A stretch of 58,590 nt of DNA from Gemmatimonadaceae bacterium. Its GTDB lineage: Bacteria; Gemmatimonadota; Gemmatimonadetes; Gemmatimonadales; Gemmatimonadaceae. Shown here piece by piece: positions 1 through 58,590 of this stretch. Location: positions 1-58,590 of the forward strand of contig DATBIU010000008.1 in the NCBI GenBank assembly GCA_036556765.1, given 5' to 3'. Numbering within the stretch: the stretch's first letter is position 1; each line of letters begins with the position of its first letter. The notes under the pieces are model-generated. The model had not been told where the DNA came from. It made no database searches and saw only the letters and a program-made list of their open reading frames with translations. The translations under genes were made by a program, and so were the position numbers.

Positions 1-143
1 ACGATGGGCCCGCCCATCGCGGCCGCGCCCCCACCGGCCGTTGGATCGGCAGCGGCCTCGTGCGAATGGTCGTGGCTCTGCGCCGCGGCGAGTGTCGGCG
101 TCAACAGGAAACTCGTGAGAACGACAGCGGATCGAATCGACAT
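1..143 (-). CDS. N-terminal part of a secreted His-rich protein; the gene runs off the window start
   Basis: The minus-strand ATG at 141-143 is preceded by GGAGGACCG. It translates as MSIRSAVVLTSFLLTPTLAAAQSHDHSHEAAAD, a signal peptide followed by an HxHxH stretch. It is absent from the ORF track because no stop lies in the window. Confidence 0.45.
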   Translation of the reverse strand, partial: MSIRSAVVLTSFLLTPTLAAAQSHDHSHEAAADPTAGGGAAAMGGPI

Positions 144-174
144 CGGTCCTCCGTGAAGGGCGCGACGCGTTGGG

Positions 175-1032
175 GTGGTTGATGCTACCCCGCGTCGCTC
201 ACTTGGTTGGACGAGTGACCAATCCCGCTCGTTAAGGCGCGCCTACCGCACCCAGCCCGATGCCGAACGGACCCCGGAGCCCGAACGCGGACATCGGAGT
301 AACTTCCCCCACGTGATCCAGCTCCCCGAAATCGGCCCCCTGCTGACCGACCGCCCCCTCCTCGCCTTGCCACTCGCCTACGTCGGCGGCGTGCTCTTCA
401 GCTTCGCGCCCTGCATCTACCCGATGATCCCCATCACCGCATCGATCGTCGGCGGACAAACGGTGGGGGCAGAGCGTCCGAGCAAGCGGCGCGCGGTCGC
501 GCTCACGTTCGCCTACGTCCTCGGCGTCGCTCTGTTCTACGCGGCGCTCGGGGTCATCGCCGGGATGACCGGGACGATGTTCGGCACCGTCAGCACGAAT
601 CCCTGGCTCCACTTCGGGATCGCCAACCTCCTCATCCTCGCGGCGCTGGCGATGCTCGACGTCATCCCCGTGCGCTTGCCGGCATCACTGATGGCTCGGG
701 CGGCATCGGCGGGGGATGGCGGACGCATCGCCGGTGCCTTCGTGATGGGCGCGGCATCCGGACTCGTCGCAGCACCCTGCGGCGCCCCCGTGATGGCGAC
801 GGTCCTCACCTGGGTCTCGCTCACCAAGAGCGCGATGCTCGGCTTCCTCTACCTCTTCGTCTTTTCCCTCGGCATGTGCACGCTCCTCATCGCCGTCGGG
901 ATCTCGGTGGGGGTCCTCGGGGTTCTTCCAAGAGCAGGCGGCTGGATGATCTGGGTCAAGCGCCTCTTCGCGCTCATCATGTTGATCATGGCCGAGTACT
1001 ATCTCGTGCGCATGGGAGGGTTGTTGATATGA
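175..1032 (+). CDS. ccdA: CcdA/DsbD-family thiol-disulfide transporter (cytochrome c biogenesis transmembrane region)
   Basis: Polytopic membrane protein with the FSFAPCIYPMIP motif and a second conserved Cys (APCGAPV). The real start is probably the GTG at 313. Its stop overlaps the next gene's start (ATGA at 1029-1032). Confidence 0.8.
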   Translation: MVDATPRRSLGWTSDQSRSLRRAYRTQPDAERTPEPERGHRSNFPHVIQLPEIGPLLTDRPLLALPLAYVGGVLFSFAPCIYPMIPITASIVGGQTVGAERPSKRRAVALTFAYVLGVALFYAALGVIAGMTGTMFGTVSTNPWLHFGIANLLILAALAMLDVIPVRLPASLMARAASAGDGGRIAGAFVMGAASGLVAAPCGAPVMATVLTWVSLTKSAMLGFLYLFVFSLGMCTLLIAVGISVGVLGVLPRAGGWMIWVKRLFALIMLIMAEYYLVRMGGLLI

Positions 1033-1556
1033 GGGTTGCTGCGCTCGCGGCACTCGCACTGATGCTCGTTGCGCCCCAGGCGCGCGCGCAGGACGGTGGC
1101 ATCGCGGTCGGCTCGATGGCGCCCAACGCGACGCTCGAGACGCTCGACGGCAAGCGCATCGAGCTCGGCTCGCTGATTGGCAAGACGCCGGTGGTGCTCG
1201 AGTTCTGGGCCACCTGGTGCAGCAACTGCGAGGAGCTCGAGCCCACCTTCCAGGCGGTGCAGAAGAAGTACGCGGGAAAGGTGCGATTCGCGAGCATCGC
1301 GGTCGCGATCAACCAGTCACCGGAACGCGTCCGCCGCTGGATCGCGCGCCATCAGCCGGGCCGCGACTTCTTCTACGATCACGCAGGCGATGCCGCCGAG
1401 GGGTACGATGCGCCCGCGACGTCGTACGTCGTGATCGTCGATGCGAGCGGTCGCGTCACGTATACCGGAGTCGGCGGCGAGCAGGATCTCGAGGGAGAGA
1501 TTCGGAAGGCGTTGGGAGGGTCAGGGGGCAAGGGCCAGGGGCCAGGGGGTGGGTGA
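1029..1556 (+). CDS. TlpA/ResA-like periplasmic thioredoxin
   Basis: Signal peptide MRVAALAALALMLVAPQARAQ and a WCSNC active site in the context VVLEFWATWCSNCE. It is translationally coupled to the CcdA-like gene. The C-terminal tail GGSGGKGQGPGGG is encoded by a GGGGCCA-type repeat. Confidence 0.85.
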   Translation: MRVAALAALALMLVAPQARAQDGGIAVGSMAPNATLETLDGKRIELGSLIGKTPVVLEFWATWCSNCEELEPTFQAVQKKYAGKVRFASIAVAINQSPERVRRWIARHQPGRDFFYDHAGDAAEGYDAPATSYVVIVDASGRVTYTGVGGEQDLEGEIRKALGGSGGKGQGPGGG

Positions 1557-1562
1557 AGGGTC
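1515..1562. repeat. Class-1 short tandem repeat, 7-nt GGGGCCA-like units, G-rich arm only
   Basis: The sequence ggagggtcagggggcaagggccaggggccagggggtgggtgaagggtc has 7-nt periodicity. It overlaps the 3' end of the thioredoxin CDS. Confidence 0.7.
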
Positions 1563-1579
1563 GGCGCTTTTCCAGCGCC
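1563..1579. terminator. Small GC hairpin between convergent genes
   Basis: ggcgct-tttcc-agcgcc forms a 6-bp stem. It lies between the stop at 1556 (+) and the stop at 1589 (-). Confidence 0.4.
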
Positions 1580-1588
1580 CTCGCTTCT

Positions 1589-2473
1589 TCACATCCCAAC
1601 CAGCCGCTCGCTCTCCTCCCAGAGTGCCGCCGCCAGCCGCGGATCGCGTGCGCGCCGGGGAAACGACGCTCGGCGCTCGCGAACGAAGTAGCGTCCCGTC
1701 ATCCCGTCGACGGATGGCGACGCCGCCAGTCTCACGATCGGCGAGGCGCCCTCCTCGAGCGTCCGGAGCGACCAGTCCCACGTCCTCCGCATCCAGCGCG
1801 GCCACTCACGCATGAGGTCGGTGGCCACCAGGCCCGGATGCACACAGTTCGCCGCGACGCCACTGCCCTCGAGTCGCCGTGCCAGCTCGATGGTGAACAG
1901 CATGTTCGCGAGCTTCGTGTCGCAGTACGCGCGCAATCCCGACGAGGCGCGCGCCGTGCCGACCTCGGCAGGCCTCACGCGCCCCAGCATTGCGAATCGC
2001 GACGTGACGGTGACGATCCGCGCATTGCCCGCCGCGCGCAGCTGCGGCAGCAGCTGATTCGTGAAGAGAAATGGGCCGAGGTGATTGACCGCCCACGTCA
2101 TCTCGAAGCCGTCGGCACTTTCCCGTCGCGACCGAAGGTGCACGCCGGCGTTGTTCACCAGCGCGTGCACGACGTCATGCTTCGACGCGATCTCGGCCGC
2201 CGCTGCCAGCACCGACGCCAGTGACGCGAGATCGATCGTGATGAACGACGCGTCGGCGCCCGGAGCGGCGGCCTCGCGTACGCGCTGGGCCGCCCGCTCG
2301 CCCCGCTGACGGTCGCGGCCGAGCATGAATACGTTCGCGCCCATCCCGGCCAGCGCGATGGAGGTCGCGAAACCCAGCCCGCGCGTCGCCCCCGTCACCA
2401 CGCACACCCGCCCGAGCAGGTCGGTGACTTCACGCCAGGACTGGCGCCGGTCTGTGGGCAGTAGAGTATTCAT
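1589..2473 (-). CDS. Short-chain dehydrogenase/reductase (SDR)
   Basis: Contains TGATRGLG (cofactor-binding motif), NNAG and YCDTK (YxxxK). The start is set at MNTLLPTD (ATG at 2471-2473). The upstream part of the 450-aa ORF is Arg/Asp-rich junk. Confidence 0.85.
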   Translation of the reverse strand: MNTLLPTDRRQSWREVTDLLGRVCVVTGATRGLGFATSIALAGMGANVFMLGRDRQRGERAAQRVREAAAPGADASFITIDLASLASVLAAAAEIASKHDVVHALVNNAGVHLRSRRESADGFEMTWAVNHLGPFLFTNQLLPQLRAAGNARIVTVTSRFAMLGRVRPAEVGTARASSGLRAYCDTKLANMLFTIELARRLEGSGVAANCVHPGLVATDLMREWPRWMRRTWDWSLRTLEEGASPIVRLAASPSVDGMTGRYFVRERRASFPRRARDPRLAAALWEESERLVGM

Positions 2474-2482
2474 CTCACCGAC

Positions 2483-3139
2483 ATGTCGCCTCTGACGATC
2501 GTTCTCGCCGTCGCACTGCTCGCTGGAACTGCGCTGCACGGGCTCGGTGCCCTCCTGCATCCGGTGCTCGCGGGCGACGGCGCCACCCAACTTCGCACCA
2601 TCGCCGACATGGCGCACTGGCGCGAGCTCCATTTGGCCATGCTCGCCGGCAGCGGTCTCATCGTCGCGGGCGTGTGGGTGCGGCTGGTCGAGGATCGCGC
2701 GTTCGTGCGCCCTCCACTCGTTGCCGCGCTCGCGTTGATCTCGCTCGGCGTCGCGATCAACGGGCTCAACATCGCGTACATGGCGGGCGCGGGTTGGCAC
2801 ATGGCCGGGCAATTCGCTACCGGCGACGCAAGCATGGTCCCGCTGTTCGACGCGACCCACCCGATCGGACTCATGGCCGCGCGCTTCGGCAACTTCATCA
2901 TCGCCCTTGGCGCCCTCGCGCTGGGGTGGGGAGAATGGCACGACGCCGAGCCGCGCCGTCCGGACGCTGTGCTGGCGTGGATCGCCGCCGGCGGCGGGCT
3001 CTTTGGGGCGATCTTCTTCGAGGAGTCGAGCCGCATCGCGCTCGCGGCGGTCGCGCTACTCTCCGGATGGCAAGTCGTCACCGCCCTCCGGTCGCTCTCC
3101 TTGTCGCTGAAGCGATCGCGGCGTACGATGGTGCACTAG
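2483..3139 (+). CDS. Hypothetical integral membrane protein
   Basis: Five or six hydrophobic helices. I recognise no family. Confidence 0.6.
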   Translation: MSPLTIVLAVALLAGTALHGLGALLHPVLAGDGATQLRTIADMAHWRELHLAMLAGSGLIVAGVWVRLVEDRAFVRPPLVAALALISLGVAINGLNIAYMAGAGWHMAGQFATGDASMVPLFDATHPIGLMAARFGNFIIALGALALGWGEWHDAEPRRPDAVLAWIAAGGGLFGAIFFEESSRIALAAVALLSGWQVVTALRSLSLSLKRSRRTMVH

Positions 3140-3146
3140 ACAACAC

Positions 3147-3251
3147 CCAAAGACGTCAGGGATCGGACGGCAGATGCCAGGTGTCAGCGCTGGACCATCG
3201 TCGCGCGTATCTGACATCTGACACCTGACATCTGAGCCCTGACGTCTTCGG
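3147..3251. repeat. Class-6 tandem-repeat hairpin, 7-nt units (CAGATGT/CAGGTGT; GACATCT/GACACCT)
   Basis: Left arm is ccaaagacgtcagggatcggacggcagatgccaggtgtcag. Right arm is ctgacatctgacacctgacatctgagccctgacgtcttcgg. The outer 15 nt are complementary apart from one mismatch and include GACGTC. It fills the gap between the stop at 3139 and the start at 3273. Confidence 0.8.
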
Positions 3252-3272
3252 AAGTTCCCCTCGAGGAGACCT

Positions 3273-4952
3273 ATGCGGTTATCTGCTCTACTCGCCGCCC
3301 TGACCCTTCCCTGCGTGGTCGGAGCGCAGGAAGGGACGTGGGCGCTGACCAATGCCCGCATCGAGACGGTCGCCCGCGGCGTGATCGAGCGTGGCACGAT
3401 CGTGATTCGCGATGGGTTGATCGAAGCCGTCGGCCCCGATGTACGACCGCCGGCGGACGCGCGCATCGTCGATCTCGCCGGAAAGCACGTCTTCCCAGGG
3501 CTGATCGACCTCACCTCGACGCTCGGCCTCCCCAGCGCGCCGGCGGGAGGAGGACAGGGCGGCCAGCAGGGAGGCGCCGCGCAGGGGAGCGCCACGCCCG
3601 TGCGCAACGTGGGGCTCGAGCCCGGCCGCGTCATCGCCGACGAGCTCAGGCCCAGCGCATCGGACCTGCGGACCGCGCGTGATGTCGGCATCACGACCGT
3701 GCTCGTCGCGCCATCGCGCGGCGCCTTCCGCGGGCTCTCGGCCCTTGTGCCGCTGCGGGAGGAATCGGCGATTCGGTACATCGTGAAGTCCCCAGTCGCC
3801 TTGCACATGGGCTTCGAGGGCGCACAGGGGTCGGGCTTCGGCGGACGCTACCCGGCGACGCTGCTCGGCGTCATCGCGTACGAGCGGCAGTCGTTGTACG
3901 ACGCGCGCCACCACGCGGCGCTACAGGAGCGCCATCGAGCCGGAACCCGGGGGGCGGTGCGGCCATCGTACGATGCCGACCTCGATGCCCTGGTGCCGGT
4001 GGTGCGTGGTGCCGTTCCGGCGTTCTTCTCCGCCAATCGGGAGAACGAGATTCGCCGGGCGGTGCGCATCGGCGATGAGTTCGACCTGAAGCTCGTGGTC
4101 GTCGGGGCAACTGAGGGATTTCGCGCGATCGACGCGCTGAAGCGCGCCGAGGGCGTGGTGGTGTCGCTGGACTTTCCCCGCCCGACCGCGGTCACAGGGT
4201 GGTCGTATCGCTCCACGCAGCGGCATGCCCTCGACGACAGCGCCGCTACCGACAGCGCCGTGCGCCGGCTGCTCGAGTCGAATGCCGCGACGTTGCACGC
4301 CGCCGGCGTGCGATTCGCGCTCGCGTCAGGCGGCGCGCGGCCGGGTGAGTTTCTCGCCAACGTTCGCAAGGCGATCGCCGCCGGACTGCCGCGTGACGTC
4401 GCGCTCCAGGCGCTCACCGTGCGCGCCGCCGACGTCGCCGGTGTGGGGACGCAACTCGGCAGCATCGAGGCCGGCAAGATCGCGAACCTCGTGGTCGCCG
4501 AGCGCGATATCCTCGGTGACAGCGCGAACGTGCGGATGGTGTTCGTCGATGGCATTCGCCACGAAGTCATTGCCCCACCCGCGAGCGAGCGGCGGCGCGG
4601 GGGTGGCGCGGGCGCGCGCGGAGGCGAGCGCGAGGACGCGGGCGAAATGGCGCGCGTCGCCGGAACGTGGGACCTCACGGTGACATCGGCGCAAGGGGAC
4701 AACCAGGCAAGCATGACGGTCACGCAATCCGGCGCGACGCTCGACGGTACGATGGCGACCGAGCTGGGCACGGTGCAGGTGACGGATGGCCGCGTCACCG
4801 GGCAGCGGGTCACGTTCACGATCACGGTGCCCATCAGCGGTCAGACGACGGCGATCGTTTTTCGCGGAACGGTCGACGGGAACCGCATGACCGGGACCGC
4901 CGATCTCGGTGCGATGGGCAGCGCGACGTTTACGGGGGAGCGACGGCCTTGA
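3273..4952 (+). CDS. Amidohydrolase-family protein (paralog 1, no HxH) with a C-terminal beta-rich extension
   Basis: Has a signal peptide and the segment IVIRDGLIEAVGP...VFPGLIDLTSTLGL. The usual D-x-H-x-H position reads DLTST. Confidence 0.8.
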   Translation: MRLSALLAALTLPCVVGAQEGTWALTNARIETVARGVIERGTIVIRDGLIEAVGPDVRPPADARIVDLAGKHVFPGLIDLTSTLGLPSAPAGGGQGGQQGGAAQGSATPVRNVGLEPGRVIADELRPSASDLRTARDVGITTVLVAPSRGAFRGLSALVPLREESAIRYIVKSPVALHMGFEGAQGSGFGGRYPATLLGVIAYERQSLYDARHHAALQERHRAGTRGAVRPSYDADLDALVPVVRGAVPAFFSANRENEIRRAVRIGDEFDLKLVVVGATEGFRAIDALKRAEGVVVSLDFPRPTAVTGWSYRSTQRHALDDSAATDSAVRRLLESNAATLHAAGVRFALASGGARPGEFLANVRKAIAAGLPRDVALQALTVRAADVAGVGTQLGSIEAGKIANLVVAERDILGDSANVRMVFVDGIRHEVIAPPASERRRGGGAGARGGEREDAGEMARVAGTWDLTVTSAQGDNQASMTVTQSGATLDGTMATELGTVQVTDGRVTGQRVTFTITVPISGQTTAIVFRGTVDGNRMTGTADLGAMGSATFTGERRP

Positions 4953-4956
4953 AGAG

Positions 4957-4996
4957 CAGGGTCTGGGGTCAGGGGCCAGGGGCCAATCGGGGACCG
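4957..4996. repeat. Class-1 tandem repeat (GGGGCCA-like 7-mers), G-rich arm only
   Basis: The sequence cagggtctggggtcaggggccaggggccaatcggggacc lies between amidohydrolase genes 1 and 2. Confidence 0.65.
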
Positions 4997-5017
4997 TTCA
5001 AGGGAGAGACCGACGCA

Positions 5018-6412
5018 ATGCGCATCATTCGGAGAATCTCGTTCGCAGCGTTGTCCGCCACTGTGCTGGCGAGCTCCGCGATCGCTCAGCAGGCTGCCGG
5101 GTCGCCAGAGACGCCGAGGTTGCTGGCGTATCCCGTACCGCCGGCGGGGCGGCTGGTCGCGATCACCAACGCGACCATCATGACCGCGTCGAACGGGACG
5201 ATTCCCAGGGGGACGATCGTGATCCGCGATGGGAAGATCGCCGCCGTGGGAGCGGGCGTCGCCATCCCGGCGGGCGCACAGGTCATCGATGGCAATGGCA
5301 AGTACGTCATCCCCGGCATCGTCGACGCGCATTCGCACAGCGCCTCGGAGTCGATCAACGAAGGAACGCAGTCGATCACGGCGCAGGTGCGGATGGAGGA
5401 TGTGCTTCGGCAGGATGCGATCGGTCTCTACCGCGAGCTGGCCGGCGGCGTGACGACGCTGAACATCCTGCACGGATCCGCCAACACGATCGGTGGGCAG
5501 AACGCGACGGTGAAGGTCCGCTGGGGGCTGCCCGCCGACAGCTTGCTGTTTCAAGGCGCGCCTCCGGGAATCAAGTTCGCCCTCGGCGAAAACGTGCGGC
5601 AGACGAACCGCACGGTGCTGCCCGGCCAGGAGCGCCGGTATCCCCGCACGCGCATGGGTGTCGAGGAGCTGCTGCGCGATGCGTTCACGCGCGCCCAGGA
5701 GTACCGGCGTGATTGGCAGGAGTACGAGCGTGGACGTCGCAACGTGAAGAAGGGACAGCCGGCGCTCGTTCCACCGAAGCGCGATCTCCAGCTGGATGCC
5801 CTCGTCGAGGTGCTCGAGGGCAAGCGTCTCGTTCACTGCCACTCGTACCGGGCGGACGAGATCCTGATGATGCTCCAGGTCGCGAAGGATTTCGGCTTCC
5901 GCGTGGCGAGCTTCCAGCACGTGCTCGAGGGCTACAAGGTGGCCGATGAGATCGCCGCCGCCGGAAGCGGCGCGTCGACGTTCGCCGACAACTGGGCGTA
6001 CAAGCTCGAGGCATTCGACGCGATCCCGCATAACGCGGCGCTGATGGCCGAGCGCGGCGTCCGCGTTTCGATCAACTCCGATTCCGACGAGCGCGCGCGT
6101 CGCCTCTACCAGGAGGCGGCGAAGGCGATGCATTACGGCGGTGCGTCGGAGGAGGAAGCGCTGAAGATGATCACGCTCCACCCGGCCTGGCAGCTCGGCG
6201 TCGACAAGCGTGTCGGCTCGATCGAGGTCGGCAAGGACGCCGATCTCGCGATCTTCAACGGCCACCCCTTCGCGCCCGCCTCGCGGGTGGAGATGACCCT
6301 GATCGACGGCCGTGTCTTCTTCGACCGCAGCACGGCACCCACGCTCGAGCATCTGATGGAGCTCCTCCGCCAGAAGCAGGGGCCGAGGCAGGTGACGGAG
6401 GTGCTGCCATGA
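5018..6412 (+). CDS. Amidohydrolase (paralog 2, metal-binding HxH retained)
   Basis: Signal peptide MRIIRRISFAALSATVLASSAIAQQ, followed by IVIRDGKIAAVG...IPGIVDAHSHSA. The start is set at the ATG at 5018. Confidence 0.85.
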   Translation: MRIIRRISFAALSATVLASSAIAQQAAGSPETPRLLAYPVPPAGRLVAITNATIMTASNGTIPRGTIVIRDGKIAAVGAGVAIPAGAQVIDGNGKYVIPGIVDAHSHSASESINEGTQSITAQVRMEDVLRQDAIGLYRELAGGVTTLNILHGSANTIGGQNATVKVRWGLPADSLLFQGAPPGIKFALGENVRQTNRTVLPGQERRYPRTRMGVEELLRDAFTRAQEYRRDWQEYERGRRNVKKGQPALVPPKRDLQLDALVEVLEGKRLVHCHSYRADEILMMLQVAKDFGFRVASFQHVLEGYKVADEIAAAGSGASTFADNWAYKLEAFDAIPHNAALMAERGVRVSINSDSDERARRLYQEAAKAMHYGGASEEEALKMITLHPAWQLGVDKRVGSIEVGKDADLAIFNGHPFAPASRVEMTLIDGRVFFDRSTAPTLEHLMELLRQKQGPRQVTEVLP

Positions 6413-7740
6413 GGACGATGAGAAGCAGATTGCGGATTGCGGATTGCGGGTGGGTGGCTATCGCAGTCATCGCCACTGCAACGAGCGCACAGACTGCAAT
6501 CCGGAATCCGCAATCCGCAATCGTTATCAGAAACGCGACGATCGTCCCCGTCACCGGCGCCCGCATCCCGAACGGGACCATCGTGCTGCGTGCCGGCCGG
6601 ATCGAGGCGGTGGGCGCCGGCGTCACGGCACCAGCTGATGCGCAGGTGATCGACGGGACGGGACTGTTCGTGTATCCGGGAATGATCGACGGCGGGACGC
6701 AGCTCGGGCTCACCGAGATCGGGTCGGTGCCGGGCGGCGACGATACGCAGGAGATCGGCGACTTCAACCCGCACAACGTCGCGCTCACGGCGGTGAATCC
6801 GCATTCCGAGCTCATCCCCGTCACGCGCGTGAACGGTGTGACGACGGCGATCACCGCCGCGGAAGGAGGGCTGATCAGCGGGCAGGCCGGCCTCATCGAC
6901 CTCCTGGGGTGGACCCCGGCCGAGATGGCGGCGCGGCGCCAGGCGGCGATGGTGGTGAGCTACCCGTCGTTAGGTGGCGGCGGGTTCGGCGGCGGAGGGG
7001 GCCGCGGCCCCGAGCGGTCCGACGCCGAGCGGCGCGAAGAGCTGGACCGTCGCACTCGATCGCTGCGCAGCTATTTCGCCGATGCGAAGGCCTACGCCGA
7101 CATGAAGGGCCGCGTCGCGTCCGCCGGCGGCGTTCGCCGGGTGAATCAGGCGATGGAAGCCATGACGCCCATCATGCGTGGGGAGATGCCGGTGATCTTC
7201 GACGTGACCACCGTCGATCAGATCCGGGGTGTTCTCGCGCTGGCCGACACGTTCGGCATCAAGGTGATCCTGCGCGGGGCGCGCGAAGCCTGGCGCCTGG
7301 CGGATACCCTCGCGATGCGGAAGATCCCGGTGATCGTCGGACCGCTCACCAGCGCTCCCGGCGCCGAGGATCCGTACGACATGACGTACGCGAATCCCGG
7401 CGTGCTCGCGCGCGCGGGGGTGAAGATCGCGTTCCAGACATCGGACGCGGGGAACTCGCGCAACCTCCCCTACAACGCGGCGCTGGCGGTGGCGTATGGT
7501 CTCGACGCCGACGCGGCACTGCGTGCCCTGACCATCAATCCCGCCGAGATGTTCGGCGTCGGCGACCGGTATGGGAGTCTCGCGCCGGGCAAGGTGGCGA
7601 ACGTGGTCGTGACGACCGGCGACCCGATGGACGTTCGCAGCGTGGTGCGGCACCTCTTCATCCGCGGCCAGGCGATACCGCTGGACGATCGGCACACGAG
7701 GCTGTACGAGCAGTTCAGGGCGAGGCCGAAGACACAGTAA
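6409..7740 (+). CDS. Amidohydrolase-family protein (paralog 3, no HxH)
   Basis: ATGA overlap with paralog 2. Contains IVLRAGRIEAVG...VYPGMIDGGTQLGL. The N-terminal signal peptide is encoded by a class-2 repeat hairpin. Confidence 0.8.
   Translation: MRTMRSRLRIADCGWVAIAVIATATSAQTAIRNPQSAIVIRNATIVPVTGARIPNGTIVLRAGRIEAVGAGVTAPADAQVIDGTGLFVYPGMIDGGTQLGLTEIGSVPGGDDTQEIGDFNPHNVALTAVNPHSELIPVTRVNGVTTAITAAEGGLISGQAGLIDLLGWTPAEMAARRQAAMVVSYPSLGGGGFGGGGGRGPERSDAERREELDRRTRSLRSYFADAKAYADMKGRVASAGGVRRVNQAMEAMTPIMRGEMPVIFDVTTVDQIRGVLALADTFGIKVILRGAREAWRLADTLAMRKIPVIVGPLTSAPGAEDPYDMTYANPGVLARAGVKIAFQTSDAGNSRNLPYNAALAVAYGLDADAALRALTINPAEMFGVGDRYGSLAPGKVANVVVTTGDPMDVRSVVRHLFIRGQAIPLDDRHTRLYEQFRARPKTQ
6428..6523. 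repeat. Class-2 tandem-repeat hairpin (GATTGCG x3 / CGCAATC-like x4), inside a CDS
   Basis: The arm gattgcggattgcggattgcgg (6428-6449) faces ctgcaatccggaatccgcaatccgcaatcg (6494-6523). Confidence 0.85.
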
Positions 7741-7743
7741 ACC

Positions 7744-7912
7744 GGGATCAGGGGATCGGGGGATCGGGGGATCGGGGGATCGGGGGATCGGGGGATCGGG
7801 GGATCGGGGGATCAGGGGATCAGGGGATCAGGGGATCAGGGGATCAGGGGATCAGGGGATCGAGGGGTCGAGGGCGCCGAATCGGCCCTCGATCCCTTGA
7901 TCCCTCGATCCC
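7744..7912. repeat. Class-3 tandem-repeat hairpin, 8-nt units: about 16 G-rich units against about 3 C-rich units
   Basis: Units run GGGATCAG x1, GGGATCGG x7, GGGATCAG x6, then gatcgaggggtcgagggc. A short loop follows, then gccctcgatcccttgatccctcgatccc. The element fills the whole convergent gap between the stops at 7740 and 7916. Confidence 0.9.
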
Positions 7913-7915
7913 GGC

Positions 7916-8200
7916 TTAACTCACCGCCTCTCCCCCACCGCTCTCCAGCTCGCTCCCGCCGTGCCGGCGGCGGATGTGCTCCATGAGCGAACGGCGTCGC
8001 ATCGACTTCCGCAGCTCAGCGGCAATGTGCGCGCGTCGGGCGGCGTCGAGGAGCCGGTCACTCAAGCGCTCCATCTCGCCCGTCGATTCGTCGGCGACGT
8101 TGTTGACGTCGCAGAGCTCTTCAATGCTCCGATTCAGGTCGGCCTGCACCTGATCGAGCATGGAGCGCGACGGATCACGCGGCTTTCCTCGAAAGGTCAT
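7916..8200 (-). CDS. Small helical protein (module A of a local protein family)
   Basis: Translates as MTFRGKPRDPSRSMLDQVQADLNRSIEELCDVNNVADESTGEMERLSDRLLDAARRAH... and aligns with the N-terminal half of the 56286-56825 product. Start is the ATG at 8198-8200. Confidence 0.6.
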   Translation of the reverse strand: MTFRGKPRDPSRSMLDQVQADLNRSIEELCDVNNVADESTGEMERLSDRLLDAARRAHIAAELRKSMRRRSLMEHIRRRHGGSELESGGGEAVS

Positions 8201-8385
8201 AAGCGCCTCTCTTTCTTCCCCTCGCAGCCGCGGGCTCAGCGGCGAGCTCGCCTCGGCACGGAGGGCGTAACCATCAAAGCAAACTCTGTGCTTCCTCGGT
8301 AACCGTCGAGGAGCCGAGTCACATGTTTCTGGTGCGCGAGCGGAGGCGTGAGTGTGACCGGGCGCACGCAGCCCAAAGGACAGTA

Positions 8386-8498
8386 GAGGAATGAGGGCTG
8401 AGGAATGAGGGCTAAGGACTGAGGAGTGAGGAATTCGACTGAATGGGCCGCGTCGCCAAAACGTGCTCATCCCTCACTCCTCCGCCCTCATTCCTCAC
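8386..8498. repeat. Class-5 tandem-repeat hairpin, 7-nt units (GAGGAAT/GAGGGCT)
   Basis: Left arm is 7 units (8386-8434): gaggaat gagggct gaggaat gagggct aaggact gaggagt gaggaat. Right arm is ctcatccctcactcctccgccctcattcctcac (8466-8498). Confidence 0.85.
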
Positions 8499-9025
8499 TG
8501 TCTTCCCCCCGTAAGCCGCAGCTCCAGGACCCTCGTCGCAGGCAAAGGATCGATCGTTCTGTAGCACTGCAGCCGGTCGATGACCACCGGCTCATCGACA
8601 CGCACCGCGAGCAGCTCTCGGCGCTGGGTCGCATCGAGCGTGACGTAGAAGCTGAGCGTCGCGTGCGGGGTGAATGGAAATCGCGCCGGCTGGAACGGCA
8701 GGCCTGAGGTCGCAATGCGCTCGTGTAGCGTGCGCAGCGGACCGTGTGGATCGAGCGGCAGCACGATGATGTCGGTCTGCATGAACCGCATGGGCGCCCC
8801 GAGTCGCACGGTGATTGGCGCCGTGGTCGCGGCGATCGGAGCCAGCGCCTCCTCCATCTGCTCCACGGGTACGTTGAGCGGGATGGGACCCACACCAGAG
8901 GAGCCCGTAATCGTGACGTGCGGGACCGATGTGTTCGCGAGTCGCCGATCGATCTTCACCTGGGCCGCCCGCACGATTTCTCGCGCTGTCCCGCTGAGCT
9001 CGGAGATGAGGAAGAAGCCGTCCAC
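8495..9025 (-). CDS. 2H phosphoesterase superfamily protein (LigT / 2'-5' RNA ligase-like)
   Basis: Has the two HxT motifs, HVTI and HATL, at the expected spacing. GTG start at 9025. Confidence 0.75.
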   Translation of the reverse strand: MDGFFLISELSGTAREIVRAAQVKIDRRLANTSVPHVTITGSSGVGPIPLNVPVEQMEEALAPIAATTAPITVRLGAPMRFMQTDIIVLPLDPHGPLRTLHERIATSGLPFQPARFPFTPHATLSFYVTLDATQRRELLAVRVDEPVVIDRLQCYRTIDPLPATRVLELRLTGGRQ

Positions 9026-9046
9026 GGAAGGAAGTATGGAACGGCC

Positions 9047-9152
9047 GGGGTCGAGGGGTCGAGGGGTCGGGGGATCGCGGGCCGCTCGAGCGGAACGGAC
9101 TCTGCGAATCCCTTGATCCCTTGATCCCTTGATCCCTCGATCCCCTGACCCC
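9047..9152. repeat. Class-3 tandem-repeat hairpin, 8-nt units, in a divergent intergenic region
   Basis: Left arm is ggggtcgaggggtcgaggggtcgggggatcgcggg. Right arm is gaatcccttgatcccttgatcccttgatccctcgatcccctgacc. Confidence 0.85.
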
Positions 9153-10133
9153 TTGGCTTCCTACGACCTCACCTCCTGCCCCGTCTGCGCCTCCACCGAC
9201 GCCGACGAAATCGCGACCGCGGACGACGCGCGCGCGGAAGTGGAGGCGTTGTGGGAATTCCACCAGCGGCGGCTCCGGCCCGGCACCCCACCGCGTGCCC
9301 TCGCCGACCGCGTCACCTTCTCGCAGGACCCACCCCTGCGCCTGGCGCAGTGCCGGCAATGCTCCCTCGTCTATCGCAATCCACGCGAGCGTGCGACCGA
9401 GCTCGTCGAGACGTACGCCGGCGAGATGCCCGACGACGCCACGCTTCGCACCCTGCACGAGAATCAACGCCGCGCCTATCGCGCACAGGTCCGGCGGCTC
9501 GAGCGCGCGCACGGCCGCCGAGGATCGGGCCTCGAGGTGGGGAGCTATGTCGGCGCATTCCTCGCCGCCGCGCGGGACGCCGGCTGGGAGTTCGAAGGGC
9601 TCGACGTCAACGAGCGCGCTGCCGCCTTCGCGTGCCGTATGGGCTTTCGTGTCACTGTTGGCGAGCTCGACGCCATGAAGGGCCGTCGCTTCGAGGTCGT
9701 CGCCATCTGGAATACCTTCGAGCAGCTGCCCGATCCGCGCGCCGCGGCGGTAGGTGCGCGAAGCCTGCTGCAGCAGGGCGGAACGCTGGCCATCCGCGTC
9801 CCGAACGGTCAGGCGTACGCCACCCTTCGCCGCACGCGTCGCCCTCTGCTCGCGCAGCTCGCGCGGGGTGTAATGGCGCACGACAATCTGCTCGCGTTTC
9901 CCTACCGCCACGGGTTTACGACCGGGTCGCTCACCCGTCTTCTTAGTGATGCCGGCTTCGGGGATCTTCGGTTCTTTGGCGACGCTCTAGTGCCGATTGG
10001 CGACCGCTGGACGCGCCGCTGGGCGCGGCTGGAAGAGCAGGTGGTCAAGGCGCTGTTGCGGGGCGCCGCGAGAAGCAGCAGGTTAGGACGGCGATACTCG
10101 CCCTGGCTCGAAGCTTACGCGCGTGCACGATGA
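9129..10133 (+). CDS. Class I SAM-dependent methyltransferase with an N-terminal Cys4 zinc ribbon
   Basis: CPVC...CRQC zinc ribbon followed by GLEVGSYVGAFLAAARDAGWEFEGLDVN and FEVVAIWNTFEQLPDP. The listed TTG start lies inside the repeat, and a TTG at 9153 is an alternative. Confidence 0.75.
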   Translation: MIPRSPDPLASYDLTSCPVCASTDADEIATADDARAEVEALWEFHQRRLRPGTPPRALADRVTFSQDPPLRLAQCRQCSLVYRNPRERATELVETYAGEMPDDATLRTLHENQRRAYRAQVRRLERAHGRRGSGLEVGSYVGAFLAAARDAGWEFEGLDVNERAAAFACRMGFRVTVGELDAMKGRRFEVVAIWNTFEQLPDPRAAAVGARSLLQQGGTLAIRVPNGQAYATLRRTRRPLLAQLARGVMAHDNLLAFPYRHGFTTGSLTRLLSDAGFGDLRFFGDALVPIGDRWTRRWARLEEQVVKALLRGAARSSRLGRRYSPWLEAYARAR

Positions 10134-12432
10134 TGTGCATTCCGCACGGGATCGCTCTCGGCCCCACCTCTCTCTCGACGAGCCGAACATGCCGGACGTG
10201 ACCGGAGAACGGACGCTCGGCTCGATTCTCGAGACGCTGGTGCCGGTGATGGCTCAGGCGGGGAGCGCTGGCGATGCGGCGGTGCTCCTCCTCGAGCACC
10301 TGGTCACGCGACGAAGCTGCACCGCGGCGTGGATGGGGCGCCTGACGGAGCGGGGTGACGTCGTTGGCCTCGCCGAGGTCGACGTGGGCATCAATGCCCG
10401 CGATGTACACATCGGCGCCGCGCAGTCGATGCATCCGCTCGTGCGCACCGCCATTCGCCCCGCGGATGCACCCCACATCGCCCCGGTGCGCGAGCTCGGC
10501 ATGGAGCAGGCGGCCCTCGTCCCGATGCCGATCCTCGAGCCACCCGGGTTCGCCGTCGAGAGCTCTCAGCACGTGTGGGCGTGGGGGGTCATGGCACTGG
10601 CGGTATCCCGGCGACCCACCGTGGAGGAGATGGATCTCTGGGCACGGCTGGCGCGCTCTCTCGGCGGCCTCATTGCCCGGCTCGAGCGGGACGCGGCCCG
10701 CGTCGCCGCCGCGGCGGCCGCGGCACGCGACCGCGCTCTCTTGTCCGATGTCTTCGAGCACCTGCCCGACGCGATCGTGATCACCGACGCGGAGAACCGC
10801 GTCGCGATCGAGAACGAACGGGCTCGAGCGCTACTGCGAACACCCGACGAAGGCGCGAGCGAAGGGCTGCGTCGCGCCACCGAGCTCAACACGCTGCTGA
10901 TGTCGTCGTTCCTCTCTCGTGCCGTGCTTCAGGGCGCGGGAACGGGAGAGTCCCGCGACGTCACGCTCGTCAATCCGGTCGATGGAAGCGACCTCACCTT
11001 CGAGGTGCTGTCGGTGCGCCTCACCGGCCGCCGCGAGCGCGAGCCGCTCACCGTCTCGCTGCTCCGCAACGTCACCGATCTCAAGCGGGTGACGGAGGCG
11101 CTCACGGCGCAATTCTCCCGCGCGCGCGACGCCGAGCGCGAGGCGCGGAGCGAACGCGATCGCCTCGAGATCATTCTCGAGAACGTCGCCGATCCGGTCG
11201 TCGTCACCGACATGGCGGCGCGCGTCCTCCTGATGAACCGCGCGGCCGAGCGCCTCTTCCAGACGCCGGAGGCGCCGGGGCCGCTGGTGGCGGAGCGGAG
11301 CGCGGCGTCGTTCTCGGTGCGCGCGAACGACACGATCTTCACCTCGTACATCTCCGATTTCGCGCTCGATCCTGACGCAACCCGCCGCACCACGTTCCGG
11401 CTGATCGACCCGACGCGAAAGACCGACTTTCCCGTCGAGGCGATCGCCGGGAAGGTGCTGAACGAGCGCGGCGAGCCGATCGCGATCGTGACGGTCGTGC
11501 ACGACCTCAGCGTCGCCGAGGAAAAGGAGAAGCTCGCGTCGCAGTTGATGGTGCTGAATCGCGATCTCGAGGCTCGCGTCGCGGAAGCAACGTCGGAGCT
11601 GGAGGAGCGCAACCGGCGCCTGGAGCTGCAGCGCGACGAGCTGCGACGTGCATCGCAGCTCAAGTCCGAGTTTCTCGCCTCGATGTCACACGAGCTGCGA
11701 ACGCCGCTCAACGCGATCATCGGGCACACGCAGAACATCCTCGAGGGATTGTACGGCCAGCTCGAGCCGCAGCTCCACATCATCTCCAGGCGCATCGAGC
11801 AGAACTCGAAGCAGCTCCTGATGCTCATCAACGACATCCTCGACCTGGCCAAGATCGAAGCCGGGGAGATGCCGGTGAGCATCCAGGAGGTGGACCTCGT
11901 ACCGCTCGTCGAGGACGTGCTGCGAACGCTGGAGCCGATGGCGCAGCGCCGCTCGCTCTCCCTCGTGCTGGAGCCCAGCTCGTCGCGCGCACGCATTCGC
12001 AGCGACGAGATGAAGCTCCGCCAGATCCTGACGAACATCGGCTCGAATGCGGTGAAGTTCACCATCAAGGGTGGTGTGCGGGTTCGAGTCGAGGACATCC
12101 CGGCTGGCGTCGCCATCACCGTCGAGGACACGGGCGTCGGGATTCCGCGCGACCTGATCGAGACCGCATTCCAGGATTTCCGGCAGCTCGACCAGAGCTA
12201 CACGCGTCAGGAAGGAGGCACCGGCCTTGGGCTGTCGATCACGCGCCGGCTGGTCGGCTTGTTGAGCGGTCGGCTCTTCGTGCGCAGCATTCCGGGCGTT
12301 GGGTCCCACTTCCGCGTCGAGCTTCCGATCTTCCCTGGCCAGGTGCCTCGCCTCGAGGGTGATGTGCTCACGATCGAGGAGGGGCCGGTCAGCAGCGAAC
12401 CACCGGCCAGCTCCTCGGCGAAGGGCGCATGA
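10123..12432 (+). CDS. Sensor histidine kinase with PAS domains
   Basis: H-box SEFLASMSHELRTPLNAIIGH and an HATPase_c domain (N box SNAVKF, G boxes DTGVGI and GTGLGL). It overlaps the methyltransferase stop by 11 nt. Confidence 0.9.
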   Translation: MHDDVHSARDRSRPHLSLDEPNMPDVTGERTLGSILETLVPVMAQAGSAGDAAVLLLEHLVTRRSCTAAWMGRLTERGDVVGLAEVDVGINARDVHIGAAQSMHPLVRTAIRPADAPHIAPVRELGMEQAALVPMPILEPPGFAVESSQHVWAWGVMALAVSRRPTVEEMDLWARLARSLGGLIARLERDAARVAAAAAAARDRALLSDVFEHLPDAIVITDAENRVAIENERARALLRTPDEGASEGLRRATELNTLLMSSFLSRAVLQGAGTGESRDVTLVNPVDGSDLTFEVLSVRLTGRREREPLTVSLLRNVTDLKRVTEALTAQFSRARDAEREARSERDRLEIILENVADPVVVTDMAARVLLMNRAAERLFQTPEAPGPLVAERSAASFSVRANDTIFTSYISDFALDPDATRRTTFRLIDPTRKTDFPVEAIAGKVLNERGEPIAIVTVVHDLSVAEEKEKLASQLMVLNRDLEARVAEATSELEERNRRLELQRDELRRASQLKSEFLASMSHELRTPLNAIIGHTQNILEGLYGQLEPQLHIISRRIEQNSKQLLMLINDILDLAKIEAGEMPVSIQEVDLVPLVEDVLRTLEPMAQRRSLSLVLEPSSSRARIRSDEMKLRQILTNIGSNAVKFTIKGGVRVRVEDIPAGVAITVEDTGVGIPRDLIETAFQDFRQLDQSYTRQEGGTGLGLSITRRLVGLLSGRLFVRSIPGVGSHFRVELPIFPGQVPRLEGDVLTIEEGPVSSEPPASSSAKGA

Positions 12433-13319
12433 GGCGTATTCTCCTGCTCGGAGCGGCCGGCGTTGCGATTCTGGCGCCGGTGACGGAGGCGCTGGCGCAG
12501 GGCCAGCCACCCAAGCCGCCACCTCCTCCGGAGCAGGAATTCAGGCGTCCGCTCTCCGGCGGCGACCGGCTGGCGCACCTCGGCGTCAACGGTGCGCTCG
12601 GCGGGTTCAGCGCCGCGATGTACGCCCTGGCGCGGGGAAAGAACCCCTGGCGCGCGGCGTTGGTCGGCTTTGGCGGCGGTGTCGCGATGGGCGCGGGCAA
12701 GCAGGTCGCCGCGAGGCGCTTCGACGGATCGGGACTCATCGGCCGCCAGCTCGCGGCGTTAGGCACGTCGGTCGTCCGCTCGGCGTCCGAGGACACGCTG
12801 GTGATGATGGTTCCAGTGGGACCGATGACGCTCGAGGTGCGGCCGAGCGCGGTCGATCGTGTGCGCCCGCGGGTGAACCTGGTGAGCGCGGGAACGGTGC
12901 TCTACTACATCGTCCGCGCCGACACGCGCATCGACTGGGACGCGACCCTCTCCGCCGGCGCTCCGGTGTTCCGATTCCCCACCGAGACGGTGGCCACCCG
13001 CGATGGCGTCATCTTCGGTCGGATGGACTTTGGCACCATTCTGCTCGGCGCCGCGCCCCCCGTGCTCGACCCGCAGCGCCGCATGACCCTTCCGCACGAG
13101 GCCACCCACGTCGTTCAGTACGATTTTCTGGAGCAGGCGCTTTCACTCCCGCCCGAGCGCGCGATCCTGCGGAAGCTGGGCGTGAGCGAGGGATGGCTGC
13201 GCCACGTGGATGTCGGCGCGATCTCGGTGATGCTGGCCGGCGTGCTCCAGATGCACATGGACTACGAGGATCGCCCCTGGGAGCGCGAGGCCGTGCTTCT
13301 CACGGAGGGACGGCGCTAG
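12429..13319 (+). CDS. Secreted protein with an HExxH motif (DUF4157-like putative zinc metallopeptidase)
   Basis: ATGA overlap with the kinase gene. Signal peptide MRRILLLGAAGVAILAPVTEALAQG, and the motif LPHEATHVVQYDF. Confidence 0.6.
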   Translation: MRRILLLGAAGVAILAPVTEALAQGQPPKPPPPPEQEFRRPLSGGDRLAHLGVNGALGGFSAAMYALARGKNPWRAALVGFGGGVAMGAGKQVAARRFDGSGLIGRQLAALGTSVVRSASEDTLVMMVPVGPMTLEVRPSAVDRVRPRVNLVSAGTVLYYIVRADTRIDWDATLSAGAPVFRFPTETVATRDGVIFGRMDFGTILLGAAPPVLDPQRRMTLPHEATHVVQYDFLEQALSLPPERAILRKLGVSEGWLRHVDVGAISVMLAGVLQMHMDYEDRPWEREAVLLTEGRR

Positions 13320-13320
13320 A

Positions 13321-13460
13321 GGGCCAAGTGCCAGGGGCCAGGGGCCAAGGGGGCTGAGGAATGCGGCGCGGCTTTGCCGCTGCCGCTCATCAGATGAGCG
13401 AGCGGCCTTCGGCCGCTCGCCTTTCCATCCCCCTGGCCCTTGGCCCTTGGCCCAGGGCCC
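13321..13460. repeat. Class-1 tandem-repeat hairpin (GGGGCCA-like 7-mers) with a long structured loop
   Basis: The arm gggccaagtgccaggggccaggggccaaggggg (13321-13353) faces cccccctggcccttggcccttggcccagggccc (13429-13460). Confidence 0.85.
13398..13420. terminator. Perfect GC hairpin nested in the loop of the class-1 element
   Basis: gcgagcggcc-ttc-ggccgctcgc gives a 9-10 bp stem. Confidence 0.5.
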
Positions 13461-13468
13461 GGCGCGCG

Positions 13469-13510
13469 GCCATTGATCGCGCGGCGCTAGCGCCGCCGCG
13501 CGATCAATGG
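13469..13510. terminator. 16-bp perfect palindrome overlapping the 3' end of the PAP2 gene
   Basis: ccattgatcgcgcggc, then a 10-nt loop containing GCTAGC, then gccgcgcgatcaatgg. Confidence 0.5.
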
Positions 13511-14305
13511 GCGCGCGACCCAGCCGGCCTGCCCTTCAGGAACCACTGTCACCCCCAGAAGCCAGCGATCGATCCGATTGTCGGGATGCGTGTGGTGGTA
13601 CTTCACGACCTTCAGTCCGGCGAACGTTCCGATCAGACCGCCGATCATCACATCGCTCGCCCAGTGCTTGTTGTCGTACATGCGTGACAACGCAATGAGG
13701 CCCGCGCCCCCGTACATCGCCGGTCCGATGAACCACACCGACTTCGGCCACCAGCGCCGCGTCTCGTTGGTGACAGCCGCCGCGGCCGCGAAGCCGATCA
13801 GCGCATGGCCCGAGGGGAACGAGCGGTACTGCTCCCGCTTCCACCCTCGCATGAATGCGAAGTTGTGGGGTTTGTCGATGTCGACGTAGGGACGTTGTCG
13901 GCCGGCCGCGACCTTGAAGATGTTCGTCACCAGCATTCCCACGACGATCGCCTCCGTCCCATGCAGGCCGAGGTCGGCCATCCGCTCGTTGCCGGCGAGC
14001 TTCCCCACTCCGTACAGCGCGCCGCCGATGACGAAGGCCCCCGGTTCGGCGATGGCCTCGACTACGATCGCCACGCGCCGGAAGAACCGGTTGGTCTGCG
14101 GCGCTCCCTGGAGGTAATCCGCGAGGCGCTTGTCGAGCGGCGCGACGGCCAGGGTCGCGAAGAGCACACCCCCCGCGAACAGCGCGTCCTCGGCCGTGAA
14201 GAGCGGATCGCGTGACGCCTCCAGGCTGTCCTGGAAGACCTGCGCACGAACGCATGGCGGAATCGCGAGCGAAAGACCGAGGACGAGGGTCGTGAAGAGG
14301 CGCAT
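13487..14305 (-). CDS. PAP2-family phosphatase (membrane)
   Basis: Carries the motifs KVAAGRQRP, PSGH and SRMYDNKHWASD. The start is set at MRLFTTLVLGL (ATG at 14303-14305). Confidence 0.85.
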   Translation of the reverse strand: MRLFTTLVLGLSLAIPPCVRAQVFQDSLEASRDPLFTAEDALFAGGVLFATLAVAPLDKRLADYLQGAPQTNRFFRRVAIVVEAIAEPGAFVIGGALYGVGKLAGNERMADLGLHGTEAIVVGMLVTNIFKVAAGRQRPYVDIDKPHNFAFMRGWKREQYRSFPSGHALIGFAAAAAVTNETRRWWPKSVWFIGPAMYGGAGLIALSRMYDNKHWASDVMIGGLIGTFAGLKVVKYHHTHPDNRIDRWLLGVTVVPEGQAGWVARPLIARRR

Positions 14306-14321
14306 GGGAGAAGCCGATAGC

Positions 14322-14375
14322 GTTTGCGGATTGCGGATGGCGGGCAACGTGCTGCGTCATCGCAATCCGCATTCC
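14322..14375. repeat. Class-2 tandem-repeat hairpin (GATTGCG type) in a divergent intergenic region
   Basis: gtttgcggattgcggatggcgg faces catcgcaatccgcattcc. Confidence 0.75.
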
Positions 14376-14414
14376 CCGTTGCGCCCCCGGCGCTGCTCGG
14401 CGAACCTACCACGC

Positions 14415-15875
14415 ATGCCACGATCCCCCCTCGATCTCGATCGCGAGACGATGCGCCGCCTCGGGCACCTCGTGGCGGACACGGTGGCGCAGCACCTGTC
14501 GACGCTGCGCGACCAACCCGCGTACGCCACGCTCAACAGGCCGCAGGCGATGCGCCTCATCGATCGTCGAGCGCCGGCGCAGGGAACGGACTTCGAGACG
14601 CTCCTGGCCACGCTGCGCGACGACATCTTCCCGCACGCCGCGCGCGAGCCGCACCCCGGGTTCATCGCCTATGTCCCGAGCTGTCCCACCTTCCCCGCCG
14701 TGCTCGGCGACTGGCTGGCGACCGGGTTCAATTTCTTCGCCGGGGTGTGGCCGGTCGCCGCCGGCCCCAACGAGATCGAGCTCGTCGTGCTCGACTGGTT
14801 TCGACAGTGGCTGGCCATGCCGGAGAGCACGGGCGGGCTGCTCACCTCGGGTGGGTCGGGCGCCAACCTCACCGCGATGATCGCGGCACGTCATGGCGCG
14901 ACGGGGGGCGACGCATCCGTCATCGCGAAGCTCACCGTCTATGCGTCGGACCAGGTCCATTCATCGGTGACGCGCGCCGCGTGGCTCGCCGGCGTTCCGC
15001 GGGAGCACGTGCGCTCGCTCCCGAGCGATGATGAGTTTCGCCTGCGCGTCGACACCCTGCGGGACGCCATCGCGCGGGACCGCGCGCTCGGCCTCACGCC
15101 GCTCATGGTCGTCGCGAGCGCCGGTACGACGAACACGGGCAGCGTCGATCCGATGGCCGAGATCGCCGAGTTGTGCGCGGCCGAGAACGTGTGGATGCAC
15201 GTCGATGCGGCGTACGGGGGCTTCGCCGTGCTCACCGAGAGCGGACGACGCGCTCTGGCCGGCGTCGAGCGCGCGGACTCCGTCACGCTCGATCCGCACA
15301 AGTGGCTGTTCGTCCCATTCGAGTGCGGATGCCTGCTCGTGCGCGATCCCCACCGGCTCAAGGCCGCCTTTCAGATCTTCCCCGAATACCTGGCCGACGT
15401 GCAGAGCGGACACGAGGCCATCAATTTCGCCGACTACGGGGAGCAGCTCACGCGCTACTCGCGCGCCATCAAGGTGTGGATGTCGGTGCGCTATTTCGGA
15501 ACGGACGCCATCCGCGACGCGATCGATCGCGGCATGGTGCTGGCGCGCCGGCTGGAGCAGCGCGTCCGCGAAACGCCGGGGTTGGAGATCGTCTCACCGG
15601 CCCGGTTCGGGATCGTGTGCTTCCGTGCCCGACCGGCGCACGCCGACCCGAGCGATCTCGACGCTCTGAACGAGCGCGTGCTGGCACGCGTCGTCGGAGA
15701 GGGGCGCTACTTCATCTCCTCGACGCGCTTGCGGGGAGCGTTCTCCCTGCGCGCGTGCATCCTCGGGTTCAGGACGGCCGAAGAGGACATCGATGGCCTG
15801 GCACGGGCGGTGGCGGACGCGGCGCGCGATCTCTCCGCCGCCGGCCCCGCACACGCCACCCGCGACGCGACCTAA
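14415..15875 (+). CDS. Pyridoxal-phosphate-dependent (group II, aromatic-amino-acid type) decarboxylase
   Basis: Contains HPGFIAYVPS, TSGGSGANL and DPHKWLFVPFECGCLLVRD (the PLP lysine). Start at MPRSPLDLD. Confidence 0.85.
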   Translation: MPRSPLDLDRETMRRLGHLVADTVAQHLSTLRDQPAYATLNRPQAMRLIDRRAPAQGTDFETLLATLRDDIFPHAAREPHPGFIAYVPSCPTFPAVLGDWLATGFNFFAGVWPVAAGPNEIELVVLDWFRQWLAMPESTGGLLTSGGSGANLTAMIAARHGATGGDASVIAKLTVYASDQVHSSVTRAAWLAGVPREHVRSLPSDDEFRLRVDTLRDAIARDRALGLTPLMVVASAGTTNTGSVDPMAEIAELCAAENVWMHVDAAYGGFAVLTESGRRALAGVERADSVTLDPHKWLFVPFECGCLLVRDPHRLKAAFQIFPEYLADVQSGHEAINFADYGEQLTRYSRAIKVWMSVRYFGTDAIRDAIDRGMVLARRLEQRVRETPGLEIVSPARFGIVCFRARPAHADPSDLDALNERVLARVVGEGRYFISSTRLRGAFSLRACILGFRTAEEDIDGLARAVADAARDLSAAGPAHATRDAT

Positions 15876-16348
15876 CGAGCGCCGATGTCGCGCCCGGCGT
15901 TGGAGTCGCTCAGCGCCGGGAAGCCGCCCGACGCCCGCGTCCACGTCCGGATGGTGTCCTCGAGCTCGTCGAAGTCGAACGGCTTCACGAACACGGGACG
16001 GCCGAGCGCGCGCACGTGACGACTGAGGTCGGCGTTGGCGGCGATGTCGCCGGTGACGAAGATCGTGTTGCGCGCGACGCGCGGGTGCTGGTCCTGGAGC
16101 CACGCGAGCAGCTCGAACCCGCTGCCGTCGTCCAGCCACACATCGATGATCGCTCCATCGAATGCCTGTCGCCCGCACGCGGTTCGCGCGTCGGCGAGTC
16201 CGCCGGCCGTGTGCACCTCGATCCCGTGGAGCTGCAGCGCATGTTGCACCACGCGCCGCATCGATGGCTCGTCATCGACGAACAGTACGACAGGCATCTT
16301 CGACATCCGTGAAGCGAGGCGGTCGAAGATAGCGACGTCGGTCGGCAT
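15872..16348 (-). CDS. Single-domain response regulator (receiver only)
   Basis: Contains VLFVDDEPSMRRVV...IIDVWLDDGSGFELL...FVKPFD. The start is ambiguous (16348, 16306 or 16297). Its stop overlaps the decarboxylase stop. Confidence 0.8.
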   Translation of the reverse strand: MPTDVAIFDRLASRMSKMPVVLFVDDEPSMRRVVQHALQLHGIEVHTAGGLADARTACGRQAFDGAIIDVWLDDGSGFELLAWLQDQHPRVARNTIFVTGDIAANADLSRHVRALGRPVFVKPFDFDELEDTIRTWTRASGGFPALSDSNAGRDIGAR

Positions 16349-16437
16349 GTCAAACCCGTCGTGACCAGCGTGACACGCATCACGCAGTCGCTGTGCGGCC
16401 TCTTGCCTCGTTTCACAAAACTCGCTACTTCACGCGC

Positions 16438-17373
16438 ATGCTGAGCATCGATCTCGCGGGACGTCGCGCGCTCGTGGCCGGCGTCGCCGACGACCGGGGA
16501 TACGGATTCGCGATCGCGAAGGCGTTGGCGGAGGCGGGCGCGTCGATCGTTCTCGCGACGTGGCCGCCCGCGCTCAACATCTTCCTGAATCTGCTGGAAC
16601 GCGGGAAGATCGACGAGGCGCGCGCGCTCTCCGATGGACGACGGCTCGAGTTCGAGAAGATCTATCCCCTCGATGCCGCCTTCACGACACTGAGCGAGGC
16701 GACACCCGACGTCCTCGACAACAAGCGCTACCGCGAGGTGGGCGACTTCTCGATCGAGGGGCTCGCGCAGCGGCTCACCGCGGACTTCGGGGAGCGGCCG
16801 ATCGACATCGTCATCCACTCGCTCGCGAATGGTCCCGAGGTCAAGAAGCCGCTCATGGACACGAGCCGTGGCGGCTACCTCACCGCGATGGGGGTGAGCG
16901 CCTACTCGATGGTCGCGATGGTGGGACGCCTCGCGCCCCTCATGCGCGATGGTGGCGCATTTCTGTCGCTGACCTACATGGCCAGCGAGCGCGTCATTCC
17001 GGGGTACGGTGGCGGCATGAGCTCGGCGAAAGCCGCACTCGAAAGCGATACCCGGGTGCTCGCCTACGAGGCGGGACGCAAGTTCGGCACACGCGTGAAC
17101 TGCATCTCCGCCGGCCCGCTCGCGTCACGCGCCGCCAGCGCCATCGGCATCATCGAGGCGATGGTCGACTACTGCTCGGCCAACTCACCCCTCACGGAAC
17201 CGCTGTCCCCCACCGAGGTCGCGAACACCGCCGCCTTTCTCTGCAGCCCTCTCGCGAGCGGCATCACCGGCACCGTGGTCTACGTGGACAAGGGATATCA
17301 CTCGATGGGCATGGCGGTGGAGCAGGGTCAGGGGCCAGGGGCCAAGGGCCGGCCCTTGGCCCTTGACCCTTGA
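16438..17373 (+). CDS. fabI: Enoyl-[acyl-carrier-protein] reductase (NADH), FabI type
   Basis: Contains ALVAGVADDRGYGFAIAKALAEAGA and YGGGMSSAKAALE (Y-x6-K). The C-terminal tail EQGQGPGAKGRPLALDP is encoded by the class-1 repeat. Confidence 0.85.
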   Translation: MLSIDLAGRRALVAGVADDRGYGFAIAKALAEAGASIVLATWPPALNIFLNLLERGKIDEARALSDGRRLEFEKIYPLDAAFTTLSEATPDVLDNKRYREVGDFSIEGLAQRLTADFGERPIDIVIHSLANGPEVKKPLMDTSRGGYLTAMGVSAYSMVAMVGRLAPLMRDGGAFLSLTYMASERVIPGYGGGMSSAKAALESDTRVLAYEAGRKFGTRVNCISAGPLASRAASAIGIIEAMVDYCSANSPLTEPLSPTEVANTAAFLCSPLASGITGTVVYVDKGYHSMGMAVEQGQGPGAKGRPLALDP

Positions 17374-17378
17374 CCCTG
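17323..17378. repeat. Class-1 tandem-repeat hairpin, near loop-less palindrome
   Basis: cagggtcaggggccaggggccaagggcc is directly followed by ggcccttggcccttgacccttgaccctg. It spans the fabI stop (17373) and abuts the convergent stop at 17383. Confidence 0.9.
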
Positions 17379-17382
17379 CCTC

Positions 17383-18408
17383 TCAGGGTTTTCTCGCCTT
17401 ACCCGACTCGCCGCCGCGCTCCGGCGCGGGCTTCGTCACCGGCTCGGCCCGCTCAGTGCCCTGGCTGCTTCCGGCGTTCTCGGCGGTCGAGGATGCGCCG
17501 CCATTCGACGACGCGCCCCGCGACGAGGCATCCCGCGATCCCGACGAGCGGCGGTCGCCGCTGTACTGGATTTCGCCGGAACGACCGTGCGTTACGGCGC
17601 GAGTCCGCCGCGGCGGCAGCGCGCCCGGTTCCGCGCGACGGCGTTTGTCCGTTGGCGCGCTGAGCTCCACGCCATCGCGCTCGCCACCCCGGCGCGGCGT
17701 GCGTGGCCCTTTCAGCTCGGCGTCCTTCGGAGGCTCCTTCGGCTCGGCCGTGACGACGGCGAGCCGCGTGTCACCGGGGCATCCGTAGTACGGGTAGCTC
17801 GACGGGACCTCGATCACGCGGCCGTTCGCACACCGCACGAGCCGGTACGAGACGACCCGGGGCATCTGCGGCTGGGGCCAGTCGACGAACAGATCCGTCG
17901 CCCAATCCTCATCCGACTGCATCGGGACGACGGTCTCGGTGAGGCGGTCGATCACGTCGTACGGGCGGTACGACGCGTACATCTGGCCGAGGACGCGACG
18001 GGTGGCACCTAACGACGACTGGAGCCGCGCCAGATTGAGCGGAGCCGTCGAGGCCACGGCGTAGTAATAGCGAGGCTGGTAGCTCGCGTGGCCAAACGCA
18101 TCGGTGTGGTAGAACATCCGCCCCGGCTGCAGCGTGAGGTCGGCGTAGTGCGCGTCGGAGGCCACGGCGTCCTGGCGTGTGGACGGGTAGACCATCGTGG
18201 CGCCGCGACCGGGAACGATCTCGAACATCGCGACGTGCGCTTCGCGATTCGTGAAGATCGGGTGCATCCGGCTACTGCCGACCGGGTAGCCGATCCACAC
18301 CTGCAACGGTGGAGGGCCTGCGGGCGCTGCGCCCTGCACAGGCGGCATGGATGCGCAGCCCGCCAGTGCGATAGCGCCGATGCAGAGCGTGACCGAGCGT
18401 GTGCGCAT
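17383..18408 (-). CDS. Hypothetical lipoprotein with a basic, low-complexity C-terminus
   Basis: AAGGAGG sits 5 nt upstream of the ATG at 18408. The lipobox is IALAGC. Confidence 0.65.
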   Translation of the reverse strand: MRTRSVTLCIGAIALAGCASMPPVQGAAPAGPPPLQVWIGYPVGSSRMHPIFTNREAHVAMFEIVPGRGATMVYPSTRQDAVASDAHYADLTLQPGRMFYHTDAFGHASYQPRYYYAVASTAPLNLARLQSSLGATRRVLGQMYASYRPYDVIDRLTETVVPMQSDEDWATDLFVDWPQPQMPRVVSYRLVRCANGRVIEVPSSYPYYGCPGDTRLAVVTAEPKEPPKDAELKGPRTPRRGGERDGVELSAPTDKRRRAEPGALPPRRTRAVTHGRSGEIQYSGDRRSSGSRDASSRGASSNGGASSTAENAGSSQGTERAEPVTKPAPERGGESGKARKP

Positions 18409-18538
18409 GCCAACCTCCTTCATGATCCGCGGCGATCGTGCCGAATTGTATACAAAGTCGGTGCCGATCCCGAGATGCGCAAGCCCGTGGTCGCAGGCAC
18501 GGGGAACCGCCACGGACGGTCGTAGAGAGCCGCAAAGG

Positions 18539-19525
18539 TCAAAAAGCGTTAGAAGCCTCGCGATCCTTCTCCTTCACCCCTCGCACGAACGCCTCCTCCG
18601 TCTGCTTGCGCTCCTCCCCCCAGATCACGAGGAGAGCCATGATCCCGTAGATCGGCAGGTGACCGACCAGCTCACGCCATCCCAGAAATGGTAGCGTGAG
18701 GTTGAACGGCACCCAGAGGATGAGCGTCATCAGCCGCACGAACGCGCCGGAGATGAGCAGGAGCCCGAACGTCAGCTCGACGGTGCCGGCGATGAGGATG
18801 AAATCCGCATTGCTGATGCCGGCGAAGCCGATCGCCGGGAAGAAGTTGAGCGGGTAGCGCTCGAGGAACTCCACGCCCATCGGGACGTTCCACAGCTTCT
18901 CGGTGAAGGCGAGCGTGACGATGCCGATCCCCGTCAGCACGCGCAGCAGCGGGACGGCACGAGGCACCAGCCGCTCGATCGGACGGTGCAGACGCTTGAG
19001 CGTCATGTCGAGCGCCGCCGGGCCGCGTCCCATGACGAACATGAAGAACGCGACTCCGAGAAACAGCGCGTGCTCGAGCAGAAGCAGCGGCCCGAACCAC
19101 AGGGCGCCAAGGAGCCAGATCAGGGCGAGGAGCGCCGCGCCGACGCGCGTCGCCGCCCCGTACAGAAAGCTCAACGCGATGACGATCTCGGCCAGCGCGA
19201 TCAGTCCGCCAAGGAAGTGGTAGGGGAGGGGGAGATTCGGCACGAACAGCTGCAGCTGCACGCCGGCCACCAGCAGCGGCACCGCCGTGTGGAGACCGAA
19301 CACGAGCGGCATCCAGGAGAGCAACCGCTGGTAGCTCTCCCAGTCCATCCCGAGCTGTAGCGGGCCGGGGATGATGTCCCGCCGTCCCCGCCATCGCCAC
19401 GCGAGGATCGCCACGCCCGTGGCCGCGAGCGCGATGGCGAGCGGCACCGCCGTCTGCGCCGTGAATACGCTCGAGAAGTCGACGGGATGCTGGCGCGAGA
19501 CGAACCAGCGTTCGTGAAGGACCAT
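18539..19525 (-). CDS. Polytopic membrane protein (possibly DoxX-like)
   Basis: About 8 hydrophobic helices. The family call is tentative. Confidence 0.6.
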   Translation of the reverse strand: MVLHERWFVSRQHPVDFSSVFTAQTAVPLAIALAATGVAILAWRWRGRRDIIPGPLQLGMDWESYQRLLSWMPLVFGLHTAVPLLVAGVQLQLFVPNLPLPYHFLGGLIALAEIVIALSFLYGAATRVGAALLALIWLLGALWFGPLLLLEHALFLGVAFFMFVMGRGPAALDMTLKRLHRPIERLVPRAVPLLRVLTGIGIVTLAFTEKLWNVPMGVEFLERYPLNFFPAIGFAGISNADFILIAGTVELTFGLLLISGAFVRLMTLILWVPFNLTLPFLGWRELVGHLPIYGIMALLVIWGEERKQTEEAFVRGVKEKDREASNAF

Positions 19526-19526
19526 A

Positions 19527-19634
19527 GGGGCTCAAGGTGCTCGAGGTAGTCGAGGTGCTCAAGGTGCTCGACGTGCTCGAGGGAAAGCACCCGCACCCTC
19601 GAGTACCTCGAGCACCCTGAGCACCTCGAGCACC
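19527..19634. repeat. Class-4 tandem-repeat hairpin, 9-nt units (GGTGCTCGA / TCGAGCACC)
   Basis: Left arm is ggggctcaaggtgctcgaggtagtcgaggtgctcaaggtgctcgacgtgctcgaggg. Right arm is ccctcgagtacctcgagcaccctgagcacctcgagcacc. Confidence 0.9.
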
Positions 19635-19636
19635 TT

Positions 19637-20221
19637 TTACGCCACCGGCTGCCTCAAGATGGTCCTCAGCTTCTCTGCCTCGATCCGGCGAGGGTCCGAG
19701 AGGTAGATCTCATGATGGCGCCCCTTGAACGACAGTCCCTGCTGCTTCGCGAAGGCGCGCATCCGGGCGATGGTCGTCTGCTCCGCGGTATAGGGACCGA
19801 CGTGCAGTACCTGCACGCACCTGCCCTCGTCGAGCGTCTCGAGCGTCACATGCGAGACCACCTCGTCCTTGTCACGCTCCAGCAGTCGCGCGATCGCCTC
19901 GGCGAGATGCTTCTTCGTGATGAACTCGGGGATGCGGATGAGAAGCTGCCAGGTCCACTCCACCGAGCTGCCGTCCTTCCACCACAGTCCCTCGAGCTTG
20001 GAGACGGCATAATCGGAGCCCGCCGCCTTGCTCGCCATCTTGATGGTGAACGAGACGTTGTAGAGCGCACCCACCGCCGCCGTGAACTCGGGCCCGCCCG
20101 GCCGACCGTGCCCGGTGATCGCGAGATATCGCGCTGGGCCGACTTCCACGAGCGCGGGCTCGCGCGGAGCGACGTACTCGTCGCGGTGTTCAGCGTAGAG
20201 GTCGAGCTTGGCAGGGGCCAT
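19637..20221 (-). CDS. GyrI-like small-molecule-binding domain protein
   Basis: Contains LEGLWW and HHEIYLSDPRRIEAEKLRTILRQPV. Start at MAPAKLD (ATG ending at 20221). Confidence 0.7.
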   Translation of the reverse strand: MAPAKLDLYAEHRDEYVAPREPALVEVGPARYLAITGHGRPGGPEFTAAVGALYNVSFTIKMASKAAGSDYAVSKLEGLWWKDGSSVEWTWQLLIRIPEFITKKHLAEAIARLLERDKDEVVSHVTLETLDEGRCVQVLHVGPYTAEQTTIARMRAFAKQQGLSFKGRHHEIYLSDPRRIEAEKLRTILRQPVA

Positions 20222-20302
20222 GGTTCGGCACCTCAACAAGAAGGAGGAACAAGAACAGAGGAAGCGGTTGCTCAGAGCCACGGGCTCCAGGCAAACGTGG
20301 TT

Positions 20303-20337
20303 TCCTCAGTCCTCAGCACTCATTCCTCGTTCGTCGT
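20303..20337. repeat. Class-5-like tandem repeat, C-rich arm only
   Basis: Units tcctcag tcctcag cactcat tcctcgt tcgtcgt lie in the divergent region 20222-20411. Confidence 0.55.
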
Positions 20338-20411
20338 CACCTATTCTCGCGCGACTCCACTCGCCACGCTAGAATCTGAGCTTCGCACCCCATCCCCGCG
20401 AGGTAACCGCC

Positions 20412-21374
20412 ATGTCCGCCCTGCGTGTCCCCGTCGTCGCCTTCGCCGCCCTTACTCTCGTCACCGGCTGCGCGCGGGACGAGACCGAAGCCACCGGCGA
20501 CAGTGCCGCCGGCGTTGCCGCTCCGGCCGAGTTCGCCCGCGCCGCCAGCATCCAGGGCGGGTTCAAGACCCCAGAGTCCGTGCGGTTCGACCCAATCGAC
20601 GATGTGTACTTCGTCTCGAACATCAATGGGTCCCCGGATCAGAAGGACAACAACGGATTCATCTCGCGCGTGCGCGCCGAAGGCGGAGAGATCGATTCGC
20701 TGATGTTCATCGCCGGCGGCCGGGGGGGCGCCACGCTCCACGCGCCGAAGGGGCTCGCGATAACCGGAGACACCCTGTGGGTCACCGACATCGACGCCGT
20801 GCGCGCATTCGACAAGAGGACCGGCAGCCCCATCGCGTCCTATCCCGTTCGAGGCGCGGTGTTCCTCAACGACATCGTGCCCGGCCCCGACGGGGCGCTT
20901 TACATCACGGACACCGGCGTTCGGTTCACCGACTCGGGGGTCTCACATCCCGGTCCCGACCGCATTTTCAAGCTCACTCGCGCCGGAGAGATATCAACCG
21001 CTTTCCAGTTCAAGCCGGCCATCGGCCCGAACGGCATCGCGTGGGACGACGCCAAGCAGCAGTTCATCGTTGGGGCCTTCGCCGAGAACCAGATCGTGGC
21101 GTGGAAGCCCGGTGATTCGACCACCACGACCCTCGCCACCGGCAAGGGTCAGTTCGATGGCATCGAGCGGCTCGCCGACGGCCGTGTGCTCGTCTCGACG
21201 TGGACCGACTCGAGCATCTACGTCCTCGACGGCTCCGCCCTCGTCCGCGCCGTTCCAGGCGTCCCCAGCCCGGCGGACATTGGCGTGGACACCAGGCGCA
21301 ATCGCGTCGCTATACCGATCTTCGGGGGAGATCGCGTGGAGCTGTTCGCGATCCCGGCCAAGGACGGAATGTGA
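20412..21374 (+). CDS. Beta-propeller lipoprotein (SMP-30/gluconolactonase/LRE- or NHL-like)
   Basis: Lipobox LVTGC. Repeated blade motifs include LWVTDID, LYITDTG and VLVSTW. Confidence 0.6.
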   Translation: MSALRVPVVAFAALTLVTGCARDETEATGDSAAGVAAPAEFARAASIQGGFKTPESVRFDPIDDVYFVSNINGSPDQKDNNGFISRVRAEGGEIDSLMFIAGGRGGATLHAPKGLAITGDTLWVTDIDAVRAFDKRTGSPIASYPVRGAVFLNDIVPGPDGALYITDTGVRFTDSGVSHPGPDRIFKLTRAGEISTAFQFKPAIGPNGIAWDDAKQQFIVGAFAENQIVAWKPGDSTTTTLATGKGQFDGIERLADGRVLVSTWTDSSIYVLDGSALVRAVPGVPSPADIGVDTRRNRVAIPIFGGDRVELFAIPAKDGM

Positions 21375-23848
21375 TCAGGCACCGGCTCGCGCTCGCCGCG
21401 GCGGCGCTCGTCACCGCCTCGGCGTGCGCGCGGAGCGCCGAGCAACCGCAGGCTGCCGACGATGCGCGTCGCCTGCCGACGGGCGTGCGCCTCGACCCGG
21501 CCGGGCGGAGCGTCGACGTGGGGTCCATGCCGCTGGCGATGACGCTCTCGCCGGACGGTCGCCACGTCGTGCTCCTGCTCAACGGCTGGCGCGAGCAGGG
21601 GCTGCAGGTTCTGGATCGTGCGACCGGGGCGGTCGTCCAGACGGTGCCGCAAAAAGCCGCGTTCATCGGTCTGGCGTTCTCACCGCGCGCGAACGTGCTG
21701 TTCGTCTCCGGCGGCAACCAGGACGTCGTCTACGGCTACGACTGGAGCAACGGTCGCGCGACTCTTCGCGACTCGGTGATCCTGGCGCGGAAGCCGGACC
21801 CACGTCGCTCCGGAACGCGCTACCCCGCCGGTCTCGCGGTGTCGCCCGACGGCACTCGCCTCTACGTCGCCGAAAACCTCGCTGATTCGCTGGTGGTGAT
21901 CGACCTCGGCTCGGGTGCCATCGTCTCGCGCCACGCGACGGAGCGATACCCGTACGGTGTCGCGGTGGCGCCTAACGGCGAGGTGTACGTGTCGGCCTGG
22001 GGCGGGCATACGGTGTCGGTCTTCACACCCAACGAGCACGGCGGGCTCGACGACGGCGGCCGCATTCGCGTCGGCCGGCATCCGTCCGCGCTCGCGCTCA
22101 ACGCCGATGGCTCGCGTCTCTTCGTCGCGTCGGGCAGCACCGATCGCATCGCGGTGGTCGACACGCGCGCGAAGCGTCTCGTGAAGCATCTCGATGACCC
22201 GCCGCCCGAGGGTCCCGCCGAGGGGAGCACGCCGAACGCGCTGGCGCTCTCGGCCGACGGCAAGCGGTTGTTCGTCGCCGAGGCCGACGCGAACGCCGTG
22301 GGCATCTTCGATCTGTCGGCGGTGGCGTCGAACGACACGACCGCTCGCGGTGACGACCAGCTCGCCGGGCGCATCCCAGTCGGCTGGTATCCGACGGCGC
22401 TCGCGCTCGCCGGCGACACGCTCTGGGTGGTGAACGGCAAGGGACACGGCACGTCACCCAACCCGGACTACCCGCATCCGGGCACCGGCACGCACCTCTC
22501 GCGTCCGACATCGTACACCCTCGGCCAGCTCTCCGGCACGGTGACGATCCTGCCCAACGCCGGAGTGCGCGGCCGCGACCTCGACCAGTTCAGCGAGCGG
22601 GTGGCGCGCGCGAACAACTGGACCTCGAGACGTCCGCCCACGTCGCCGTATCCACCGATCGAGCACGTCATATACATCATCAAGGAGAACCGCACCTACG
22701 ATCAGGTGCTCGCCGACCTGCCGCAGGCGGACGGCGACACGTCGCTGCTCTTCTTCCCGCGATCGGTCTCGCCCAACCATCACGCGCTGGCCGAGCGATT
22801 CGGCATCTACGACCGGTTCTTCGTCAACGCGGAGGTGAGCCCCGACGGTCACAACTGGTCGGTCGCCGCATATACCACCGACTACCTCCAGAAGACGGTT
22901 CCGTCGAACTACTCGGATCGCGGTCGTACCTACGACTATGAGGGCACGAACCGCTGCACCAGCCAGCCATGCGAGGTGCCGGAGGATGACGTGGCCGAGC
23001 CGGCGAGTGGGTACCTGTGGGATCTGGCGCAGCGCGCCGGGATCACGTTCAGGAACTACGGCGAGTTCGTCATCCCGGAAGGCATCGATCCCGAGTCGCG
23101 GATGCCGGCCGGGTACAAGGGGAGCAAGCCATTCCTCGCCGCGAACACCAACCGCGAGTTTCCCGGCTACGACCTCAATATCACCGATCAGCGTCGCGCC
23201 GATGTGTTTCTCGCCGAGTTCGCGCAATTCGTCCGCGACGGGCGGATGCCGCGGCTGATCGTGCTGCGGCTACCTAACGACCATACGGCGGGCGCCCGCG
23301 CCAACGCGCCGACGCCGCGCGCCTACATGGCGGACAACGATCTGGCGCTGGGGCGCATCGTCGAGGCGATCTCGCGGTCACGGTTCTGGCGCAGCACGGC
23401 GATCTTCGTCGTCGAGGATGACGCGCAGAACGGCCCCGACCACGTCGACTCGCACCGCACGCCGTTCTTCCTGATCTCCCCCTGGGCGCGGCCGGGGGTG
23501 CACCATCGCTTTACGAATACCACCGACGTCGTCGCGACGATGGAGGAGATCCTCGGGCTCGGCTCGTTGTCGCAGTTCGACTACTACGGCCGTCCGCTGC
23601 GCGACGTCTGGACGGAGTCCCCGGACATCGCACCCTATCGCGCGCTGACGCCGGCCGTTTCGCTCGATGAGCGCAACCCGGCGCAGGGTCGCGGTGCCCG
23701 CGAATCGGAGCGGCTGGATCTGGCGTTCGAGGACATCGCCGACGAGGACCTGTTCAACCAGATTCTGTGGCGGGCGATCAAGGGGGAGCACGTTCCTTAC
23801 CCGGGCCCCACGCGGATGTCGGCATTGGAGTGGAAGCGAGCGAAATGA
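21371..23848 (+). CDS. Fusion of a YncE-like beta-propeller with a phosphoesterase (PLC/AcpA-type) domain
   Basis: GTGA overlap with the previous gene. The N-terminal half has propeller repeats (LSPDG.., VSPDG.., LNADGSRLFVA, LSADGKRLFVA). The C-terminal half has EHVIYIIKENRTYDQV and VEDDAQNGPDHVDSHRT. Confidence 0.8.
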   Translation: MIRHRLALAAAALVTASACARSAEQPQAADDARRLPTGVRLDPAGRSVDVGSMPLAMTLSPDGRHVVLLLNGWREQGLQVLDRATGAVVQTVPQKAAFIGLAFSPRANVLFVSGGNQDVVYGYDWSNGRATLRDSVILARKPDPRRSGTRYPAGLAVSPDGTRLYVAENLADSLVVIDLGSGAIVSRHATERYPYGVAVAPNGEVYVSAWGGHTVSVFTPNEHGGLDDGGRIRVGRHPSALALNADGSRLFVASGSTDRIAVVDTRAKRLVKHLDDPPPEGPAEGSTPNALALSADGKRLFVAEADANAVGIFDLSAVASNDTTARGDDQLAGRIPVGWYPTALALAGDTLWVVNGKGHGTSPNPDYPHPGTGTHLSRPTSYTLGQLSGTVTILPNAGVRGRDLDQFSERVARANNWTSRRPPTSPYPPIEHVIYIIKENRTYDQVLADLPQADGDTSLLFFPRSVSPNHHALAERFGIYDRFFVNAEVSPDGHNWSVAAYTTDYLQKTVPSNYSDRGRTYDYEGTNRCTSQPCEVPEDDVAEPASGYLWDLAQRAGITFRNYGEFVIPEGIDPESRMPAGYKGSKPFLAANTNREFPGYDLNITDQRRADVFLAEFAQFVRDGRMPRLIVLRLPNDHTAGARANAPTPRAYMADNDLALGRIVEAISRSRFWRSTAIFVVEDDAQNGPDHVDSHRTPFFLISPWARPGVHHRFTNTTDVVATMEEILGLGSLSQFDYYGRPLRDVWTESPDIAPYRALTPAVSLDERNPAQGRGARESERLDLAFEDIADEDLFNQILWRAIKGEHVPYPGPTRMSALEWKRAK

Positions 23849-23894
23849 GTGCTCAGGGTGCTCAGGGTGCTCAGGGTGCTCAGGGTGCTCAGGG
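23849..23894. repeat. Class-4-like 9-nt array (GTGCTCAGG x5), G-rich arm
   Basis: Five near-perfect units start directly after the stop at 23848. They are inverted relative to the array at 24226-24298. Confidence 0.9.
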
Positions 23895-23980
23895 GCTAAC
23901 CCAGTCGCGTTACGCGCCGTAAGATTTTGGTTCTTCGGGGAATGCGGGATTGCCTGACGTCAGCTGCGGTCCGCAAGCGG

Positions 23981-24179
23981 CCACGAACAGCTGAACTGCT
24001 AAACGGCCCCGAATGACAACACGAATTACGCGAATGGCGTCCGTGCGCGTCGAACTCGGCTCTCCAGGAACCACCACTGTGTCGTTGGGCTCGCGCGGGG
24101 GCGGTTGCACCGCGCCGAGAGCGATTCGGGCAATTCGTGTTTGTCATTCGGGTGATTTGGCAGTTCGGCTGTCCGTGGC
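23981..24179. other. Rod-like imperfect inverted repeat of about 47 bp per arm; candidate MITE or structured sRNA
   Basis: The arm gccacgaacagctgaactgctaaacggccccgaatgacaacacgaatt (23981-24027) faces aattcgtgtttgtcattcgggtgatttggcagttcggctgtccgtggc (24132-24179). Inner pairing continues with cgaactcggc / gccgag..ttcg. Local GC is lower than the surroundings. Confidence 0.6.
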
Positions 24180-24225
24180 CCGACACCGCGATCTTTCCCG
24201 GGAATCCCCGATGAGCCAGAATGTT

Positions 24226-24298
24226 TCGAGCACCTCGAGCACTTCGAGCACTTCGAGCACCTCGAGCACCCCGAGCACCCCGAGCACCCCGAGCACCC
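24226..24298. repeat. Class-4 9-nt array (CGAGCACYY x8), C-rich arm
   Basis: The sequence tcgagcacctcgagcacttcgagcacttcgagcacctcgagcaccccgagcaccccgagcaccccgagcaccc ends 15 nt upstream of the start at 24314. Confidence 0.9.
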
Positions 24299-24313
24299 TA
24301 ACCAGAGGCCGCA

Positions 24314-25993
24314 ATGCAGACTCCGCAGTATGACGCGATCGTCGTGGGATCGGGCATCTCCGGCGGATGGGCCGCCAAGGAGCTGACCGAGAAAGGGCTG
24401 CGCGTCCTGCTGCTCGAGCGGGGGCGCAACGTCGAGCACGTCAAGGACTACGTCAACGCCACGAAAGGACCGTGGGAGTATCCCCACCGCGGCGGCCGCA
24501 CGCGGGCGATGGAAGAGGCGTATCCCGTCCTCAAGCGCGACTACCCGCTCAACGAGAAGAACCTCGAGTTCTGGGCGTCCGACAAGGATTCGCCGTACAC
24601 CGAGGTCAAGCGCTTCGACTGGTTCCGCGGCTATCAGGTTGGTGGGCGGTCGCTCATGTGGGGGCGGCAGAGCTACCGGTGGAGCGATTTCGACTTCGAG
24701 GCGAACGCGAAGGAGGGCATCGCGATCGATTGGCCCGTCCGGTACGCCGAGCTCGCGCCATGGTACGATCACGTGGAGCGGCATGCCGGGATCTCGGGAT
24801 CACGCGAGCGAATGCCGCAGCTTCCCGACGGACAATTCCAGCCGGCCATCCCGCTCAACTGTGCGGAGGAGGTCGTCGCCGGTCGTCTCGCCAAGCTGTT
24901 CGATGGACGGCGCCGCCTCATCCCCGGGCGGTGCGCGAATGCGACGCAGCCGCTGCCGGGACGACAGGCGTGTCAGTACCGGGATGCCTGCTGGCTCGGG
25001 TGCCCGTACGGCGGCTACTTCAGCACGCAGTCGTCGACGCTGCCGGCGGCCGTCAAGACCGGGCGCCTAACGCTCAAGCCCTTCTCGATCGTCAGCGAGG
25101 TGATCTACGATCGGGACCGCAAGCGGGCGACGGGCGTGCGGGTGCTCGACGCGGTGAGCAACGAGACCGTCGACTACACCGCGCGCGTGGTCTTCCTCTG
25201 CGCGTCGGCCCTCAACTCGACCTGGCTTCTCATGCGCTCGGCCACCGACGTGTGGCCCGGCGGGCTGGGGAGCAGCTCGGGAGAGCTCGGCCACAATCTG
25301 ATGGATCACCACTTCCGCGCCGGCGCCGAGGGGGAGATCGAGGGGCTGGACGACAAGTACGTGTATGGGCGTCGGCCCACCGGGTTCTACATCCCGCGGT
25401 ATCGCAATCTCTTTGGCGAGAAGCGGCCCTACCTGCGCGGATTCGGCTATCAGGGTGGTGCCGATCGCGCGGGCTGGTGGCGAGCGGTGTCGGAGCTGGG
25501 GGTCGGCGGCGCGTTCAAGGACCGGATGGCGCAGCCGGGCGGTTGGGGGATCGGCGCCACGGCGTTCGGCGAGATGCTGCCTAACCACGCCAACCAGGTT
25601 TCCATCGACACGACGAAGACCGACAAGTGGGGGATGCCGGTGCTCAAGATCGACTGCGCCACTGGCGAGAACGAGCGCCTCATGCGGCGGGACATGATCG
25701 CCGACATGGCCGAAATGCTCGAGCAGACGGGCGTGAAGAACGTGAGGACGTTCGACAACGAGTACTTCCCGGGGATGGGAATCCACGAGATGGGGACGGC
25801 TCGGATGGGCCGGGACCCGAAGACGTCGGTGCTCAACAAGTGGAACCAGGTGTGGGATGCGCCGAACGTGTTCGTGACCGACGGCGCCTGCATGGTGTCG
25901 GCCGCCTGTCAGAATCCGTCGCTGACGTACATGGCGCTCACCGCCCGGGCCGCGGATCACGCCGTGAGTGAGCTCAACAGTCGCAACCTCTGA
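24314..25993 (+). CDS. GMC-family FAD oxidoreductase (large subunit)
   Basis: Contains YDAIVVGSGISGGWAAKEL (GxGxxG). Length is typical of the family, and it is paired with a Tat-signal small subunit. Confidence 0.85.
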   Translation: MQTPQYDAIVVGSGISGGWAAKELTEKGLRVLLLERGRNVEHVKDYVNATKGPWEYPHRGGRTRAMEEAYPVLKRDYPLNEKNLEFWASDKDSPYTEVKRFDWFRGYQVGGRSLMWGRQSYRWSDFDFEANAKEGIAIDWPVRYAELAPWYDHVERHAGISGSRERMPQLPDGQFQPAIPLNCAEEVVAGRLAKLFDGRRRLIPGRCANATQPLPGRQACQYRDACWLGCPYGGYFSTQSSTLPAAVKTGRLTLKPFSIVSEVIYDRDRKRATGVRVLDAVSNETVDYTARVVFLCASALNSTWLLMRSATDVWPGGLGSSSGELGHNLMDHHFRAGAEGEIEGLDDKYVYGRRPTGFYIPRYRNLFGEKRPYLRGFGYQGGADRAGWWRAVSELGVGGAFKDRMAQPGGWGIGATAFGEMLPNHANQVSIDTTKTDKWGMPVLKIDCATGENERLMRRDMIADMAEMLEQTGVKNVRTFDNEYFPGMGIHEMGTARMGRDPKTSVLNKWNQVWDAPNVFVTDGACMVSAACQNPSLTYMALTARAADHAVSELNSRNL

Positions 25994-26006
25994 GGGAGTC
26001 ACGTCG

Positions 26007-26714
26007 ATGACTGACCACGAAGACACGCGCCGCGGGATCCATCGCCGCGAGGCCATCCGCCGAGTTGGCCTGATGCTCGGCGGCATCTCCTTCGTCGGCG
26101 GGACGGCGCTGCTGACTGCCTGTGAGCGCGAGCGTCCGGCGGCGGGCGCGTCGCGCATCGGCGAGTTCACCGCCGACGACATCGCTTTCCTGGACGAGGT
26201 GGCGGACACGATGCTCCCGGAGACGAGCACGCCCGGGGCGAAGGCGGCGCGGACGGGCGCGTTCATGGCGCTCATGGTGACGGATACCTATGAGCCGAAG
26301 GACCAGCAGGTCTTCCGCGAGGGGATGCGCAAGCTGAACGAGGCCAGCCGGCAGGCGAACAACACGGACTTCATGTCGGCGACGCCGCAGCAGCGGCTCG
26401 CGCTCCTCGAGACGCTCGATCGCGAGCAGAAGACCTACACCGACGCGCGCGACGCCGCTCGTCGCGAGCAGCGGCCGACCGCCGAGGAGCACTTGCCCGA
26501 TCAGCGGCAGGAGGCCGCACCGGGGACTCCGACGACGATCACCGCCGACGCGCCGGCCCACTACTTCCGGATGATGAAGGAGCTGGCGCTGCTCGGGTAC
26601 TTCACGTCGGAGATCGGCTACACGCAGGCGCAGCGGTACGTCGAGTCGCCGGGGCGGTTCGACCCCTGCGTGCCGTATACGCCTGGCGAGAAGGCCTGGG
26701 CGCCGCATGCCTGA
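26007..26714 (+). CDS. Gluconate 2-dehydrogenase subunit-3-like small subunit with a Tat signal
   Basis: Twin-arginine region TRRGIHRREAIRRVGLMLGG followed by LLTAC. Start at the ATG at 26007. Confidence 0.7.
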   Translation: MTDHEDTRRGIHRREAIRRVGLMLGGISFVGGTALLTACERERPAAGASRIGEFTADDIAFLDEVADTMLPETSTPGAKAARTGAFMALMVTDTYEPKDQQVFREGMRKLNEASRQANNTDFMSATPQQRLALLETLDREQKTYTDARDAARREQRPTAEEHLPDQRQEAAPGTPTTITADAPAHYFRMMKELALLGYFTSEIGYTQAQRYVESPGRFDPCVPYTPGEKAWAPHA

Positions 26715-26723
26715 GTGAAACCC

Positions 26724-26812
26724 GGTGGGCGAGGTCGTCGAAGTGATCGAGGTGGTCGAGGCGCATCCCCTCGAGCACCTCGAGCACCTTGACTCCCTCG
26801 AGCACCTCGACG
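26724..26812. repeat. Class-4 tandem-repeat hairpin, 9-nt units
   Basis: ggtgggcgaggtcgtcgaagtgatcgaggtggtcgaggc faces cccctcgagcacctcgagcaccttgactccctcgagcacctcgacg. It lies between co-directional genes and ends 2 nt before the ATG at 26814. Confidence 0.85.
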
Positions 26813-26813
26813 C

Positions 26814-27902
26814 ATGACCTGGCGCCGCTGGCTCATCACGATCGTCTCGTTCGCCGCCAGCATCGGCGTCTCGGTCTGGATCATCTTCGAGAGCTGGCCG
26901 GTCGAGGAGCGCTCAGTCGGCCTGCCGCTCCTCGCCCACGCGCTCTGCGCCGCCGCGGTCGCCCTCGATCTCGTCCTCCGCGCGATGAAGATCCGCCTGA
27001 GCGGCGCCTCGCTCGGCATTCCAGTGTCATTCGGCGTCGCGATGCGCACCGGCCTCGCCGGCGACTTCGCGGCCGCGATCACCCCAGCTCGAACCGGCGC
27101 CGAGCCCGCCCGCTACCTCGTGCTCGCCAAGGCGCAGATTTCCCCAGCCGCCACCTTCCTGCTGCTCTTCGCCGAGCTCTTCCTCGAGATGCTCGCGCTC
27201 GTCGTCGTCGCGATGGGCATCGCGCTCTTCTTCACCGACGAGCCCGACACCAGCCTCGGCTGGATCGTCGGGCTCGTCGGCGGTTATGCGACGTTCGTCA
27301 TCGGCGTGGGAATGGCGGCGGTGCTGCTCGCCTGGCGACGGTCGAGCGGGCCGCCGCCCTGGTGGGCGAGGCGCATTGGATTCAACGCGCTCCGGTGGCG
27401 CGGCATTCAGCGATCGCTCCGTCGGCTGCGGTCGAGCGCGACGCTCATTCGGAACGCCAGGCTCGACTACTTCATGCTCGGCCTCGTCGTGTCGGTCCTC
27501 CACGTGCTGGCGCGACTGGCGGTGCTGCCGATCATCGTCTACTCGTTAGGAGGGGAAGCGCCACTCTCCAAGCTCGTGCTGTGGCCGCTGGCGCTCTTCT
27601 ACGGCTCGGTCGTCGCGCCCGTCCCCGGTGGGGGCGGCATCGTGGAGGTCGGCTTCAAGGCGACGCTCGGCGGCGTAATTCCGGTGGCGCTGTTCGGCGC
27701 CTCGCTCGTCTGGTGGCGCTTCTACACGTTCTACCTGTACATTCTCCTCGGCGCGCTCGCGGCCGGCGGCACCGTCCTTCGGGCGCTTCGCTCCGCTGAG
27801 GAGAACGGAAGCATCGGGGAGAACGGTACGCCCGACGTCACTCCCGCGGAGCCGCACGAGGCACTCTCCGTCGATCACCAGGTGACCGATCGGGTTCCGT
27901 GA
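26814..27902 (+). CDS. UPF0104 / lysylphosphatidylglycerol-synthase-TM-region family membrane protein
   Basis: Polytopic membrane protein containing LAGDFAAAITPARTGAEPARYLVL and VAPVPGGGGIVEVGF. Confidence 0.7.
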   Translation: MTWRRWLITIVSFAASIGVSVWIIFESWPVEERSVGLPLLAHALCAAAVALDLVLRAMKIRLSGASLGIPVSFGVAMRTGLAGDFAAAITPARTGAEPARYLVLAKAQISPAATFLLLFAELFLEMLALVVVAMGIALFFTDEPDTSLGWIVGLVGGYATFVIGVGMAAVLLAWRRSSGPPPWWARRIGFNALRWRGIQRSLRRLRSSATLIRNARLDYFMLGLVVSVLHVLARLAVLPIIVYSLGGEAPLSKLVLWPLALFYGSVVAPVPGGGGIVEVGFKATLGGVIPVALFGASLVWWRFYTFYLYILLGALAAGGTVLRALRSAEENGSIGENGTPDVTPAEPHEALSVDHQVTDRVP

Positions 27903-28579
27903 GATCACTCACTCGCTGCGCACTCCTCGCTGTGGCAATCGGTGCATGTGGCGGCGACGCCGACCAGCCGGCGTCCGACAGCGTGGCCGCGGGCCCCGCC
28001 ATTACCATCCGCCGCTCGCGCGAGGTCGACCTTACCGGTGATCGTCGGCCGGAGCGGTTTGTGGTCCTCGCCAGCGGACCTCGGCACGATTCACTCGACG
28101 TCACCCTCGAGATTCGCTCGCCCGAGGATTCCCTCCTCTACACGGACTCGTGGGACTCGGGGATGTACTTCCGCTACGACGACCGCTCGCAGCTCACCGA
28201 CTCGGCGGTCGAGCAGCGCGTGCGCGCGCAGGTTGATTCATTGCTGGGCAGCAGCGCGTTTCGCCCCGGTGGCAACGAGCTGACGACCGATGAGCGTGTG
28301 AACCGCGACGGGATGCGCGACGCGATCCGGTACGACATCGCGGAGGACATGTGGCGGCGCGCGAATCGGATCCCGATCGACTCGTCGACACCCCCGACCG
28401 CCCTCGATGCGGTGGAGGCGTTCGCCCGCGACAGCGTGAGCGACGCGCGCGTGGAGTCTCTGGTGGCGGAGCTGCGGGCACGGCCGACCTTCCGGTACTT
28501 CGCGGGCGGTGAGGCGACGTACGAGATCGCGTGGTCCCAGGAGGAGGGGAGGTTCGTGACCGTGGCGGCGTGCTGTTGA
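27899..28579 (+). CDS. Hypothetical lipoprotein
   Basis: GTGA overlap with the previous gene. Lipobox AIGACGG. Confidence 0.6.
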   Translation: MRSLTRCALLAVAIGACGGDADQPASDSVAAGPAITIRRSREVDLTGDRRPERFVVLASGPRHDSLDVTLEIRSPEDSLLYTDSWDSGMYFRYDDRSQLTDSAVEQRVRAQVDSLLGSSAFRPGGNELTTDERVNRDGMRDAIRYDIAEDMWRRANRIPIDSSTPPTALDAVEAFARDSVSDARVESLVAELRARPTFRYFAGGEATYEIAWSQEEGRFVTVAACC

Positions 28580-28657
28580 TGCGGACTGCGGACCGCGGAC
28601 TGCGGATTGCGGGCCGCACTCCCCAGAGGCAATCCGCGCTCCGCAATCCGCAATCGG
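28578..28657. repeat. Class-2 tandem-repeat hairpin (GCGGAYT / CGCAATC 7-mers)
   Basis: gatgcggactgcggaccgcggactgcggattgcggg faces gcaatccgcgctccgcaatccgcaatcgg. The right arm ends 8 nt before the TetR ATG. Confidence 0.85.
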
Positions 28658-28664
28658 TTCGCTC

Positions 28665-29246
28665 ATGTCCTTAACAGCTGTTCAATCGACCCGCCCCCAA
28701 CTCCTCGCCTCGGCGCTCGAGGTGCTGGAGGAACATGGGCTCGAGGGACTCAGCATGAGGGCAGTCGCGGATCGGGCGGGGATCTCGGCGCCCGCTCTTT
28801 ACTGGCACTTCGCCGACAAGGAGGCCCTGGTCCGCGAGGTCGCACGCGAGGTCTCCAGCACGATGAAGGCCCGGATGCTCGAGGCAAGCACGGCTGCAAC
28901 GTCGGAGGCTCGGCTGCGGCGGACGCTCGAGGCATTTCGCGCCTTCGCGGTGTCGCATCCCTCGTATTTTCATATGCTTTTCGTGCGCCCGCCCACGACG
29001 AGACGGGGCGAGGCCCGCGATGGCGGGGCCGGCCTGGCGATTCTCCAGCTGCTCGTCGACCGGGTGGGCGACTGCATGCGCGACGGCAGTCTGGCCAAGG
29101 GTGACGCTCAAAGCGTGGCGATGAGCCTCGCCGCGCTCGCGCAGGGACTGGTGGTTCTTAACCAACGCGGCCGATTCCCGACCGAGACCGCGTTTGCGCA
29201 GTTTTTCGACCTGTCACTCGACCGAATGATGGGCGGCCTGCGCTGA
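28665..29246 (+). CDS. TetR-family transcriptional regulator
   Basis: Helix-turn-helix segment LSMRAVADRAGISAPALYWHFADKEAL. Confidence 0.85.
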   Translation: MSLTAVQSTRPQLLASALEVLEEHGLEGLSMRAVADRAGISAPALYWHFADKEALVREVAREVSSTMKARMLEASTAATSEARLRRTLEAFRAFAVSHPSYFHMLFVRPPTTRRGEARDGGAGLAILQLLVDRVGDCMRDGSLAKGDAQSVAMSLAALAQGLVVLNQRGRFPTETAFAQFFDLSLDRMMGGLR

Positions 29247-29250
29247 CCGA

Positions 29251-29274
29251 AGTCCTTAACTTGTGTTAAGGACT
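29251..29274. promoter_or_regulatory. Perfect 10-bp AT-richer palindrome; either a terminator or a TetR operator candidate
   Basis: agtccttaac-ttgt-gttaaggact. The half-site GTCCTTAAC recurs at 28667-28675, overlapping the TetR start codon and adjoining the palindrome AACAGCTGTT (28673-28682). Confidence 0.4.
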
Positions 29275-29294
29275 CCGCGCCCGTCGCTCGTCGA

Positions 29295-30455
29295 TCAGTA
29301 GCCGAGCAGCTTCCGGATTCGCTCGAGCCGTTCCGGCGACGCCGGCCCCGTGAGCGCAAAGTCGGTTCCGGCCGCGTCCGTCCATCGGATCGTCGTGTAC
29401 GTCGCAACGCTATCCGCCCGCGCCGGAGCCTGGGCTCGCTCCCGTTCCGCGCGCTCCACGGGCACAGGCGCGCGCTCGTCCAACGTCACGAGCAGGTCGT
29501 CCACCCGGTAGATCCGCCGCCGAACCTCGCGTCCATCTTCGGTCATCATCTCTTCCTGCACCAGGCGCGGCCCGGCCCCGAGCGCCGCCATCGGCGCGGG
29601 CGCGGCTGCACCCGCCGCGCCACCGACGGCCGGCGCCGCGGGACGTGGCTCCGCGAACTTGGCCTGTGCCTCCGCGCTCCGCCGTCGTGTCAGGGCTCCT
29701 ACCGCCTTCTCGGCGATCGATGACGACGCGTCTTCCTCGCGCCCCTGACGCGTCTCCGCCGGTCGCGCGTCGGCGACGCGCAGCGACCGAAGCGAGTCGT
29801 CGGTGCGCGCCAGCGGGGCCGCCGCGGCGTTGGCCGTCACGGTCGGCTCGGTCTGCTGCACGATTGCGGGTGGTGGCGCCGAGTCCTTCGTCTCTCGCGT
29901 GGCCACGAGATCGCGCGCTGGAGCCGGGGAGGGCGACATCGCTCTCGGTCTCACGGCGCGCACGACGGGTGCTTCGCTCGGCAGCTCTTCCGCCACGACC
30001 CCCTGCGGTGACGGAGAATCCGCCGCCGCTATCTCCATCGTGCGCACCGGCTCCGAGGCCAGATCCTGCTGCACTGCCGGAGGGGTATTGCGCGCGATCA
30101 CCAGCGAGAGCGCCCCACCGGCGACCACCAGCGTGAGCACGGCCGCGATCCGTTCCCGAACGAGCCACGTCGCGGGAGCCCAGCGTCTAGCGCCCTCAGC
30201 CCCCCTAGCGCCCCTAGCGCCCCTAACGCCCCTAGCGCCCTTAGCGCCCTTAGCGCCCTTAGCGCCCTCGACGTTCGCCACCCCATCGAGCGCCGTCAGA
30301 ATCCGCGTCGACGCGGCGATGAGCCCGCGCGCCTCGGCCACCGCATCGGCGCACGCGGAGCACGATGCAACGTGCGCCTCGGCGCGGGCGGCCTCCTCGG
30401 TGCTGAGCGCCCCGTCCAGCCAGGCGTGAATGGTCCCTTCGTCAAGATGCTGCAT
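29295..30455 (-). CDS. Anti-sigma factor (zf-HC2 type) with one TM helix and an Ala/Pro-rich outer region
   Basis: Begins MQHLDEGTIHAWLDGAL...HVASCSACADAV. GAGGAA lies 5 nt upstream of the ATG at 30455. It overlaps the sigma gene stop. Confidence 0.8.
   Translation of the reverse strand: MQHLDEGTIHAWLDGALSTEEAARAEAHVASCSACADAVAEARGLIAASTRILTALDGVANVEGAKGAKGAKGARGVRGARGARGAEGARRWAPATWLVRERIAAVLTLVVAGGALSLVIARNTPPAVQQDLASEPVRTMEIAAADSPSPQGVVAEELPSEAPVVRAVRPRAMSPSPAPARDLVATRETKDSAPPPAIVQQTEPTVTANAAAAPLARTDDSLRSLRVADARPAETRQGREEDASSSIAEKAVGALTRRRSAEAQAKFAEPRPAAPAVGGAAGAAAPAPMAALGAGPRLVQEEMMTEDGREVRRRIYRVDDLLVTLDERAPVPVERAERERAQAPARADSVATYTTIRWTDAAGTDFALTGPASPERLERIRKLLGY
30188..30268. repeat. 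Class-7 in-frame 9-nt array (TAGCGCCCY x9) inside the anti-sigma CDS
   Basis: Read on the minus strand it gives EGAKGAKGAKGARGVRGARGARGAEGAR. It sits between the zf-HC2 domain and the TM helix. Confidence 0.9.
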
Positions 30456-30963
30456 GCGTTCCTCGCGCACTCGCGCGCTGTTGTTCTTCGTAGACCTCGA
30501 CGAGGCGCCGGCGAGCCCGCGACAGCGTCGTCCCCACCGAGCCGGGCGACAAGTCCAGGGCCACCGCGATCTCCTCGTAGCTCAATCCTTCCTCGCGCAT
30601 CAGCAGCGCGAGTCGGTCGCGCTCGGCCAGCGCATCGACGGCGCGCCGAGCCATGGCTGCTTCCTGGGCCCGCTCGAGCGACGTCGCTTCCTGCTCCACC
30701 GGACCCTCGGCGCGCTCGCGCTCGGCCAGCAGCGCGAGGTGACGTCGTCTCCGCGCATCCTTCCGCGCCTCATCGCGCACGAGATTCGTCGCCACCGCGA
30801 ACAGCCAGGCCCGTTCGTTGTCGATGCGATCCTGGCGGAGGGCGCGCAGGAAAGTCTCCTGCGCGACCTCCTCCGCCCAGTCGCGGTCGCCCAATCGCCT
30901 CGTGAGATAGCGCACGAGCGGTGCGTTATAGGTGCGAAACAGCCGCTCGACGTCGCCGCTCAC
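30442..30963 (-). CDS. ECF (sigma-70 family, group 4) RNA polymerase sigma factor
   Basis: Region 2 is AEEVAQETFLRAL. Region 4 is LSYEEIAVALDLSPGSVGTTLSRARRRL. GTG start. Confidence 0.9.
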   Translation of the reverse strand: MSGDVERLFRTYNAPLVRYLTRRLGDRDWAEEVAQETFLRALRQDRIDNERAWLFAVATNLVRDEARKDARRRRHLALLAERERAEGPVEQEATSLERAQEAAMARRAVDALAERDRLALLMREEGLSYEEIAVALDLSPGSVGTTLSRARRRLVEVYEEQQRASARGTHAAS

Positions 30964-30967
30964 CGGC

Positions 30968-33193
30968 TCACCACGCCCTCACGACCGATGCGATCTCGTC
31001 CCCGCTCATCCGCTCCACGCCATCGGGTGCGATCGCGATCGCGACGCTCGTCCCGCGCACCAGCACCCGGTCGCCCAGCGCGAAGGCTGCAGCGAGGTCG
31101 GGCAGCTCGCGAACGAGCGCGAAGTACGCTTCCGAGTAGGCCTTCACCTTCACCACGCGCGTGCCCTCCGAGAATCGTGCATCGGTCCATACGCTGTCAC
31201 GCAATACGAACGTGCGTGTGTCGACGCGCCGTGAGATGATACCCTCTTCTCGCGCGACGGGTGCCGCGGCATCTGCTTCGGCCAGCGTCCGCGCGCTCCG
31301 CATGGCCGACGCCGCCTTCGCCTCCTCGAACGCCTGCACGCGAGGGGCAGCCGCAGCACCGCGGGCAGCGCCGAGGTCGCGCGCCGAGTCGACGCGCCGA
31401 CGGTTGGCCACCTGCCCGGGCTCGAGCACGAGGTAGGACGTGAGCTCGGTGGGGATGCCGTACTTCTCTCCCAGCGACCGGATCTCGTCGTCGATCTCCG
31501 GCGAGGGACCATTGCGCCGCCGTTCCGCGCTCAGGTATCCCACGCGTTGCGTCGCCCACAGGCGCGCGACGAAGGCATTGTCGCGATCGCGCTCGGGCAG
31601 CTCCGCTTCCGTGGTCCACGACACCGGGCCGTTGGCCGACTCACCCTCGAAGCGAATGAGAATCGTTCCACTTCCTTCGTACCGGGCGAGGACGACCAGG
31701 TCCTGCCCAGCGAACAGGTCGTAGGGACCGGCCGGGTGCATCCGGGACAGGCGCGCGCCCTCGACCCGAACGCGAAGGTCGGTCGCCACGGGACTCGTGA
31801 GGCGCGAGGCCACGACGCTCACCGCGCGCTCCACCGACTCGTTCGGCCGCACGAAGTGCGCGGTGCCGCGGCCTTCGAGAGCGAGACGCTCGAGCAGTGC
31901 GACGTTGAGGTCCGCACCCACGCCGAAGGTGAAGATGCGGCGCCGCCCGCGCTCGTTGGCCGCCTGCTCGGCGATCTTCTCGGGATTGCGCTCGCCCACC
32001 GTCGCCTCGCCGTCGGTCACGAACAGCACCAGCGGCAACCGGCCGTTGCTTGCTGGAACGGACAGCGCCTCCTCCAGTGCACCGGAGATGTTCGTCGATC
32101 CTTCCGCGCGCAGTCGATCGAGATACCGCTCCGCGGCAGCGATGTTGTCGCGCGTCGCGAAGAGCGGCTCATCGCGGAAAGTGCGCACGTCGCTCGCGAA
32201 GTCGATCAAGCGGAAGCGGTCGCGAGGAGACAGCGTCGCCAGAAGCTGTTTGCCCGCCTCGCGCGCCTGCTCGATCTTCTTGCCACTCATCGAGCCCGAC
32301 ACGTCGAGCACCAGCGTGACATCCCGCGGTGTTTGCCGCGGCGCGATGGCCGGCGGGGAGAGCGTGAGCAGCGCGAAACCGTCTTCGCGCCCCGGAGCGT
32401 GGGAGAGAACGCCGATCGCGGCGCGCGCGCCGCGACGCAGGGGGAGCAGCAGCGTCATCTCGCGCGTGCCGCCCGACAGCTCGACGTGTCCCATCTCACG
32501 ATCGTCCGTGAGGCGGACGTCGTGCGTCGGCGAATACGGACGGCCGTAGCTCGCGCGGGGATAGCTCAGCCGAAAGCGAAGCCTGCCTTCCGGGTCGTCG
32601 CCATTGGCCACGACGTCCGCGACCGGTCCTGAGCGGCCTCCGCGGAAATAATCCACGCGGTGCGCGTCGCCTTCACGCTCGGCCACCGCGTGGAAGCGCA
32701 CGACGATGCGGCGCGTCTCGCCGGCAGCGATCGGGAAGATGCGCGTGCGCAAGAGCCCGTGCCCCATCCACTCGACGAGCGCCGGGTCACGGCTGCGCCT
32801 GACGATGTCCTCGTAGATCCGGCGCGCTTCATCGGCGCCGAGCGTCTCGCCGGCGACGAGCTCACCATTGATCTCGAGCTTCAGCCCCTCGAACGCGGCG
32901 TTCTTCGGAAGGGGAAAGAGATAATCCGCCTCACCGACCGCGCCACCGCGATTGATGAACGTCTCCTCCACCTCGTAATGCAGCACGCCGTCGCGCAGCT
33001 CGACGTCGACGTTGCTCGCCCGTCGCACGATGTGCGCGGCAGGCACACGCCGGCAGTCCCGGCCCGGACAGGGAGGACAGCCTCGGCAATCCGGACACGG
33101 CGCCGGGAGGCAGGGGCGTGGAATGATGCGTCCCTGGGCCAGTGCAGGCACCGGGGACAGCAGGAGCGCGAGAGCAAGAAGAACGAGACGCAT
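30968..33193 (-). CDS. Secreted VIT + von Willebrand factor A domain protein
   Basis: Has a signal peptide. The VIT-like region is YEVEETFINRGGAVGEADYLFPLP. The vWA MIDAS motif is LVLDVSGSMSG. Confidence 0.85.
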   Translation of the reverse strand: MRLVLLALALLLSPVPALAQGRIIPRPCLPAPCPDCRGCPPCPGRDCRRVPAAHIVRRASNVDVELRDGVLHYEVEETFINRGGAVGEADYLFPLPKNAAFEGLKLEINGELVAGETLGADEARRIYEDIVRRSRDPALVEWMGHGLLRTRIFPIAAGETRRIVVRFHAVAEREGDAHRVDYFRGGRSGPVADVVANGDDPEGRLRFRLSYPRASYGRPYSPTHDVRLTDDREMGHVELSGGTREMTLLLPLRRGARAAIGVLSHAPGREDGFALLTLSPPAIAPRQTPRDVTLVLDVSGSMSGKKIEQAREAGKQLLATLSPRDRFRLIDFASDVRTFRDEPLFATRDNIAAAERYLDRLRAEGSTNISGALEEALSVPASNGRLPLVLFVTDGEATVGERNPEKIAEQAANERGRRRIFTFGVGADLNVALLERLALEGRGTAHFVRPNESVERAVSVVASRLTSPVATDLRVRVEGARLSRMHPAGPYDLFAGQDLVVLARYEGSGTILIRFEGESANGPVSWTTEAELPERDRDNAFVARLWATQRVGYLSAERRRNGPSPEIDDEIRSLGEKYGIPTELTSYLVLEPGQVANRRRVDSARDLGAARGAAAAPRVQAFEEAKAASAMRSARTLAEADAAAPVAREEGIISRRVDTRTFVLRDSVWTDARFSEGTRVVKVKAYSEAYFALVRELPDLAAAFALGDRVLVRGTSVAIAIAPDGVERMSGDEIASVVRAW

Positions 33194-33365
33194 GGAGCCT
33201 TCCGTCTGATGTTGCTAAGGAGACGTCGACGGACCGCCGGCTTGCACACCGAGTGTCTCTGCCTCGTCGCTCTTCTACCGAATAGGCCCCGGCACCGCCG
33301 ATACAGCGGGCCTGACGAATAGAGGGCGCTCCGGTATTCACTCCCCGGGCCCGGCGCGAACGCGG

Positions 33366-34244
33366 CTAGCTCGCCTCCCCTCGCCTCTGCTCGCCTCCCG
33401 ACCTCGCCATGACGCGCACGGCGAGGAGGTTCTTGTCCGCGCGACCCAGCACCTTGGTGAGGTTCTCGCGCGGGTAGCGCACCGCCCAGCCCAGTGAAAA
33501 CTCGACCGGTGCAGAGCGGAGGGCCGAGCGCTGCAGGCGACCGACGACCTGCTGCACTCGCTCGCCATCGGCGTCGGCCAGCATGATGACGAATTCATCC
33601 CCACCCAGACGCACCACGGCGTCCTCGGCTCGAACGTGACGCATGAGGAAGCGCGCCATCTTCACCAGGGCCCGGTCGCCGGCCTGATGCCCGAACCGAT
33701 CGTTGAACTGCTTGAAGTGATCGATGTCGATGATGATGCATCCCCAGGATTCCCCGGGGCGGGCGCTGGCACGCCGCTCGAGAGTCGACAGATATCGCCG
33801 GTTGTAGCACCCGGTGAGGGGGTCGCGCAGGCTCTGCTGGACGAGATCGTCGGCGGCTCGCTTGCGCTCCGTGATGTCGACCAGCACGCCGTAGTAGCGG
33901 ATCTCGCCGGTCCGAGGGTCTCCGGCGGCGTAGCTGCTGTCGAGCACGGTGCGGACCGTACCGTCCGCCCGGCGGATCTCGAGCTCGACCTCCTGCGCGT
34001 GGCCGTCGCGATCGACGACCTCGAGCACGCGCGGCCGTTGCGCCGGATCGGTGAGAAACTCATCCACGCGCCGGGCCTTCAGCGCGTCGATCGACTCGAC
34101 GCCCAGGATCTCGAGGAGCGCGGGATTGGCGTCGAGGAACGCGCCTTCGGGGGTCGTGATGTACATCCCCACACGCACGTGGCGCACGAACTCACGCAGC
34201 GTCTCGCCATCGGCGAGGCTCGGCGACTGTGGGCGCCGGTTCAT
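33366..34244 (-). CDS. PAS-GGDEF diguanylate cyclase
   Basis: Contains DPLTGCYNRRY, IDIDHFKQFND and RLGGDEFVIM. ATGA overlap with the upstream HD-GYP gene. Confidence 0.9.
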   Translation of the reverse strand: MNRRPQSPSLADGETLREFVRHVRVGMYITTPEGAFLDANPALLEILGVESIDALKARRVDEFLTDPAQRPRVLEVVDRDGHAQEVELEIRRADGTVRTVLDSSYAAGDPRTGEIRYYGVLVDITERKRAADDLVQQSLRDPLTGCYNRRYLSTLERRASARPGESWGCIIIDIDHFKQFNDRFGHQAGDRALVKMARFLMRHVRAEDAVVRLGGDEFVIMLADADGERVQQVVGRLQRSALRSAPVEFSLGWAVRYPRENLTKVLGRADKNLLAVRVMARSGGEQRRGEAS

Positions 34245-35470
34245 TCCGTCGCTCCTCCGTTCGCAGCGGCCGGGGTCGCGACAGGGGTCGGCTCCGCCGG
34301 CTGTCGCACGGGCGTCTTTTCATCGACGACGACGAGTCGGCGATCGAGCTGCCGCATCATCGCGCAGAAGGCGCGAGCGATATCGGGATCGAACTCGGTG
34401 CCGGCGCGCGACTCGATGTACTCGAGGGCCCGCTCGGATTCCCAGGCATCGCGATAGGGGCGTGTCGTTCGCAGGGCGTCGTACACGTCGCAGACGTGCA
34501 CGAGGCGGCTCGCCCGGTGGCAGTCGCGGCCGTAGTGGAGGCAGGGATAGCCGCCTCCGTTGAGCATGATGTGGTGCTCGTAGGCGACGACGGCCGCGAG
34601 ATCCAGCTGCTTGTCGCTGGCGAAGATGATGCGCGCGCCATCCGCCGGGTGCCGGTTCATGATCGCGCGCTCCTCGGTCGTGAGGCGACCCGGCTTCACG
34701 AGGATCTCACGCGGGATACGCACTTTCCCGAGATCGTGGAGAAGACCGGCGACGCCGTAGGCGCGCACGTCTCGCTTGCCCAGCCCCATCGACTCGGCGA
34801 GCGCCATCGCGAGCACGGAGACGTTCATCGAGTGCGTGGTGGTGTACTGGTCGAACTCCTTGAGCTCGAGCAGCGGGATGACGACCTGGCTTTCGCCATG
34901 CATGGCGACGGACAGCGACCGCACCACCGCCTCCGCCTCGACGAGCGGCAGCTCGCCACGATGCTCGACCTCGTTATGCAGCCACCGGACGGCGTCCGCT
35001 TCCTCGCCCAGGGTGTACGTGATCGTGGCCGTCGGCAGCGCGTCGCCGGCCGCCTTGAGACCGGTGCTGCCGCGCACACCGACGGCGCCGAACCGGATCT
35101 TGGACGGTCGCGTCTGGCGCTGCTCGGTCGTGTCGACCTCCCCGAGCGTGAGGCGCGCGATCACATCGCCGAGGAACGTCTCATACTCCTCGCGCGTGAC
35201 ACCGGGCTGTAGCTCGATGCGCTGGATGCCGGCGGCCGCGAGCCGGCCTCCCCATTCCCACTCGCGCATCTCCCGCAGGGCGCGCTCGCCGTAGATCACC
35301 TCCGCGCCGAGGAACGAGAATCGCGCCGACGGATCGTGCCGCTGCAGCGCTTCGAGATGCTCGAAGGCGTTGTCGATGGCTTTCTCGCGCGCGGGGTGGC
35401 CATCGCCATACAGCGCCATCGTCGACAGCGCCTGGGCGAACGCCGAGAGAAAGCGAGAGGGCTCGCTCAT
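34241..35470 (-). CDS. HD-GYP domain c-di-GMP phosphodiesterase-like protein
   Basis: Contains HSMNVSVLAMALAE, GLLHDLGK and HHIMLNGGGYP. Start is MSEPSRF at 35470, with an ATGA overlap onto the upstream gene. Confidence 0.85.
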   Translation of the reverse strand: MSEPSRFLSAFAQALSTMALYGDGHPAREKAIDNAFEHLEALQRHDPSARFSFLGAEVIYGERALREMREWEWGGRLAAAGIQRIELQPGVTREEYETFLGDVIARLTLGEVDTTEQRQTRPSKIRFGAVGVRGSTGLKAAGDALPTATITYTLGEEADAVRWLHNEVEHRGELPLVEAEAVVRSLSVAMHGESQVVIPLLELKEFDQYTTTHSMNVSVLAMALAESMGLGKRDVRAYGVAGLLHDLGKVRIPREILVKPGRLTTEERAIMNRHPADGARIIFASDKQLDLAAVVAYEHHIMLNGGGYPCLHYGRDCHRASRLVHVCDVYDALRTTRPYRDAWESERALEYIESRAGTEFDPDIARAFCAMMRQLDRRLVVVDEKTPVRQPAEPTPVATPAAANGGATE

Positions 35471-37572
35471 GATCGATGCCCGGTCGCGATCACGGTGTTC
35501 CGGATCTCGACGTCGCTCGAGCCGAGCGCGAGCGCGAGAACGGCGCCCACGCCACGGCCCCTCGCCCAATGCAGCGCGAGACCATTGAGTGCCGCGAGCA
35601 TGATCGGTGACTTGGGCGCGAGCCGCGGCCGCCGGAAGAGCCTCGGCCGGGACGAGCCTGCCGCGCGCTCCATCAGCCACTCCAGCACCTCCGTTGTCCG
35701 CACCGAGGCGATCACCGCGATCGCCAGCGAGCTCAGCTCGGCGTCGAGCGTGCCATCGGTGACCCGTCGCTGCAAAATGGCGACCGCCGAGAGGGGACAC
35801 TGCCCAGCCGCCGCCTGGAGTGTCACACGAAGTACGCGCTCGTCGGTGTCCTCGAGGCCCGCGCAGATGGCGCGCTCGCGCGTGGCCGGCGTCCCGAGGA
35901 GAATCCGGATTGCCTCACGACGAACGCGTGCATCGGGGTGCCGCGCATAGGTCGTGCCGAGCTCGACGCTCTGGTCCCCCAGATCGGCGAGGAGCATCAA
36001 CATGTTCCGCACCACGAACCACCGCTCGTCAGGCAGGCGCGCGACGATGACGGTGGCCGCTTCGGGACCGAGCTGGGTGATCAGATCGAGCAGCTTGCGA
36101 CGGATCGCGCGCGACGGCGACGCCTCGAGCGCGTCGAGCAGCGGGTCCGCCGCCGCGAGCTTCAAGCGCGGGACGAGCTGGTCGACCAGGCTGAAATCGA
36201 TCGGGACCTCGCGAAGCGCGGCGCGAAGCTGGTCGGGAGACGCCAGCTGGCGCCACAGTGCCGCGGCCGTGCGACTGCACTCCGGGGCGTTGGCGACCAG
36301 CGTGAACAGGCGGAGCAGCTCTCCTCGTCCAACCATGGCGTCCACCGCCCTGGTCACCGGCTCACCTAACGAATCGAGCTCCAGGCTCATCTGAATGATG
36401 CGCTCCGGCTCGAGGCCGTTCGCCGGCGGGTCGCTGGTGAACAGCGGCGATGCCTTCGCCATGTGCTCGAGCACCACGCGATAGTTGTCGGGATTGGGGT
36501 CGTCGAGCGTCCAGTTGCTGATCAAGCGTTGGACGTGATCGCGCAGCTCGCTCTCGGCGCCTTCGCGCAGCTCGGCCGCCGCACCCTGCTCGGCGTGGGT
36601 GGCGAGCTTGGTGAGCAGACGGACGAGCGAGTGCGAGATCGTCTGCTGTGACGTTTCGGCGGCGGCCTGGACGAGCTCCATCACGGCATCGACCGCCATG
36701 CCCTGGGCGGCATCGAGCATGAAGCGCCGACGCTGCGAGAGGTCGCCGCCCATCTCGAGCAACCGCCGCAGCGTGGAGGAATTCATCGAGCTGACCATCG
36801 TCGAGATGCGCTTCTGAAGCGCGAGCGATTCCGCCCCGCCTTTGCGCTTGAGCTCTTCGGCGATCTGGAGCAGGTAGCCGACGATGACCTGGTCGTACGC
36901 GACCTCGCGGCGGTGCTCGTCGATCGCCTTCGCGACGACGACCGGATCCGTCGACGGAACCTCGCCCGCGGTCTGGGCCGCCGAGTCGACGACCATCGCT
37001 GCGCGTGCGAGCCCAACCCAGAGCTGGGCAGCCCGTGCTCCCCCCTCGCTTTCGCCTTCGCCACCGCCGTTCCCGGCCTGTCCCGACTGCCCGTCGGTCG
37101 CCAGCTCGAGCTGATCGTAGGTGAGCGGGAACGCGCGGATGTGCGCCCACCGGCGGAGCTCCTCGGGGGCGCGCAGGCCTAACGGCGTGACGCTGCGCTC
37201 CGCATCGGCGGCAATCGTCCTCAGCAGATCGGCGACCTCGTCCCGCGCGACGCCACGCAGGAACTTCACGGCGCCGAGGTGGTGCCGATGGAGGCGTTGC
37301 GCGAGATCGCGCAACAGCGAGTTGCTGGCCGCCGTGACGACGCCTTCGATCACCAGCTGCTGCCGCGCGACGCCGAGCGAGAGCGATTCGCGCTCCTGGA
37401 GCAGGCGAATGAGGCGTAGCGCGAGCGCGTCGACCGCCCCACCGAGCAACGGGTGGCCGGGCGGATAGATCGCGTTCTTGTGGAGCGCGATCGAAAGCTC
37501 GATGAGGAAGTCGGCGAGATCGCGCGACAGCGCCGCGCTTTCGCCGGAGGCGGTCGCGTGGGCGTGCGTCAC
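35467..37572 (-). CDS. Large helical-repeat (HEAT-like) protein that shares its N-terminal module with the HD-GYP protein
   Basis: The probable GTG start at 37572 is preceded by AGGAAGGGG. FLIELSIALHKNAIYPPGHPLL resembles FLSAFAQALSTMALYGDGHPAR in the next gene. The C-terminus has HEAT-like repeats (PDARVRREAIRILL). Confidence 0.65.
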   Translation of the reverse strand: MTHAHATASGESAALSRDLADFLIELSIALHKNAIYPPGHPLLGGAVDALALRLIRLLQERESLSLGVARQQLVIEGVVTAASNSLLRDLAQRLHRHHLGAVKFLRGVARDEVADLLRTIAADAERSVTPLGLRAPEELRRWAHIRAFPLTYDQLELATDGQSGQAGNGGGEGESEGGARAAQLWVGLARAAMVVDSAAQTAGEVPSTDPVVVAKAIDEHRREVAYDQVIVGYLLQIAEELKRKGGAESLALQKRISTMVSSMNSSTLRRLLEMGGDLSQRRRFMLDAAQGMAVDAVMELVQAAAETSQQTISHSLVRLLTKLATHAEQGAAAELREGAESELRDHVQRLISNWTLDDPNPDNYRVVLEHMAKASPLFTSDPPANGLEPERIIQMSLELDSLGEPVTRAVDAMVGRGELLRLFTLVANAPECSRTAAALWRQLASPDQLRAALREVPIDFSLVDQLVPRLKLAAADPLLDALEASPSRAIRRKLLDLITQLGPEAATVIVARLPDERWFVVRNMLMLLADLGDQSVELGTTYARHPDARVRREAIRILLGTPATRERAICAGLEDTDERVLRVTLQAAAGQCPLSAVAILQRRVTDGTLDAELSSLAIAVIASVRTTEVLEWLMERAAGSSRPRLFRRPRLAPKSPIMLAALNGLALHWARGRGVGAVLALALGSSDVEIRNTVIATGHRS

Positions 37573-37841
37573 GGCCCCTTCCTGGGGCACGCGGCAAGTG
37601 CGGTCGAACGAGACCGGAGATGGGGTGGGTGCAAGCGCGACGGGATGGAGGCCAGGGTCCCGAAAGAAGGACGAGTGGGCGCACACGCCGTTTCGGTCGC
37701 CGGCGGGTCCGCCGGGGCCTGCAACTCACTGTCGGGCAAGTGATTTAGCCCATGGCACATGCGTTGCCAATCTCACGTCCTTGCCGGCCCTCCCCACCCG
37801 CGCGGCGCGGGGCCCGAGGGTCGCCTAACATGGAGGAGGTC

Positions 37842-38189
37842 ATGGCAGCAGACCGCAAGAAGGGCTCGGGCGGTGGGGGATCACGGGGCGGGGAATCGTC
37901 CCGCGGATCGACCTCGGCCCCGGGGCCGAGCACGCGGCCGGTGAAGGAGGGCCTCGAGGGAAGCATCCTCGAAGGCAACGAGTCGGCGCAGGGGGAGGGG
38001 CAGCGGCGAAGCACCGGCGCCGGATCGGAGGCGACCGAGGGCATTCACGGGGCATCCCCGGGCCACGATACCGCACGTGGCGAGTCGGATCGTCCGGGCT
38101 CCGAGCCCATGGAAGGCTCCGAGCAGCAGCACGTCAGTGGCTACGGCGGAGCCGGCGGCGTCCCGAAGACGAGCTCTGACCAGAGGTAA
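37842..38189 (+). CDS. Small Gly/Ser/Glu-rich, probably disordered protein
   Basis: GGAGGAGG lies directly upstream of the ATG at 37842. Third codon positions are mostly G or C. I recognise no family. Confidence 0.45.
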   Translation: MAADRKKGSGGGGSRGGESSRGSTSAPGPSTRPVKEGLEGSILEGNESAQGEGQRRSTGAGSEATEGIHGASPGHDTARGESDRPGSEPMEGSEQQHVSGYGGAGGVPKTSSDQR

Positions 38190-38291
38190 CCCAGGGCCCA
38201 GGGCCAGGCGCCACGGGCCAGGGGTTGGGTCAAGGGTCTACTGGAGCCCTTGGCCCGACCCCGTGGCCCTTGGCCTCTGACCCTCGGCCCC
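38190..38291. repeat. Class-1 tandem-repeat hairpin (GGGCCAR 7-mers) between convergent genes
   Basis: cccagggcccagggccaggcgccacgggccaggggttgggtcaagggtc faces agcccttggcccgaccccgtggcccttggcctctgaccctcggcccc. Confidence 0.85.
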
Positions 38292-38296
38292 GCTTC

Positions 38297-39589
38297 TTAC
38301 GCCGCGTGGAACTGCTCGGCCTCCGTGGACCCCGCCAGCGCGCCCGTGGACGCCTCGCCCCGCGTCACCGTCATCAGGACGCGATCGAAGTAGCCGGTTC
38401 CCGCCTCACGCTGATGCTTCGTCGCCGTGTAGCCGTCCGCCTCACGAGCGAACTCCTCCTGCTGCACGCGGACGTACGCCGGCATGCCCTCCTCGGCGTA
38501 GGCGCGTGCCAGCTCGAAGGTGTGCAGGTTGATGAGGTGCCACCCGGCGAGCGTGATGAACTGGAACCTGTACCCCATCGCCGAGAGCTCACGCTGGAAC
38601 TTCGCGATCGTCGCCGCATCGAGGTTCCGCGTCCAGTTGAACGACGGCGAGCAGTTGTACGCGAGCATCTTCCCCGGAAACTCGGCGTGGATTCCCTCGG
38701 CGAACCGCTTCGCCTCGTCGAGGTCGGGCGTCGACGTCTCGCACCAGATGAGATCGGCGTAAGGCGCGTACGCGAGCCCGCGCGCGATGGCCGATCCGAG
38801 GCCACCCCGCACGATGTGATACCCCTCCCGCGTGCGATTGCCGGTCACGAACGCGCGGTCGCGCTCGTCCACATCGGACGTGAGCAGCGTCGCCGACAGC
38901 GCGTCCGTGCGCGCGATGATCAGCGTCGGCACGCCCATGACGTCGGCTGCCAGGCGCGCGGAGACGAGCGTGCGGATGAATTGCGACGTGGGGACGAGAA
39001 CCTTCCCGCCCATGTGGCCGCATTTCTTCTCCGCCGCGAGCTGGTCCTCGAAGTGGACGCCCCCGGCCCCGGCCTCGATCATCGCTTTCATGAGCTCGAA
39101 CGCGTGCACCGGGCCGCCGAAGCCCGCTTCGGCATCGGCGACGATCGGCACCATCCACGACGTGTCCGTCTTCCCTTCGCTCCAGTCGATCTGGTCGGCG
39201 CGCATCAGCGCATTGTTCAGCCGCCTGACGAGGGCGGGCACGCTGTTCACCGGATAGATGCTCTGATCGGGATACGTCTGGCCAGCGAGATTTCCGTCGG
39301 CGGCCACCTGCCACCCCGAGAGGTAGATCGCCTGAAGTCCGGCGCGCACCATTTGCACCGCCTGCGTGCCGGTGAGCGCGCCGAACGTGCGCACCAGCTC
39401 CTCGGAGTGCAGCAATTTCCACAGGCGAGTCGCGGCGAGCTTCGCGATCGTCTGCTCCACGCGGACAGATCCGCGGAGCATCACGACATCCTCGGCCGAG
39501 TATTCGCGCCGAATACCAGACCAGCGCGCTTCCTCCCCCCACGCCTCCTCCAGCTCCCGCACCTGCCGCGCAAAGTCAATGGACGTCAT
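38297..39589 (-). CDS. aceA: Isocitrate lyase
   Basis: Contains the KKCGHMGGK signature and SGWQVAAD. About 430 aa from MTSIDFARQ. Confidence 0.95.
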
Positions 39590-41213
39590 GACGCCCTCCA
39601 GTCGTGTCCGGCGAGGTTCCAGAGGCACCGTCCTCCAGATAGCGCTCGCCGGGAAGTGTGAGGAACTCCGCGAAGTCGTCTCCGAGCACGAGCTCATCGA
39701 GCAACGTCGCGGCGTCCCGCAACCGCGTGTGTCCCCCTGCCGCGGACAGCGCGGCGATCTCCGCATCGCGCACCCGCTCGTACATCGCCCTCGTGAATCG
39801 CTCACCGTCGACGTCGGCGCCATGTCGCAGCCATTGCCACAACTGCGCGCGCGAGATTTCGGCCGTCGCGGTGTCCTCCATGAGATTGTAGATCGCCACC
39901 GCACCCGAGCCGCGCATCCACGACTCCAGGTACTGAAGAGCGACGCTGACGTTGCCCTTCACCCCGCTCGCCGAGACCGTTCCGCCGGGCACGCGCACAT
40001 CGAGGATCTGCTCGGCCGACACCGACACCTCCGGACGCTGCCGGTCCTTCTGATTCGGCTTCGCGCCCAGCACCCCGTCGAACACGGCCTTCGCGACCGG
40101 GACGAGATCGGGGTGCGCCACCCAGGTGCCGTCGAATCCGTCGCCCGACTCCCGCAGCTTGTCCTCGCGGACCTTCGCGAGCGCGGTCTCGTTGACCTTC
40201 GCGTCGCGACGGCTCGGGACGAAGGCGGCCATTCCACCCATGGCGTGCGCGCCCCGGCGATGGCAGGTCTTCACCAACAGCTCGGTGTACGCCCGCATGA
40301 AGGGCACCGTCATCGTGACCTGACCGCGATCGGGAAGCATCGTCTCGGATCGCAGGCGGAACTTCTTGATCGCGGAGAAGATGTAATCCCAGCGGCCGGC
40401 GTTGAGTCCCGCCGCGTGCTCGCGTAGCTCGTAGAGGATCTCGTCCATCTCGAGCGCGGCGAGAATCGTCTCGATGAGCACCGTCACGCGAATGGTCCCG
40501 CGCGGGATGCCTAACCACTCCTGCGCCGCGACGAACACGTCGTTCCACAGGCGCGCCTCCCGATGCGACTCCATCTTCGGGAGGTAGAAGTACGGTCCCG
40601 TGCCTCGCTCGAGCAGCGCGCGCGCGTTGTGAAAGAGGTACAGCCCGAAATCGAACAGCGACGCGGGTATCGGCTGCCCGTCGACGGTGACGTGACGCTC
40701 GAGGAGATGCCATCCCCGCGGCCGCACGAGCAGCGTCGCGATCGACTCGTTCAACGCGTATGCTTTCCCCTCGGGGCTCGCGAAGGACAGCGTGCGCCGC
40801 ACGGCATCCATCAGGTTGCCCTGTCCGGCGACGACGTTCTCCCACGTGGGAGCGAGCGCATCCTCGAAATCGGCCATGAAGCAGCTCGCGCCCGAGTTGA
40901 GCGCGTTGATCATCATCTTCCGCTCCACCGGCCCGGTAATCTCCACTCGCCGATCCTCGAGATCGCGCGGCGCGAGCGCCACCCGCCACTCGCTGTCGCG
41001 CACACGCGCGGTGTCGGCGAGAAAGCCCGGTGATGTTCCGCCGTCGAGCTCTCGCTGCCGGTCGGCACGCGCCAGAAGGAGCGCCTCACGCGCGGGATTG
41101 AACTCCCGGTGGAGACGCGCGACGAACGCCAGCGCGTCCTCGGTGAGAACCCGCTCGGAGTCGGGCTGATGGCCGCCCGTTACCTGCACGCGCTCCAGCG
41201 CGCGAGCCGTCAT
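39576..41213 (-). CDS. aceB: Malate synthase A
   Basis: About 545 aa, containing [28 protein letters not shown]. It overlaps the aceA start by 14 nt. Confidence 0.9.
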
Positions 41214-41440
41214 CTGTATCCTCGATTAGGTGTGACGGACCAACTCCGGGGGGTACCCGCTGAGGGGCAAACCATGCGCCAGGTGAAAACCCCGAATCGC
41301 GACCGATGCGCAGCGGTTATGCACGTCCTCGCTGCCTCGACGCGGACCAACGTACGCCATCGGCTGTCGAATGCATGCGACACTCGATCCCGGCGCCGTT
41401 GCTGCGGTGCTCCCGCCGACGGTAGGATTCCAGCTGTTCG

Positions 41441-41516
41441 GAGTCGCGGATGGCCGTCCGCCGTCCGCCGCCCGCAGTCCGAAATCCGCAATCCGCAATC
41501 CGCAATCCGCAATCGG
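41441..41516. repeat. Class-2 7-nt array (GTCCGCC to ATCCGCA, about 8-9 units) with only a one-unit G-rich partner
   Basis: gagtcgcggatgg is followed by gtccgcc gtccgcc gcccgca gtccgaa atccgca x4 atcgg. The array ends 5 nt before the ppc ATG. Confidence 0.8.
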
Positions 41517-41521
41517 CTGAC

Positions 41522-44287
41522 ATGTCCCCCGATACGCGCCCCGAAGACCTCCCCCTCCACGATGACGTCCGGCTGCTCGCCTCTACGCTCGGCGCCGTCA
41601 TCCGCCGTCTGGAGGGCGAGGACGCGTTTCAGGCCGTGGAGGGCTTGCGCCGTGCTTGCCGTGCGCGCCGGCGCGAGGAGCCCAGTGCGCCCGCGCTCGA
41701 CGATCTGCTCGAGCGGGTCGACGCGCTTCCGCTGGATCGCGCCGCGACGGTCGCGCGCGCGTTCACACTCTTCTTCCTGCTCATCAACACCGCCGAACAG
41801 GTGCACCGCGTGCGACGCCGCGATGCGTACCTCGAGCAGGAGATCGCCGAGCCACAGCCGGGATCGTCGCGATGGGTGATGCAGCGACTGCGCGCCGAAG
41901 GACGAACCGCCGCCGAGGTCGCGCAGGCGATGCGCGCGCTCGACGTACGACCTGTGCTGACCGCGCATCCAACCGAATCCACGCGCCGCACGCTGCTCGC
42001 GCTACAGGCACGCGTTGGCGACCTGCTGCTCGCGCATGATCGCGCCCCGGAATGGCGTCAACGGGAGATCGTGGAGGAGATCGAGGCCGAGGTAGAGCTC
42101 CTTTGGCTCACCGCGGAGGTGCAGCGGGACCGTCCTTCCGTGATGGACGAGGTGGGCAACGCCCTCTGGTATCTCGAAGATCGGCTCGTCGCGGCCGCAT
42201 CGCGCGTGCGACAGGAGACGCTGCGAGCGTTCATTGAGGAGTTCGGGCAGCAGCTCGAGGAGTTCGTGCCGATTCGATTCGGCTCATGGGTGGGAGGCGA
42301 TCGTGATGGCAATCCGTACGTCACCCCCGACGTCACCATCGCCGCCGCACGCCGCTCGGCGTACGCCATCCTCGCCGCGTATCGAGCAGCCGTCGAGGGA
42401 TTGGTGGAGCGACTCTCCCTGTCCGATCTGCTCGCCCCGGCGCCGCAGGCGCTCGTCGAGTCGCTCGAGCGTGATCGGGAGGATCTGCCCGAGGTCTGGC
42501 GCGCGAACCGCCGGCGCAACAAGCACGAGCCAGTGCGGCTGAAGCTGTCGTTCGTTGTCGCGCGCCTGGAAGCGACGCGGCGCCTGATCGCGGCGCGCGA
42601 CGCCGGCATCATCACATCCGAGCCGGCGGCGTACGCCGGCGCCGAGCCGCTCGAGCGTGATCTGTTGCTCGTGAGGTCGGCGCTCGACGAGGCGGGCGCC
42701 GCGCGCGCGAGGGAAGCGCAGCTCGATCCGCTGCTGGCGCGCGTCCAGGCGCACGGCCTGCACGGATTCCTCCTCGACGTGCGCGACCACGCCGACGTCC
42801 ATGCCAAAGCGGTCGCTGCGATTGCCGCCAGCGTGGGCCTCGGCGAGCCCACTCTCGATCTTCTGCGAAGCGAGCTGACCGGTCGACGTCCGCTGGTCGG
42901 CGCGCACGTTCCCCTCGATGCCGACACGAAGCGGACGCTCGACGTCTTTCACGTCATGCGCCAGATCCAGCAGGAGCTCGGGGAGGCCGGCGCGTGCACC
43001 TACATCATCTCGATGGCGCAGGGCACCGAGGATTTGCTACGAGTCCTGTTGCTCGCGCGCGAGGCGGGACTGGTCGACCTGGCGGACCAGGCGCCGAAGT
43101 CGGCGATCGACGTCGTTCCGCTGTTCGAGACGCTGGACGACCTGGACCGGGCGCCGACCGTCGTACGTGAGCTGCTCGCTGACCACGTGTATCGTCGGCA
43201 GCTCGAGGCGCGCGGGCGACATCAGGAGATCATGATCGGCTATTCCGACTCCGCGAAGGACGCCGGCCTGCTGCCCGCCGCGTGGGCGCTCTACCGCGCG
43301 CAGGAGGCGCTGGCCGAACTGGCCGACTCGTCAGGCATCGAGCTCACGCTCTTTCACGGACGCGGCGGCACCGTCGGACGTGGCGGCGGATCGCCGGTGT
43401 GGAGGGCGCTGGCCGCCCTTCCGCCCCGCACCGTCCGCGGCCGCATCAAGATCACCGAGCAAGGGGAGATCATCTCGCAGCAGTTCGGCCTGCTGCCGAT
43501 CGCTGAGCGCTCGCTGGAAGTGACCGTCGCCGGCACGTTGATGCACACGTTCGCGGACTGGCGCACGGATCTCGCCCCTGGCGAGGAATCGCGGTTCCGC
43601 GAGATCATGGATCGACTGTCGGCCGAGGCGCTGCCGGTATACCGGACGCTCGTCCACGACGACCCCGCGGTATTCGAGATGCTCCTCCAGACGACTCCGG
43701 TGAAGGAGCTGGCGCACGTGCAGTTCGGGTCGCGTCCGGTGTATCGCGAGGGATCGGCGCAGGGCATGGAGTCCATTCGCGCCATCCCATGGATGTTCGG
43801 ATGGACCCAGATCCGTCTCATGCTGCCGGCATGGCTGGGCGTCGGCACCGCGCTGGAGCGAGCCAGCGCCGAGCCGCGCACGCTCGAGACGCTGCGCCGC
43901 ATGGCGAAGGCGTGGCCGTTCTTCGATGATTTCCTGGGGAAGGTAGAGATGGTCTGCGCGAAGACGGACCTCGAGATCGCGCGCGCCTACGTCACGCATT
44001 TGGGGGGCGACGTCGCGCTGCTCGATCGCCTCTCCGAGGAGTTCCGGCGCACGGTCAGCGCGGTGCTGACCATCCGTCAGGCGCCCGACCTGCTCATGGA
44101 CAACGACGTCCTGCGCTCGTCGATCGCGCTCCGGAACCCTTACGTCGATCCGCTCTCCCTCCTTCAGATTTCGCTGCTGCGGTGCAAGCGGGCCCGATGC
44201 GAGGGCGACGACGGCGCCAAGAAGCTCGACGATGCCATTGGGACGACGCTCAATGGCGTCGCGCAGGGACTCCGAAATACCGGATGA
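41522..44287 (+). CDS. ppc: Phosphoenolpyruvate carboxylase
   Basis: Contains VLTAHPTESTRRT and FHGRGGTVGRGGG, with the C-terminal NTG. Start at MSPDTRPEDLPLHDDV. Confidence 0.95.
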   Translation: MSPDTRPEDLPLHDDVRLLASTLGAVIRRLEGEDAFQAVEGLRRACRARRREEPSAPALDDLLERVDALPLDRAATVARAFTLFFLLINTAEQVHRVRRRDAYLEQEIAEPQPGSSRWVMQRLRAEGRTAAEVAQAMRALDVRPVLTAHPTESTRRTLLALQARVGDLLLAHDRAPEWRQREIVEEIEAEVELLWLTAEVQRDRPSVMDEVGNALWYLEDRLVAAASRVRQETLRAFIEEFGQQLEEFVPIRFGSWVGGDRDGNPYVTPDVTIAAARRSAYAILAAYRAAVEGLVERLSLSDLLAPAPQALVESLERDREDLPEVWRANRRRNKHEPVRLKLSFVVARLEATRRLIAARDAGIITSEPAAYAGAEPLERDLLLVRSALDEAGAARAREAQLDPLLARVQAHGLHGFLLDVRDHADVHAKAVAAIAASVGLGEPTLDLLRSELTGRRPLVGAHVPLDADTKRTLDVFHVMRQIQQELGEAGACTYIISMAQGTEDLLRVLLLAREAGLVDLADQAPKSAIDVVPLFETLDDLDRAPTVVRELLADHVYRRQLEARGRHQEIMIGYSDSAKDAGLLPAAWALYRAQEALAELADSSGIELTLFHGRGGTVGRGGGSPVWRALAALPPRTVRGRIKITEQGEIISQQFGLLPIAERSLEVTVAGTLMHTFADWRTDLAPGEESRFREIMDRLSAEALPVYRTLVHDDPAVFEMLLQTTPVKELAHVQFGSRPVYREGSAQGMESIRAIPWMFGWTQIRLMLPAWLGVGTALERASAEPRTLETLRRMAKAWPFFDDFLGKVEMVCAKTDLEIARAYVTHLGGDVALLDRLSEEFRRTVSAVLTIRQAPDLLMDNDVLRSSIALRNPYVDPLSLLQISLLRCKRARCEGDDGAKKLDDAIGTTLNGVAQGLRNTG

Positions 44288-44300
44288 CGAGCACCGGCTC

Positions 44301-45008
44301 CTACCGACCCAGGTAGACGACGCGCCGCTCGAGGATGCGCGGGCGGACGCCCCACGCCGCCGCCACCCCGCCTAACAACCCGCCCACGTGAGCGGCGTTG
44401 TCGATCATCGGAGTCATCAACCCGGTGGCAACGGTGAACATCGCCCAGGCCGCGATCACGACGCCGATGCGCTTGTCGCGGACCAGGAGCTCGTGATGAT
44501 GCTTCCAGAAGAGCACCATCACCGCCCCCATGAGCCCGAAGATCGCGCCCGATGCACCCACGGACGGGCCGGGACTCAGCGCCACGCTGCACAGGGAGCC
44601 CGCGACGCCGGCGGTGACGTAGATGCCCACCATCCGACGGGTGCCGTAGCCGTGCTCGCACGCCATTCCCAGGATGTAGAGGGAGATCGCGTTGCCGACG
44701 AGGTGCTCGAGATTCCCGTGGAGCACGGTCGCCGACAGAATGCGCCACCACTCGCCACGGGCGACTTCATCGCGCACGAGCGCGCCTGCGGCGACGATCC
44801 CCTCGCGACTCAGTAGCGCCCCAGTCGACAGCTGCCAGGCGAAGATGGCGCCGAGCGTGATGATCAGCAGCAGCGTCGCCGGCGGCGCGTAGCTCATCCC
44901 TCGCTCGAAGTCGACGCGCGTGTCCACCCGGCGCGGCGGCTCGAGCATGTCCGCGGTGATGCGAATCGGCTTCTGCTCCGCGGGCGGGACGCCCTCCACC
45001 CCGCTCAC
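44301..45008 (-). CDS. Rhomboid-family intramembrane serine protease
   Basis: Contains WRILSATVLHGNLEHL, GASGAIFG (catalytic Ser) and AHVGGLLGG (catalytic His). Confidence 0.85.
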   Translation of the reverse strand: MSGVEGVPPAEQKPIRITADMLEPPRRVDTRVDFERGMSYAPPATLLLIITLGAIFAWQLSTGALLSREGIVAAGALVRDEVARGEWWRILSATVLHGNLEHLVGNAISLYILGMACEHGYGTRRMVGIYVTAGVAGSLCSVALSPGPSVGASGAIFGLMGAVMVLFWKHHHELLVRDKRIGVVIAAWAMFTVATGLMTPMIDNAAHVGGLLGGVAAAWGVRPRILERRVVYLGR

Positions 45009-45010
45009 CG

Positions 45011-45901
45011 CTACCGACGCTCGCCGGTGTCGAGCATCACTCCCAGGGCCAGGCCGAGGCGCCGGTCGAGGTCCCGCCGACGGTCAGGCGACAGATCAAG
45101 CACGTACCGGTCGAGGATGGTGAATTTCCGCTTGAACTCGCCGATCACCATGTCGGTGTCGCCGCGGGTGATGAGGAAGTTCGTGCGCAGGAGGCCGAAC
45201 AGGGGGCCAAGCACGCGTCGCAGTAACGAGAGGATGATCGAATCCTCCTTCGCCACGCACATCACCGTCCCGTTCATCGAGCGCATCTCCCAGCGTTTGC
45301 GGAAGATGTTGTACAGATAGTTCTTCTTGAACGAGGCGAGCGGTTTGCCCGACGCATCACGCACGGTGTACGTTCGCATCGGGAACTGGACCTTCTTGTC
45401 CTGCAGCACGTCGAACAGCTTCTGCGTCTTCGATTCATCGCGGTAGAAGGTCACGTGACGCCGCTTCGAGAGGGCCATGGCGACCACCACGAAGGCGACC
45501 GGAGCGGCGAGAATGACCAGAACCCCCAGGCCTCCTCCCGCCCCACCTTGCTGACCGGCGGCAGCGGCCGCGCCAATGCCGAGGACATAGACGCACATCA
45601 TGACCACCCATCCGATGGCGACGGCGAACAACGTCCGCCAGAAGTAGGTTGGCCGTTCGACGTAGAGGATGGCATTGCCTTGCTCGTCGGACACCTGATA
45701 CTTCTGGTTGATGGCCAGGTGCTTCTGCCGAAGGAGGAAGACATCGCGGTTGAACGTCTCCTCCGCCTGGGACTTCGGCGTCAGCGTGCTCTCACTCGCC
45801 TTGTTGATCGCGCCGCACTGCGGACACTCGACGAGCTGTCCGGCGTACTCGTCCTTGAGCGTGTAGGTGTTTCGGCAGCGGCAGCTGACGACGACAGACA
45901 T
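45011..45901 (-). CDS. Zinc-ribbon protein with a LURP-one-related/scramblase-like (tubby C-terminal-like) fold split by a two-helix membrane hairpin
   Basis: The zinc ribbon is CRC...CPQC. The segments INQKYQVSDEQGNAILYVERP and GEFKRKFTILDRYVLDL resemble the LOR family. Two TM helices lie between them. GC is visibly lower than in the neighbouring genes. Confidence 0.6.
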   Translation of the reverse strand: MSVVVSCRCRNTYTLKDEYAGQLVECPQCGAINKASESTLTPKSQAEETFNRDVFLLRQKHLAINQKYQVSDEQGNAILYVERPTYFWRTLFAVAIGWVVMMCVYVLGIGAAAAAGQQGGAGGGLGVLVILAAPVAFVVVAMALSKRRHVTFYRDESKTQKLFDVLQDKKVQFPMRTYTVRDASGKPLASFKKNYLYNIFRKRWEMRSMNGTVMCVAKEDSIILSLLRRVLGPLFGLLRTNFLITRGDTDMVIGEFKRKFTILDRYVLDLSPDRRRDLDRRLGLALGVMLDTGERR

Positions 45902-46073
45902 GGGCAGCTCCAGAGGTCGTTATGCGGTGGGTAGCCTTCAGGGTACAGGACGACCGATCCGGGCGGAATGCCACGCCTTCCCCCCCTCCACGACCCCCTC
46001 GCCTCCGGCCTTGCCCGGCCTTCCAACCCTGGGCCTCCCTCGGATGTCTGATCCGGCGACCATGGAGGATACG

Positions 46074-46874
46074 ATGAAAGTGGTGTTTTTTGCATTGATG
46101 CTGGCGACGGCGCCGGCACTGCTGGCGCAGCAGAACGAGGAGGACTGGCTCGAAGACTGTCGCGACTACGAGAGCAGTCGTCGCGTTCCGCATTGCGAGA
46201 TTAGGGTTTCCGGCTATCGCCAGGCCCCGGGGGGGCTCCTCGCCGCCGAGCCGAATCAGAACGGCGGAGTCACCATTCGCGCGTGGGATCGCGACAGCGT
46301 TCACGTGCAGGCGCGCATTCGCGCCGTGGCCCGCACCGAGAACGAGGCCCGCGAGATCGCCGAGCGGGTGCGCGTGACCACCGAGCCCGGGACCATCCGC
46401 GCCAGTGGACCGTCCATGGAGCGGAATGCCAACTGGAACGTCAGCTTCGTGGTGTACGTCCCTCGCCGAACCGATGTGCGCGCCCAGACGCACAACGGGC
46501 CGATCGGCATCAGGGGGGTGGAAGGAAACATCGACGTGAGCGCGGTGAATGGCCCGATCGCGCTTCGCGAGCTCGCCGGCGACGTGCGGGCACGCACGCA
46601 GAACGGCCCCATCTCCGTAACGCTCGGCGGCACGCGGTGGCAGGGTGCCGGGCTCGATGCCGAGACGCAGAACGGACCGATGGTGCTGTACGTGCCGGAG
46701 GGGTACAACGCCCAGCTCGAGACCGGCACGACGAATGGCCCGATGTCGATCGGCTTCCCGATCACCGTGATGGGTCGCGCGCTGGAAAAGCGCATAACGA
46801 CGACGCTGGGCGACGGCGGCCCGCTGATCCGCGCGCGGACGCAGAATGGACCGCTGACGATCAAGCGCCCGTAG
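46074..46874 (+). CDS. DUF4097-like beta-strand-repeat protein (putative adhesin family)
   Basis: GGAGGATACG precedes the ATG. Has a signal peptide. There are six (T/V)xNGP(I/M/L) repeats. Confidence 0.75.
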   Translation: MKVVFFALMLATAPALLAQQNEEDWLEDCRDYESSRRVPHCEIRVSGYRQAPGGLLAAEPNQNGGVTIRAWDRDSVHVQARIRAVARTENEAREIAERVRVTTEPGTIRASGPSMERNANWNVSFVVYVPRRTDVRAQTHNGPIGIRGVEGNIDVSAVNGPIALRELAGDVRARTQNGPISVTLGGTRWQGAGLDAETQNGPMVLYVPEGYNAQLETGTTNGPMSIGFPITVMGRALEKRITTTLGDGGPLIRARTQNGPLTIKRP

Positions 46875-46878
46875 AACG

Positions 46879-46969
46879 CGGTGCTCGAGGTGCTCGAGGT
46901 GCTCGAGGTGCTCGAGGTGCTCGAGGGGTTTCCCTTGAGCACCTCGAGCACATCGAGCACCTTGAGCAC
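46879..46969. repeat. Class-4 tandem-repeat hairpin, 9-nt units (GGTGCTCGA x5 / TYGAGCACM x4)
   Basis: cggtgctcgaggtgctcgaggtgctcgaggtgctcgaggtgctcgagggg faces cccttgagcacctcgagcacatcgagcaccttgagcac. It ends 2 nt before the ATG at 46972. Confidence 0.9.
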
Positions 46970-46971
46970 GT

Positions 46972-48684
46972 ATGTTCGCCGTTCTCGTCGCCACACTCAT
47001 TGCCCTGCACCCGCAAGGCGACGCGCCGGTGGCCGGACCGGAGTCGACCGCCACACGACGGAGCGCGGAGCGCGCCGCGCGGAGCTTCGAGCAGCGACGC
47101 CTGCGCCTGCTTCCCGACGCTCCCTCGTCAGGTGGCGGCCCCGGCGATGTCATCATCGGCCGATACCGCTACGCGGCCGGAGAAGCGGATGATCTCGAGC
47201 CGCCCCCGGCCGAGCCGGAGGAAATAGCGGAAGCGCGACGATCGCTGGTGCGCACCCTCGATGCCGCCGCGCGCGAGATGCCGCGGGACGCGTGGGTGCG
47301 CGGACGGCTCGTCTGGTACGCCATCGAGAGCGGCGACACCACCATGGCCGTGGCCGCGGCGCGCGACTGCCAGGATGACGACGTGCAGTGGTGGTGCGAT
47401 GCGCTGCTCGGGCTCGCTCTGCATGCCGCCCATGACTTCCTCCATGCCGAGCGCGCCTTCGACCGCGCACTCGCGGCGATGCCGGACTCCACCCGCTGCC
47501 GCTGGACCGACGTGAGCGTGCTGCTCGACAGCGACGCGAGACGGCTCGCCAGGCGCGCGCCCTGCGAGAACCGCGCGGCCTTCGATGCGCGGCTCTGGTG
47601 GCTCGCCGATCCACTTCACTCCGTCGGGGGCAATGAGCTCCGCAGCGAGCACCTCGCGCGACACACCTTCACCGTCCTGCACGACCGGTGGCGGGCGACG
47701 CACCCGTTCAACTGGGGATCGGACATGCGCGAGATCATCGTCAGGTACGCGTGGCCGATCGCCTGGTCGCGCGACCGTGTACGAGAGCGTTCGCCCACGC
47801 AGCCCGGGCATTCGGCCGCGCTCACCGGCCACGAGCCGAAGCCGGCCTACGATTTCTTTCCCGACGCCGCGGCACTGGAGGCGCCCTATGACGCGGGCGA
47901 CGCGAGCTGGCGCCTGAGGCGACCGCGCGCCCCCACGCACTACGCACACCCGTTCGCCGCGCCGATGCGCCCGCTGCGTCATCAGATCGCGCGCTTTCGG
48001 CGCGGTGATTCCCTGCTCGTCGTCGGCGCCTGGAACGCCCGCGATGACACGCTATTCCAGGATGACGCAGCACACGTCGCGTTGGCGGTTTCGCGCCAGG
48101 ACGGGGCGATCATGGGGCTCGCGCGATCCGACAGCGCGGTGGCGCGCGGTGCGGTCATGCTCACCGCGCCGAACGAGGACCACCTCGCGAGCCTGGAGCT
48201 CTTCGCCAGGAAGTCGCGGGCCGCTGCTCGCGCGCGGGAGGGCGTGCGCGCGCTCCGCCTGACGAATGGCATCGCCGTGTCCGACGTGCTCCTGCTCGAG
48301 CCGGGTGAGCACCCTCGGACGCTCGGTGAGGTGGTCGAGCGGTTGCTCCCCGATGGCAAGCTCGACGCGGACCGCCAGGTGACGTTGTACTGGGAGGTTT
48401 ACGGCCTGGGAGATCTGGCCGCGCCGCGCGTGACGGTGCGGGTTTCGCGCGTGCGTGCCTCTCGCGCACGCCGGCTGGCCGAGAAGCTCGGCCTGCGCGA
48501 CGAGCCGCAGACCGTGGAAATGGAATGGGAGACGGACGCGCCCACTGGCCGAATGGCGACGGCCGGCATCACCCTCGATCTCGGCGACCGCCCGGCCGGC
48601 ACGTGGCGCGTCACGGTCACCGTCACCGGGCCCGGCGGCGCCACGGCGAGCGCCGCGCGGGATCTCATCCTTCCCGGTCGCTAG
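46972..48684 (+). CDS. Hypothetical secreted protein
   Basis: Long ORF with an N-terminal hydrophobic segment. I cannot make a confident family call. Confidence 0.6.
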   Translation: MFAVLVATLIALHPQGDAPVAGPESTATRRSAERAARSFEQRRLRLLPDAPSSGGGPGDVIIGRYRYAAGEADDLEPPPAEPEEIAEARRSLVRTLDAAAREMPRDAWVRGRLVWYAIESGDTTMAVAAARDCQDDDVQWWCDALLGLALHAAHDFLHAERAFDRALAAMPDSTRCRWTDVSVLLDSDARRLARRAPCENRAAFDARLWWLADPLHSVGGNELRSEHLARHTFTVLHDRWRATHPFNWGSDMREIIVRYAWPIAWSRDRVRERSPTQPGHSAALTGHEPKPAYDFFPDAAALEAPYDAGDASWRLRRPRAPTHYAHPFAAPMRPLRHQIARFRRGDSLLVVGAWNARDDTLFQDDAAHVALAVSRQDGAIMGLARSDSAVARGAVMLTAPNEDHLASLELFARKSRAAARAREGVRALRLTNGIAVSDVLLLEPGEHPRTLGEVVERLLPDGKLDADRQVTLYWEVYGLGDLAAPRVTVRVSRVRASRARRLAEKLGLRDEPQTVEMEWETDAPTGRMATAGITLDLGDRPAGTWRVTVTVTGPGGATASAARDLILPGR

Positions 48685-48685
48685 G

Positions 48686-49030
48686 TCAGAACTCGACCTC
48701 GCGGACCTCGATTCGCCCCGAATACTTCACGTGCGGGCATCCGCTCGCGATCGACACCGCGTCGTCGTAGCTCCTCGCCTCGATCGTGTAGAAGCCGCCG
48801 ATCACCTCGGACGCCTCCGCGTACGGGCCGTCGCGAACCACCGTCGACCCGTGACCGGCGATCTGCTTTCCGCCCTCATCCTTCAACTTCATCGACGGCC
48901 CGAGCTGGCCACGCTCGGCGAGGCCGCGCCCCCACGCGTTGTACTCCTCAATGACGCGCTGCATCTGGTCGGGAGTGACGTCCGCGAAGTCGGCTGGACG
49001 GTCATACAGGATCAGCATGAACTTGGACAT
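48686..49030 (-). CDS. YciI-family (DGPF domain) protein
   Basis: Contains MLILY... and VVRDGPYAE..IGGFYTIEA. It is paired with an ECF sigma factor, as is typical of this family. Confidence 0.8.
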   Translation of the reverse strand: MSKFMLILYDRPADFADVTPDQMQRVIEEYNAWGRGLAERGQLGPSMKLKDEGGKQIAGHGSTVVRDGPYAEASEVIGGFYTIEARSYDDAVSIASGCPHVKYSGRIEVREVEF

Positions 49031-49047
49031 TGATGCTCCTTGTGGGT

Positions 49048-50430
49048 TCAGGCTCTAGACGGTCGGGCTTCCCGGTTTTCGACAGGCCCCTCCCAACCGG
49101 ACTCACACTCGCGGATGCGGCGTTCCAGGAATCGGCGGACGGGGGCCGACCCCGCTCGTTCGGCGGCGTGTGCGAAGTGGATACCGGCCTCCCGGTGGCG
49201 CCCAAGCCGACGAAGCATTTCGCCGATGGCGGCTTCGTAGGGCGGGTAGCGCCTGAGAACGCTTTGGCCGCTGAGTGCGCTCAGATCTCTCAATCCAGCC
49301 TCTGGACCAGACACTTCCGCGACAGCTATAGCTCTGTTGAGCGCCACTACTGGCGATTCCATGGACGCAAGCATCGCGTCGTACAGCTCGACGATCCGCG
49401 CCCAGTTCGTCGCCTCCCAGCTGGGAGCCAGGGTGTGACAGGCCGCCAGCTCCGCCTCGAGGTGGTACCGCGTCACGACATCCCCGGTCGCGGCCCGCTC
49501 GAGGTGGTGCACCCCTGCTGCCATGTGCGCCCGATCCCACCGCGACCGGTCCTGGTCGGCCAGCAGCAGGAGCTCGCCCTCCGAATCCACCCGCGCCGCA
49601 AAGCGAGCCGCGTGCAGGTGGAAGAGCGCCATCAGCGCGTGGACGGCCGGCCGGGCGAGCGCCGGATGGCGAAGCAGCAGCGCGCCGAGTCGCATTGCCT
49701 CCTCACAGATGTCACGACGCACCAGCTCGTCGCCCGCGTGGGCCGTGTGCCCTTCGGTGAACATCGCGTACAGCACGTCGAGCACCGAGTCGAGACGCTC
49801 TGAAATCTCGGCGCCCTCGGGCATCTCGAACGCCAGCCCCGCTTCGCGGATCCTGCGCTTCGCCCGCACCAGCCGCTGGTGTATCGCCGCCTCCTCGGCC
49901 ACGAACGCCCGAGCAATCTCCGACGCGCCGAAGCCGCCGGCCAGCTTGAGCGTGAGCGTGACACGGGAGTCGGCCGGGATTGCCGGATGGCAGCAGATGA
50001 GGATCATGCGAAGCTGATCGTCGACGATCAGGGCATCGTCGGCGACGAGGGTGGTGTCACCTTCCCCCCACTGCGCGATCGCCTCACGAACGCGGCCTTC
50101 GCGGTCCTCGAGAAGGCGCTCCCGTCGCAGGACATCGAGCGCGCGATGCTTCGCCACCTGCACGAGCCAGGCGGTCGGATTGGCGGGGATGCCGTCGCGC
50201 GGCCACCGCCCGAGCGCGGCCAGCAGCGCTTCCTGCACGACGTCCTCGATCAGCTCAATGCGTCCCGGCCCGAGGATGCGCGCTAGCGTCGCCGTCATTC
50301 GGGCGGCTTCGTGCCGAAAGAGGTGATCGACGAGGGCAGGAACCGACACGGGCGTCGCGGTGCTCGGGCGTTGCGGTGCGGACGACGATCGGACGGGGAC
50401 GATGATCGTTATGCCGGACCTCGTCAACAT
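49048..50430 (-). CDS. ECF sigma factor with a long C-terminal TPR-like extension (the type paired with YciI)
   Basis: Contains IEDVVQEALLAALGRWPRDGIPANPTAWLVQVAKHRALDVLRRE. The real start may be the GTG at 50349. Confidence 0.8.
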   Translation of the reverse strand: MLTRSGITIIVPVRSSSAPQRPSTATPVSVPALVDHLFRHEAARMTATLARILGPGRIELIEDVVQEALLAALGRWPRDGIPANPTAWLVQVAKHRALDVLRRERLLEDREGRVREAIAQWGEGDTTLVADDALIVDDQLRMILICCHPAIPADSRVTLTLKLAGGFGASEIARAFVAEEAAIHQRLVRAKRRIREAGLAFEMPEGAEISERLDSVLDVLYAMFTEGHTAHAGDELVRRDICEEAMRLGALLLRHPALARPAVHALMALFHLHAARFAARVDSEGELLLLADQDRSRWDRAHMAAGVHHLERAATGDVVTRYHLEAELAACHTLAPSWEATNWARIVELYDAMLASMESPVVALNRAIAVAEVSGPEAGLRDLSALSGQSVLRRYPPYEAAIGEMLRRLGRHREAGIHFAHAAERAGSAPVRRFLERRIRECESGWEGPVENREARPSRA

Positions 50431-50560
50431 GTTTGCGCAATGTTCACATCGGGATGTCGCGAGTCACGTTGACATTCGCTGCGCGCCCCACACATTGGCC
50501 ATCCGGACTCTCTCTCCGTTCTTGCCACCGTCCTTCCTCCCAGCCGCGCGCATCGTGCGC

Positions 50561-51397
50561 ATGGGGCCGATCCTCATCGGCCTCGCCGCGTGCGCGCAGG
50601 CTGCGTCGACCGCGGCCACCGTGCCGATTGCCTTCGGCCGGTGGCGGCCGCCGCAGGGCCAGGCCTGCTACTCCGACGACTTTCAGCCGCGCGAGCTGCC
50701 CGCCCTGTCGGCGATGCTCGACTCGGCCGCGGTTGCGGCGGTGCTGCGCGCTCGGCCAGAAGGCAGCGTCCTCATTGCCCTCTCGTTCAATGCGTTCGGA
50801 CACACCGAGCGCGCCCGCGTGATCGACCGACGCATGCCGGTGAGCACGGCCGATTCGATTCGGCGGATCATCGAGGCGCATCTGCGCGTGCCGCGCAGCG
50901 ACGAGGGCTGGGGCGCGCGTCTGCATGCGTCGACCGGCGAGTCGGCATCGCTCGCGCTCGGGCGAAGGGAAGTGTGCCCGCCCGTGCTCGCGCGCATCGA
51001 GCCGCTCGGCTTCGCCAACGTCGCCACGATCGATGAGCGGGAGCCCGAAGCTTTTCCCGCGCCCGATTGGATCGTTCGCGGCGTTCCCGCGCCCGCCGGC
51101 ACGCCGCGCTCGACCGTCGAGCGCGTGGTCGCCGGCGTCCCGGTGCGCGACACCACGCGCCTAACGGTCGACTCCGCGGCCATCGCGCCCGACCTCACCG
51201 CCATCGGCGACGAGGTGTTGACGCTGCGCGTGCTGATCGACACCACCGGCGCCATCGCGCACGCCGAGATCTCGCGCGTGGCGGCGATCGGCGTCGATCG
51301 CGCGCGCCTGGTCGCGGAGCTGGCGCGCTACCGCTTTCACCCGGCCCTCGAGGATCGCGTTCCCACGCCGTCGTGGGTGATTCTCAGAATCAAATGA
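50561..51397 (+). CDS. Hypothetical secreted protein with two TonB-C-like modules
   Basis: Signal peptide MGPILIGLAACAQAAS. The C-terminus LRVLIDTTGAIAHAEI...FHPAL resembles a TonB C-terminal fold. This call is tentative. Confidence 0.5.
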   Translation: MGPILIGLAACAQAASTAATVPIAFGRWRPPQGQACYSDDFQPRELPALSAMLDSAAVAAVLRARPEGSVLIALSFNAFGHTERARVIDRRMPVSTADSIRRIIEAHLRVPRSDEGWGARLHASTGESASLALGRREVCPPVLARIEPLGFANVATIDEREPEAFPAPDWIVRGVPAPAGTPRSTVERVVAGVPVRDTTRLTVDSAAIAPDLTAIGDEVLTLRVLIDTTGAIAHAEISRVAAIGVDRARLVAELARYRFHPALEDRVPTPSWVILRIK

Positions 51398-51461
51398 GGA
51401 ACGAGGCCTGAGGAGTGAGGAAACCCATGGTTGGATTCCCTCACTCCTCAGTCCTCATCCC

Positions 51462-51479
<18 letters not shown>
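51383..51479. repeat. Class-5 tandem-repeat hairpin that overlaps both convergent stop codons
   Basis: ctcagaatcaaatgaggaacgaggcctgaggagtgaggaa faces ttccctcactcctcagtcctcatccctcatttgactcttctgag. Confidence 0.9.
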
Positions 51480-52792
<1,313 letters not shown>

Positions 52793-52796
<4 letters not shown>

Positions 52797-53722
52797 TGGC
52801 GAAACACGTTCTGGACGACGAACCACATGTTCGCGGGGCGCTCGGCGAGCCGCCGCATGTACCAGGGGAACCAGTTCGTCCCGTAGCTGATGAGCGTGCG
52901 CACCCGCGTGCCTGCCGTCGCCAGCGCGCGCTGCGTCGCCGTGGCGATGCCGTACAGCATGTGCACCTCGTACGCGTGGGGCGGCAGACGCCGCCCACTG
53001 GCGTGCATGCGCAGCGCCTCGATCAACCGCGTGTCGTGCGTGCCGAAGACGGGCATTCCCGCACCGCGCGCCGCCCGATCCAGAAGTCGCCGCCCCATCG
53101 ACAGGTACGCCGCATCGATATCGTGACGTCGCGCCAGCGCACGAGCGGCCGGCTCTCGATACGCGCCCTTGACCAGACGAATCGACGGCTGGAGGGCGAG
53201 GAGTGTCTCGATGTCCATCGGAGTGCGGTGCAGATACGCCTGGAGGCACAACCCGACGTTCGCGTGCGAAGCGCGGATCTCCCGGAAAACCCCCAGCGTC
53301 GCATCGACGTAGTGCGATTCCTCCATGTCGATCCACACGAACGATCCGGCCGTCGCGGCGTGCGCGGCGAGCTGCGCCACGTCGGACGCGCAGGCGTCGC
53401 GCCCCGCATCGAGGCCGAGATGCGTCAGCTTCACCGACAGCTGCGTGGGCAGCCCGCGGGCCTGGATCGCGTCGAGCGCACCGAGGTAGTGCTCGCGAAC
53501 CGCGGCGGCCTCTTCACGGGTCGTCACGCGCTCGCCCAGGTTGGTAATGACCGTGCCAAGCCCCTCGGTCGCGAGGCCGGCGGCCGCGTCGAGCGCGGCA
53601 CCGAGCTCTTCGCCCGGGAGAAAGCTCTTCACCGCACGGCGAGTGAACTCGTGCTTTCTGAACTGGCCGGCCAGCCATTCACTGCGGGAAGCACGAAGGA
53701 GCAGCGTGCGGGCAAGTGTCAT
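52793..53722 (-). CDS. Proline dehydrogenase (monofunctional)
   Basis: Contains LSVKLTHLG, CLQAYLHRT, RLVKGAY and FGTHD. Confidence 0.85.
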
Positions 53723-53776
53723 GGGCGCGAGACTAGCGCCTCGCGGACTTTTCGTCCAGTGCGCGGCCCCAGCCGC

Positions 53777-54538
53777 TCAGCGATCGAGAACTTCCGCCGC
53801 CGCGGCTTGAAGCACCGCCGCAACCTCCGGCGTCACATCGAGCTGAGCGCCCGAGGCGAGCCGCACGCGCGCCGGCAGCCCCACCGGAGACCGATCGTAC
53901 AACACGCCGTACATAACGAGCGCCGCCAGATACGATCCGGCGGCCGATGGATGCAGGCCATCCGCCGAGTAGAGCGCGAGTGTTGGGTCCCGCCGCCACG
54001 CCGCGAGCCAGGCCGCGGCGACGGGGAAGAGCATTCCATTCACATCCTGCGCGGCGAGCGTATACGACTCGATGGCCCGGTCGAAGTCGGCGCGCCGCCC
54101 ATCCGATGGCCACACCGAGTACAGCGTCGGAGTCGCGCCAACGGCGCGGATCTCGTCATTCAGCGCGCGGACCGCCGCGCGCAGCTGGGCCCGATTCTCC
54201 GGGAGCGACGACGGACCTTGCTGCAACACCACCACCTCCCACTCGCCGCGCGCGATCGCGCGCTGCGCGGTCCCCTCCGCGCGGTGATCGTCGAGACTGA
54301 AATCGGGAAACGCCACGACCATCACCGCCAGCGATGCGCCACCGGCCGAATCAGCGAGCGACTGCGCGATGAGTGGGAGATCGTTCCAGTACGTGAGGCT
54401 GTTGCCGATGAAGAGGACGCGCCGCCCTTCCCCGATCAATGACGGCACCGTGGGACCCGCCGGTGCGCTGGAGCAGGTCAGGCCGGTGAGCGCACCGGCG
54501 AACGCGGCAACGATTCTGATCGAACGACGCAAGCGCAT
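53777..54538 (-). CDS. SGNH/GDSL-type hydrolase, secreted or lipoprotein
   Basis: Begins MRLRRSIRIVAAFAGALTGLTCSS. Block I is VLFIGNSLT, followed by VVLQQGPS and a DGLHPS-type block V. Confidence 0.75.
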   Translation of the reverse strand: MRLRRSIRIVAAFAGALTGLTCSSAPAGPTVPSLIGEGRRVLFIGNSLTYWNDLPLIAQSLADSAGGASLAVMVVAFPDFSLDDHRAEGTAQRAIARGEWEVVVLQQGPSSLPENRAQLRAAVRALNDEIRAVGATPTLYSVWPSDGRRADFDRAIESYTLAAQDVNGMLFPVAAAWLAAWRRDPTLALYSADGLHPSAAGSYLAALVMYGVLYDRSPVGLPARVRLASGAQLDVTPEVAAVLQAAAAEVLDR

Positions 54539-54663
54539 GGAACCTGCTCCCTGGGTGAGGGTGCGACGATGGTAACGTCGCGCCCCGCGGCACACAGCAC
54601 ATTTCCCACCGTGTGCGTAGGAGATACAGTTTCCTTACACAGACCGGGACGAGTGAGGTAGGA

Positions 54664-55863
54664 ATGTTCGCATTGAATCGCGTCACGCTGATGTTCGCCG
54701 GCATGCTCGCCGTCGCCCTTCCGCCGGCCGTGTCGGCGCAGGGCACGAAGGCCGCGCTCGACAGCGCCGTCTTCGTCACACGCCTCGGCGCGGATACGCT
54801 CGTGGTCGAACGCGTCGTCCGCTCGCCGCAGCGCGTGGAAGCCGAGGTCGCGATGCGAGTGCCTCGAACGTCGCGGACGGTGTACGTGCTGGAGCTGTCG
54901 CCGTCGGGGATGCTCGAGCGAATGGAGGCGACGACGTTCGACACGACCGGAGGGGGCGCCAAGCCAGCGCGACGCGAGACCGTGACGCGTGTGGGCGACT
55001 CGCTGCGCATTGAGACCACCGCGGGCGACCAGCGTCGGACGCGCGCCGTGCGCGCCGATCCCAACGTGCTGCCGTTCATCGACATGGTACACTGGCCGTA
55101 CGAGATCGCGCTCATGCGATTCAGGGCCAGCGGTGCCGGCGAATCACCGCAGCCTCTGCTCACCGGGTCGCGAGTCTCTACCTTCGCCCTCGGCCGCGTG
55201 GGCACCGACAGCATGACGATCACGCACCCGTCCCGCGGAACGATGCGGCTTCGCGTCGATGCCTCCGGTCGACTCATGGCGCTCGACGCGGGCGCGACGA
55301 CGCGCAAGCTCCTCGTCGAACGCCGGCCGTGGATGCCGGTCGACGACATCGTACGCCGATGGACATCGGAGGATGCCGCCGGCCGTAGCCTCGGTGCGTT
55401 GTCCGGTCGCGCGCGGACCAGCGGCGTCGTCGCGGGTGCGACGATCTCCCTCGACCACGGCACCCCGTCGAAGCGAGGGCGCGCGATCTGGGGCGCGCTG
55501 GTTCCGTTCGGGACGGTGTGGCGCACCGGCGCCAACGAAGCCACGCATTTCGAGACCGACCGCGATCTCGTCTTCGGCATCGGCGCCGACACCCTCGCCG
55601 TTCCGGCCGGCCGCTACACGCTGTTTTCCGTTCCGGAGCGCGATGGGGGCTGGCTGATCATCAATCGCGAGACCGGCCAGACGGGCACCGCGCACGATCC
55701 GGCCAAGGATCTGGGCCGCGTGCGCCTTTCGGCACGACCGCTGGCGACCCCGGTCGAGACGTTCACGATCAAGGCCGAGACGGACGGAGGTGTCAACCTG
55801 CTTCGCCTCCAATGGGACGATGCGGAGCGCGTCGTCCCATTCCGCGTGCGCACGCCGAGGTGA
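54664..55863 (+). CDS. DUF2911 domain protein with an N-terminal extension
   Basis: Has a signal peptide. Contains LVPFGTVWRTGANEATHFETD and PAGRYTLFSVP. Confidence 0.75.
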   Translation: MFALNRVTLMFAGMLAVALPPAVSAQGTKAALDSAVFVTRLGADTLVVERVVRSPQRVEAEVAMRVPRTSRTVYVLELSPSGMLERMEATTFDTTGGGAKPARRETVTRVGDSLRIETTAGDQRRTRAVRADPNVLPFIDMVHWPYEIALMRFRASGAGESPQPLLTGSRVSTFALGRVGTDSMTITHPSRGTMRLRVDASGRLMALDAGATTRKLLVERRPWMPVDDIVRRWTSEDAAGRSLGALSGRARTSGVVAGATISLDHGTPSKRGRAIWGALVPFGTVWRTGANEATHFETDRDLVFGIGADTLAVPAGRYTLFSVPERDGGWLIINRETGQTGTAHDPAKDLGRVRLSARPLATPVETFTIKAETDGGVNLLRLQWDDAERVVPFRVRTPR

Positions 55864-55911
55864 TCTGACCCGCCCGTGCACGAGGGTACAGGTCGTGCAC
55901 CGGCGCGGCGC

Positions 55912-56211
55912 ATGGCGCTGCGAGAGTTCACAGACGAGAAGGGATGTCGCTGGCGGGTGTGGGACATCCGTCCCGAGCAGATGCACGCGGCCACGCGCGC
56001 TGAGGACCATCTTCAGAGCGTGATCAACGGGTGGCTCGCGTTCGAGCCGGCGGGAGGGGGCGAGAAGCGGCGCCTCGCTCCCATTCCCGCTCGCTGGGAG
56101 AGCGCAACCGAGACGGAGTTATGGCGTCTCCTCGAGCAGGCGCACCCCCTGCTGGGGGATGGCGGCTCGTGGCGTCGGCGAGACGGTCAGCCTCCGAGCG
56201 ACACCGCTTGA
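55912..56211 (+). CDS. Small protein, module B only (REFTD-WRVW-GWLAFE domain)
   Basis: Translates as MALREFTDEKGCRWRVWDIRPE...NGWLAFEPAGGGEKRRLAPIPARW and aligns with the C-terminal half of the next gene. Confidence 0.6.
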   Translation: MALREFTDEKGCRWRVWDIRPEQMHAATRAEDHLQSVINGWLAFEPAGGGEKRRLAPIPARWESATETELWRLLEQAHPLLGDGGSWRRRDGQPPSDTA

Positions 56212-56285
56212 GGGCAAGGCACGAGGGTTGCGCGAGGAACCCCACATATCGCCGCTACCCAACGTCTTGCGCGTGAGCCCATCGC

Positions 56286-56825
56286 ATGACCACGCCTCCG
56301 TCGCCGCAGTCGGATCCCATCGTCGTCGCCCTGAAGGACACTGAAGCCGAGCTTGCCGAGAAGCTTCAGGAGGCCTGCGTTCCCGACGCGAGGGAAGTGT
56401 CGGACGAATCCACCGCCGAGCTGGCGAAGCTGAGCGACTCGCTCCTCGCCGCGGCGCGCGCCGCGAAGGACGTGGTGTCCCTTCGCAAGCGGCGCCAGGA
56501 GCGGGCGGCGACCGACGGTGCGACGGCGGGCGAGACCATCCGCGAGTTCACCGATCGCGATGGCAGGGCGTGGCGGGTATGGGCGGTGACACCCACTCGC
56601 TCCCGCGGCTCGAAACGCGAGTCGAACCTCGGGGAGTTCGAGCACGGGTGGCTGGCCTTCGAGACGCTCGACGAGAATCTGCGGAAGCGTCTTCCGCACT
56701 ACCCCGCCGACTGGCACACCATGTCGGACGAGAAGCTCCAGGTTCTGCTTGGACTTGCGCTGGAGGCGCCCACCCGCCGCCCCGATGCGCGGCGGCCCGA
56801 TCCCCCCAGCCAGCCGCCGCGCTGA
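56286..56825 (+). CDS. Module A + module B fusion protein
   Basis: The N-terminal SDESTAELAKLSDSLLAAARAA matches the 7916-8200 product. The C-terminal IREFTDRDGRAWRVWAVTP...HGWLAFETLDENLRKRLPHYPADW matches the 55912-56211 product. Confidence 0.65.
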   Translation: MTTPPSPQSDPIVVALKDTEAELAEKLQEACVPDAREVSDESTAELAKLSDSLLAAARAAKDVVSLRKRRQERAATDGATAGETIREFTDRDGRAWRVWAVTPTRSRGSKRESNLGEFEHGWLAFETLDENLRKRLPHYPADWHTMSDEKLQVLLGLALEAPTRRPDARRPDPPSQPPR

Positions 56826-56828
56826 CGG

Positions 56829-57185
56829 TCAGGCGTTAGGCGTCCGACCGTTCGGCGACGAGGGCGCCTCGGGCGGCACGGCGGGAATCTCCGCCGAAGT
56901 ACGCCGCGTGCGCCGCGGCTGAAAGAGCGTTGGGTCGTCGTGCCATACCGCCGATGCCTGCGCGCGTGCGCCATCGTGGTCGTCGAACGACTGCTCCTGG
57001 TCGTAGAGCACCTCCGACAGGAGCTGCGCGGTGGCGTCCTCCGGCCAGTTGGCGCGGAGCTCCGCTCTCAGCCTGGCCAACTCCGCCGCGGACCGTGCGT
57101 CCGCGGCAATGTCCACGTATCGCTGATACTCCTCGCTTCGCATCCACCGTCTGGTCGCGTCTGGCATTCTCGCCACCTCGGGCAC
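56829..57185 (-). CDS. Hypothetical small protein
   Basis: An ORF of plausible composition that is convergent with 56286-56825. I recognise no family. Confidence 0.4.
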   Translation of the reverse strand: MPEVARMPDATRRWMRSEEYQRYVDIAADARSAAELARLRAELRANWPEDATAQLLSEVLYDQEQSFDDHDGARAQASAVWHDDPTLFQPRRTRRTSAEIPAVPPEAPSSPNGRTPNA

Positions 57186-57345
57186 GTGCGGAAGCCGTTA
57201 TCAATGCGCTATCCCGGTGCCCGATGCTAGGGGTGTCACCAGTCATGAACAGCTCATGTCATGTTAATCCCCTCTTAATGGGGGGAACACGCGTTGGGGT
57301 AACAAATACATGGGAGACATTCCGTACTTTCCGTCGTGATCCCGG

Positions 57346-58227
57346 GTGGCCATGCGTCGCGGTCGGGGTGGGGGCAGATCGCTGGTCTGGGCAGTGGCGC
57401 TGTGCGCGATCGGCGCCTGCGGCGGTGGAGCACGCCCGTCACCGGGGCCCAGCCCTGTCGAGACCACATGCGCGCTCGCGCAAGCGCCATCGATACTCGC
57501 CGACACGGCCACTCTCCACTTTCGCGCGCTCGACGTGCCAACCGCCACGTGCGCCCAAACGCTGGCGGCCGAGTGGCTTCGTCCGTGGGCGACGGGATCT
57601 TCCAGTCGCTGGACCGTTCGCATCGGCCTCAATCCCACGGGCGCCTCGGTGCGCCGGCTCGATGGCGAGGGCGCCCGCAACGCTGTCGACGCCGGGCACG
57701 CCGTGCTTGCGACGGAGGATCTCGAGCTCGTGGCCTATGCGTCCGCCCGGGCGGATCTGGAGGTCACGCCGCTGCCGTGGGACCGCACCTATCTGGTCCT
57801 CTCCCCGGCGCCCGTCGCCGCGTTAGGCGCAGGAGCCGGCCCCGATGCCGTGCGGGTCGATGCCCGCGCGGCGGAATCATGGGAATGCGAATTCGTCCCG
57901 GGTGGAACGCCTCCCGACACCACCCCCCTGCGATCGCGGCGCATCCTTTACGCCGTCGGCGACCGGACCGCGCGGGAGCTCGCCGCGCGCATCGTCGCGC
58001 TCACGGAGGACGGCGAGGTCACCGCCATCGGGAGGAGCGCCTCGGAGCTCGATAGCGCGCTCATCGCCGGTGACGAGCTGGGGTACGTCATTTCGGTCGC
58101 GCGAGGGTCTCGATGCGGCGCGATTACCGCGATCGCCGCCAGGGCGTCGTGGGTGGGCTCGCATTCACTCCGTCCGCTCGTCGACACGCGAGCCTACGGC
58201 ATCGCACCGCGGGAGCCGCGGCCATGA
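57346..58227 (+). CDS. Hypothetical lipoprotein
   Basis: Lipobox CAIGACGG. ATGA overlap with the downstream partial gene. Confidence 0.55.
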   Translation: MAMRRGRGGGRSLVWAVALCAIGACGGGARPSPGPSPVETTCALAQAPSILADTATLHFRALDVPTATCAQTLAAEWLRPWATGSSSRWTVRIGLNPTGASVRRLDGEGARNAVDAGHAVLATEDLELVAYASARADLEVTPLPWDRTYLVLSPAPVAALGAGAGPDAVRVDARAAESWECEFVPGGTPPDTTPLRSRRILYAVGDRTARELAARIVALTEDGEVTAIGRSASELDSALIAGDELGYVISVARGSRCGAITAIAARASWVGSHSLRPLVDTRAYGIAPREPRP

Positions 58228-58590
58228 CGTTTCGCGCCCGCATCTCCGTCGCGTTCGTCGTGGCGGCGACTATTCCTCTCTTCGTGCTCGCGCACGGCGT
58301 GCGACGCGAAGTCACGCGCAGGCTCACGGCCCAGCATGAACGCCGCGTGAGAACGCTCGTGGACATCGTCCGCCAGGACCTCGCGCGCGAGAGCGCGTCG
58401 ATCGCCGCGCGACTCGAGATTCTCGAAGCCGATCTTGCATCTGACAACCGCTTTCGGCTCGGCGCGGTTCGTGGCGATGACGCGCATCGGCGATACGTGC
58501 TCGATTGGGCCGAGGGCGCGATGGAGATCGCTGGACTTTCGGTGCTCCGCGTCTACGACGACTCGGGACGCATCGTCAGCTCCGGTCACT
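58224..58590 (+). CDS. N-terminal part of a membrane-anchored sensor protein (probably a histidine kinase); runs off the window end
   Basis: From the ATG at 58224 it translates as MTFRARISVAFVVAATIPLFVLAHGVRREVTRRL..., one TM helix followed by a periplasmic-type region. It is absent from the ORF track because no stop lies in the window. The kinase identity is inference only. Confidence 0.4.
   Translation, partial: MTFRARISVAFVVAATIPLFVLAHGVRREVTRRLTAQHERRVRTLVDIVRQDLARESASIAARLEILEADLASDNRFRLGAVRGDDAHRRYVLDWAEGAMEIAGLSVLRVYDDSGRIVSSGH

Follow-up and report, generated by a model that had tools for sequence, protein, structure and literature searches.

Multi-family palindromes with tandem-repeat arms at gene ends in a Gemmatimonadaceae contig, a variant of the Xanthomonas and cyanobacterial heptamer repeats

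Heptamer repeats of several unit types (STRR) are found in cyanobacteria. In Xanthomonas, about 185 arrays of the heptamer GGGAATC occur per genome, 70–75 of which form convergent inverted pairs capable of folding into stem-loops (Rehm et al. 2015, PMC4692102). The Xanthomonas repeats lie no more than 50 bp from ORF ends, and oligonucleotides of such G-tract repeats form G-quadruplexes (G4) in vitro (Rehm et al. 2015, PMC4692102). Elements of comparable design were analysed here in a contig from the metagenome-assembled genome (MAG) of a soil bacterium of the Gemmatimonadaceae; the window, meaning the whole stretch of DNA analysed, spans 58,590 nt. It contains 20 elements, of which 15 are paired palindromes, with a G-rich array followed by a loop and a complementary C-rich array, and five are single arrays. 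The original prediction of some 20 palindromic loci therefore stands for the 15 and overreaches for the five (1518–1548, 4959–4985, 20303–20328, 30188–30268 and 41453–41514), which have no clear complementary arm.

TRF reported arrays of period 7, 8 and 9 at essentially all of the predicted positions, and the predicted units are visible in the raw sequence. A pair census, in which each array was matched to arrays of the reverse-complement unit lying downstream of it, yielded 12 true pairs and two spurious 6-mer "pairs" at loops of up to 450 nt; at loops of up to 150 nt it yielded 11 pairs, versus none in each of 40 dinucleotide-preserving shuffles. Three imperfect palindromes (3142–3256, 14322–14372 and 51383–51473), obtained with an inverted-repeat finder and by folding, bring the 12 pairs to 15. 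The predicted stems measure 25–45 bp; dG ranges from −34 to −110 kcal/mol among the 15 ordinary elements and reaches −263 kcal/mol in the nested one. Six representative elements gave z = −5.5 to −12.6, with 0 of 200 shuffles folding equally well. Together, these observations establish that the shared array/loop/complementary-array architecture is real. The elements are as follows, the paired ones being listed without a strand:

E1, 1518–1548, + strand: single G-rich heptamer array, GGGCCAG ×4.4, tandem C-arm absent (TRF, sequence); makes up the C-terminal tail of a redoxin gene, which has its stop codon at 1554–1556 and a Pfam domain reaching to residue 141 of 164; the array's start, AGGGTCAGGGG, is common to other class-1 copies.
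E2, 3142–3256: palindrome between divergent genes, right arm ATCTGAC ×3.9, left arm degenerate (TRF, inverted-repeat finder, dG −60/−70); of a AAAGACGTCAG-ended family.
E3, 4959–4985, + strand: single G-rich array, GGGTCTG GGGTCAG GGGCCAG GGGCCA, beginning 6 nt past the stop codon at 4952.
E4, 6428–6522: GATTGCG ×3 / loop / CGCAATC ×3.9, within the part of an amidohydrolase gene that encodes the signal peptide (ATG start at 6409).
E5, 7744–7912: (GGGGATCR)×15.4 / loop / (CCCTYGAT)×3.4, occupying the whole gap between convergent genes; the number of units assembled for the 124-nt array at 7744 may be inexact, the window being a metagenome assembly.
E6, 8386–8499: GAGGAAT/GAGGGCT ×6.7 / loop / CCTCACT-type ×4, with co-directional (−) genes on both sides.
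E7, 9047–9155: GGGGTCGA ×4.4 / loop / ATCCCTTG ×6, with divergent genes on either side.
E8, 13320–13460: GGGGCCA-type ×4.6 / 78-nt centre with three small hairpins / CCCTTGG ×3.4, between convergent genes; dG −110, z −8.3.
E9, 14322–14372: short palindrome, TTGCGGA ×2.9 / loop / CGCAATCCGCATTCC, between divergent genes.
E10, 17323–17379: near-perfect palindrome with 29-nt arms, GGGTCAG GGGCCAG GGGCCAA GGGCC and complement; overlaps the final 17 codons of an SDR gene, whose stop codon lies inside it.
E11, 19526–19636: GGTGCTCGA-type ×6.3 / loop / CCTCGAGCA ×4.3, the entire 111-nt gap between two (−) genes.
E12, 20303–20328, − strand: single array, TCCTCAG ×3.7 on the + strand, in a divergent spacer.
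E13, 23849–24297: GTGCTCAGG ×5.1 (23849–23894) and TCGAGCACC ×8 (24226–24297), occupying the stop-to-start gap.
E14, 26724–26810: GGTGGTCGA-type ×4.2 / 7-nt loop / CCTCGAGCA ×4.7, occupying the stop-to-start gap.
E15, 28580–28655: TGCGGAC ×4.7 / loop / GCAATCC ×3.9, from a stop codon to 9 nt upstream of a TetR gene start at 28665.
E16, 30188–30268, − strand: in-frame 9-mer array, AGGGCGCTA ×9 on the − strand, encoding GAKGAKGAKGARGVRGARGARGAEGA; no palindrome.
E17, 38190–38290: GGGCCCA/GGGCCAG ×5 / loop / CCCTTGG ×4.4, 3' of isocitrate lyase.
E18, 41453–41514, − strand: C-rich arrays GCCGTCC ×4 and CCGCAAT ×6, ending 7 nt upstream of the PEP carboxylase start codon; G-arm vestigial.
E19, 46880–46969: (GGTGCTCGA)×5.2, perfect / 6-nt loop / CCTCGAGCA ×4.1, from 5 nt past a stop codon to 2 nt short of a start codon; dG −80, z −12.6.
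E20, 51383–51473: palindrome with 42-nt arms, units GAGGAAC/GAGGCCT/GAGGAGT, overlapping both stop codons of convergent genes; a loop-adjacent CTGAGGAGTGAGGAA is common to E20 and E6.

By our own gene map the coding share of the window is 89.5%, yet intergenic spacers hold, wholly or in part, 18 of the 20 elements. The predicted siting at gene boundaries is thus borne out apart from E4, inside a signal-peptide coding sequence, and E16, which is a coding linker. Twenty gene 3' ends have an element −51 to +40 nt from the stop codon, 15 of them at −15 to +9 nt. Elements abutting stop or start codons are seen at all three kinds of junction (convergent, divergent and co-directional), with five located in the spacers of divergent genes, and the expectation that they often fill the whole intergenic gap was confirmed at 19526–19636, 26724–26810 and 46880–46969, where the stop-to-start gap is completely filled. 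The G-rich array is found on the sense strand after a stop codon and the C-rich array on the sense strand before a start codon; as a result, either strand of a paired copy reads G-arm, loop, C-arm, and such copies fold into stems of 25–45 bp. Across 49 scorable pairs the G-arm comes first in 43 and the opposite order is seen in six (p = 6e-8); outside the window the count is 32 of 38.

Several unit classes do exist, as predicted, but the independence of the proposed six or seven was overstated. Classes 1, 3 and 6 seem to have drifted apart within a single RRRRYCA-type family, and class 7 (E16) is a coding repeat, its product being a (Gly-Ala-Lys/Arg)n linker, (GAK/GAR)9, in a zf-HC2 anti-sigma factor; the same 9-mer unit forms an intergenic palindrome in the relative L002. 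The arrays at 23849 and 24226 are likewise real but belong to one element (E13), as arms around a 331-nt insert with its own 60-nt inverted repeat. The class-1 copies have in common GAGCAGGGTC and an identical unit order. This recurrence of the same unit-variant order at unrelated junctions indicates that each class is a dispersed family. Copies in L199, L119 and L075 are 85–92% identical across 40–47 nt and, aligned with E2, give 26 invariant columns.

Elements built the same way are present in other Gemmatimonadaceae and also in Acidobacteriota of the Vicinamibacterales and Terriglobia. Palindromes of the GTGCTC 9-mer were found in at least four Gemmatimonadaceae MAGs, in Vicinamibacterales and in other Acidobacteriota, and one Terriglobia locus holds 9 pairs in 21 kb. 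A junction keeps its element for a time, in line with vertical inheritance. In close relatives (93–98% nucleotide identity) the element is kept, and the differences consist of whole units, loss of an arm or replacement by another family member. The predicted variability in unit number is evident in E18, with a 28-nt (4-unit) indel at 41462 relative to L198 and L199, and in E19, with a 7-nt indel at 46877 between relatives. In 16 kb compared between L198 and L199, all indels of at least 3 nt fall in elements, except one codon. L164 retains both E6 and E7 but with other unit numbers, E6 being shorter there; E5 orthologues have arms of the 7-mer GGRGTCA; and E17 in L199 has lost its centre and right arm through a 55-nt deletion. 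Arm pairing can be retained through such changes. E4 is kept in the orthologues L118 and L119, the latter with one compensatory change (GACTGCG/CGCAGTC) within coding sequence; the L164 arms are complementary at 42 of 42 positions despite a unit order unlike that of L118; and in L198 a unit TGTGCTCGA is paired with TCGAGCACA. In the window, the left arm of E19 has been homogenised and a compensated pair thereby lost, and the arms of E5 are unequal (15 versus 3 units), so array dynamics can override pairing. Distant relatives have at the same site either a hairpin of unrelated units or an ordinary terminator hairpin: 3' of the amidohydrolase orthologue, about 16 loci have tandem-armed palindromes built from at least eight unrelated units, and in 11 loci of GC 0.70 their place is taken by a GGGGCCGG hairpin that has a T-rich tail.

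The reading we favour, at a probability of roughly 0.45, is that the elements make up several related, slippage-prone families of short interspersed hairpin repeats, which would act as transcript-end hairpins and correspond, in Gemmatimonadota and Acidobacteriota, to the GGGAATC repeats of Xanthomonas and the cyanobacterial heptamers. Their arrays would lengthen and shorten by replication slippage, while arm complementarity may be upheld by intrastrand template switching (quasipalindrome correction), by selection for pairing, or by both, and the families would spread through some copy mechanism. In transcripts they could form 3'-end or intercistronic hairpins serving as terminators, exonuclease barriers and possibly RNase III sites, and may substitute for the hairpin-plus-U terminators that the contig lacks; over the window's first 40 kb, canonical terminators were no more frequent than by chance. 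Counting against this reading, no copy mechanism or enzyme for the elements was identified, and neither a target-site duplication nor a fixed element length was seen. Of the roles originally suggested as possible (terminator, stabiliser, switch, enzyme target), a purely terminating one loses weight: five elements are placed between divergent genes, a setting in which no terminator is expected, and none of the elements has a U-tract. Relative to gene direction, a G.U-versus-A.C test of which strand's RNA is constrained pointed to neither consistently, and stems of 30–45 bp ending 2–9 nt upstream of start codons should hinder rather than help translation initiation.

The elements might instead be purely selfish, non-autonomous sequences of the REPIN/MITE type, moved by a transposase encoded elsewhere (e.g., a Y1/HUH enzyme acting on single-stranded hairpins) and surviving only at gene boundaries, where insertion is harmless, with the tandem units a by-product of slippage. 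This is a serious though doubtful alternative. It accommodates the way in which one family, recognisable by its unit-variant order and conserved outer ends (GAACGGCAAAGACGTCAG), turns up at unrelated junctions of different genomes. Also in its favour are the same 9-mer class in two phyla, the nested insert in one element, a Y1_Tnp gene in the Terriglobia locus L201, and the replacement of an older element's G-arm in L199 by a complete 150-nt palindrome relative to a 97–98% identical relative, a pattern repeated in Terriglobia (L185 versus L201). The elements lack, however, a target-site duplication, a fixed length and a conserved GTAG/CGTC end tag, and two features suggest host constraint: the polarity strictly follows the genes, and a hairpin persists at a site over deep divergence. 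A RAYT-like gene, which the original prediction suggested looking for elsewhere in the genome, is absent from the window, as is any transposase. In 1.8 Mb of compared loci no homologue of E. coli RayT was found (tblastn), nor, outside L201 itself, one of the L201 Y1 protein. The Y1_Tnp gene of L201 is flanked by a different, non-tandem hairpin, the census of L201 gave 0 tandem-armed palindrome pairs, and no link from the gene to the repeats was found. A neutral origin, in which slippage on 7–9-nt units and quasipalindrome template switching inflate a small terminator hairpin or seed until the available non-coding space is full, leaving functionless and immobile arrays, is unlikely. Spacers filled exactly to the stop and start codons, rapid unit turnover with many unrelated units at one site, the unbalanced arms of E5, the conserved central hairpin with variable tandem arms in L125, L129 and L143, and a possible single-unit seed in L001 at the site of the L002 array are all consistent with it, but independent slippage cannot account for identical unit-variant orders at unrelated loci and in other genomes, and it leaves unexplained why a few classes recur within 58 kb, why the G-arm comes first and how a ready-made palindrome came to take an arm's place.

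It is improbable that the arrays are binding sites for sequence-specific DNA or RNA proteins, each unit class marking a regulon and convergence serving dimeric or cooperative binding. A few discrete classes do recur at many junctions and are common to several species and phyla, arrays adjoin start codons and occur in divergent promoter regions, and L164 matches the left arm of E7 letter for letter over its first four units (32 nt; 35 of 36 aligned arm positions agree), whereas the flanking coding sequence is about 82% identical. The neighbouring genes, however, have no common function, the class can be swapped at one junction with gene order unchanged, and a candidate binding protein was not found. 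Non-B structures that act on replication or transcription at the DNA level, be they G-quadruplex and i-motif or cruciforms, have been proposed for the Xanthomonas repeats; as an explanation here they are very unlikely, although cruciform extrusion may occur. Classes 1 and 3 contain at least four tracts of G3–4, of the kind that forms G4 in vitro (Rehm et al. 2015, PMC4692102), yet the GATTGCG, GGTGCTCGA and GAGGAAT classes lack G-runs and share the same architecture, position and polarity, as do the Terriglobia units ATTGACG, AGTCGAA and AAATTCG; G4 formation is therefore not the unifying property. An assembly or amplification artefact, conceivable for a metagenome contig since short-read assembly can mis-size long arrays, has a negligible probability: orthologous elements stand at the same junctions in independent JGI, ENA and NCBI assemblies, which effectively refutes it save for exact copy numbers.

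For the coexistence of several classes per genome, as in the present contig, the cyanobacterial STRR heptamers offer a precedent. The Xanthomonas GGGAATC repeats follow the same strand rule as the present elements, with the same "always convergent" pairing and the same proximity to ORF ends. The original prediction, which knew of no described family with a microsatellite as its stem, fails on this point because polarity and ORF-end proximity match those of the Xanthomonas repeats (PMC4692102). The elements are a multi-family, hairpin-dominated variant of the Xanthomonas and cyanobacterial heptamer repeats and not a wholly new kind.

The window is a complete contig of 58,590 bp with a G+C content of 68%, and for the PEP carboxylase that it encodes at 41522-44287 the closest relatives with a name come from Gemmatimonadaceae MAGs. 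Tandem Repeats Finder (TRF) reported arrays of period 7, 8 or 9 at essentially every coordinate of the original prediction, with the proposed units visible in the sequence, unit lengths of 7, 8 or 9 nt and 2.3 to 15.4 copies per array. A census of pairs, defined as an array followed downstream by one whose unit is its reverse complement, gave 12 genuine pairs in the window with loops of up to 450 nt; when the loop was held to 150 nt or less, 11 pairs were found, compared to none in 40 dinucleotide-preserving shuffles. Inverted-repeat searching and folding added three imperfect palindromes (3142-3256, 14322-14372 and 51383-51473), for totals of 15 palindromic elements and five single arrays occupying 2,083 nt. 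The elements are 50 to 450 nt long, with lengths that differ between orthologues, and have predicted stems of 25-45 bp and predicted folding energies of -34 to -110 kcal/mol for the 15 ordinary elements and about -263 kcal/mol for the nested element; z-scores for six representative elements ranged from -5.5 to -12.6. The tandem-armed palindromes first proposed from the sequence are therefore upheld by the TRF arrays, the shuffled controls and the strength of the folds, and the feature is real, non-random and widespread.

Genes were mapped with a codon-usage model trained on the window and checked against Pfam and the lengths of database orthologues. On this map 18 of the 20 elements lie in or across spacers, which make up 10.5% of the window. 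The elements, denoted E1-E20 where a handle is needed, are located as follows, with start positions only for some:

1518, single array, convergent junction
3142-3256 (E2), divergent junction
4959, co-directional junction
6428-6522 (E4), within an amidohydrolase coding sequence
7744-7912 (E5), convergent junction
8386-8499 (E6), co-directional junction
9047-9155 (E7), divergent junction
13320-13460 (E8), convergent junction
14322-14372, divergent junction
17323, convergent junction
19526, co-directional junction
20303, divergent junction
23849-24297 (E13), co-directional junction
26724, co-directional junction
28580, co-directional junction
30188-30268 (E16), - strand, coding array
38190-38290 (E17), convergent junction, 3' of isocitrate lyase
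41453-41514 (E18), single array, divergent junction, before PEP carboxylase
46880-46969 (E19), co-directional junction
51383-51473 (E20), convergent junction

An element lies within -51 to +40 nt of the stop codon at 20 gene 3' ends, and within -15 to +9 nt at 15 of these. In nine genes the start codon follows the end of an element by no more than 30 nt, and three spacers are occupied entirely between a stop codon and the next start codon. Three genes (a redoxin gene, an SDR gene and the gene ending at 51397) read into elements and have their stop codons inside them. The location at gene boundaries that had been claimed thus holds for the 18 elements in or across spacers, but E4 is inside coding sequence. 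A Shine-Dalgarno-like motif precedes one of the nine genes with an element within 30 nt upstream and 18 of the 41 others, which is a trend only (Fisher p = 0.13) and depends on approximate start codons. A near-perfect, GC-rich, non-tandem palindrome (GGCGCGCGGCCATTGATCGCGCGGCGCTAGCGCCGCCGCGCGATCAATGGGCGCGCGACC) at 13461-13520 adjoins E8 and overlaps the 3' end of a PAP2 gene. The centre of E13 holds a 331-nt AT-richer insert (23895-24225) with its own 60-nt inverted repeat, 73% complementary (23979-24038 / 24121-24180); it had no second copy in any locus examined and no Rfam match (23800-24350, E<=1), and it could represent a distinct mobile element, small and palindromic, that is nested within the loop.

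E4 falls within the signal-peptide coding region of an amidohydrolase gene that starts at the ATG at 6409, and both its encoded peptide (MRTMRSRLRIADCGWVAIAVIATATSAQT...) and its heptamer periodicity are kept in orthologues. An ATGA stop/start overlap at 6409-6412 joins this gene (6409-7740) to the preceding amidohydrolase gene (5018-6412); a third lies upstream at 3315-4952, the three-gene arrangement being kept in the related locus L120, and an amidohydrolase series is likewise present in the Terriglobia locus L201. E16 encodes a (Gly-Ala-Lys/Arg)9 linker, (GAK/GAR)9, in a zf-HC2 anti-sigma factor. Units of GGTGCTCAR and GGCGCTAAG both read Gly-Ala-X in frame, and elsewhere the same units form intergenic palindromes. 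Such doubling of 9-mer arrays as coding repeats was observed in the window and in four further loci (L015, L043, L050 and L093), with Acidobacteriota proteins containing (GAQ)n.

The sigma-54-type promoter motif TGGCAC-N5-TTGC has a single match in the window, at 37753-37767, against a chance expectation of 0.11. The site is non-coding and precedes a small Gly/Arg/Ser-rich ORF, which starts at an ATG ~90 nt past the motif, behind GGAGGAGGTC, and ends at 38189. The related loci L001 and L002 hold a nearly identical motif (CTGGCACATGCGTTGCC / CTGGCACACGCGTTGCC), and the length of the ORF is highly variable among relatives, with indels of 15, 48 and 12 nt.

The order of G-rich arm, loop and C-rich arm is found in 15 of 15 window pairs. 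When the window was scored together with loci from relatives, taken around PEP carboxylase and amidohydrolase and not chosen for repeats, G-first exceeded C-first by 43 to 6 (p = 6e-8), or by 32 to 6 outside the window. This bias is meaningful because a G-first palindrome reads alike on both strands and a C-first palindrome is equally strand-symmetric. The strand rule, by which the G-rich strand is sense after a stop codon and antisense before a start codon, is true at convergent, divergent and co-directional junctions, and a G-first palindrome satisfies both neighbours at any kind of junction.

At 93-98% nucleotide identity (L198, from Gemmatimonadaceae OF_bin.40, GCA_025931335.1, and L199), the same junctions hold the same elements. 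The expected variability in unit number between relatives was found: compared to these close relatives, E18 differs by an indel of exactly 28 nt, or four heptamers, and E19 by one of 7 nt, and the left arm of E19 in the window is homogenised to five perfect units. In L199, a 55-nt deletion has removed the centre and right arm of E17, and at E19 the old C-arm persists and the G-arm has given way to a complete palindrome, 150 nt long, from another family. Over 16 kb compared between L198 and L199, all indels of at least 3 nt are in elements, one codon excepted, and most structural variation between these 97-98%-identical strains comes from the elements. A second close pair, L002 and L003, is 99.98% identical without gaps and is uninformative on unit number. 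In relatives of ~82-84% identity to the window (L164, L118 and L120), E6 and E7 are kept with altered unit numbers, the E7 left arm in L164 beginning with the identical 32 nt (four units), and the arms of E5 are built of the 7-mer GGRGTCA versus the 8-mer GGGGATCR in the window. In L001 and L002, where the PEP carboxylase is 83-87% identical, the same junctions and architecture are found with unrelated units (CTGCGCG, CCGCAGAAGG, CACAGAGG and AGGGCGCTG), and some of these junctions hold a plain palindrome or nothing.

A survey of amidohydrolase orthologues in ~60 metagenome loci found a tandem-armed palindrome 0-20 nt after the stop codon in ~16, with at least eight unrelated units overall; in eleven loci of GC 0.70 the site is taken by an ordinary GGGGCCGG hairpin with a T-rich tail behind it. 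Across L149-L163 (GC about 0.70), the plain hairpin 3' of the orthologue (GGGGCCGGAGC...GCCGGCCCC) is conserved along with its T-rich tail, and a conserved AAACCCCGGCGCGTTTCTTGCAAT motif follows. Comparison of arm-to-arm identity with orthologue identity does not discriminate for concerted evolution, as periodic sequences align too easily, and compensated variants were used instead. The arms in L164 are complementary at 42 of 42 positions despite a unit order unlike that of L118, L119 has a compensated GACTGCG/CGCAGTC change within coding sequence, and in L198 a TGTGCTCGA unit pairs with TCGAGCACA. In these variants pairing is tracked while the units change.

Several families also appear at more than one place. 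In the new L199 element, the arm matches the element 3' of the amidohydrolase in L119 at 92% identity over 40 nt and an element in L075 at 85% over 47 nt, and its conserved outer end (GAACGGCAAAGACGTCAG) and order of unit variants resemble those of E2. Copies of class 1 (GGGGCCA) have a common outer GAGCAGGGTC and an ordered unit series, and E6 and E20 have a common CTGAGGAGTGAGGAA beside the loop. A class is therefore more than a locally arisen unit. A scan of a 185,579-species genome collection found three GTGCTCNRG units in at least 114 stretches; among the matches listed, this 9-mer forms palindromic pairs in Acidobacteriota, Vicinamibacterales among them, and in at least four MAGs of the Gemmatimonadaceae, and is a coding (Gly-Ala-Gln)n repeat in Actinomycetota and some Acidobacteriota proteins. 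The Gemmatimonadaceae and Acidobacteriota MAGs CAWBOC01, CAWJYM01 and CAVYTI01 are among the genomes with such elements. Nine palindromes with heptamer arms, their units including ATTGACG and AGTCGAA, occur within 21 kb of the Terriglobia locus L185. In L185, compared with its relative L201, a C-arm before a start codon is retained, with 3 units versus 8, and a different complete palindrome stands in the place of the G-arm beside the upstream stop codon, the same type of event as in L199. No target-site duplication was seen at the L198/L199 or L185/L201 replacement sites. Orphan C-arms from G-arm replacement would explain single arrays such as E18. A very large GTGCT-type element was observed at 5178-5630 of L028 (Acidobacteriota MFD05537), with left-arm arrays of ~8 and ~17 units (CGGTGCTAA and GGTGCTCAA) and a right arm of ~24 units (TTAGCACCG); its size shows that arrays can expand far beyond those of the window.

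A mechanism may be outlined for the observed position, polarity, predicted fold, inheritance with whole-unit changes, arm loss, replacement and dispersal. Unit number would change by replication slippage, and arm complementarity would come from template switching within a strand at quasipalindromes, which is an established source of mutation, from selection for pairing, or from both. Some process would then copy family members to new junctions, with a preference for sites beside a stop codon and for insertion into an existing G-arm. With regard to function, we favor a putative role as RNA hairpins at transcript ends or between cistrons, because the elements start at stop codons, because hairpin-plus-U terminators are not above chance in the first 40 kb, and because relatives hold an ordinary terminator hairpin at the same site. 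In a terminator consensus scan of 1-40 kb, no element was flagged and terminator-like sites were not above shuffles. Like intrinsic terminators, the elements place a GC-rich hairpin straight after the stop codon, where GC-richer relatives have an ordinary hairpin and T-rich tail; unlike them, they have stems 3-5 times longer and are present before start codons and in divergent spacers too. The lack of a U-tract, which is a further difference from terminators, counts against a transcript-end role, as do the five elements in divergent spacers and the long stems that end 2-9 nt before start codons, mostly without a Shine-Dalgarno sequence. Both strands were also folded and G.U pairs, which become A.C mismatches on the other strand, were counted; the strand-specific signal was inconsistent and the more stable strand does not track gene direction, a further weak point of this reading. 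A speculative reason for the polarity is that a leading G-rich arm would sequester the C-rich arm at once and leave no C-rich landing site for Rho.

The main rival to the transcript-end and intercistronic role is that these are purely selfish, REPIN-like elements. REP, BIME and REPIN elements are mobilised by RAYT (Y1) transposases, whose cognate gene is usually flanked by REPs; they are rare in divergent promoter regions, and as mRNA hairpins they can stabilise upstream transcripts. The elements described here resemble them as short extragenic palindromes present in many copies per genome, after stop codons and between convergent or co-directional genes, with several families per genome, inverted pairs that give long hairpins, and fast turnover between species. 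They are built differently, with a non-palindromic 7-9-mer in tandem and only the whole element forming a palindrome, whereas the REP unit is an imperfect palindrome of 20-40 nt that bears a conserved GTAG or CGTC tag, unpaired, at one end (Di Nocera 2013, PMC3733652). No consistent tag was found on inspection of the ends: GTAG is present at E6 and E19 only, overlapping the stop codon, and CGTC is present in the AAAGACGTCAG family but inside the paired unit. No Y1_Tnp domain was detected by Pfam in the 58.6-kb window, and a tblastn search with E. coli RayT found no homologue in 1.8 Mb of loci, a sample too small to exclude RAYT in these genomes or to decide the matter. The only Y1 transposase gene seen is on L201 (570-1277, - strand), and encodes a 235-aa Y1_Tnp protein (PF01797, RAYT/IS200-like) with the motifs NHVHWVL and RYTELNPV. 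It has a plain hairpin (GGAGCCTGTCGG...CCGACAGGCTCC) on one flank and no tandem-armed elements flanking it, which argues against the selfish reading; with this protein as the query, tblastn against the 1.8 Mb returned its source gene and one 53-residue partial match, a paralogue fragment at 21136-21294 of L201, and nothing else.

The replacement of older arms by ready-made palindromes points to an unrecognised copy process, and the strain-level dynamics hint at one as well. It is rather improbable, in our estimation, that dedicated machinery rather than passive slippage writes and rewrites arrays beside stop and start codons, common to Gemmatimonadota, Acidobacteriota, Xanthomonas and cyanobacteria, and that G-first hairpins are a general alternative system by which transcript ends are marked and cistrons coupled or insulated. 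Such machinery might be a retro-element-like copier, or a nuclease of the HUH or another type that is specific for hairpins and works with templated, unit-by-unit synthesis; if it exists, hairpins would stand in place of U-tract terminators and, at some genes, of Shine-Dalgarno sites. Pfam identified no transposase, reverse transcriptase or nuclease among the window genes. With these findings it becomes testable whether the hairpins define transcript ends where canonical terminators seem lacking, and which enzyme, if any, spreads them. The elements are also likely to be hot spots of mis-assembly and of wrong stop- and start-codon calls in MAGs.

The whole window gave no Rfam match at the gathering score. 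A CRISPR-like reading was rejected, as the units are contiguous and lack spacers. MITEs of the Correia/NEMIS and ERIC type are fixed in length, with arms of unique sequence and target-site duplications, and the elements here show none of these features. What they share with such MITEs and with the Rickettsia RPEs is a dispersed, hairpin-forming design of ~60-170 nt located at gene boundaries; the outer ends are conserved in one family here, and RPEs can sit in frame in coding sequence, as E4 and E16 do. Heptamer arrays beside ORF ends have been known in cyanobacteria for decades, and the STRR heptamers were reportedly described by Mazel and colleagues in 1990 as intergenic, dispersed, tandem and transcribed, with several unit types per genome. 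They provide a precedent for several heptamer unit types in one genome, although they occur in AT-richer genomes and we know of no STRR with 8-10-nt units. The Nostoc heptamers also differ in being mostly unpaired arrays, with "only a few paired repeats" (Rehm et al. 2015, PMC4692102). The TAACTGA repeat of marine Beggiatoaceae (PMC4679880) is an abundant intergenic heptamer array with a proposed post-transcriptional role, present as 169 sets with one indirect repeat; it differs in having almost only direct arrays, an AT-rich unit and no palindromic design.

The closest known system is contrary to the original prediction that the design had no precedent: Rehm et al. (2015, PMC4692102) described ORF-end heptamer arrays with convergent pairs. 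Those repeats are 7-nt units in 2 to about 26 head-to-tail copies, over-represented in non-coding DNA and located no more than ~50 bp from an ORF end, with the G-rich strand sense after a stop and antisense before a start; their position and type are kept between species while length varies, no link to IS elements was found, and the G-tracts of the GGGNATC unit permit G-quadruplex formation (PMC4692102). Xanthomonas has ~185 strongly non-coding GGGAATC arrays per genome, of which 70-75 are inverted pairs that are "always" convergent and have stem-loop potential (PMC4692102). The window elements are like Xanthomonas GGGAATC and Nostoc GGGGA(C/T)T in their tandem G-rich arrays, non-coding bias, position at ORF ends and identical strand rule, in their convergent inverted pairs (15 of 20 elements paired, all with the G-arm first), and in the retention of junction and type with other unit numbers in related genomes. 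A full-text search of the literature found no such elements described in Gemmatimonadota or Acidobacteriota. G-quadruplex formation as the unifying property was rejected, since several classes lack G-runs: tracts of G3-4 occur only in classes 1 and 3 (GGGGCCA, GGGGATCR and GGGGTCGA) and not in GATTGCG, GGTGCTCGA, GAGGAAT or AGGGCGCTA. The G-quadruplex capacity is thus dispensable, and what is kept is arm complementarity, G-first polarity and position against stop and start codons. The elements are best placed among the known ORF-end heptamer arrays with convergent pairs, as a variant that shows the design to be wider than thought, in two further phyla of abundant or dominant soil bacteria. What is new, and differs from the repeats of PMC4692102, is the occurrence within a single genome of several families, whose units measure 7, 8, 9 and 10 nt and most of which lack the capacity for G-quadruplexes, the predominance of hairpin copies (15/20), the occupation of divergent junctions (5/20), the Gemmatimonadota and Acidobacteriota hosts, and evidence for dispersal and family replacement, which that study did not report.

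Follow-up and report, generated by a model that had tools for sequence, protein, structure and literature searches.

The 465-nt spacer between a phosphoesterase gene and a GMC oxidoreductase operon in a stretch of Gemmatimonadaceae DNA of 58,590 nucleotides (further referred to as the window) consists of two nested palindromes of different origins. The inner one is probably a MITE-like, non-autonomous palindromic repeat which landed in the loop of a pre-existing hairpin. A small mobile element at this place was already suspected in the first-pass annotation of this DNA, and the suspicion is supported by empty sites in the relatives and by homologs of the core at unrelated loci. Prokaryotic MITEs are described as elements shorter than 500 bp with terminal inverted repeats (TIRs), AT-richer than the host, intergenic and giving stem-loop transcripts (PMC10969869, section 2.1). 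The insert fits this description in its size, TIRs, non-coding nature, intergenic position, lower G+C content, stem-loop, multiple copies and empty site. It is ~290 bp long and includes no transposase gene, the ORFs at 24013-24333 (plus strand) and 23896-24186 (minus strand) being without a Pfam match.

The spacer and its host hairpin

The flanking genes and the outer palindrome, further called the host hairpin, are arranged as follows:

21200..23848, plus strand: upstream gene with beta-propeller SGL/NHL and phosphoesterase domains (ORF; Pfam PF08450, PF04185; gene order kept in L001-L003)
23849..23894, no strand: left hairpin arm, made up of 5.1 copies of GTGCTCAGG (Tandem Repeats Finder, 9-nt unit, 100% matches)
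23895..23923, no strand: native loop of the host hairpin, GCTAACCCAGTCGCGTTACGCGCCGTAAG, outside the insert and common to the empty-site loci L002 (CTAACCCAGTGGCGCCAGGAGTCGTAAG) and L001 (CTAACCCAATCTGACCCCTCGCGGTAAA)
24226..24297, no strand: right hairpin arm, made up of 8.0 units of the TCGAGCACC type (Tandem Repeats Finder, 95% matches)
24298..24313, plus strand: unpaired tail with the likely ribosome-binding site, CTAACCAGAGGCCGCA (no pairing predicted for the final 8 nt of the fold)
24314..25993, plus strand: GMC oxidoreductase gene, the first downstream (Pfam PF00732, PF05199)
25968-26714: Gluconate_2-dh3 subunit gene, after the GMC gene (Pfam PF13618)

The TGA stop of the upstream gene (23846-23848) immediately precedes the first unit of the left arm, and the GMC gene starts with the ATG at 24314, so that the element indeed lies directly upstream of the GMC operon, as was originally stated. 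The two tandem arrays recognized by eye, i.e. five units at 23849-23894 and eight CGAGCACYY units at 24226-24298, were recovered by Tandem Repeats Finder with 5.1 and 8.0 copies, the second array ending at 24297. The right-arm units came in the versions CTCGAGCAC, TTCGAGCAC and CCCGAGCAC. Depending on the register, the left and right arrays were 76-88% complementary over 42 nt without gaps, with one A.C mismatch per unit on the plus strand, which is a G.U pair on the minus strand. The likely ribosome-binding site, AGAGG, was located 7 nt upstream of the GMC ATG and outside the rod formed by the spacer, with AGAGGA found at the same place in L001 and L002. Many spacers of this genome were filled by tandem-repeat hairpins of the same kind. 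The best 120 protein homologs of the GMC oxidoreductase were 84-94% identical, and those with a named organism belonged to Gemmatimonadaceae/Gemmatimonadota.

The 331 nt enclosed by the arms (23895-24225) had a G+C content of 60.7% versus 68.3% for the 58.6-kb window, and the lower G+C of the core noticed in the first reading is, therefore, real but modest. The whole 456 nt (23849-24304) were predicted to form a single rod on either strand, with minimum free energies of -262.5 kcal/mol on the plus and -263.7 kcal/mol on the minus strand compared to -182 +/- 6.6 for dinucleotide shuffles (z = -12.0 and -12.7, respectively), a stability far beyond chance. The long rod anticipated by eye is thus reproduced, and the entire spacer folds in this way because the palindrome of the insert is nested within that of the host hairpin. 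The inner inverted repeat proved to be 60 nt long (23979-24038 versus 24121-24180) and 73% complementary without gaps. Over the shorter span noticed originally, the complementarity was 82% with gaps, close to the ~85% estimated by eye, and the pairing continuing further inward was located at 24050-24060 and 24114-24124.

Orthologous loci and the order of events

The contigs with close GMC homologs (loci outside the window are cited by L numbers) kept the gene order SGL-like, beta-propeller/phosphoesterase, GMC, Gluconate_2-dh3 subunit and LPG_synthase_TM. Together with the window, their phosphoesterase-GMC spacers were present in three states:

L003 and L017-L021 (GMC identity 90-91%): short spacer of 49 nt with neither hairpin nor core
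L002 and L001 (GMC identity 93-94%): plain hairpin, spacer of 153-154 nt with a tandem-repeat hairpin, a loop of ~37 nt and no core
The window: hairpin plus insert, spacer of 465 nt

The arm units of L002 were those of the window (GTGCTCAGG / CCTGAGCAC, with the left-arm units GTGCTCAG(T/G)G), and its spacer hairpin had a folding energy of -88 kcal/mol (z = -8). The start of the loop, CTAACCCAGT..GTAAG, was common to the window (CTAACCCAGTCGCG..CGTAAG) and L002/L001 (with CTAACCCAGTGGCG..CGTAAG in L002). Beyond it, the alignment with the empty sites showed ~290-300 extra bases in the window, after which the right arm resumed. With the same flanking genes and a hairpin without a core, L002 and L001 represent the empty site. 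The three spacer states imply the order from spacer through hairpin to insertion, with the hairpin coming first and the core being an insertion into its loop. A precise loss of the core in the L001/L002 lineage is a less parsimonious alternative, and would still imply a separable unit. The initial assignment of the complete 330-nt core to the insert holds for positions 23929-24218, but the bases 23895-23923 belong to the native loop of the hairpin.

The phosphoesterase and GMC genes were thus already separated by the tandem-repeat hairpin, and the ~290-bp repeat is placed within its loop, immediately behind a short T-run. The three states (49 nt, the 154-nt hairpin, and the hairpin with the insert) date the insertion relative to the hairpin, and the same series also shows that the tandem-repeat hairpins themselves are gained and remodelled quickly.

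Anatomy of the insert

The comparison with the empty sites set the maximum extent of the insert at 23924-24223, and the homology between the copies ended at the same termini, GGTTCTTCGGGG (23929) and CCCCGATGAGCC (24218), which were also present in L005a, L006/L011, L016 and L015. The following parts were distinguished, with the identities of arms and centre calculated from six full cores:

23929..24218, no strand: inserted palindromic repeat of ~290 bp (absent from L001 and L002; homology among the copies spans GGTTCTTCGGGG to CCCCGATGAGCC)
23929..23978, no strand: L-type end, outer TIR GGTTCTTCGGGGAATGCGGGAT followed by the L-specific stretch CCTGACGTCAGCTGCGGTCCGCAAGC (ends compared among copies; TIR alignment)
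23979..24038, no strand: left inner arm, GGCCACGAACAGCTGAAC...CCCGAATGACAACACGAATTACGCGAATGGC, with three CGAAT motifs (88% mean pairwise identity among copies)
24039..24120, no strand: variable centre, which gives the core its polarity, CTCGGCTCTCC..CTGTGTCGTTGG (69% mean pairwise identity)
24121..24180, no strand: right inner arm, GCGATTCGGGCAATTCGTGTTTGTCATTCGGG...GGCTGTCCGTGGCC (86% mean pairwise identity among copies)
24181..24218, no strand: R-type end, CGACACCGCGATCTTTCCCGGGAATCCCCGATGAGCC, including the outer TIR (table of ends)

The left end ATTTTGGTTCTTCGGGGAATGCGGGA aligned with the reverse complement of the right end CATTCTGGCTCATCGGGGATTCCCGGGA, and the consensus of the outer TIR was GG[T/C]TC[T/A]TCGGGGA[A/T]T. 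The subterminal parts of the two ends were unlike each other: the longer L end finished with ..GCTG[C/T]GGTCC[G/C]CAAGC and the shorter R end was CCGGGAAAGATCGCGGTGACGG. The R end of the window copy was identical to that of L006/L011 (31/31) and 94% identical to that of L016. Between the ends, the inner core of ~200 bp, from GGCCACGG to CCGTGGCC, comprised a centre of ~80 bp between two 60-nt arms, each carrying the CGAAT motif three times. In the centre, the copies differed by indels of 1-3 nt, mostly not in multiples of three, in line with a non-coding sequence. Since the arms were 86-88% and the centre only 69% identical, the arms must be constrained as sequence, which is not the picture of a uniform decay.

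Dispersed copies of the family

The window itself contained no second copy, as tested by blastn with word size 7, by nhmmer with the family profile and by blastn-short with the two end sequences, L and R; the only blastn match at word size 7 was that of the element's own inverted repeat. The GTDB species-representative genomes were, therefore, scanned with the 20-21-nt stretch conserved between the arms, resulting in six matches on five contigs of a single Gemmatimonadaceae MAG, OF_bin.40. These correspond to at least five loci (L004, L005 twice, L006/L011, L007). Three of the matches were located at most 70 nt from a contig end, which is the behaviour of assembly-breaking repeats, and the family thus explains contig breaks in MAG assemblies and can be used as a strain marker. 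One further copy was present in a sister MAG (L022), and a related pattern was found in two contigs only in the whole metagenome collection, which speaks for a small family. Homology among the copies was confirmed over 200-290 bp by blastn and the nhmmer profile, with a core identity of 73-84%. In total, ten copies were obtained including that of the window; the core was complete in seven of them, while the other three were truncated where their contigs ended. Further copies of the core, for which the first-pass annotation had proposed a search of the rest of its genome, thus exist in OF_bin.40, its sister MAG and metagenome contigs, with none else in the window, and the presence of several dispersed copies is established for the family in OF_bin.40, with one copy in the 58.6-kb window.

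Blastn searches of the plasmid and phage collections gave no match, and neither did the pattern search of viral contigs. The scan matches in five Acidobacteriota MAGs were attributed to chance, as the 21-mer was part of a conserved coding sequence varying at third codon positions, with no similarity beyond the 21-mer, and the single match in a Bacteroidetes MAG was also rejected as a chance hit. A weak nhmmer match in L019 (E = 8e-4) was dismissed on inspection.

With 73-84% identity, the copies are old, and a current mobility of the family would be hypothetical. Presence/absence polymorphism at orthologous sites was observed twice, between the window and L001/L002 and between L005b and L022. 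Full-text literature searches yielded no paper on interspersed repeats of Gemmatimonadaceae or Gemmatimonadota, and the family would thus be the first MITE-like palindromic repeat described for Gemmatimonadota, a widespread but little-studied soil phylum.

Insertion sites and a possible target duplication

All copies were intergenic and occurred in either orientation relative to the neighbouring genes. In L015, L007 and L004 the end of the element directly followed the T-run of a terminator-like hairpin, in L016 it followed a hairpin of -23.9 kcal/mol with T7, and in the window the L end followed GATTTT within the hairpin loop. The T-run adjoined the L end in some copies and the R end in others. 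In L005, two oppositely oriented copies filled both spacers around a cyclase gene, and the neighbouring ORFs extended into the element. The latter calls for caution in annotation, where ORFs may be wrongly extended into the element, as exemplified by the cyclase and GntP genes in L005/L022.

The insert of the window is flanked by the following sequences:

23921..23928, no strand: left flank, direct repeat AAGATTTT, which may be a decayed target-site duplication and is also the T-run abutted by the element (sequence)
24219..24226, no strand: right flank, direct repeat AGAATGTT(T), which may be a decayed target-site duplication (sequence; empty-site comparison)

The two flanks matched in 5 of 8 positions, forming a degenerate repeat of 8-9 bp, and the empty sites contained one copy of the flank stretch, AAGTCTCT in L002 and AAATCTT in L001. 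A target-site duplication, the second item proposed for checking in the first reading, is thus at best present in a degenerate form at the window insert, and at L015 the element had no flanking repeat. Direct repeats are reported to decay in older MITEs (PMC10969869).

For its movement, the MITE-like repeat would have depended on an enzyme supplied in trans from another locus, with the conserved arms and the CGAAT repeats as its putative binding sites, and its insertion may have a preference for T-runs beside hairpins, i.e. for terminators and hairpin loops. The same repeat might instead have been moved as single-stranded DNA by an HUH/Y1 enzyme, either of the REP/REPIN-RAYT or of the IS200/IS605 palindrome-associated type, in which case it would not be a DDE-transposase MITE. 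Elements moved by HUH/Y1 enzymes insert beside a short specific sequence or hairpin without target duplication, and this is paralleled by the absence of a convincing target-site duplication, by the insertions precisely at the 3' edge of hairpin-side T-runs or inside a hairpin loop, and by the strongly palindromic character of the element throughout. We nevertheless regard this mode of transfer as unlikely, given the recognisable TIRs, the ends without a conserved GTAG-type tetranucleotide, the T-run being located beside either L or R and not constantly beside one of them, and the size of the element, which far exceeds that of REP units. The called genes neighbouring the copies did not include a RAYT-like or TnpA gene either. 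Identity with REP/REPIN was also rejected: these are short palindromes of ~20-40 nt, usually arranged as inverted doublets and associated with a RAYT gene, in contrast to the unit of ~290 bp with 60-nt arms found here and the lack of such a gene among those called beside the copies.

The rod as a possible RNA

The rod was originally also considered as a 6S-like or other rod-shaped sRNA, in which case the copies would represent paralogous RNA genes. This is very improbable, although the predicted fold has a very high stability (z about -12), RNAalifold gave a consensus structure of 72 pairs common to six copies, and sRNAs derived from MITEs are known in other bacteria (PMC10969869). The search of Rfam 15, where 6S RNA had been named as an example of what to look for, produced no match at the gathering score in the window, none even at E <= 10 in 23700-24450, and none in four further loci of the family. 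A consensus scan of 23600-24500 on both strands detected neither promoter-like nor terminator-like sites, and a sigma-70-like site was absent, by consensus scan only, from the window copy and four other copies. Moreover, both strands folded equally well, the copies were placed in either orientation relative to their neighbours, often just past a terminator, and the element was absent from close relatives which retained the flanking operon. The proposed test for covariation also turned out negative, with compensatory changes in only 5 of the 72 pairs among six copies and the arms conserved as sequence. Such a combination of conserved arms and few compensatory changes would be predicted for a DNA palindrome with protein-binding arms, and not for an RNA under structural selection. 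The rod should, therefore, not be annotated as an sRNA. No tRNA or tmRNA was found, and an intrinsic terminator, defined by a short G+C-rich stem followed by a T-run, was rejected, as no terminator-like site was present in 23600-24500 on either strand.

Since the genes are co-directional, the spacer in the hairpin-less relatives is only 49 nt long and no promoter-like or terminator-like site is present, transcription is likely to read through the spacer. The MITE-like element of the window would then probably be a passenger in the read-through transcript, where its duplex could affect mRNA processing or stability, as has been reported for other MITEs (PMC10969869). If the rod affects the processing of the phosphoesterase-GMC transcript, the spacer would provide a natural example of how the expression of an operon is rewired by a mobile element.

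Two orientations of the core and a core-less site

The core had a clear polarity, with nhmmer scores of 181-206 bits in one orientation versus 111-130 in the other, and was oriented in both ways relative to the L and R ends:

L-core(+)-R: six copies (window, L016, L004, L006, L011, L007)
R-core(+)-L: three copies (L005a, L005b, L015)

Both configurations were present within one MAG and did not cluster by pairwise sequence identity. An origin of the two orientations as subfamilies from one ancestral inversion was, accordingly, not supported by the pairwise identities, as calculated from six sequences only. L005a and L022 represent the only locus available from two strains, and their cores were oriented alike.

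These findings bring the insert close to the invertons, such as fimS and the Mpi-controlled regions of Bacteroides, with which it shares a 100-200-bp segment between inverted repeats, a consensus at several loci and the presence of both orientations. The core might then be an invertible DNA switch of a multi-copy inverton family, in which a recombinase encoded at another place flips a segment of ~80-200 bp between the 60-nt inverted arms and alters the read-out to the neighbours, here the GMC operon. However, the orientation varied only between paralogous copies and not within one locus, no promoter-like site was found in the element, and neither an invertase nor another recombinase domain was encoded in the immediate neighbourhood. 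Furthermore, the repeats of usual invertons are much shorter than the 60-nt arms of the insert, and occasional homologous recombination between long inverted repeats would lead to the same picture. An inverton is, thus, a quite improbable explanation, and recombination between the long inverted arms of a MITE-like repeat would explain the flips of the core.

The GntP-cyclase spacer contained a full copy in L005b, while in L022, with a 99% identical cyclase, the L and R ends were joined without the core. The junction in L022, GTGGTCC|CGTCACC, corresponded to an exact crossover between the 9-10-bp direct repeats CCGTGG[T/C]CCC of L005b, and a deletion seems at least as likely an origin of the core-less state as an unfilled target. 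The junction had no significant fold (z = +1.2 versus shuffles), and the idea of a small hairpin whose loop was the target of the core was, consequently, left unsupported.

It is conceivable, but rather doubtful, that the ~200-bp core is a module of its own, inserted, excised or flipped apart from the ends, with an attraction to the tops of hairpins and to sites close to terminators. Both orientations, the core alone missing in L022, and the copies in a hairpin loop and at terminator T-runs speak in favour of such a module. If true, this would be a structure-targeting or invertible multi-copy element and not a plain MITE. The most noteworthy parts of the system are the separable core with its two orientations and the preferred insertion at terminators and in hairpin loops.

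Comparison with known elements

The closest parallels to the insert, as a MITE-like repeat, are the Correia/NEMIS elements of Neisseria and QMITE2 of Coxiella, which are likewise below 500 bp, non-coding, intergenic and multi-copy, have TIRs and a G+C content lower than that of the host, are predicted to give long stem-loop transcripts, show insertion polymorphism between close relatives and can insert into other repeats (PMC10969869). No sequence similarity to known elements was found in Rfam, plasmids and phages. Target duplication is TA in Correia and 7-9 bp in QMITE2, compared to no clean one here. Unlike both, the insert has 60-nt inner arms with a triple CGAAT and two unlike subterminal ends. 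A counterpart to the IHF site, promoter or RNase III role of such elements would be hypothetical in the insert.

Similarity to ERIC/IRU and YPAL of enterobacteria consists in the imperfect palindromes in transcribed intergenic spacers with no own transposase known, in the size variants produced by gain or loss of internal segments, and in the copy number, which is very different between related genomes (PMC10969869). In contrast to these, the insert belongs to a different phylum and has no sequence similarity to them, and its family is sited beside terminator T-runs, which is not a described feature of ERIC. ERIC, with its 127 bp, is also only about half as long as the insert.

The outer ends, GGTTCTTCGGGG and GGCTCATCGGGG, resembled the inverted repeats of the ISL3 family, e.g. 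GGCTCTTCGCGG of ISArsp7 (PMC6305408, Table 3), a resemblance covering only 8-9 of the first 10 bases and serving as a lead and not as a test. ISL3 elements make direct repeats of 8 bp, some of them AT-rich, such as TTTTTAAA of ISPst2a (PMC6305408, Table 3). In the window, the insert likewise occupies a T-rich site with a degenerate repeat of 8 bp on its two sides, in contrast to L015 without the 8-bp repeat. An insertion sequence of the ISL3 family is, therefore, a possible parent of the outer ends.

The host hairpin and its arms

The tandem-repeat hairpin that carries the element in its loop (window 23849-23894 + 24226-24297), in the spacer between the phosphoesterase and GMC oxidoreductase genes, is evolutionarily young, and both of its arms change together. 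Relatives with a GMC protein at 90-91% identity have a spacer of 49 nt without the hairpin (L003, 5952-6000). In the element-free orthologous spacer of L002 (4263-4416) the arms consist of GTGCTCAGG/CCTGAGCAC, and at the orthologous site of L001, another element-free relative (4375-4527), they are built of other units of the GGTCGAGG/CCTCGACC type, which are complementary to each other.

The two arms in the window are now 330 nt apart and their pairing is no longer perfect: five GTGCTCAGG units are retained in the left arm (23849-23894), while the majority of the eight units in the right arm (24226-24297) belong to the CTCGAGCAC type, which is common in the genome. Because the unit types of the arms differ, each unit contains one A.C mismatch on the plus strand (G.U on the minus strand). 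Homogenisation of the arms may require their closeness.

Many further tandem-repeat hairpins, consisting of a short array of 7-, 8- or 9-nt units followed by the complementary array, were present in spacers across the window, and the 9-mer family of the host hairpin, GGTGCTCGA / CCTCGAGCA, was also used by three of the other window hairpins.

Examples of other tandem-repeat hairpins in the window
7744-7912, hairpin
9047-9155, hairpin
13320-13460, hairpin
17325-17377, hairpin
19526-19635, hairpin
26724-26810, hairpin
28580-28655, hairpin
46880-46969, hairpin

Inner arms and L end of the element

Each inner arm of the element core contains a set of three CGAAT/ATTCG motifs (window 24008-24036 and 24123-24152), whose start positions are spaced by 13 and then 9 nt; the motifs occupy the same positions in all copies and are almost invariant. 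GGGGAAT/GGGAAT was found again at the outer ends of the element. The CGAAT/ATTCG motifs look like repeated protein-binding sites.

A stretch specific to the L end, GCTG[C/T]GGTCC[G/C]CAAGC, was present in the window (23955-23978) and in the L ends of the copies L005a, L005b, L015 and L016 (the latter two on metagenome contigs). Local pairing of this stretch with the start of the core's adjacent arm is possible and gives a small hairpin whose loop is GCAA/CAAG. The stretch is also similar, in direct orientation, to the far terminus of the core; this may be a trace of how the outer ends and the core were joined.

Element copies and nested palindromes in other genomes

In L005, a contig of the MAG OF_bin.40, a cyclase (PF04199) gene is flanked by two oppositely oriented element copies. 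The cyclase ORF extends for about 20 codons into one of them, with its TGA stop within the arm, and the GntP gene ends inside the other, its stop codon falling within the L end. In L022, from a sister MAG with a 99% identical cyclase, the second copy is without the core, and the junction lies at a 9-10-bp direct repeat.

Element copies around the cyclase gene
L005 3395-3680, element copy
L005 4436-4690, element copy in the opposite orientation
L022 2941-2999, region corresponding to an L005 copy
L022 3789-4034, region corresponding to an L005 copy

Short-read assemblies are broken by the element: three OF_bin.40 contigs terminate within it (L006 1-135, L011 2512-2646 and L007 1-150). A stretch of about 135 nt is identical between L006 and L011, and the flanks beyond it, similar but not identical, resemble one arm of a further tandem-repeat hairpin, TGCAGTTGCAGTTCCTCTGTGAG...

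In other Gemmatimonadaceae, the spacer between the GntP and cyclase genes contains nested tandem-repeat hairpins, in which outer arms (AACGGC x 6 / GTTGCT) surround inner arms (CGCAGAGGG x 3 / CTCTGCGCT) enclosing a loop of about 70 nt (folding energy -147 kcal/mol, z = -11); the palindrome within a palindrome is, therefore, a recurring layout in Gemmatimonadaceae.

Nested hairpins in the GntP-cyclase spacer
L023 2766-3000, nested hairpin
L024 2785-3000, nested hairpin
L025 2785-3000, nested hairpin

Follow-up and report, generated by a model that had tools for sequence, protein, structure and literature searches.

Promoters read by sigma-54 conform to the consensus TGGCAC-N5-TTGC, with transcription starting about 12 nt past the GC, and negative regulators encoded within sigma-54 regulons, such as PspA in the PspA/PspF pair, are an established theme. 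Gene sets of the clpB/otsA/CsbD type are driven by RpoS or SigB in model bacteria. Gre/DksA-type factors have a coiled-coil hairpin at the N terminus, its tip acidic and conserved, together with a globular domain; Gre factors are not known to exist with their modules separate, doubled or in reverse order. In dry soils and rhizospheres, the Gemmatimonadaceae rank among the most abundant bacteria. To our knowledge, their phylum has barely been studied genetically and almost nothing is known of how they survive stress. Literature searches returned a single 2011 comparative survey on sigma-54 in Gemmatimonadetes and no publication on the proteins described here.

The locus under study lies on contig C8 of a metagenome-assembled Gemmatimonadaceae genome (2.58 Mb, 72% complete, 68% G+C). 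The stretch analysed, 58,590 nucleotides long, is referred to below as the window. Near its right end lies a gene for a small protein made of two modules, A and B. As far as libraries and literature searches show, this family and both of its domains are undescribed.

Results

Three window ORFs share two modules

The original prediction described the product of this gene (P0001, hereafter AB) as a fusion of two modules that are also encoded separately in the window, A alone and B alone. All three ORFs are present (Table 1), and their reading frames have GC3 values of the coding type. In BLASTP comparisons, the C-terminal part of P0001 (residues 85-155) is 39% identical to the B-only product over 72 residues (E 8e-14), and its N-terminal part (residues 1-74) is 41% identical to the A-only product over 74 residues (E 2e-11). 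Similarity is thus far above chance in both halves and the fusion is confirmed. The C-terminal tail of P0001 is Pro/Arg-rich and was modelled with low confidence.

Table 1. Features of the window discussed in the text (basis of the assignment in the last column where recorded).
Feature	Position	Strand	Remarks
A-only gene	7916..8200	-	P0003, 94 aa
Sigma-54-like box AGCACAGAGTTTGC, candidate	8279..8292	-	79 nt before A-only start
Gly/Ser-rich hydrophilic ORF	37842-38189		115 aa; behind a strict core
Inverted repeat GTGCACGA-N9-TCGTGCAC	55876..55900	.	between DUF2911 gene stop and B-gene start
Weaker sigma-54-like box GGTACAGGTCGTGC, candidate	55885..55898	+	starts 27 nt before B-gene ATG; 14 nt box-to-ATG gap
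B-only gene	55912..56211	+	P0002, 99 aa
Sigma-54 (-24/-12) promoter GGCACGAGGGTTGC	56218..56231	+	ends 55 nt before AB start codon; motif and position
AB gene	56286..56825	+	P0001, 179-aa fusion; ORF and translation
P0001 module A	56307-56513	+	about residues 8-76; boundaries by HMM
P0001 module B	56532-56771	+	about residues 83-162; boundaries by HMM
Sensor histidine kinase, N-terminal part	58113..58589	+	cut by contig end; ORF and L001 comparison

The origin of the B-only gene became apparent from a related locus, L001, in which a DUF2911 gene is followed by genes for a BB protein (199 aa) and an AB protein (180 aa), a convergent 112-aa gene, two small genes, a histidine kinase gene and a gene for an NtrC-type sigma-54 activator. 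The window has the same gene order as far as the kinase, where the contig stops. P0002 is 87% identical to residues 7-85, the first B module, of the L001 BB protein (P0124), and DNA alignment with L001 and with genome G009 revealed that about 300 nt encoding the second B are absent from the window. On the strength of this identity and of the missing segment, the alignments identify the window B-only gene as a BB ortholog minus its second B module. The predicted set of A alone, B alone and A+B therefore holds for the A-only and AB genes; the lone B of the window is a shortened BB gene. Sequence comparisons show that the A-only protein is not an isolated truncation: a 94-aa cluster representative (P0273) is nearly identical to it, and A-only genes are present in four other genera. 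The genome has a fourth family locus, encoding module B, on another contig (C192:6155-6415).

Contigs assembled from metatranscriptomes matched part of the 3′ half of the AB gene (two runs) and a convergent 118-aa ORF (four of four runs). These contigs have depths of 2-7, carry no strand information and do not reveal transcript ends; DNA carry-over is possible and the parts left uncovered are uninformative.

Size, architectures and spread of the family

The modular arrangement extends far beyond the window. A word-indexed search collected 214 homologues of P0001, with identities from 96% down to 45%; most have about 178-180 residues, nearly all 175-185, and those with a name are without exception "hypothetical proteins" from Gemmatimonadaceae. 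When 1.84 billion cluster representatives were searched exhaustively with a profile, 1914 matched at E≤1e-3; 464 representatives reached E≤1e-10 and 61 reached E≤1e-30. Module HMMs built for this work matched 272 of 273 collected proteins, which were distributed among the architectures AB (200), B (38), BB (25), A (4), BA (3), ABB (1) and AAB (1). Six-frame scans of loci from related genomes gave B (68), AB (16), BB (11), A (4), BA (3) and BBB (1). Thus, the modules are fused in both orders and each is also found alone, genuine single-B proteins being common outside the window. In BB proteins, the second copy belongs to a divergent subtype (R-x-F-x-Y-P-x-G-R-x-W ... L-R-F-[ST]-S-G ... W-P-x-x-W). 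A search for longer fused forms yielded BB and AB proteins only, with no Pfam domain attached. Three distant members were found only on contigs 1-2 kb long.

Of the 61 Gemmatimonadaceae genera sampled, 27 have matches, with a maximum of 29 per genome. The tally includes one unpublished genome (G034), with two matches, which enters none of the other results. Outside the Gemmatimonadaceae, 2 of 65 genomes of the phylum gave a match, weak in both cases. Judged from these searches, the family is almost confined to the Gemmatimonadaceae.

Family genes often adjoin one another, in tandem or divergently. A B-first gene is found within the same fetched stretch in 11 of 16 AB loci, usually adjacent, and no B gene lies beside the A-alone genes. 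These observations bear on the proposal that A and B act together: fusion in both orders and the proximity of B-first genes to AB genes lend it indirect support, and the A-only genes, standing apart from B genes, do not. A census of 136 ORFs within 700 nt of family genes returned 149 different Pfam families, the commonest being histidine kinase and response regulator domains (5 each); no toxin, secretion or defence family was among the 25 most frequent. With neighbours so widely spread, the family has no conserved partner except its own paralogs. On one short contig, a TIR-domain gene is followed by a BA gene.

Predicted folds and conserved residues

The AlphaFold2 (AF2) model of AB contains helices at residues 11-30 and 42-77, strands at 86-89, 95-101, 122-127 and 133-136, and a helix at 148-157. 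Mean pLDDT is 76, with confident cores in both modules, the hairpin and the globular part; since the pTM is 0.45, no fixed orientation of A relative to B is predicted. Module B modelled alone was also confident (pLDDT 83, pTM 0.72). In these models, A (about 65 aa) appears as an acidic helical hairpin and B (about 80 aa) as a four-stranded beta-meander followed by a C-terminal helix. A two-copy complex prediction for AB (residues 8-165) scored 0.54, against 0.44 for a single control, a result that speaks neither for nor against self-association.

Residues C31, L53 and A60 of module A are invariant, and L12, L16, L23, T43, E45, A56 and R67 nearly so. The invariant cysteine closes helix 1 and a near-invariant (D/E)-(S/T)-T-G-E motif opens helix 2, the two lying on either side of the turn. 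Module B has one invariant tryptophan (P-x-x-W), nearly invariant R, G, W, F, P, L and A positions, and the conserved motifs REFxD, WRVW, GWLxFE, RRL and PxxW. Neither module contains a hydrophobic segment. Median pI is 5.2 for A, 5.4 for B and 5.5 for whole proteins.

That neither module could be given a domain name was sustained by profile scans of Pfam, NCBIfam, PHROGs, PADLOC and PDB sequences, none of which placed A or B in a characterised family. Against Pfam and NCBIfam, the best E values of the three window proteins were 0.03-0.2, far short of curated cut-offs; single scans of 46 B and 29 A modules gave no family with more than one matching member, and the longer family members matched none. 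PHROGs and PADLOC gave zero matches. Neither B nor A, used as a profile against the PDB, returned anything but noise (E≥0.09), fold searches with B and with the whole protein as queries recognised no relative, and an Atlas feature search with each module gave no usable match. Gre, Gfh1, Rnk and DksA chains were absent from the matches listed by Foldseek and VIA-align. The CsbD model (PF05532) did not match A modules; genuine CsbD genes of the same genomes match it with E values of 4e-13 and 1.5e-14.

A-first genes carry putative sigma-54 promoters

The promoter assigned to the AB gene (Table 1) reads AGGCACGAGGGTTGC. The site differs from the 15-nt consensus at one position, its GGCAC-N5-TTGC core is exact and its GG and GC dinucleotides have the expected spacing of 10 nt. 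From the usual geometry, the AB transcript would start near 56242-56244. The motif is conserved in place in L001, with the same spacer, and in G009, where the spacer is GGCCG. The genome encodes RpoN (Sigma54_DBD on C58, E 4e-64) and at least 10 full Sigma54_activat domains, and contains only 13 copies of the strict core in its 2.58 Mb.

The comparison set comprised 73 loci from other genomes, 425 kb in all, with start codons picked by script. This DNA contains 16 strict cores, 11 of which are correctly oriented and 45-106 nt ahead of a family gene. Among genes that begin with module A (A-first genes, those of the window excluded), 10 of 19 have a strict core in the 200 nt ahead of the gene; the corresponding counts are 1 of 81 for B-first genes and 2 of 252 for neighbouring genes outside the family. 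The nominal Fisher p for the A-first enrichment, 5e-8, is overstated because paralogs and orthologs are not independent. Seven of the ten genes encode AB and three A-only proteins; they come from seven genera (G009 and G037, two each; G054, G025, G049, G033 and G047) and one metagenome contig, that of L001. Further N5 spacers are found in the eight genes beyond the L001 and G009 orthologs. Such varied spacers, in so many genera, argue for selection acting on the -24 and -12 elements themselves. Most of the nine A-first genes without a strict core have a near-consensus version (GGTAC, GGCAT, GGAAC or GGCGC followed by N5-TTGC). In A-first promoters the motif stands 45-95 nt ahead of the start codon; three of the four A-only genes of other genera have a strict copy, at -45 to -85. 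The pattern TGGCAC-N5-TTGC was discarded for searching as too strict: the leading T is absent from all 11 strict family promoters (ten A-first, one B-first).

By motif and position, then, A-first genes, including the AB gene of the window, are assigned sigma-54 -24/-12 promoters. The family is not uniformly sigma-54 driven, since most B-first genes are without the motif. No activator-binding site or enhancer palindrome shared by the regions upstream of the sigma-54 boxes was found. In L001, the AB ortholog is followed at 1.3-3 kb by the genes for the histidine kinase and the NtrC-type activator; this activator is a candidate for control of the AB promoter. No activator gene lies within about 3 kb of other A-first loci, so that the linkage to a kinase and an activator is limited to the orthologous locus.

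Further candidate signals were seen upstream of family genes. The box ahead of the window A-only gene reads AGCAC-N5-TTGC, with its one mismatch in the GG dinucleotide. The G009 ortholog of the window B gene has GGCAC-N5-CTGC at -27. Several B and BB genes, the window B gene and its G009 ortholog included, have a candidate GG(C/T)AC-N6-TGC at -27 to -30 of the ATG, a distance that would imply leaderless transcripts. The inverted repeat ahead of the window B gene overlaps the candidate box and may represent either an operator or a terminator hairpin. A CRP/FNR-type half-palindrome, GTGA-N6-TCAC, was found ahead of 21 of 100 family genes versus 7 of 252 neighbours; in three cases (L020, L021 and the C192 copy of the window's genome) it lies exactly 5 nt before the -24 box. 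K-mer enrichment in the DNA ahead of B-first genes disclosed no strong new motif.

Strict cores precede stress-type genes

Genome-wide, the strict motif is not more frequent than composition-matched controls; what speaks for sigma-54 is therefore where the cores lie and which genes follow them. In the genome of the window, 10 of 13 strict cores lie in non-coding-like surroundings, versus 16 of 71 occurrences of four control patterns. The ORFs behind these cores include those for a CsbD-like protein, two BON-domain proteins, Holin-X/YqjE-like and YMGG Gly-zipper proteins, a dienelactone hydrolase and an erythromycin-esterase-like protein, besides the Gly/Ser-rich protein of Table 1. Genomes G029, G039 and G011 together contain 51 strict cores, which precede clpB in all three genomes as well as otsA (glycosyltransferase family 20), CsbD, DUF892/YciF-like, Transgly_assoc/YeaQ-like and MlaE genes. 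Another otsA gene with a strict core was found in G033 (L042). These stress-type genes are dispersed in Gemmatimonadaceae genomes and form no single island.

Discussion

With a little more belief than doubt, we favour the following reading of the whole: A and B constitute a two-module family whose A and AB members belong to a sigma-54 stress-type regulon and serve as small acidic protein-binding factors. The AB and A proteins would be made within a sigma-54-dependent, activator-gated regulon, and their architecture, charge and conservation suggest cytoplasmic factors working through protein-protein contacts. The two modules probably fold independently. On a more speculative note, B may be a recognition domain used in pairs, joined covalently in BB or brought together by self-association of the A hairpin in AB; A itself may mediate oligomerisation or the docking of a partner, and its invariant cysteine might take part in a thiol-dependent, perhaps redox, step. 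Lineage-specific, expanded small proteins of stress regulons with shuffled domains are a familiar kind.

The same promoters could belong to feedback modulators, A and AB proteins binding their own enhancer-binding protein or RNA polymerase, with B and BB proteins competing or sensing. We regard this as possible but unlikely. Its appeal comes from sigma-54 promoters on A-first genes for small, acidic, helical proteins, from the kinase and NtrC-type activator downstream of the orthologous gene, and from the precedent of PspA and PspF. However, neither A modules nor whole proteins matched the PspA_IM30 model, no likeness to PspA or known anti-activators was seen in sequence or fold, the other A-first loci have no activator gene nearby, and up to 29 copies per genome far exceed the regulators that would need partners. 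Quite doubtful, in our estimate, is a combinatorial arrangement in which constitutive or CRP/FNR-controlled B and BB proteins pair with A-containing proteins induced through sigma-54, and partner switching or thiol sensing by the invariant cysteine tunes the sigma-54 stress response of the lineage.

We give little credence to a role in immunity, in which clustered, fast-diversifying paralogs would neutralise polymorphic-toxin or defence toxins in the manner of antitoxins or polyimmunity proteins. The family does form a lineage-specific expansion with tandem and divergent paralog clusters, one BA gene follows a TIR-domain gene, and the B model weakly resembles a predicted model from an Imm33 cluster (TM 0.49 by query, 0.26 by target, over 65 residues). 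The Imm33 Pfam model (PF09951), however, matched 0 of 46 B modules at E≤0.1, and PADLOC matched nothing. Moreover, toxin, secretion and defence families are missing from the 25 most frequent neighbour families, among which ordinary two-component genes are commonest, and sigma-54 promoters and a conserved syntenic AB ortholog are ill-suited to immunity cassettes.

It is very improbable that the proteins are nucleic-acid binders (nucleoid-associated factors or RNA chaperones) that make contact through the conserved Trp and Arg of the B sheet and through Arg-rich tails. Conserved aromatic and basic residues do lie on the predicted strands, many family members have RRRR-type tails, and the L001 BB protein has a pI of 10.1; but the module cores are acidic, as are whole proteins, and no OB, Sm, KH, cold-shock-type or other nucleic-acid-binding fold was seen among the fold matches listed. 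Finally, chance similarity or non-coding shadow ORFs in high-GC DNA have practically nil probability even in a window of 68% G+C where many spurious long ORFs overlap the region, since the homology searches refute, and so exclude, chance similarity, hundreds of homologues keep their length and motifs, the AF2 models are confident and GC3 is of the coding type.

The family amounts to about 1900 sequence clusters, wholly unannotated, built from two domains that lie outside Pfam and NCBIfam and have no recognisable relative in the PDB. Its A-first genes, tied to sigma-54 promoters of the kind shared with clpB, otsA, CsbD and BON genes, offer a concrete and testable entry point. The Gemmatimonadaceae would thereby join other lineages with a general-stress-like gene set apparently driven by sigma-54. 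If instead the doubtful partner-switching or thiol-sensing arrangement is true, the combinatorial A/B system would represent a new, Gemmatimonadaceae-specific kind of regulatory module, in a phylum plentiful in soil.

Among known systems, PspA/PspF offers a sigma-54-dependent gene for a small helical-hairpin protein and recalls the NtrC-type activator near the orthologous locus. The differences are that module A consists of one 65-aa hairpin, that no resemblance to PspA was seen and that most family loci are without an adjacent activator. Imm33 and polyimmunity systems likewise consist of clustered small paralogs, and B is weakly similar in shape; the A/B family differs in having no sequence match to them, no toxin or secretion neighbours seen, and sigma-54 stress-type regulation. 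The resemblance to Gre/DksA-type factors, which we take as a lead only, lies in the size of AB (about 160-180 aa), in the succession of a helical hairpin and a small globular domain, and in conserved acidic residues near the turn; the A/B family has no Zn finger, and its modules also exist separately, doubled and reversed. CsbD/YjbJ (PF05532), BON/OsmY-like and YciF-like proteins are, as is proposed for the A/B proteins, small soluble products of stress regulons whose biochemistry is obscure, and the CsbD, BON and DUF892 genes of these genomes have the same type of sigma-54 promoter as the A-first genes. In contrast to them, the A/B family, unrelated in sequence, is made of two recombining modules and belongs to one bacterial family, in which it reaches up to 29 matches per genome.

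Genes preceded by the strict sigma-54 core

The genes that follow the strict sigma-54 core (GGCAC-N5-TTGC, assigned by motif and position) were surveyed in four Gemmatimonadaceae genomes, at loci L088-L138 and on contigs C55, C72, C97, C119, C143, C158, C208 and C226 of the genome from which the window derives (G000). The core lies upstream of clpB in all three of the additional genomes. Within the four-genome set, it also precedes otsA and the genes for CsbD, BON, DUF892 and Transgly_assoc proteins, as well as Holin-X-like, Gly-zipper and MlaE genes and a gene whose product is a conserved lipoprotein carrying the motif GSILGG. The genes behind the strict core apparently constitute a general-stress-like regulon run by sigma-54.

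The window itself contains a sigma-54 consensus sequence, TGGCACATGCGTTGC, located about 75 nt upstream from an ORF for a 115-aa product. The same 15-mer recurs unchanged in two other Gemmatimonadaceae genomes (G039 and G011). The product of the ORF has no match in Pfam and resembles stress proteins of the hydrophilin type.

Features of the window outside the family genes
Feature	Position	Strand	Remarks
Sigma-54 consensus TGGCACATGCGTTGC	37753-37767	+	Perfect match to consensus
115-aa ORF	37842-38189	+	Gly/Ser/Glu-rich, hydrophilic
Perfect inverted repeat GTGCACGA-N9-TCGTGCAC	55876-55900		Between DUF2911 gene stop and B-gene start
118-aa ORF	56829-57185	-	Convergent with AB
Lipoprotein-like ORF, 293 aa	57346-58227	+	Compared with L001:6924-7953

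Surroundings of the AB gene and family loci elsewhere

The stop codons of the AB gene and of the 118-aa ORF are 3 nt apart. The latter shares 81% identity with its counterpart in L001, the orthologous locus of a close relative, and its region was found in contigs from four soil metatranscriptome runs; its product has no Pfam match, and no counterpart was found beside other family loci. The lipoprotein-like ORF corresponds to two separately called genes in L001 (161 and 163 aa), and its second half alone is well conserved (53% identity).

In two clusters from other genomes, L009 (G047:C76) and L013 (G054:C30), third-position G+C of the family genes is 0.62-0.75, against clearly higher values, at or above about 0.78, for most neighbouring ORFs. 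The lower values are a hint that these genes evolve fast, are weakly expressed or were acquired recently. The sole clearly longer architecture seen in the family is that of P0216, a 377-aa BB protein from a Logan contig, whose additional C-terminal stretch of about 190 aa is apparently helical and has no match in Pfam. One BA-type family gene, on a 1.7-kb JGI soil contig, has a TIR-domain gene (L015:97-504) two genes upstream; this is a single case.

Palindromic sequences upstream of family genes

The inverted repeat preceding the B gene of the window overlaps the candidate promoter box of this gene and is partially conserved in L001. Family genes are also enriched in an upstream palindrome of the CRP/FNR type, (T)GTGA-N6-TCAC(A), which precedes 21 of 100 of them, versus 7 of 252 neighbouring genes, and is present at many B-first loci. 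At three loci (L020, L021 and G000:C192:6040-6074) it lies exactly 5 nt ahead of the -24 box, an unusual position for a regulator of a sigma-54 promoter.
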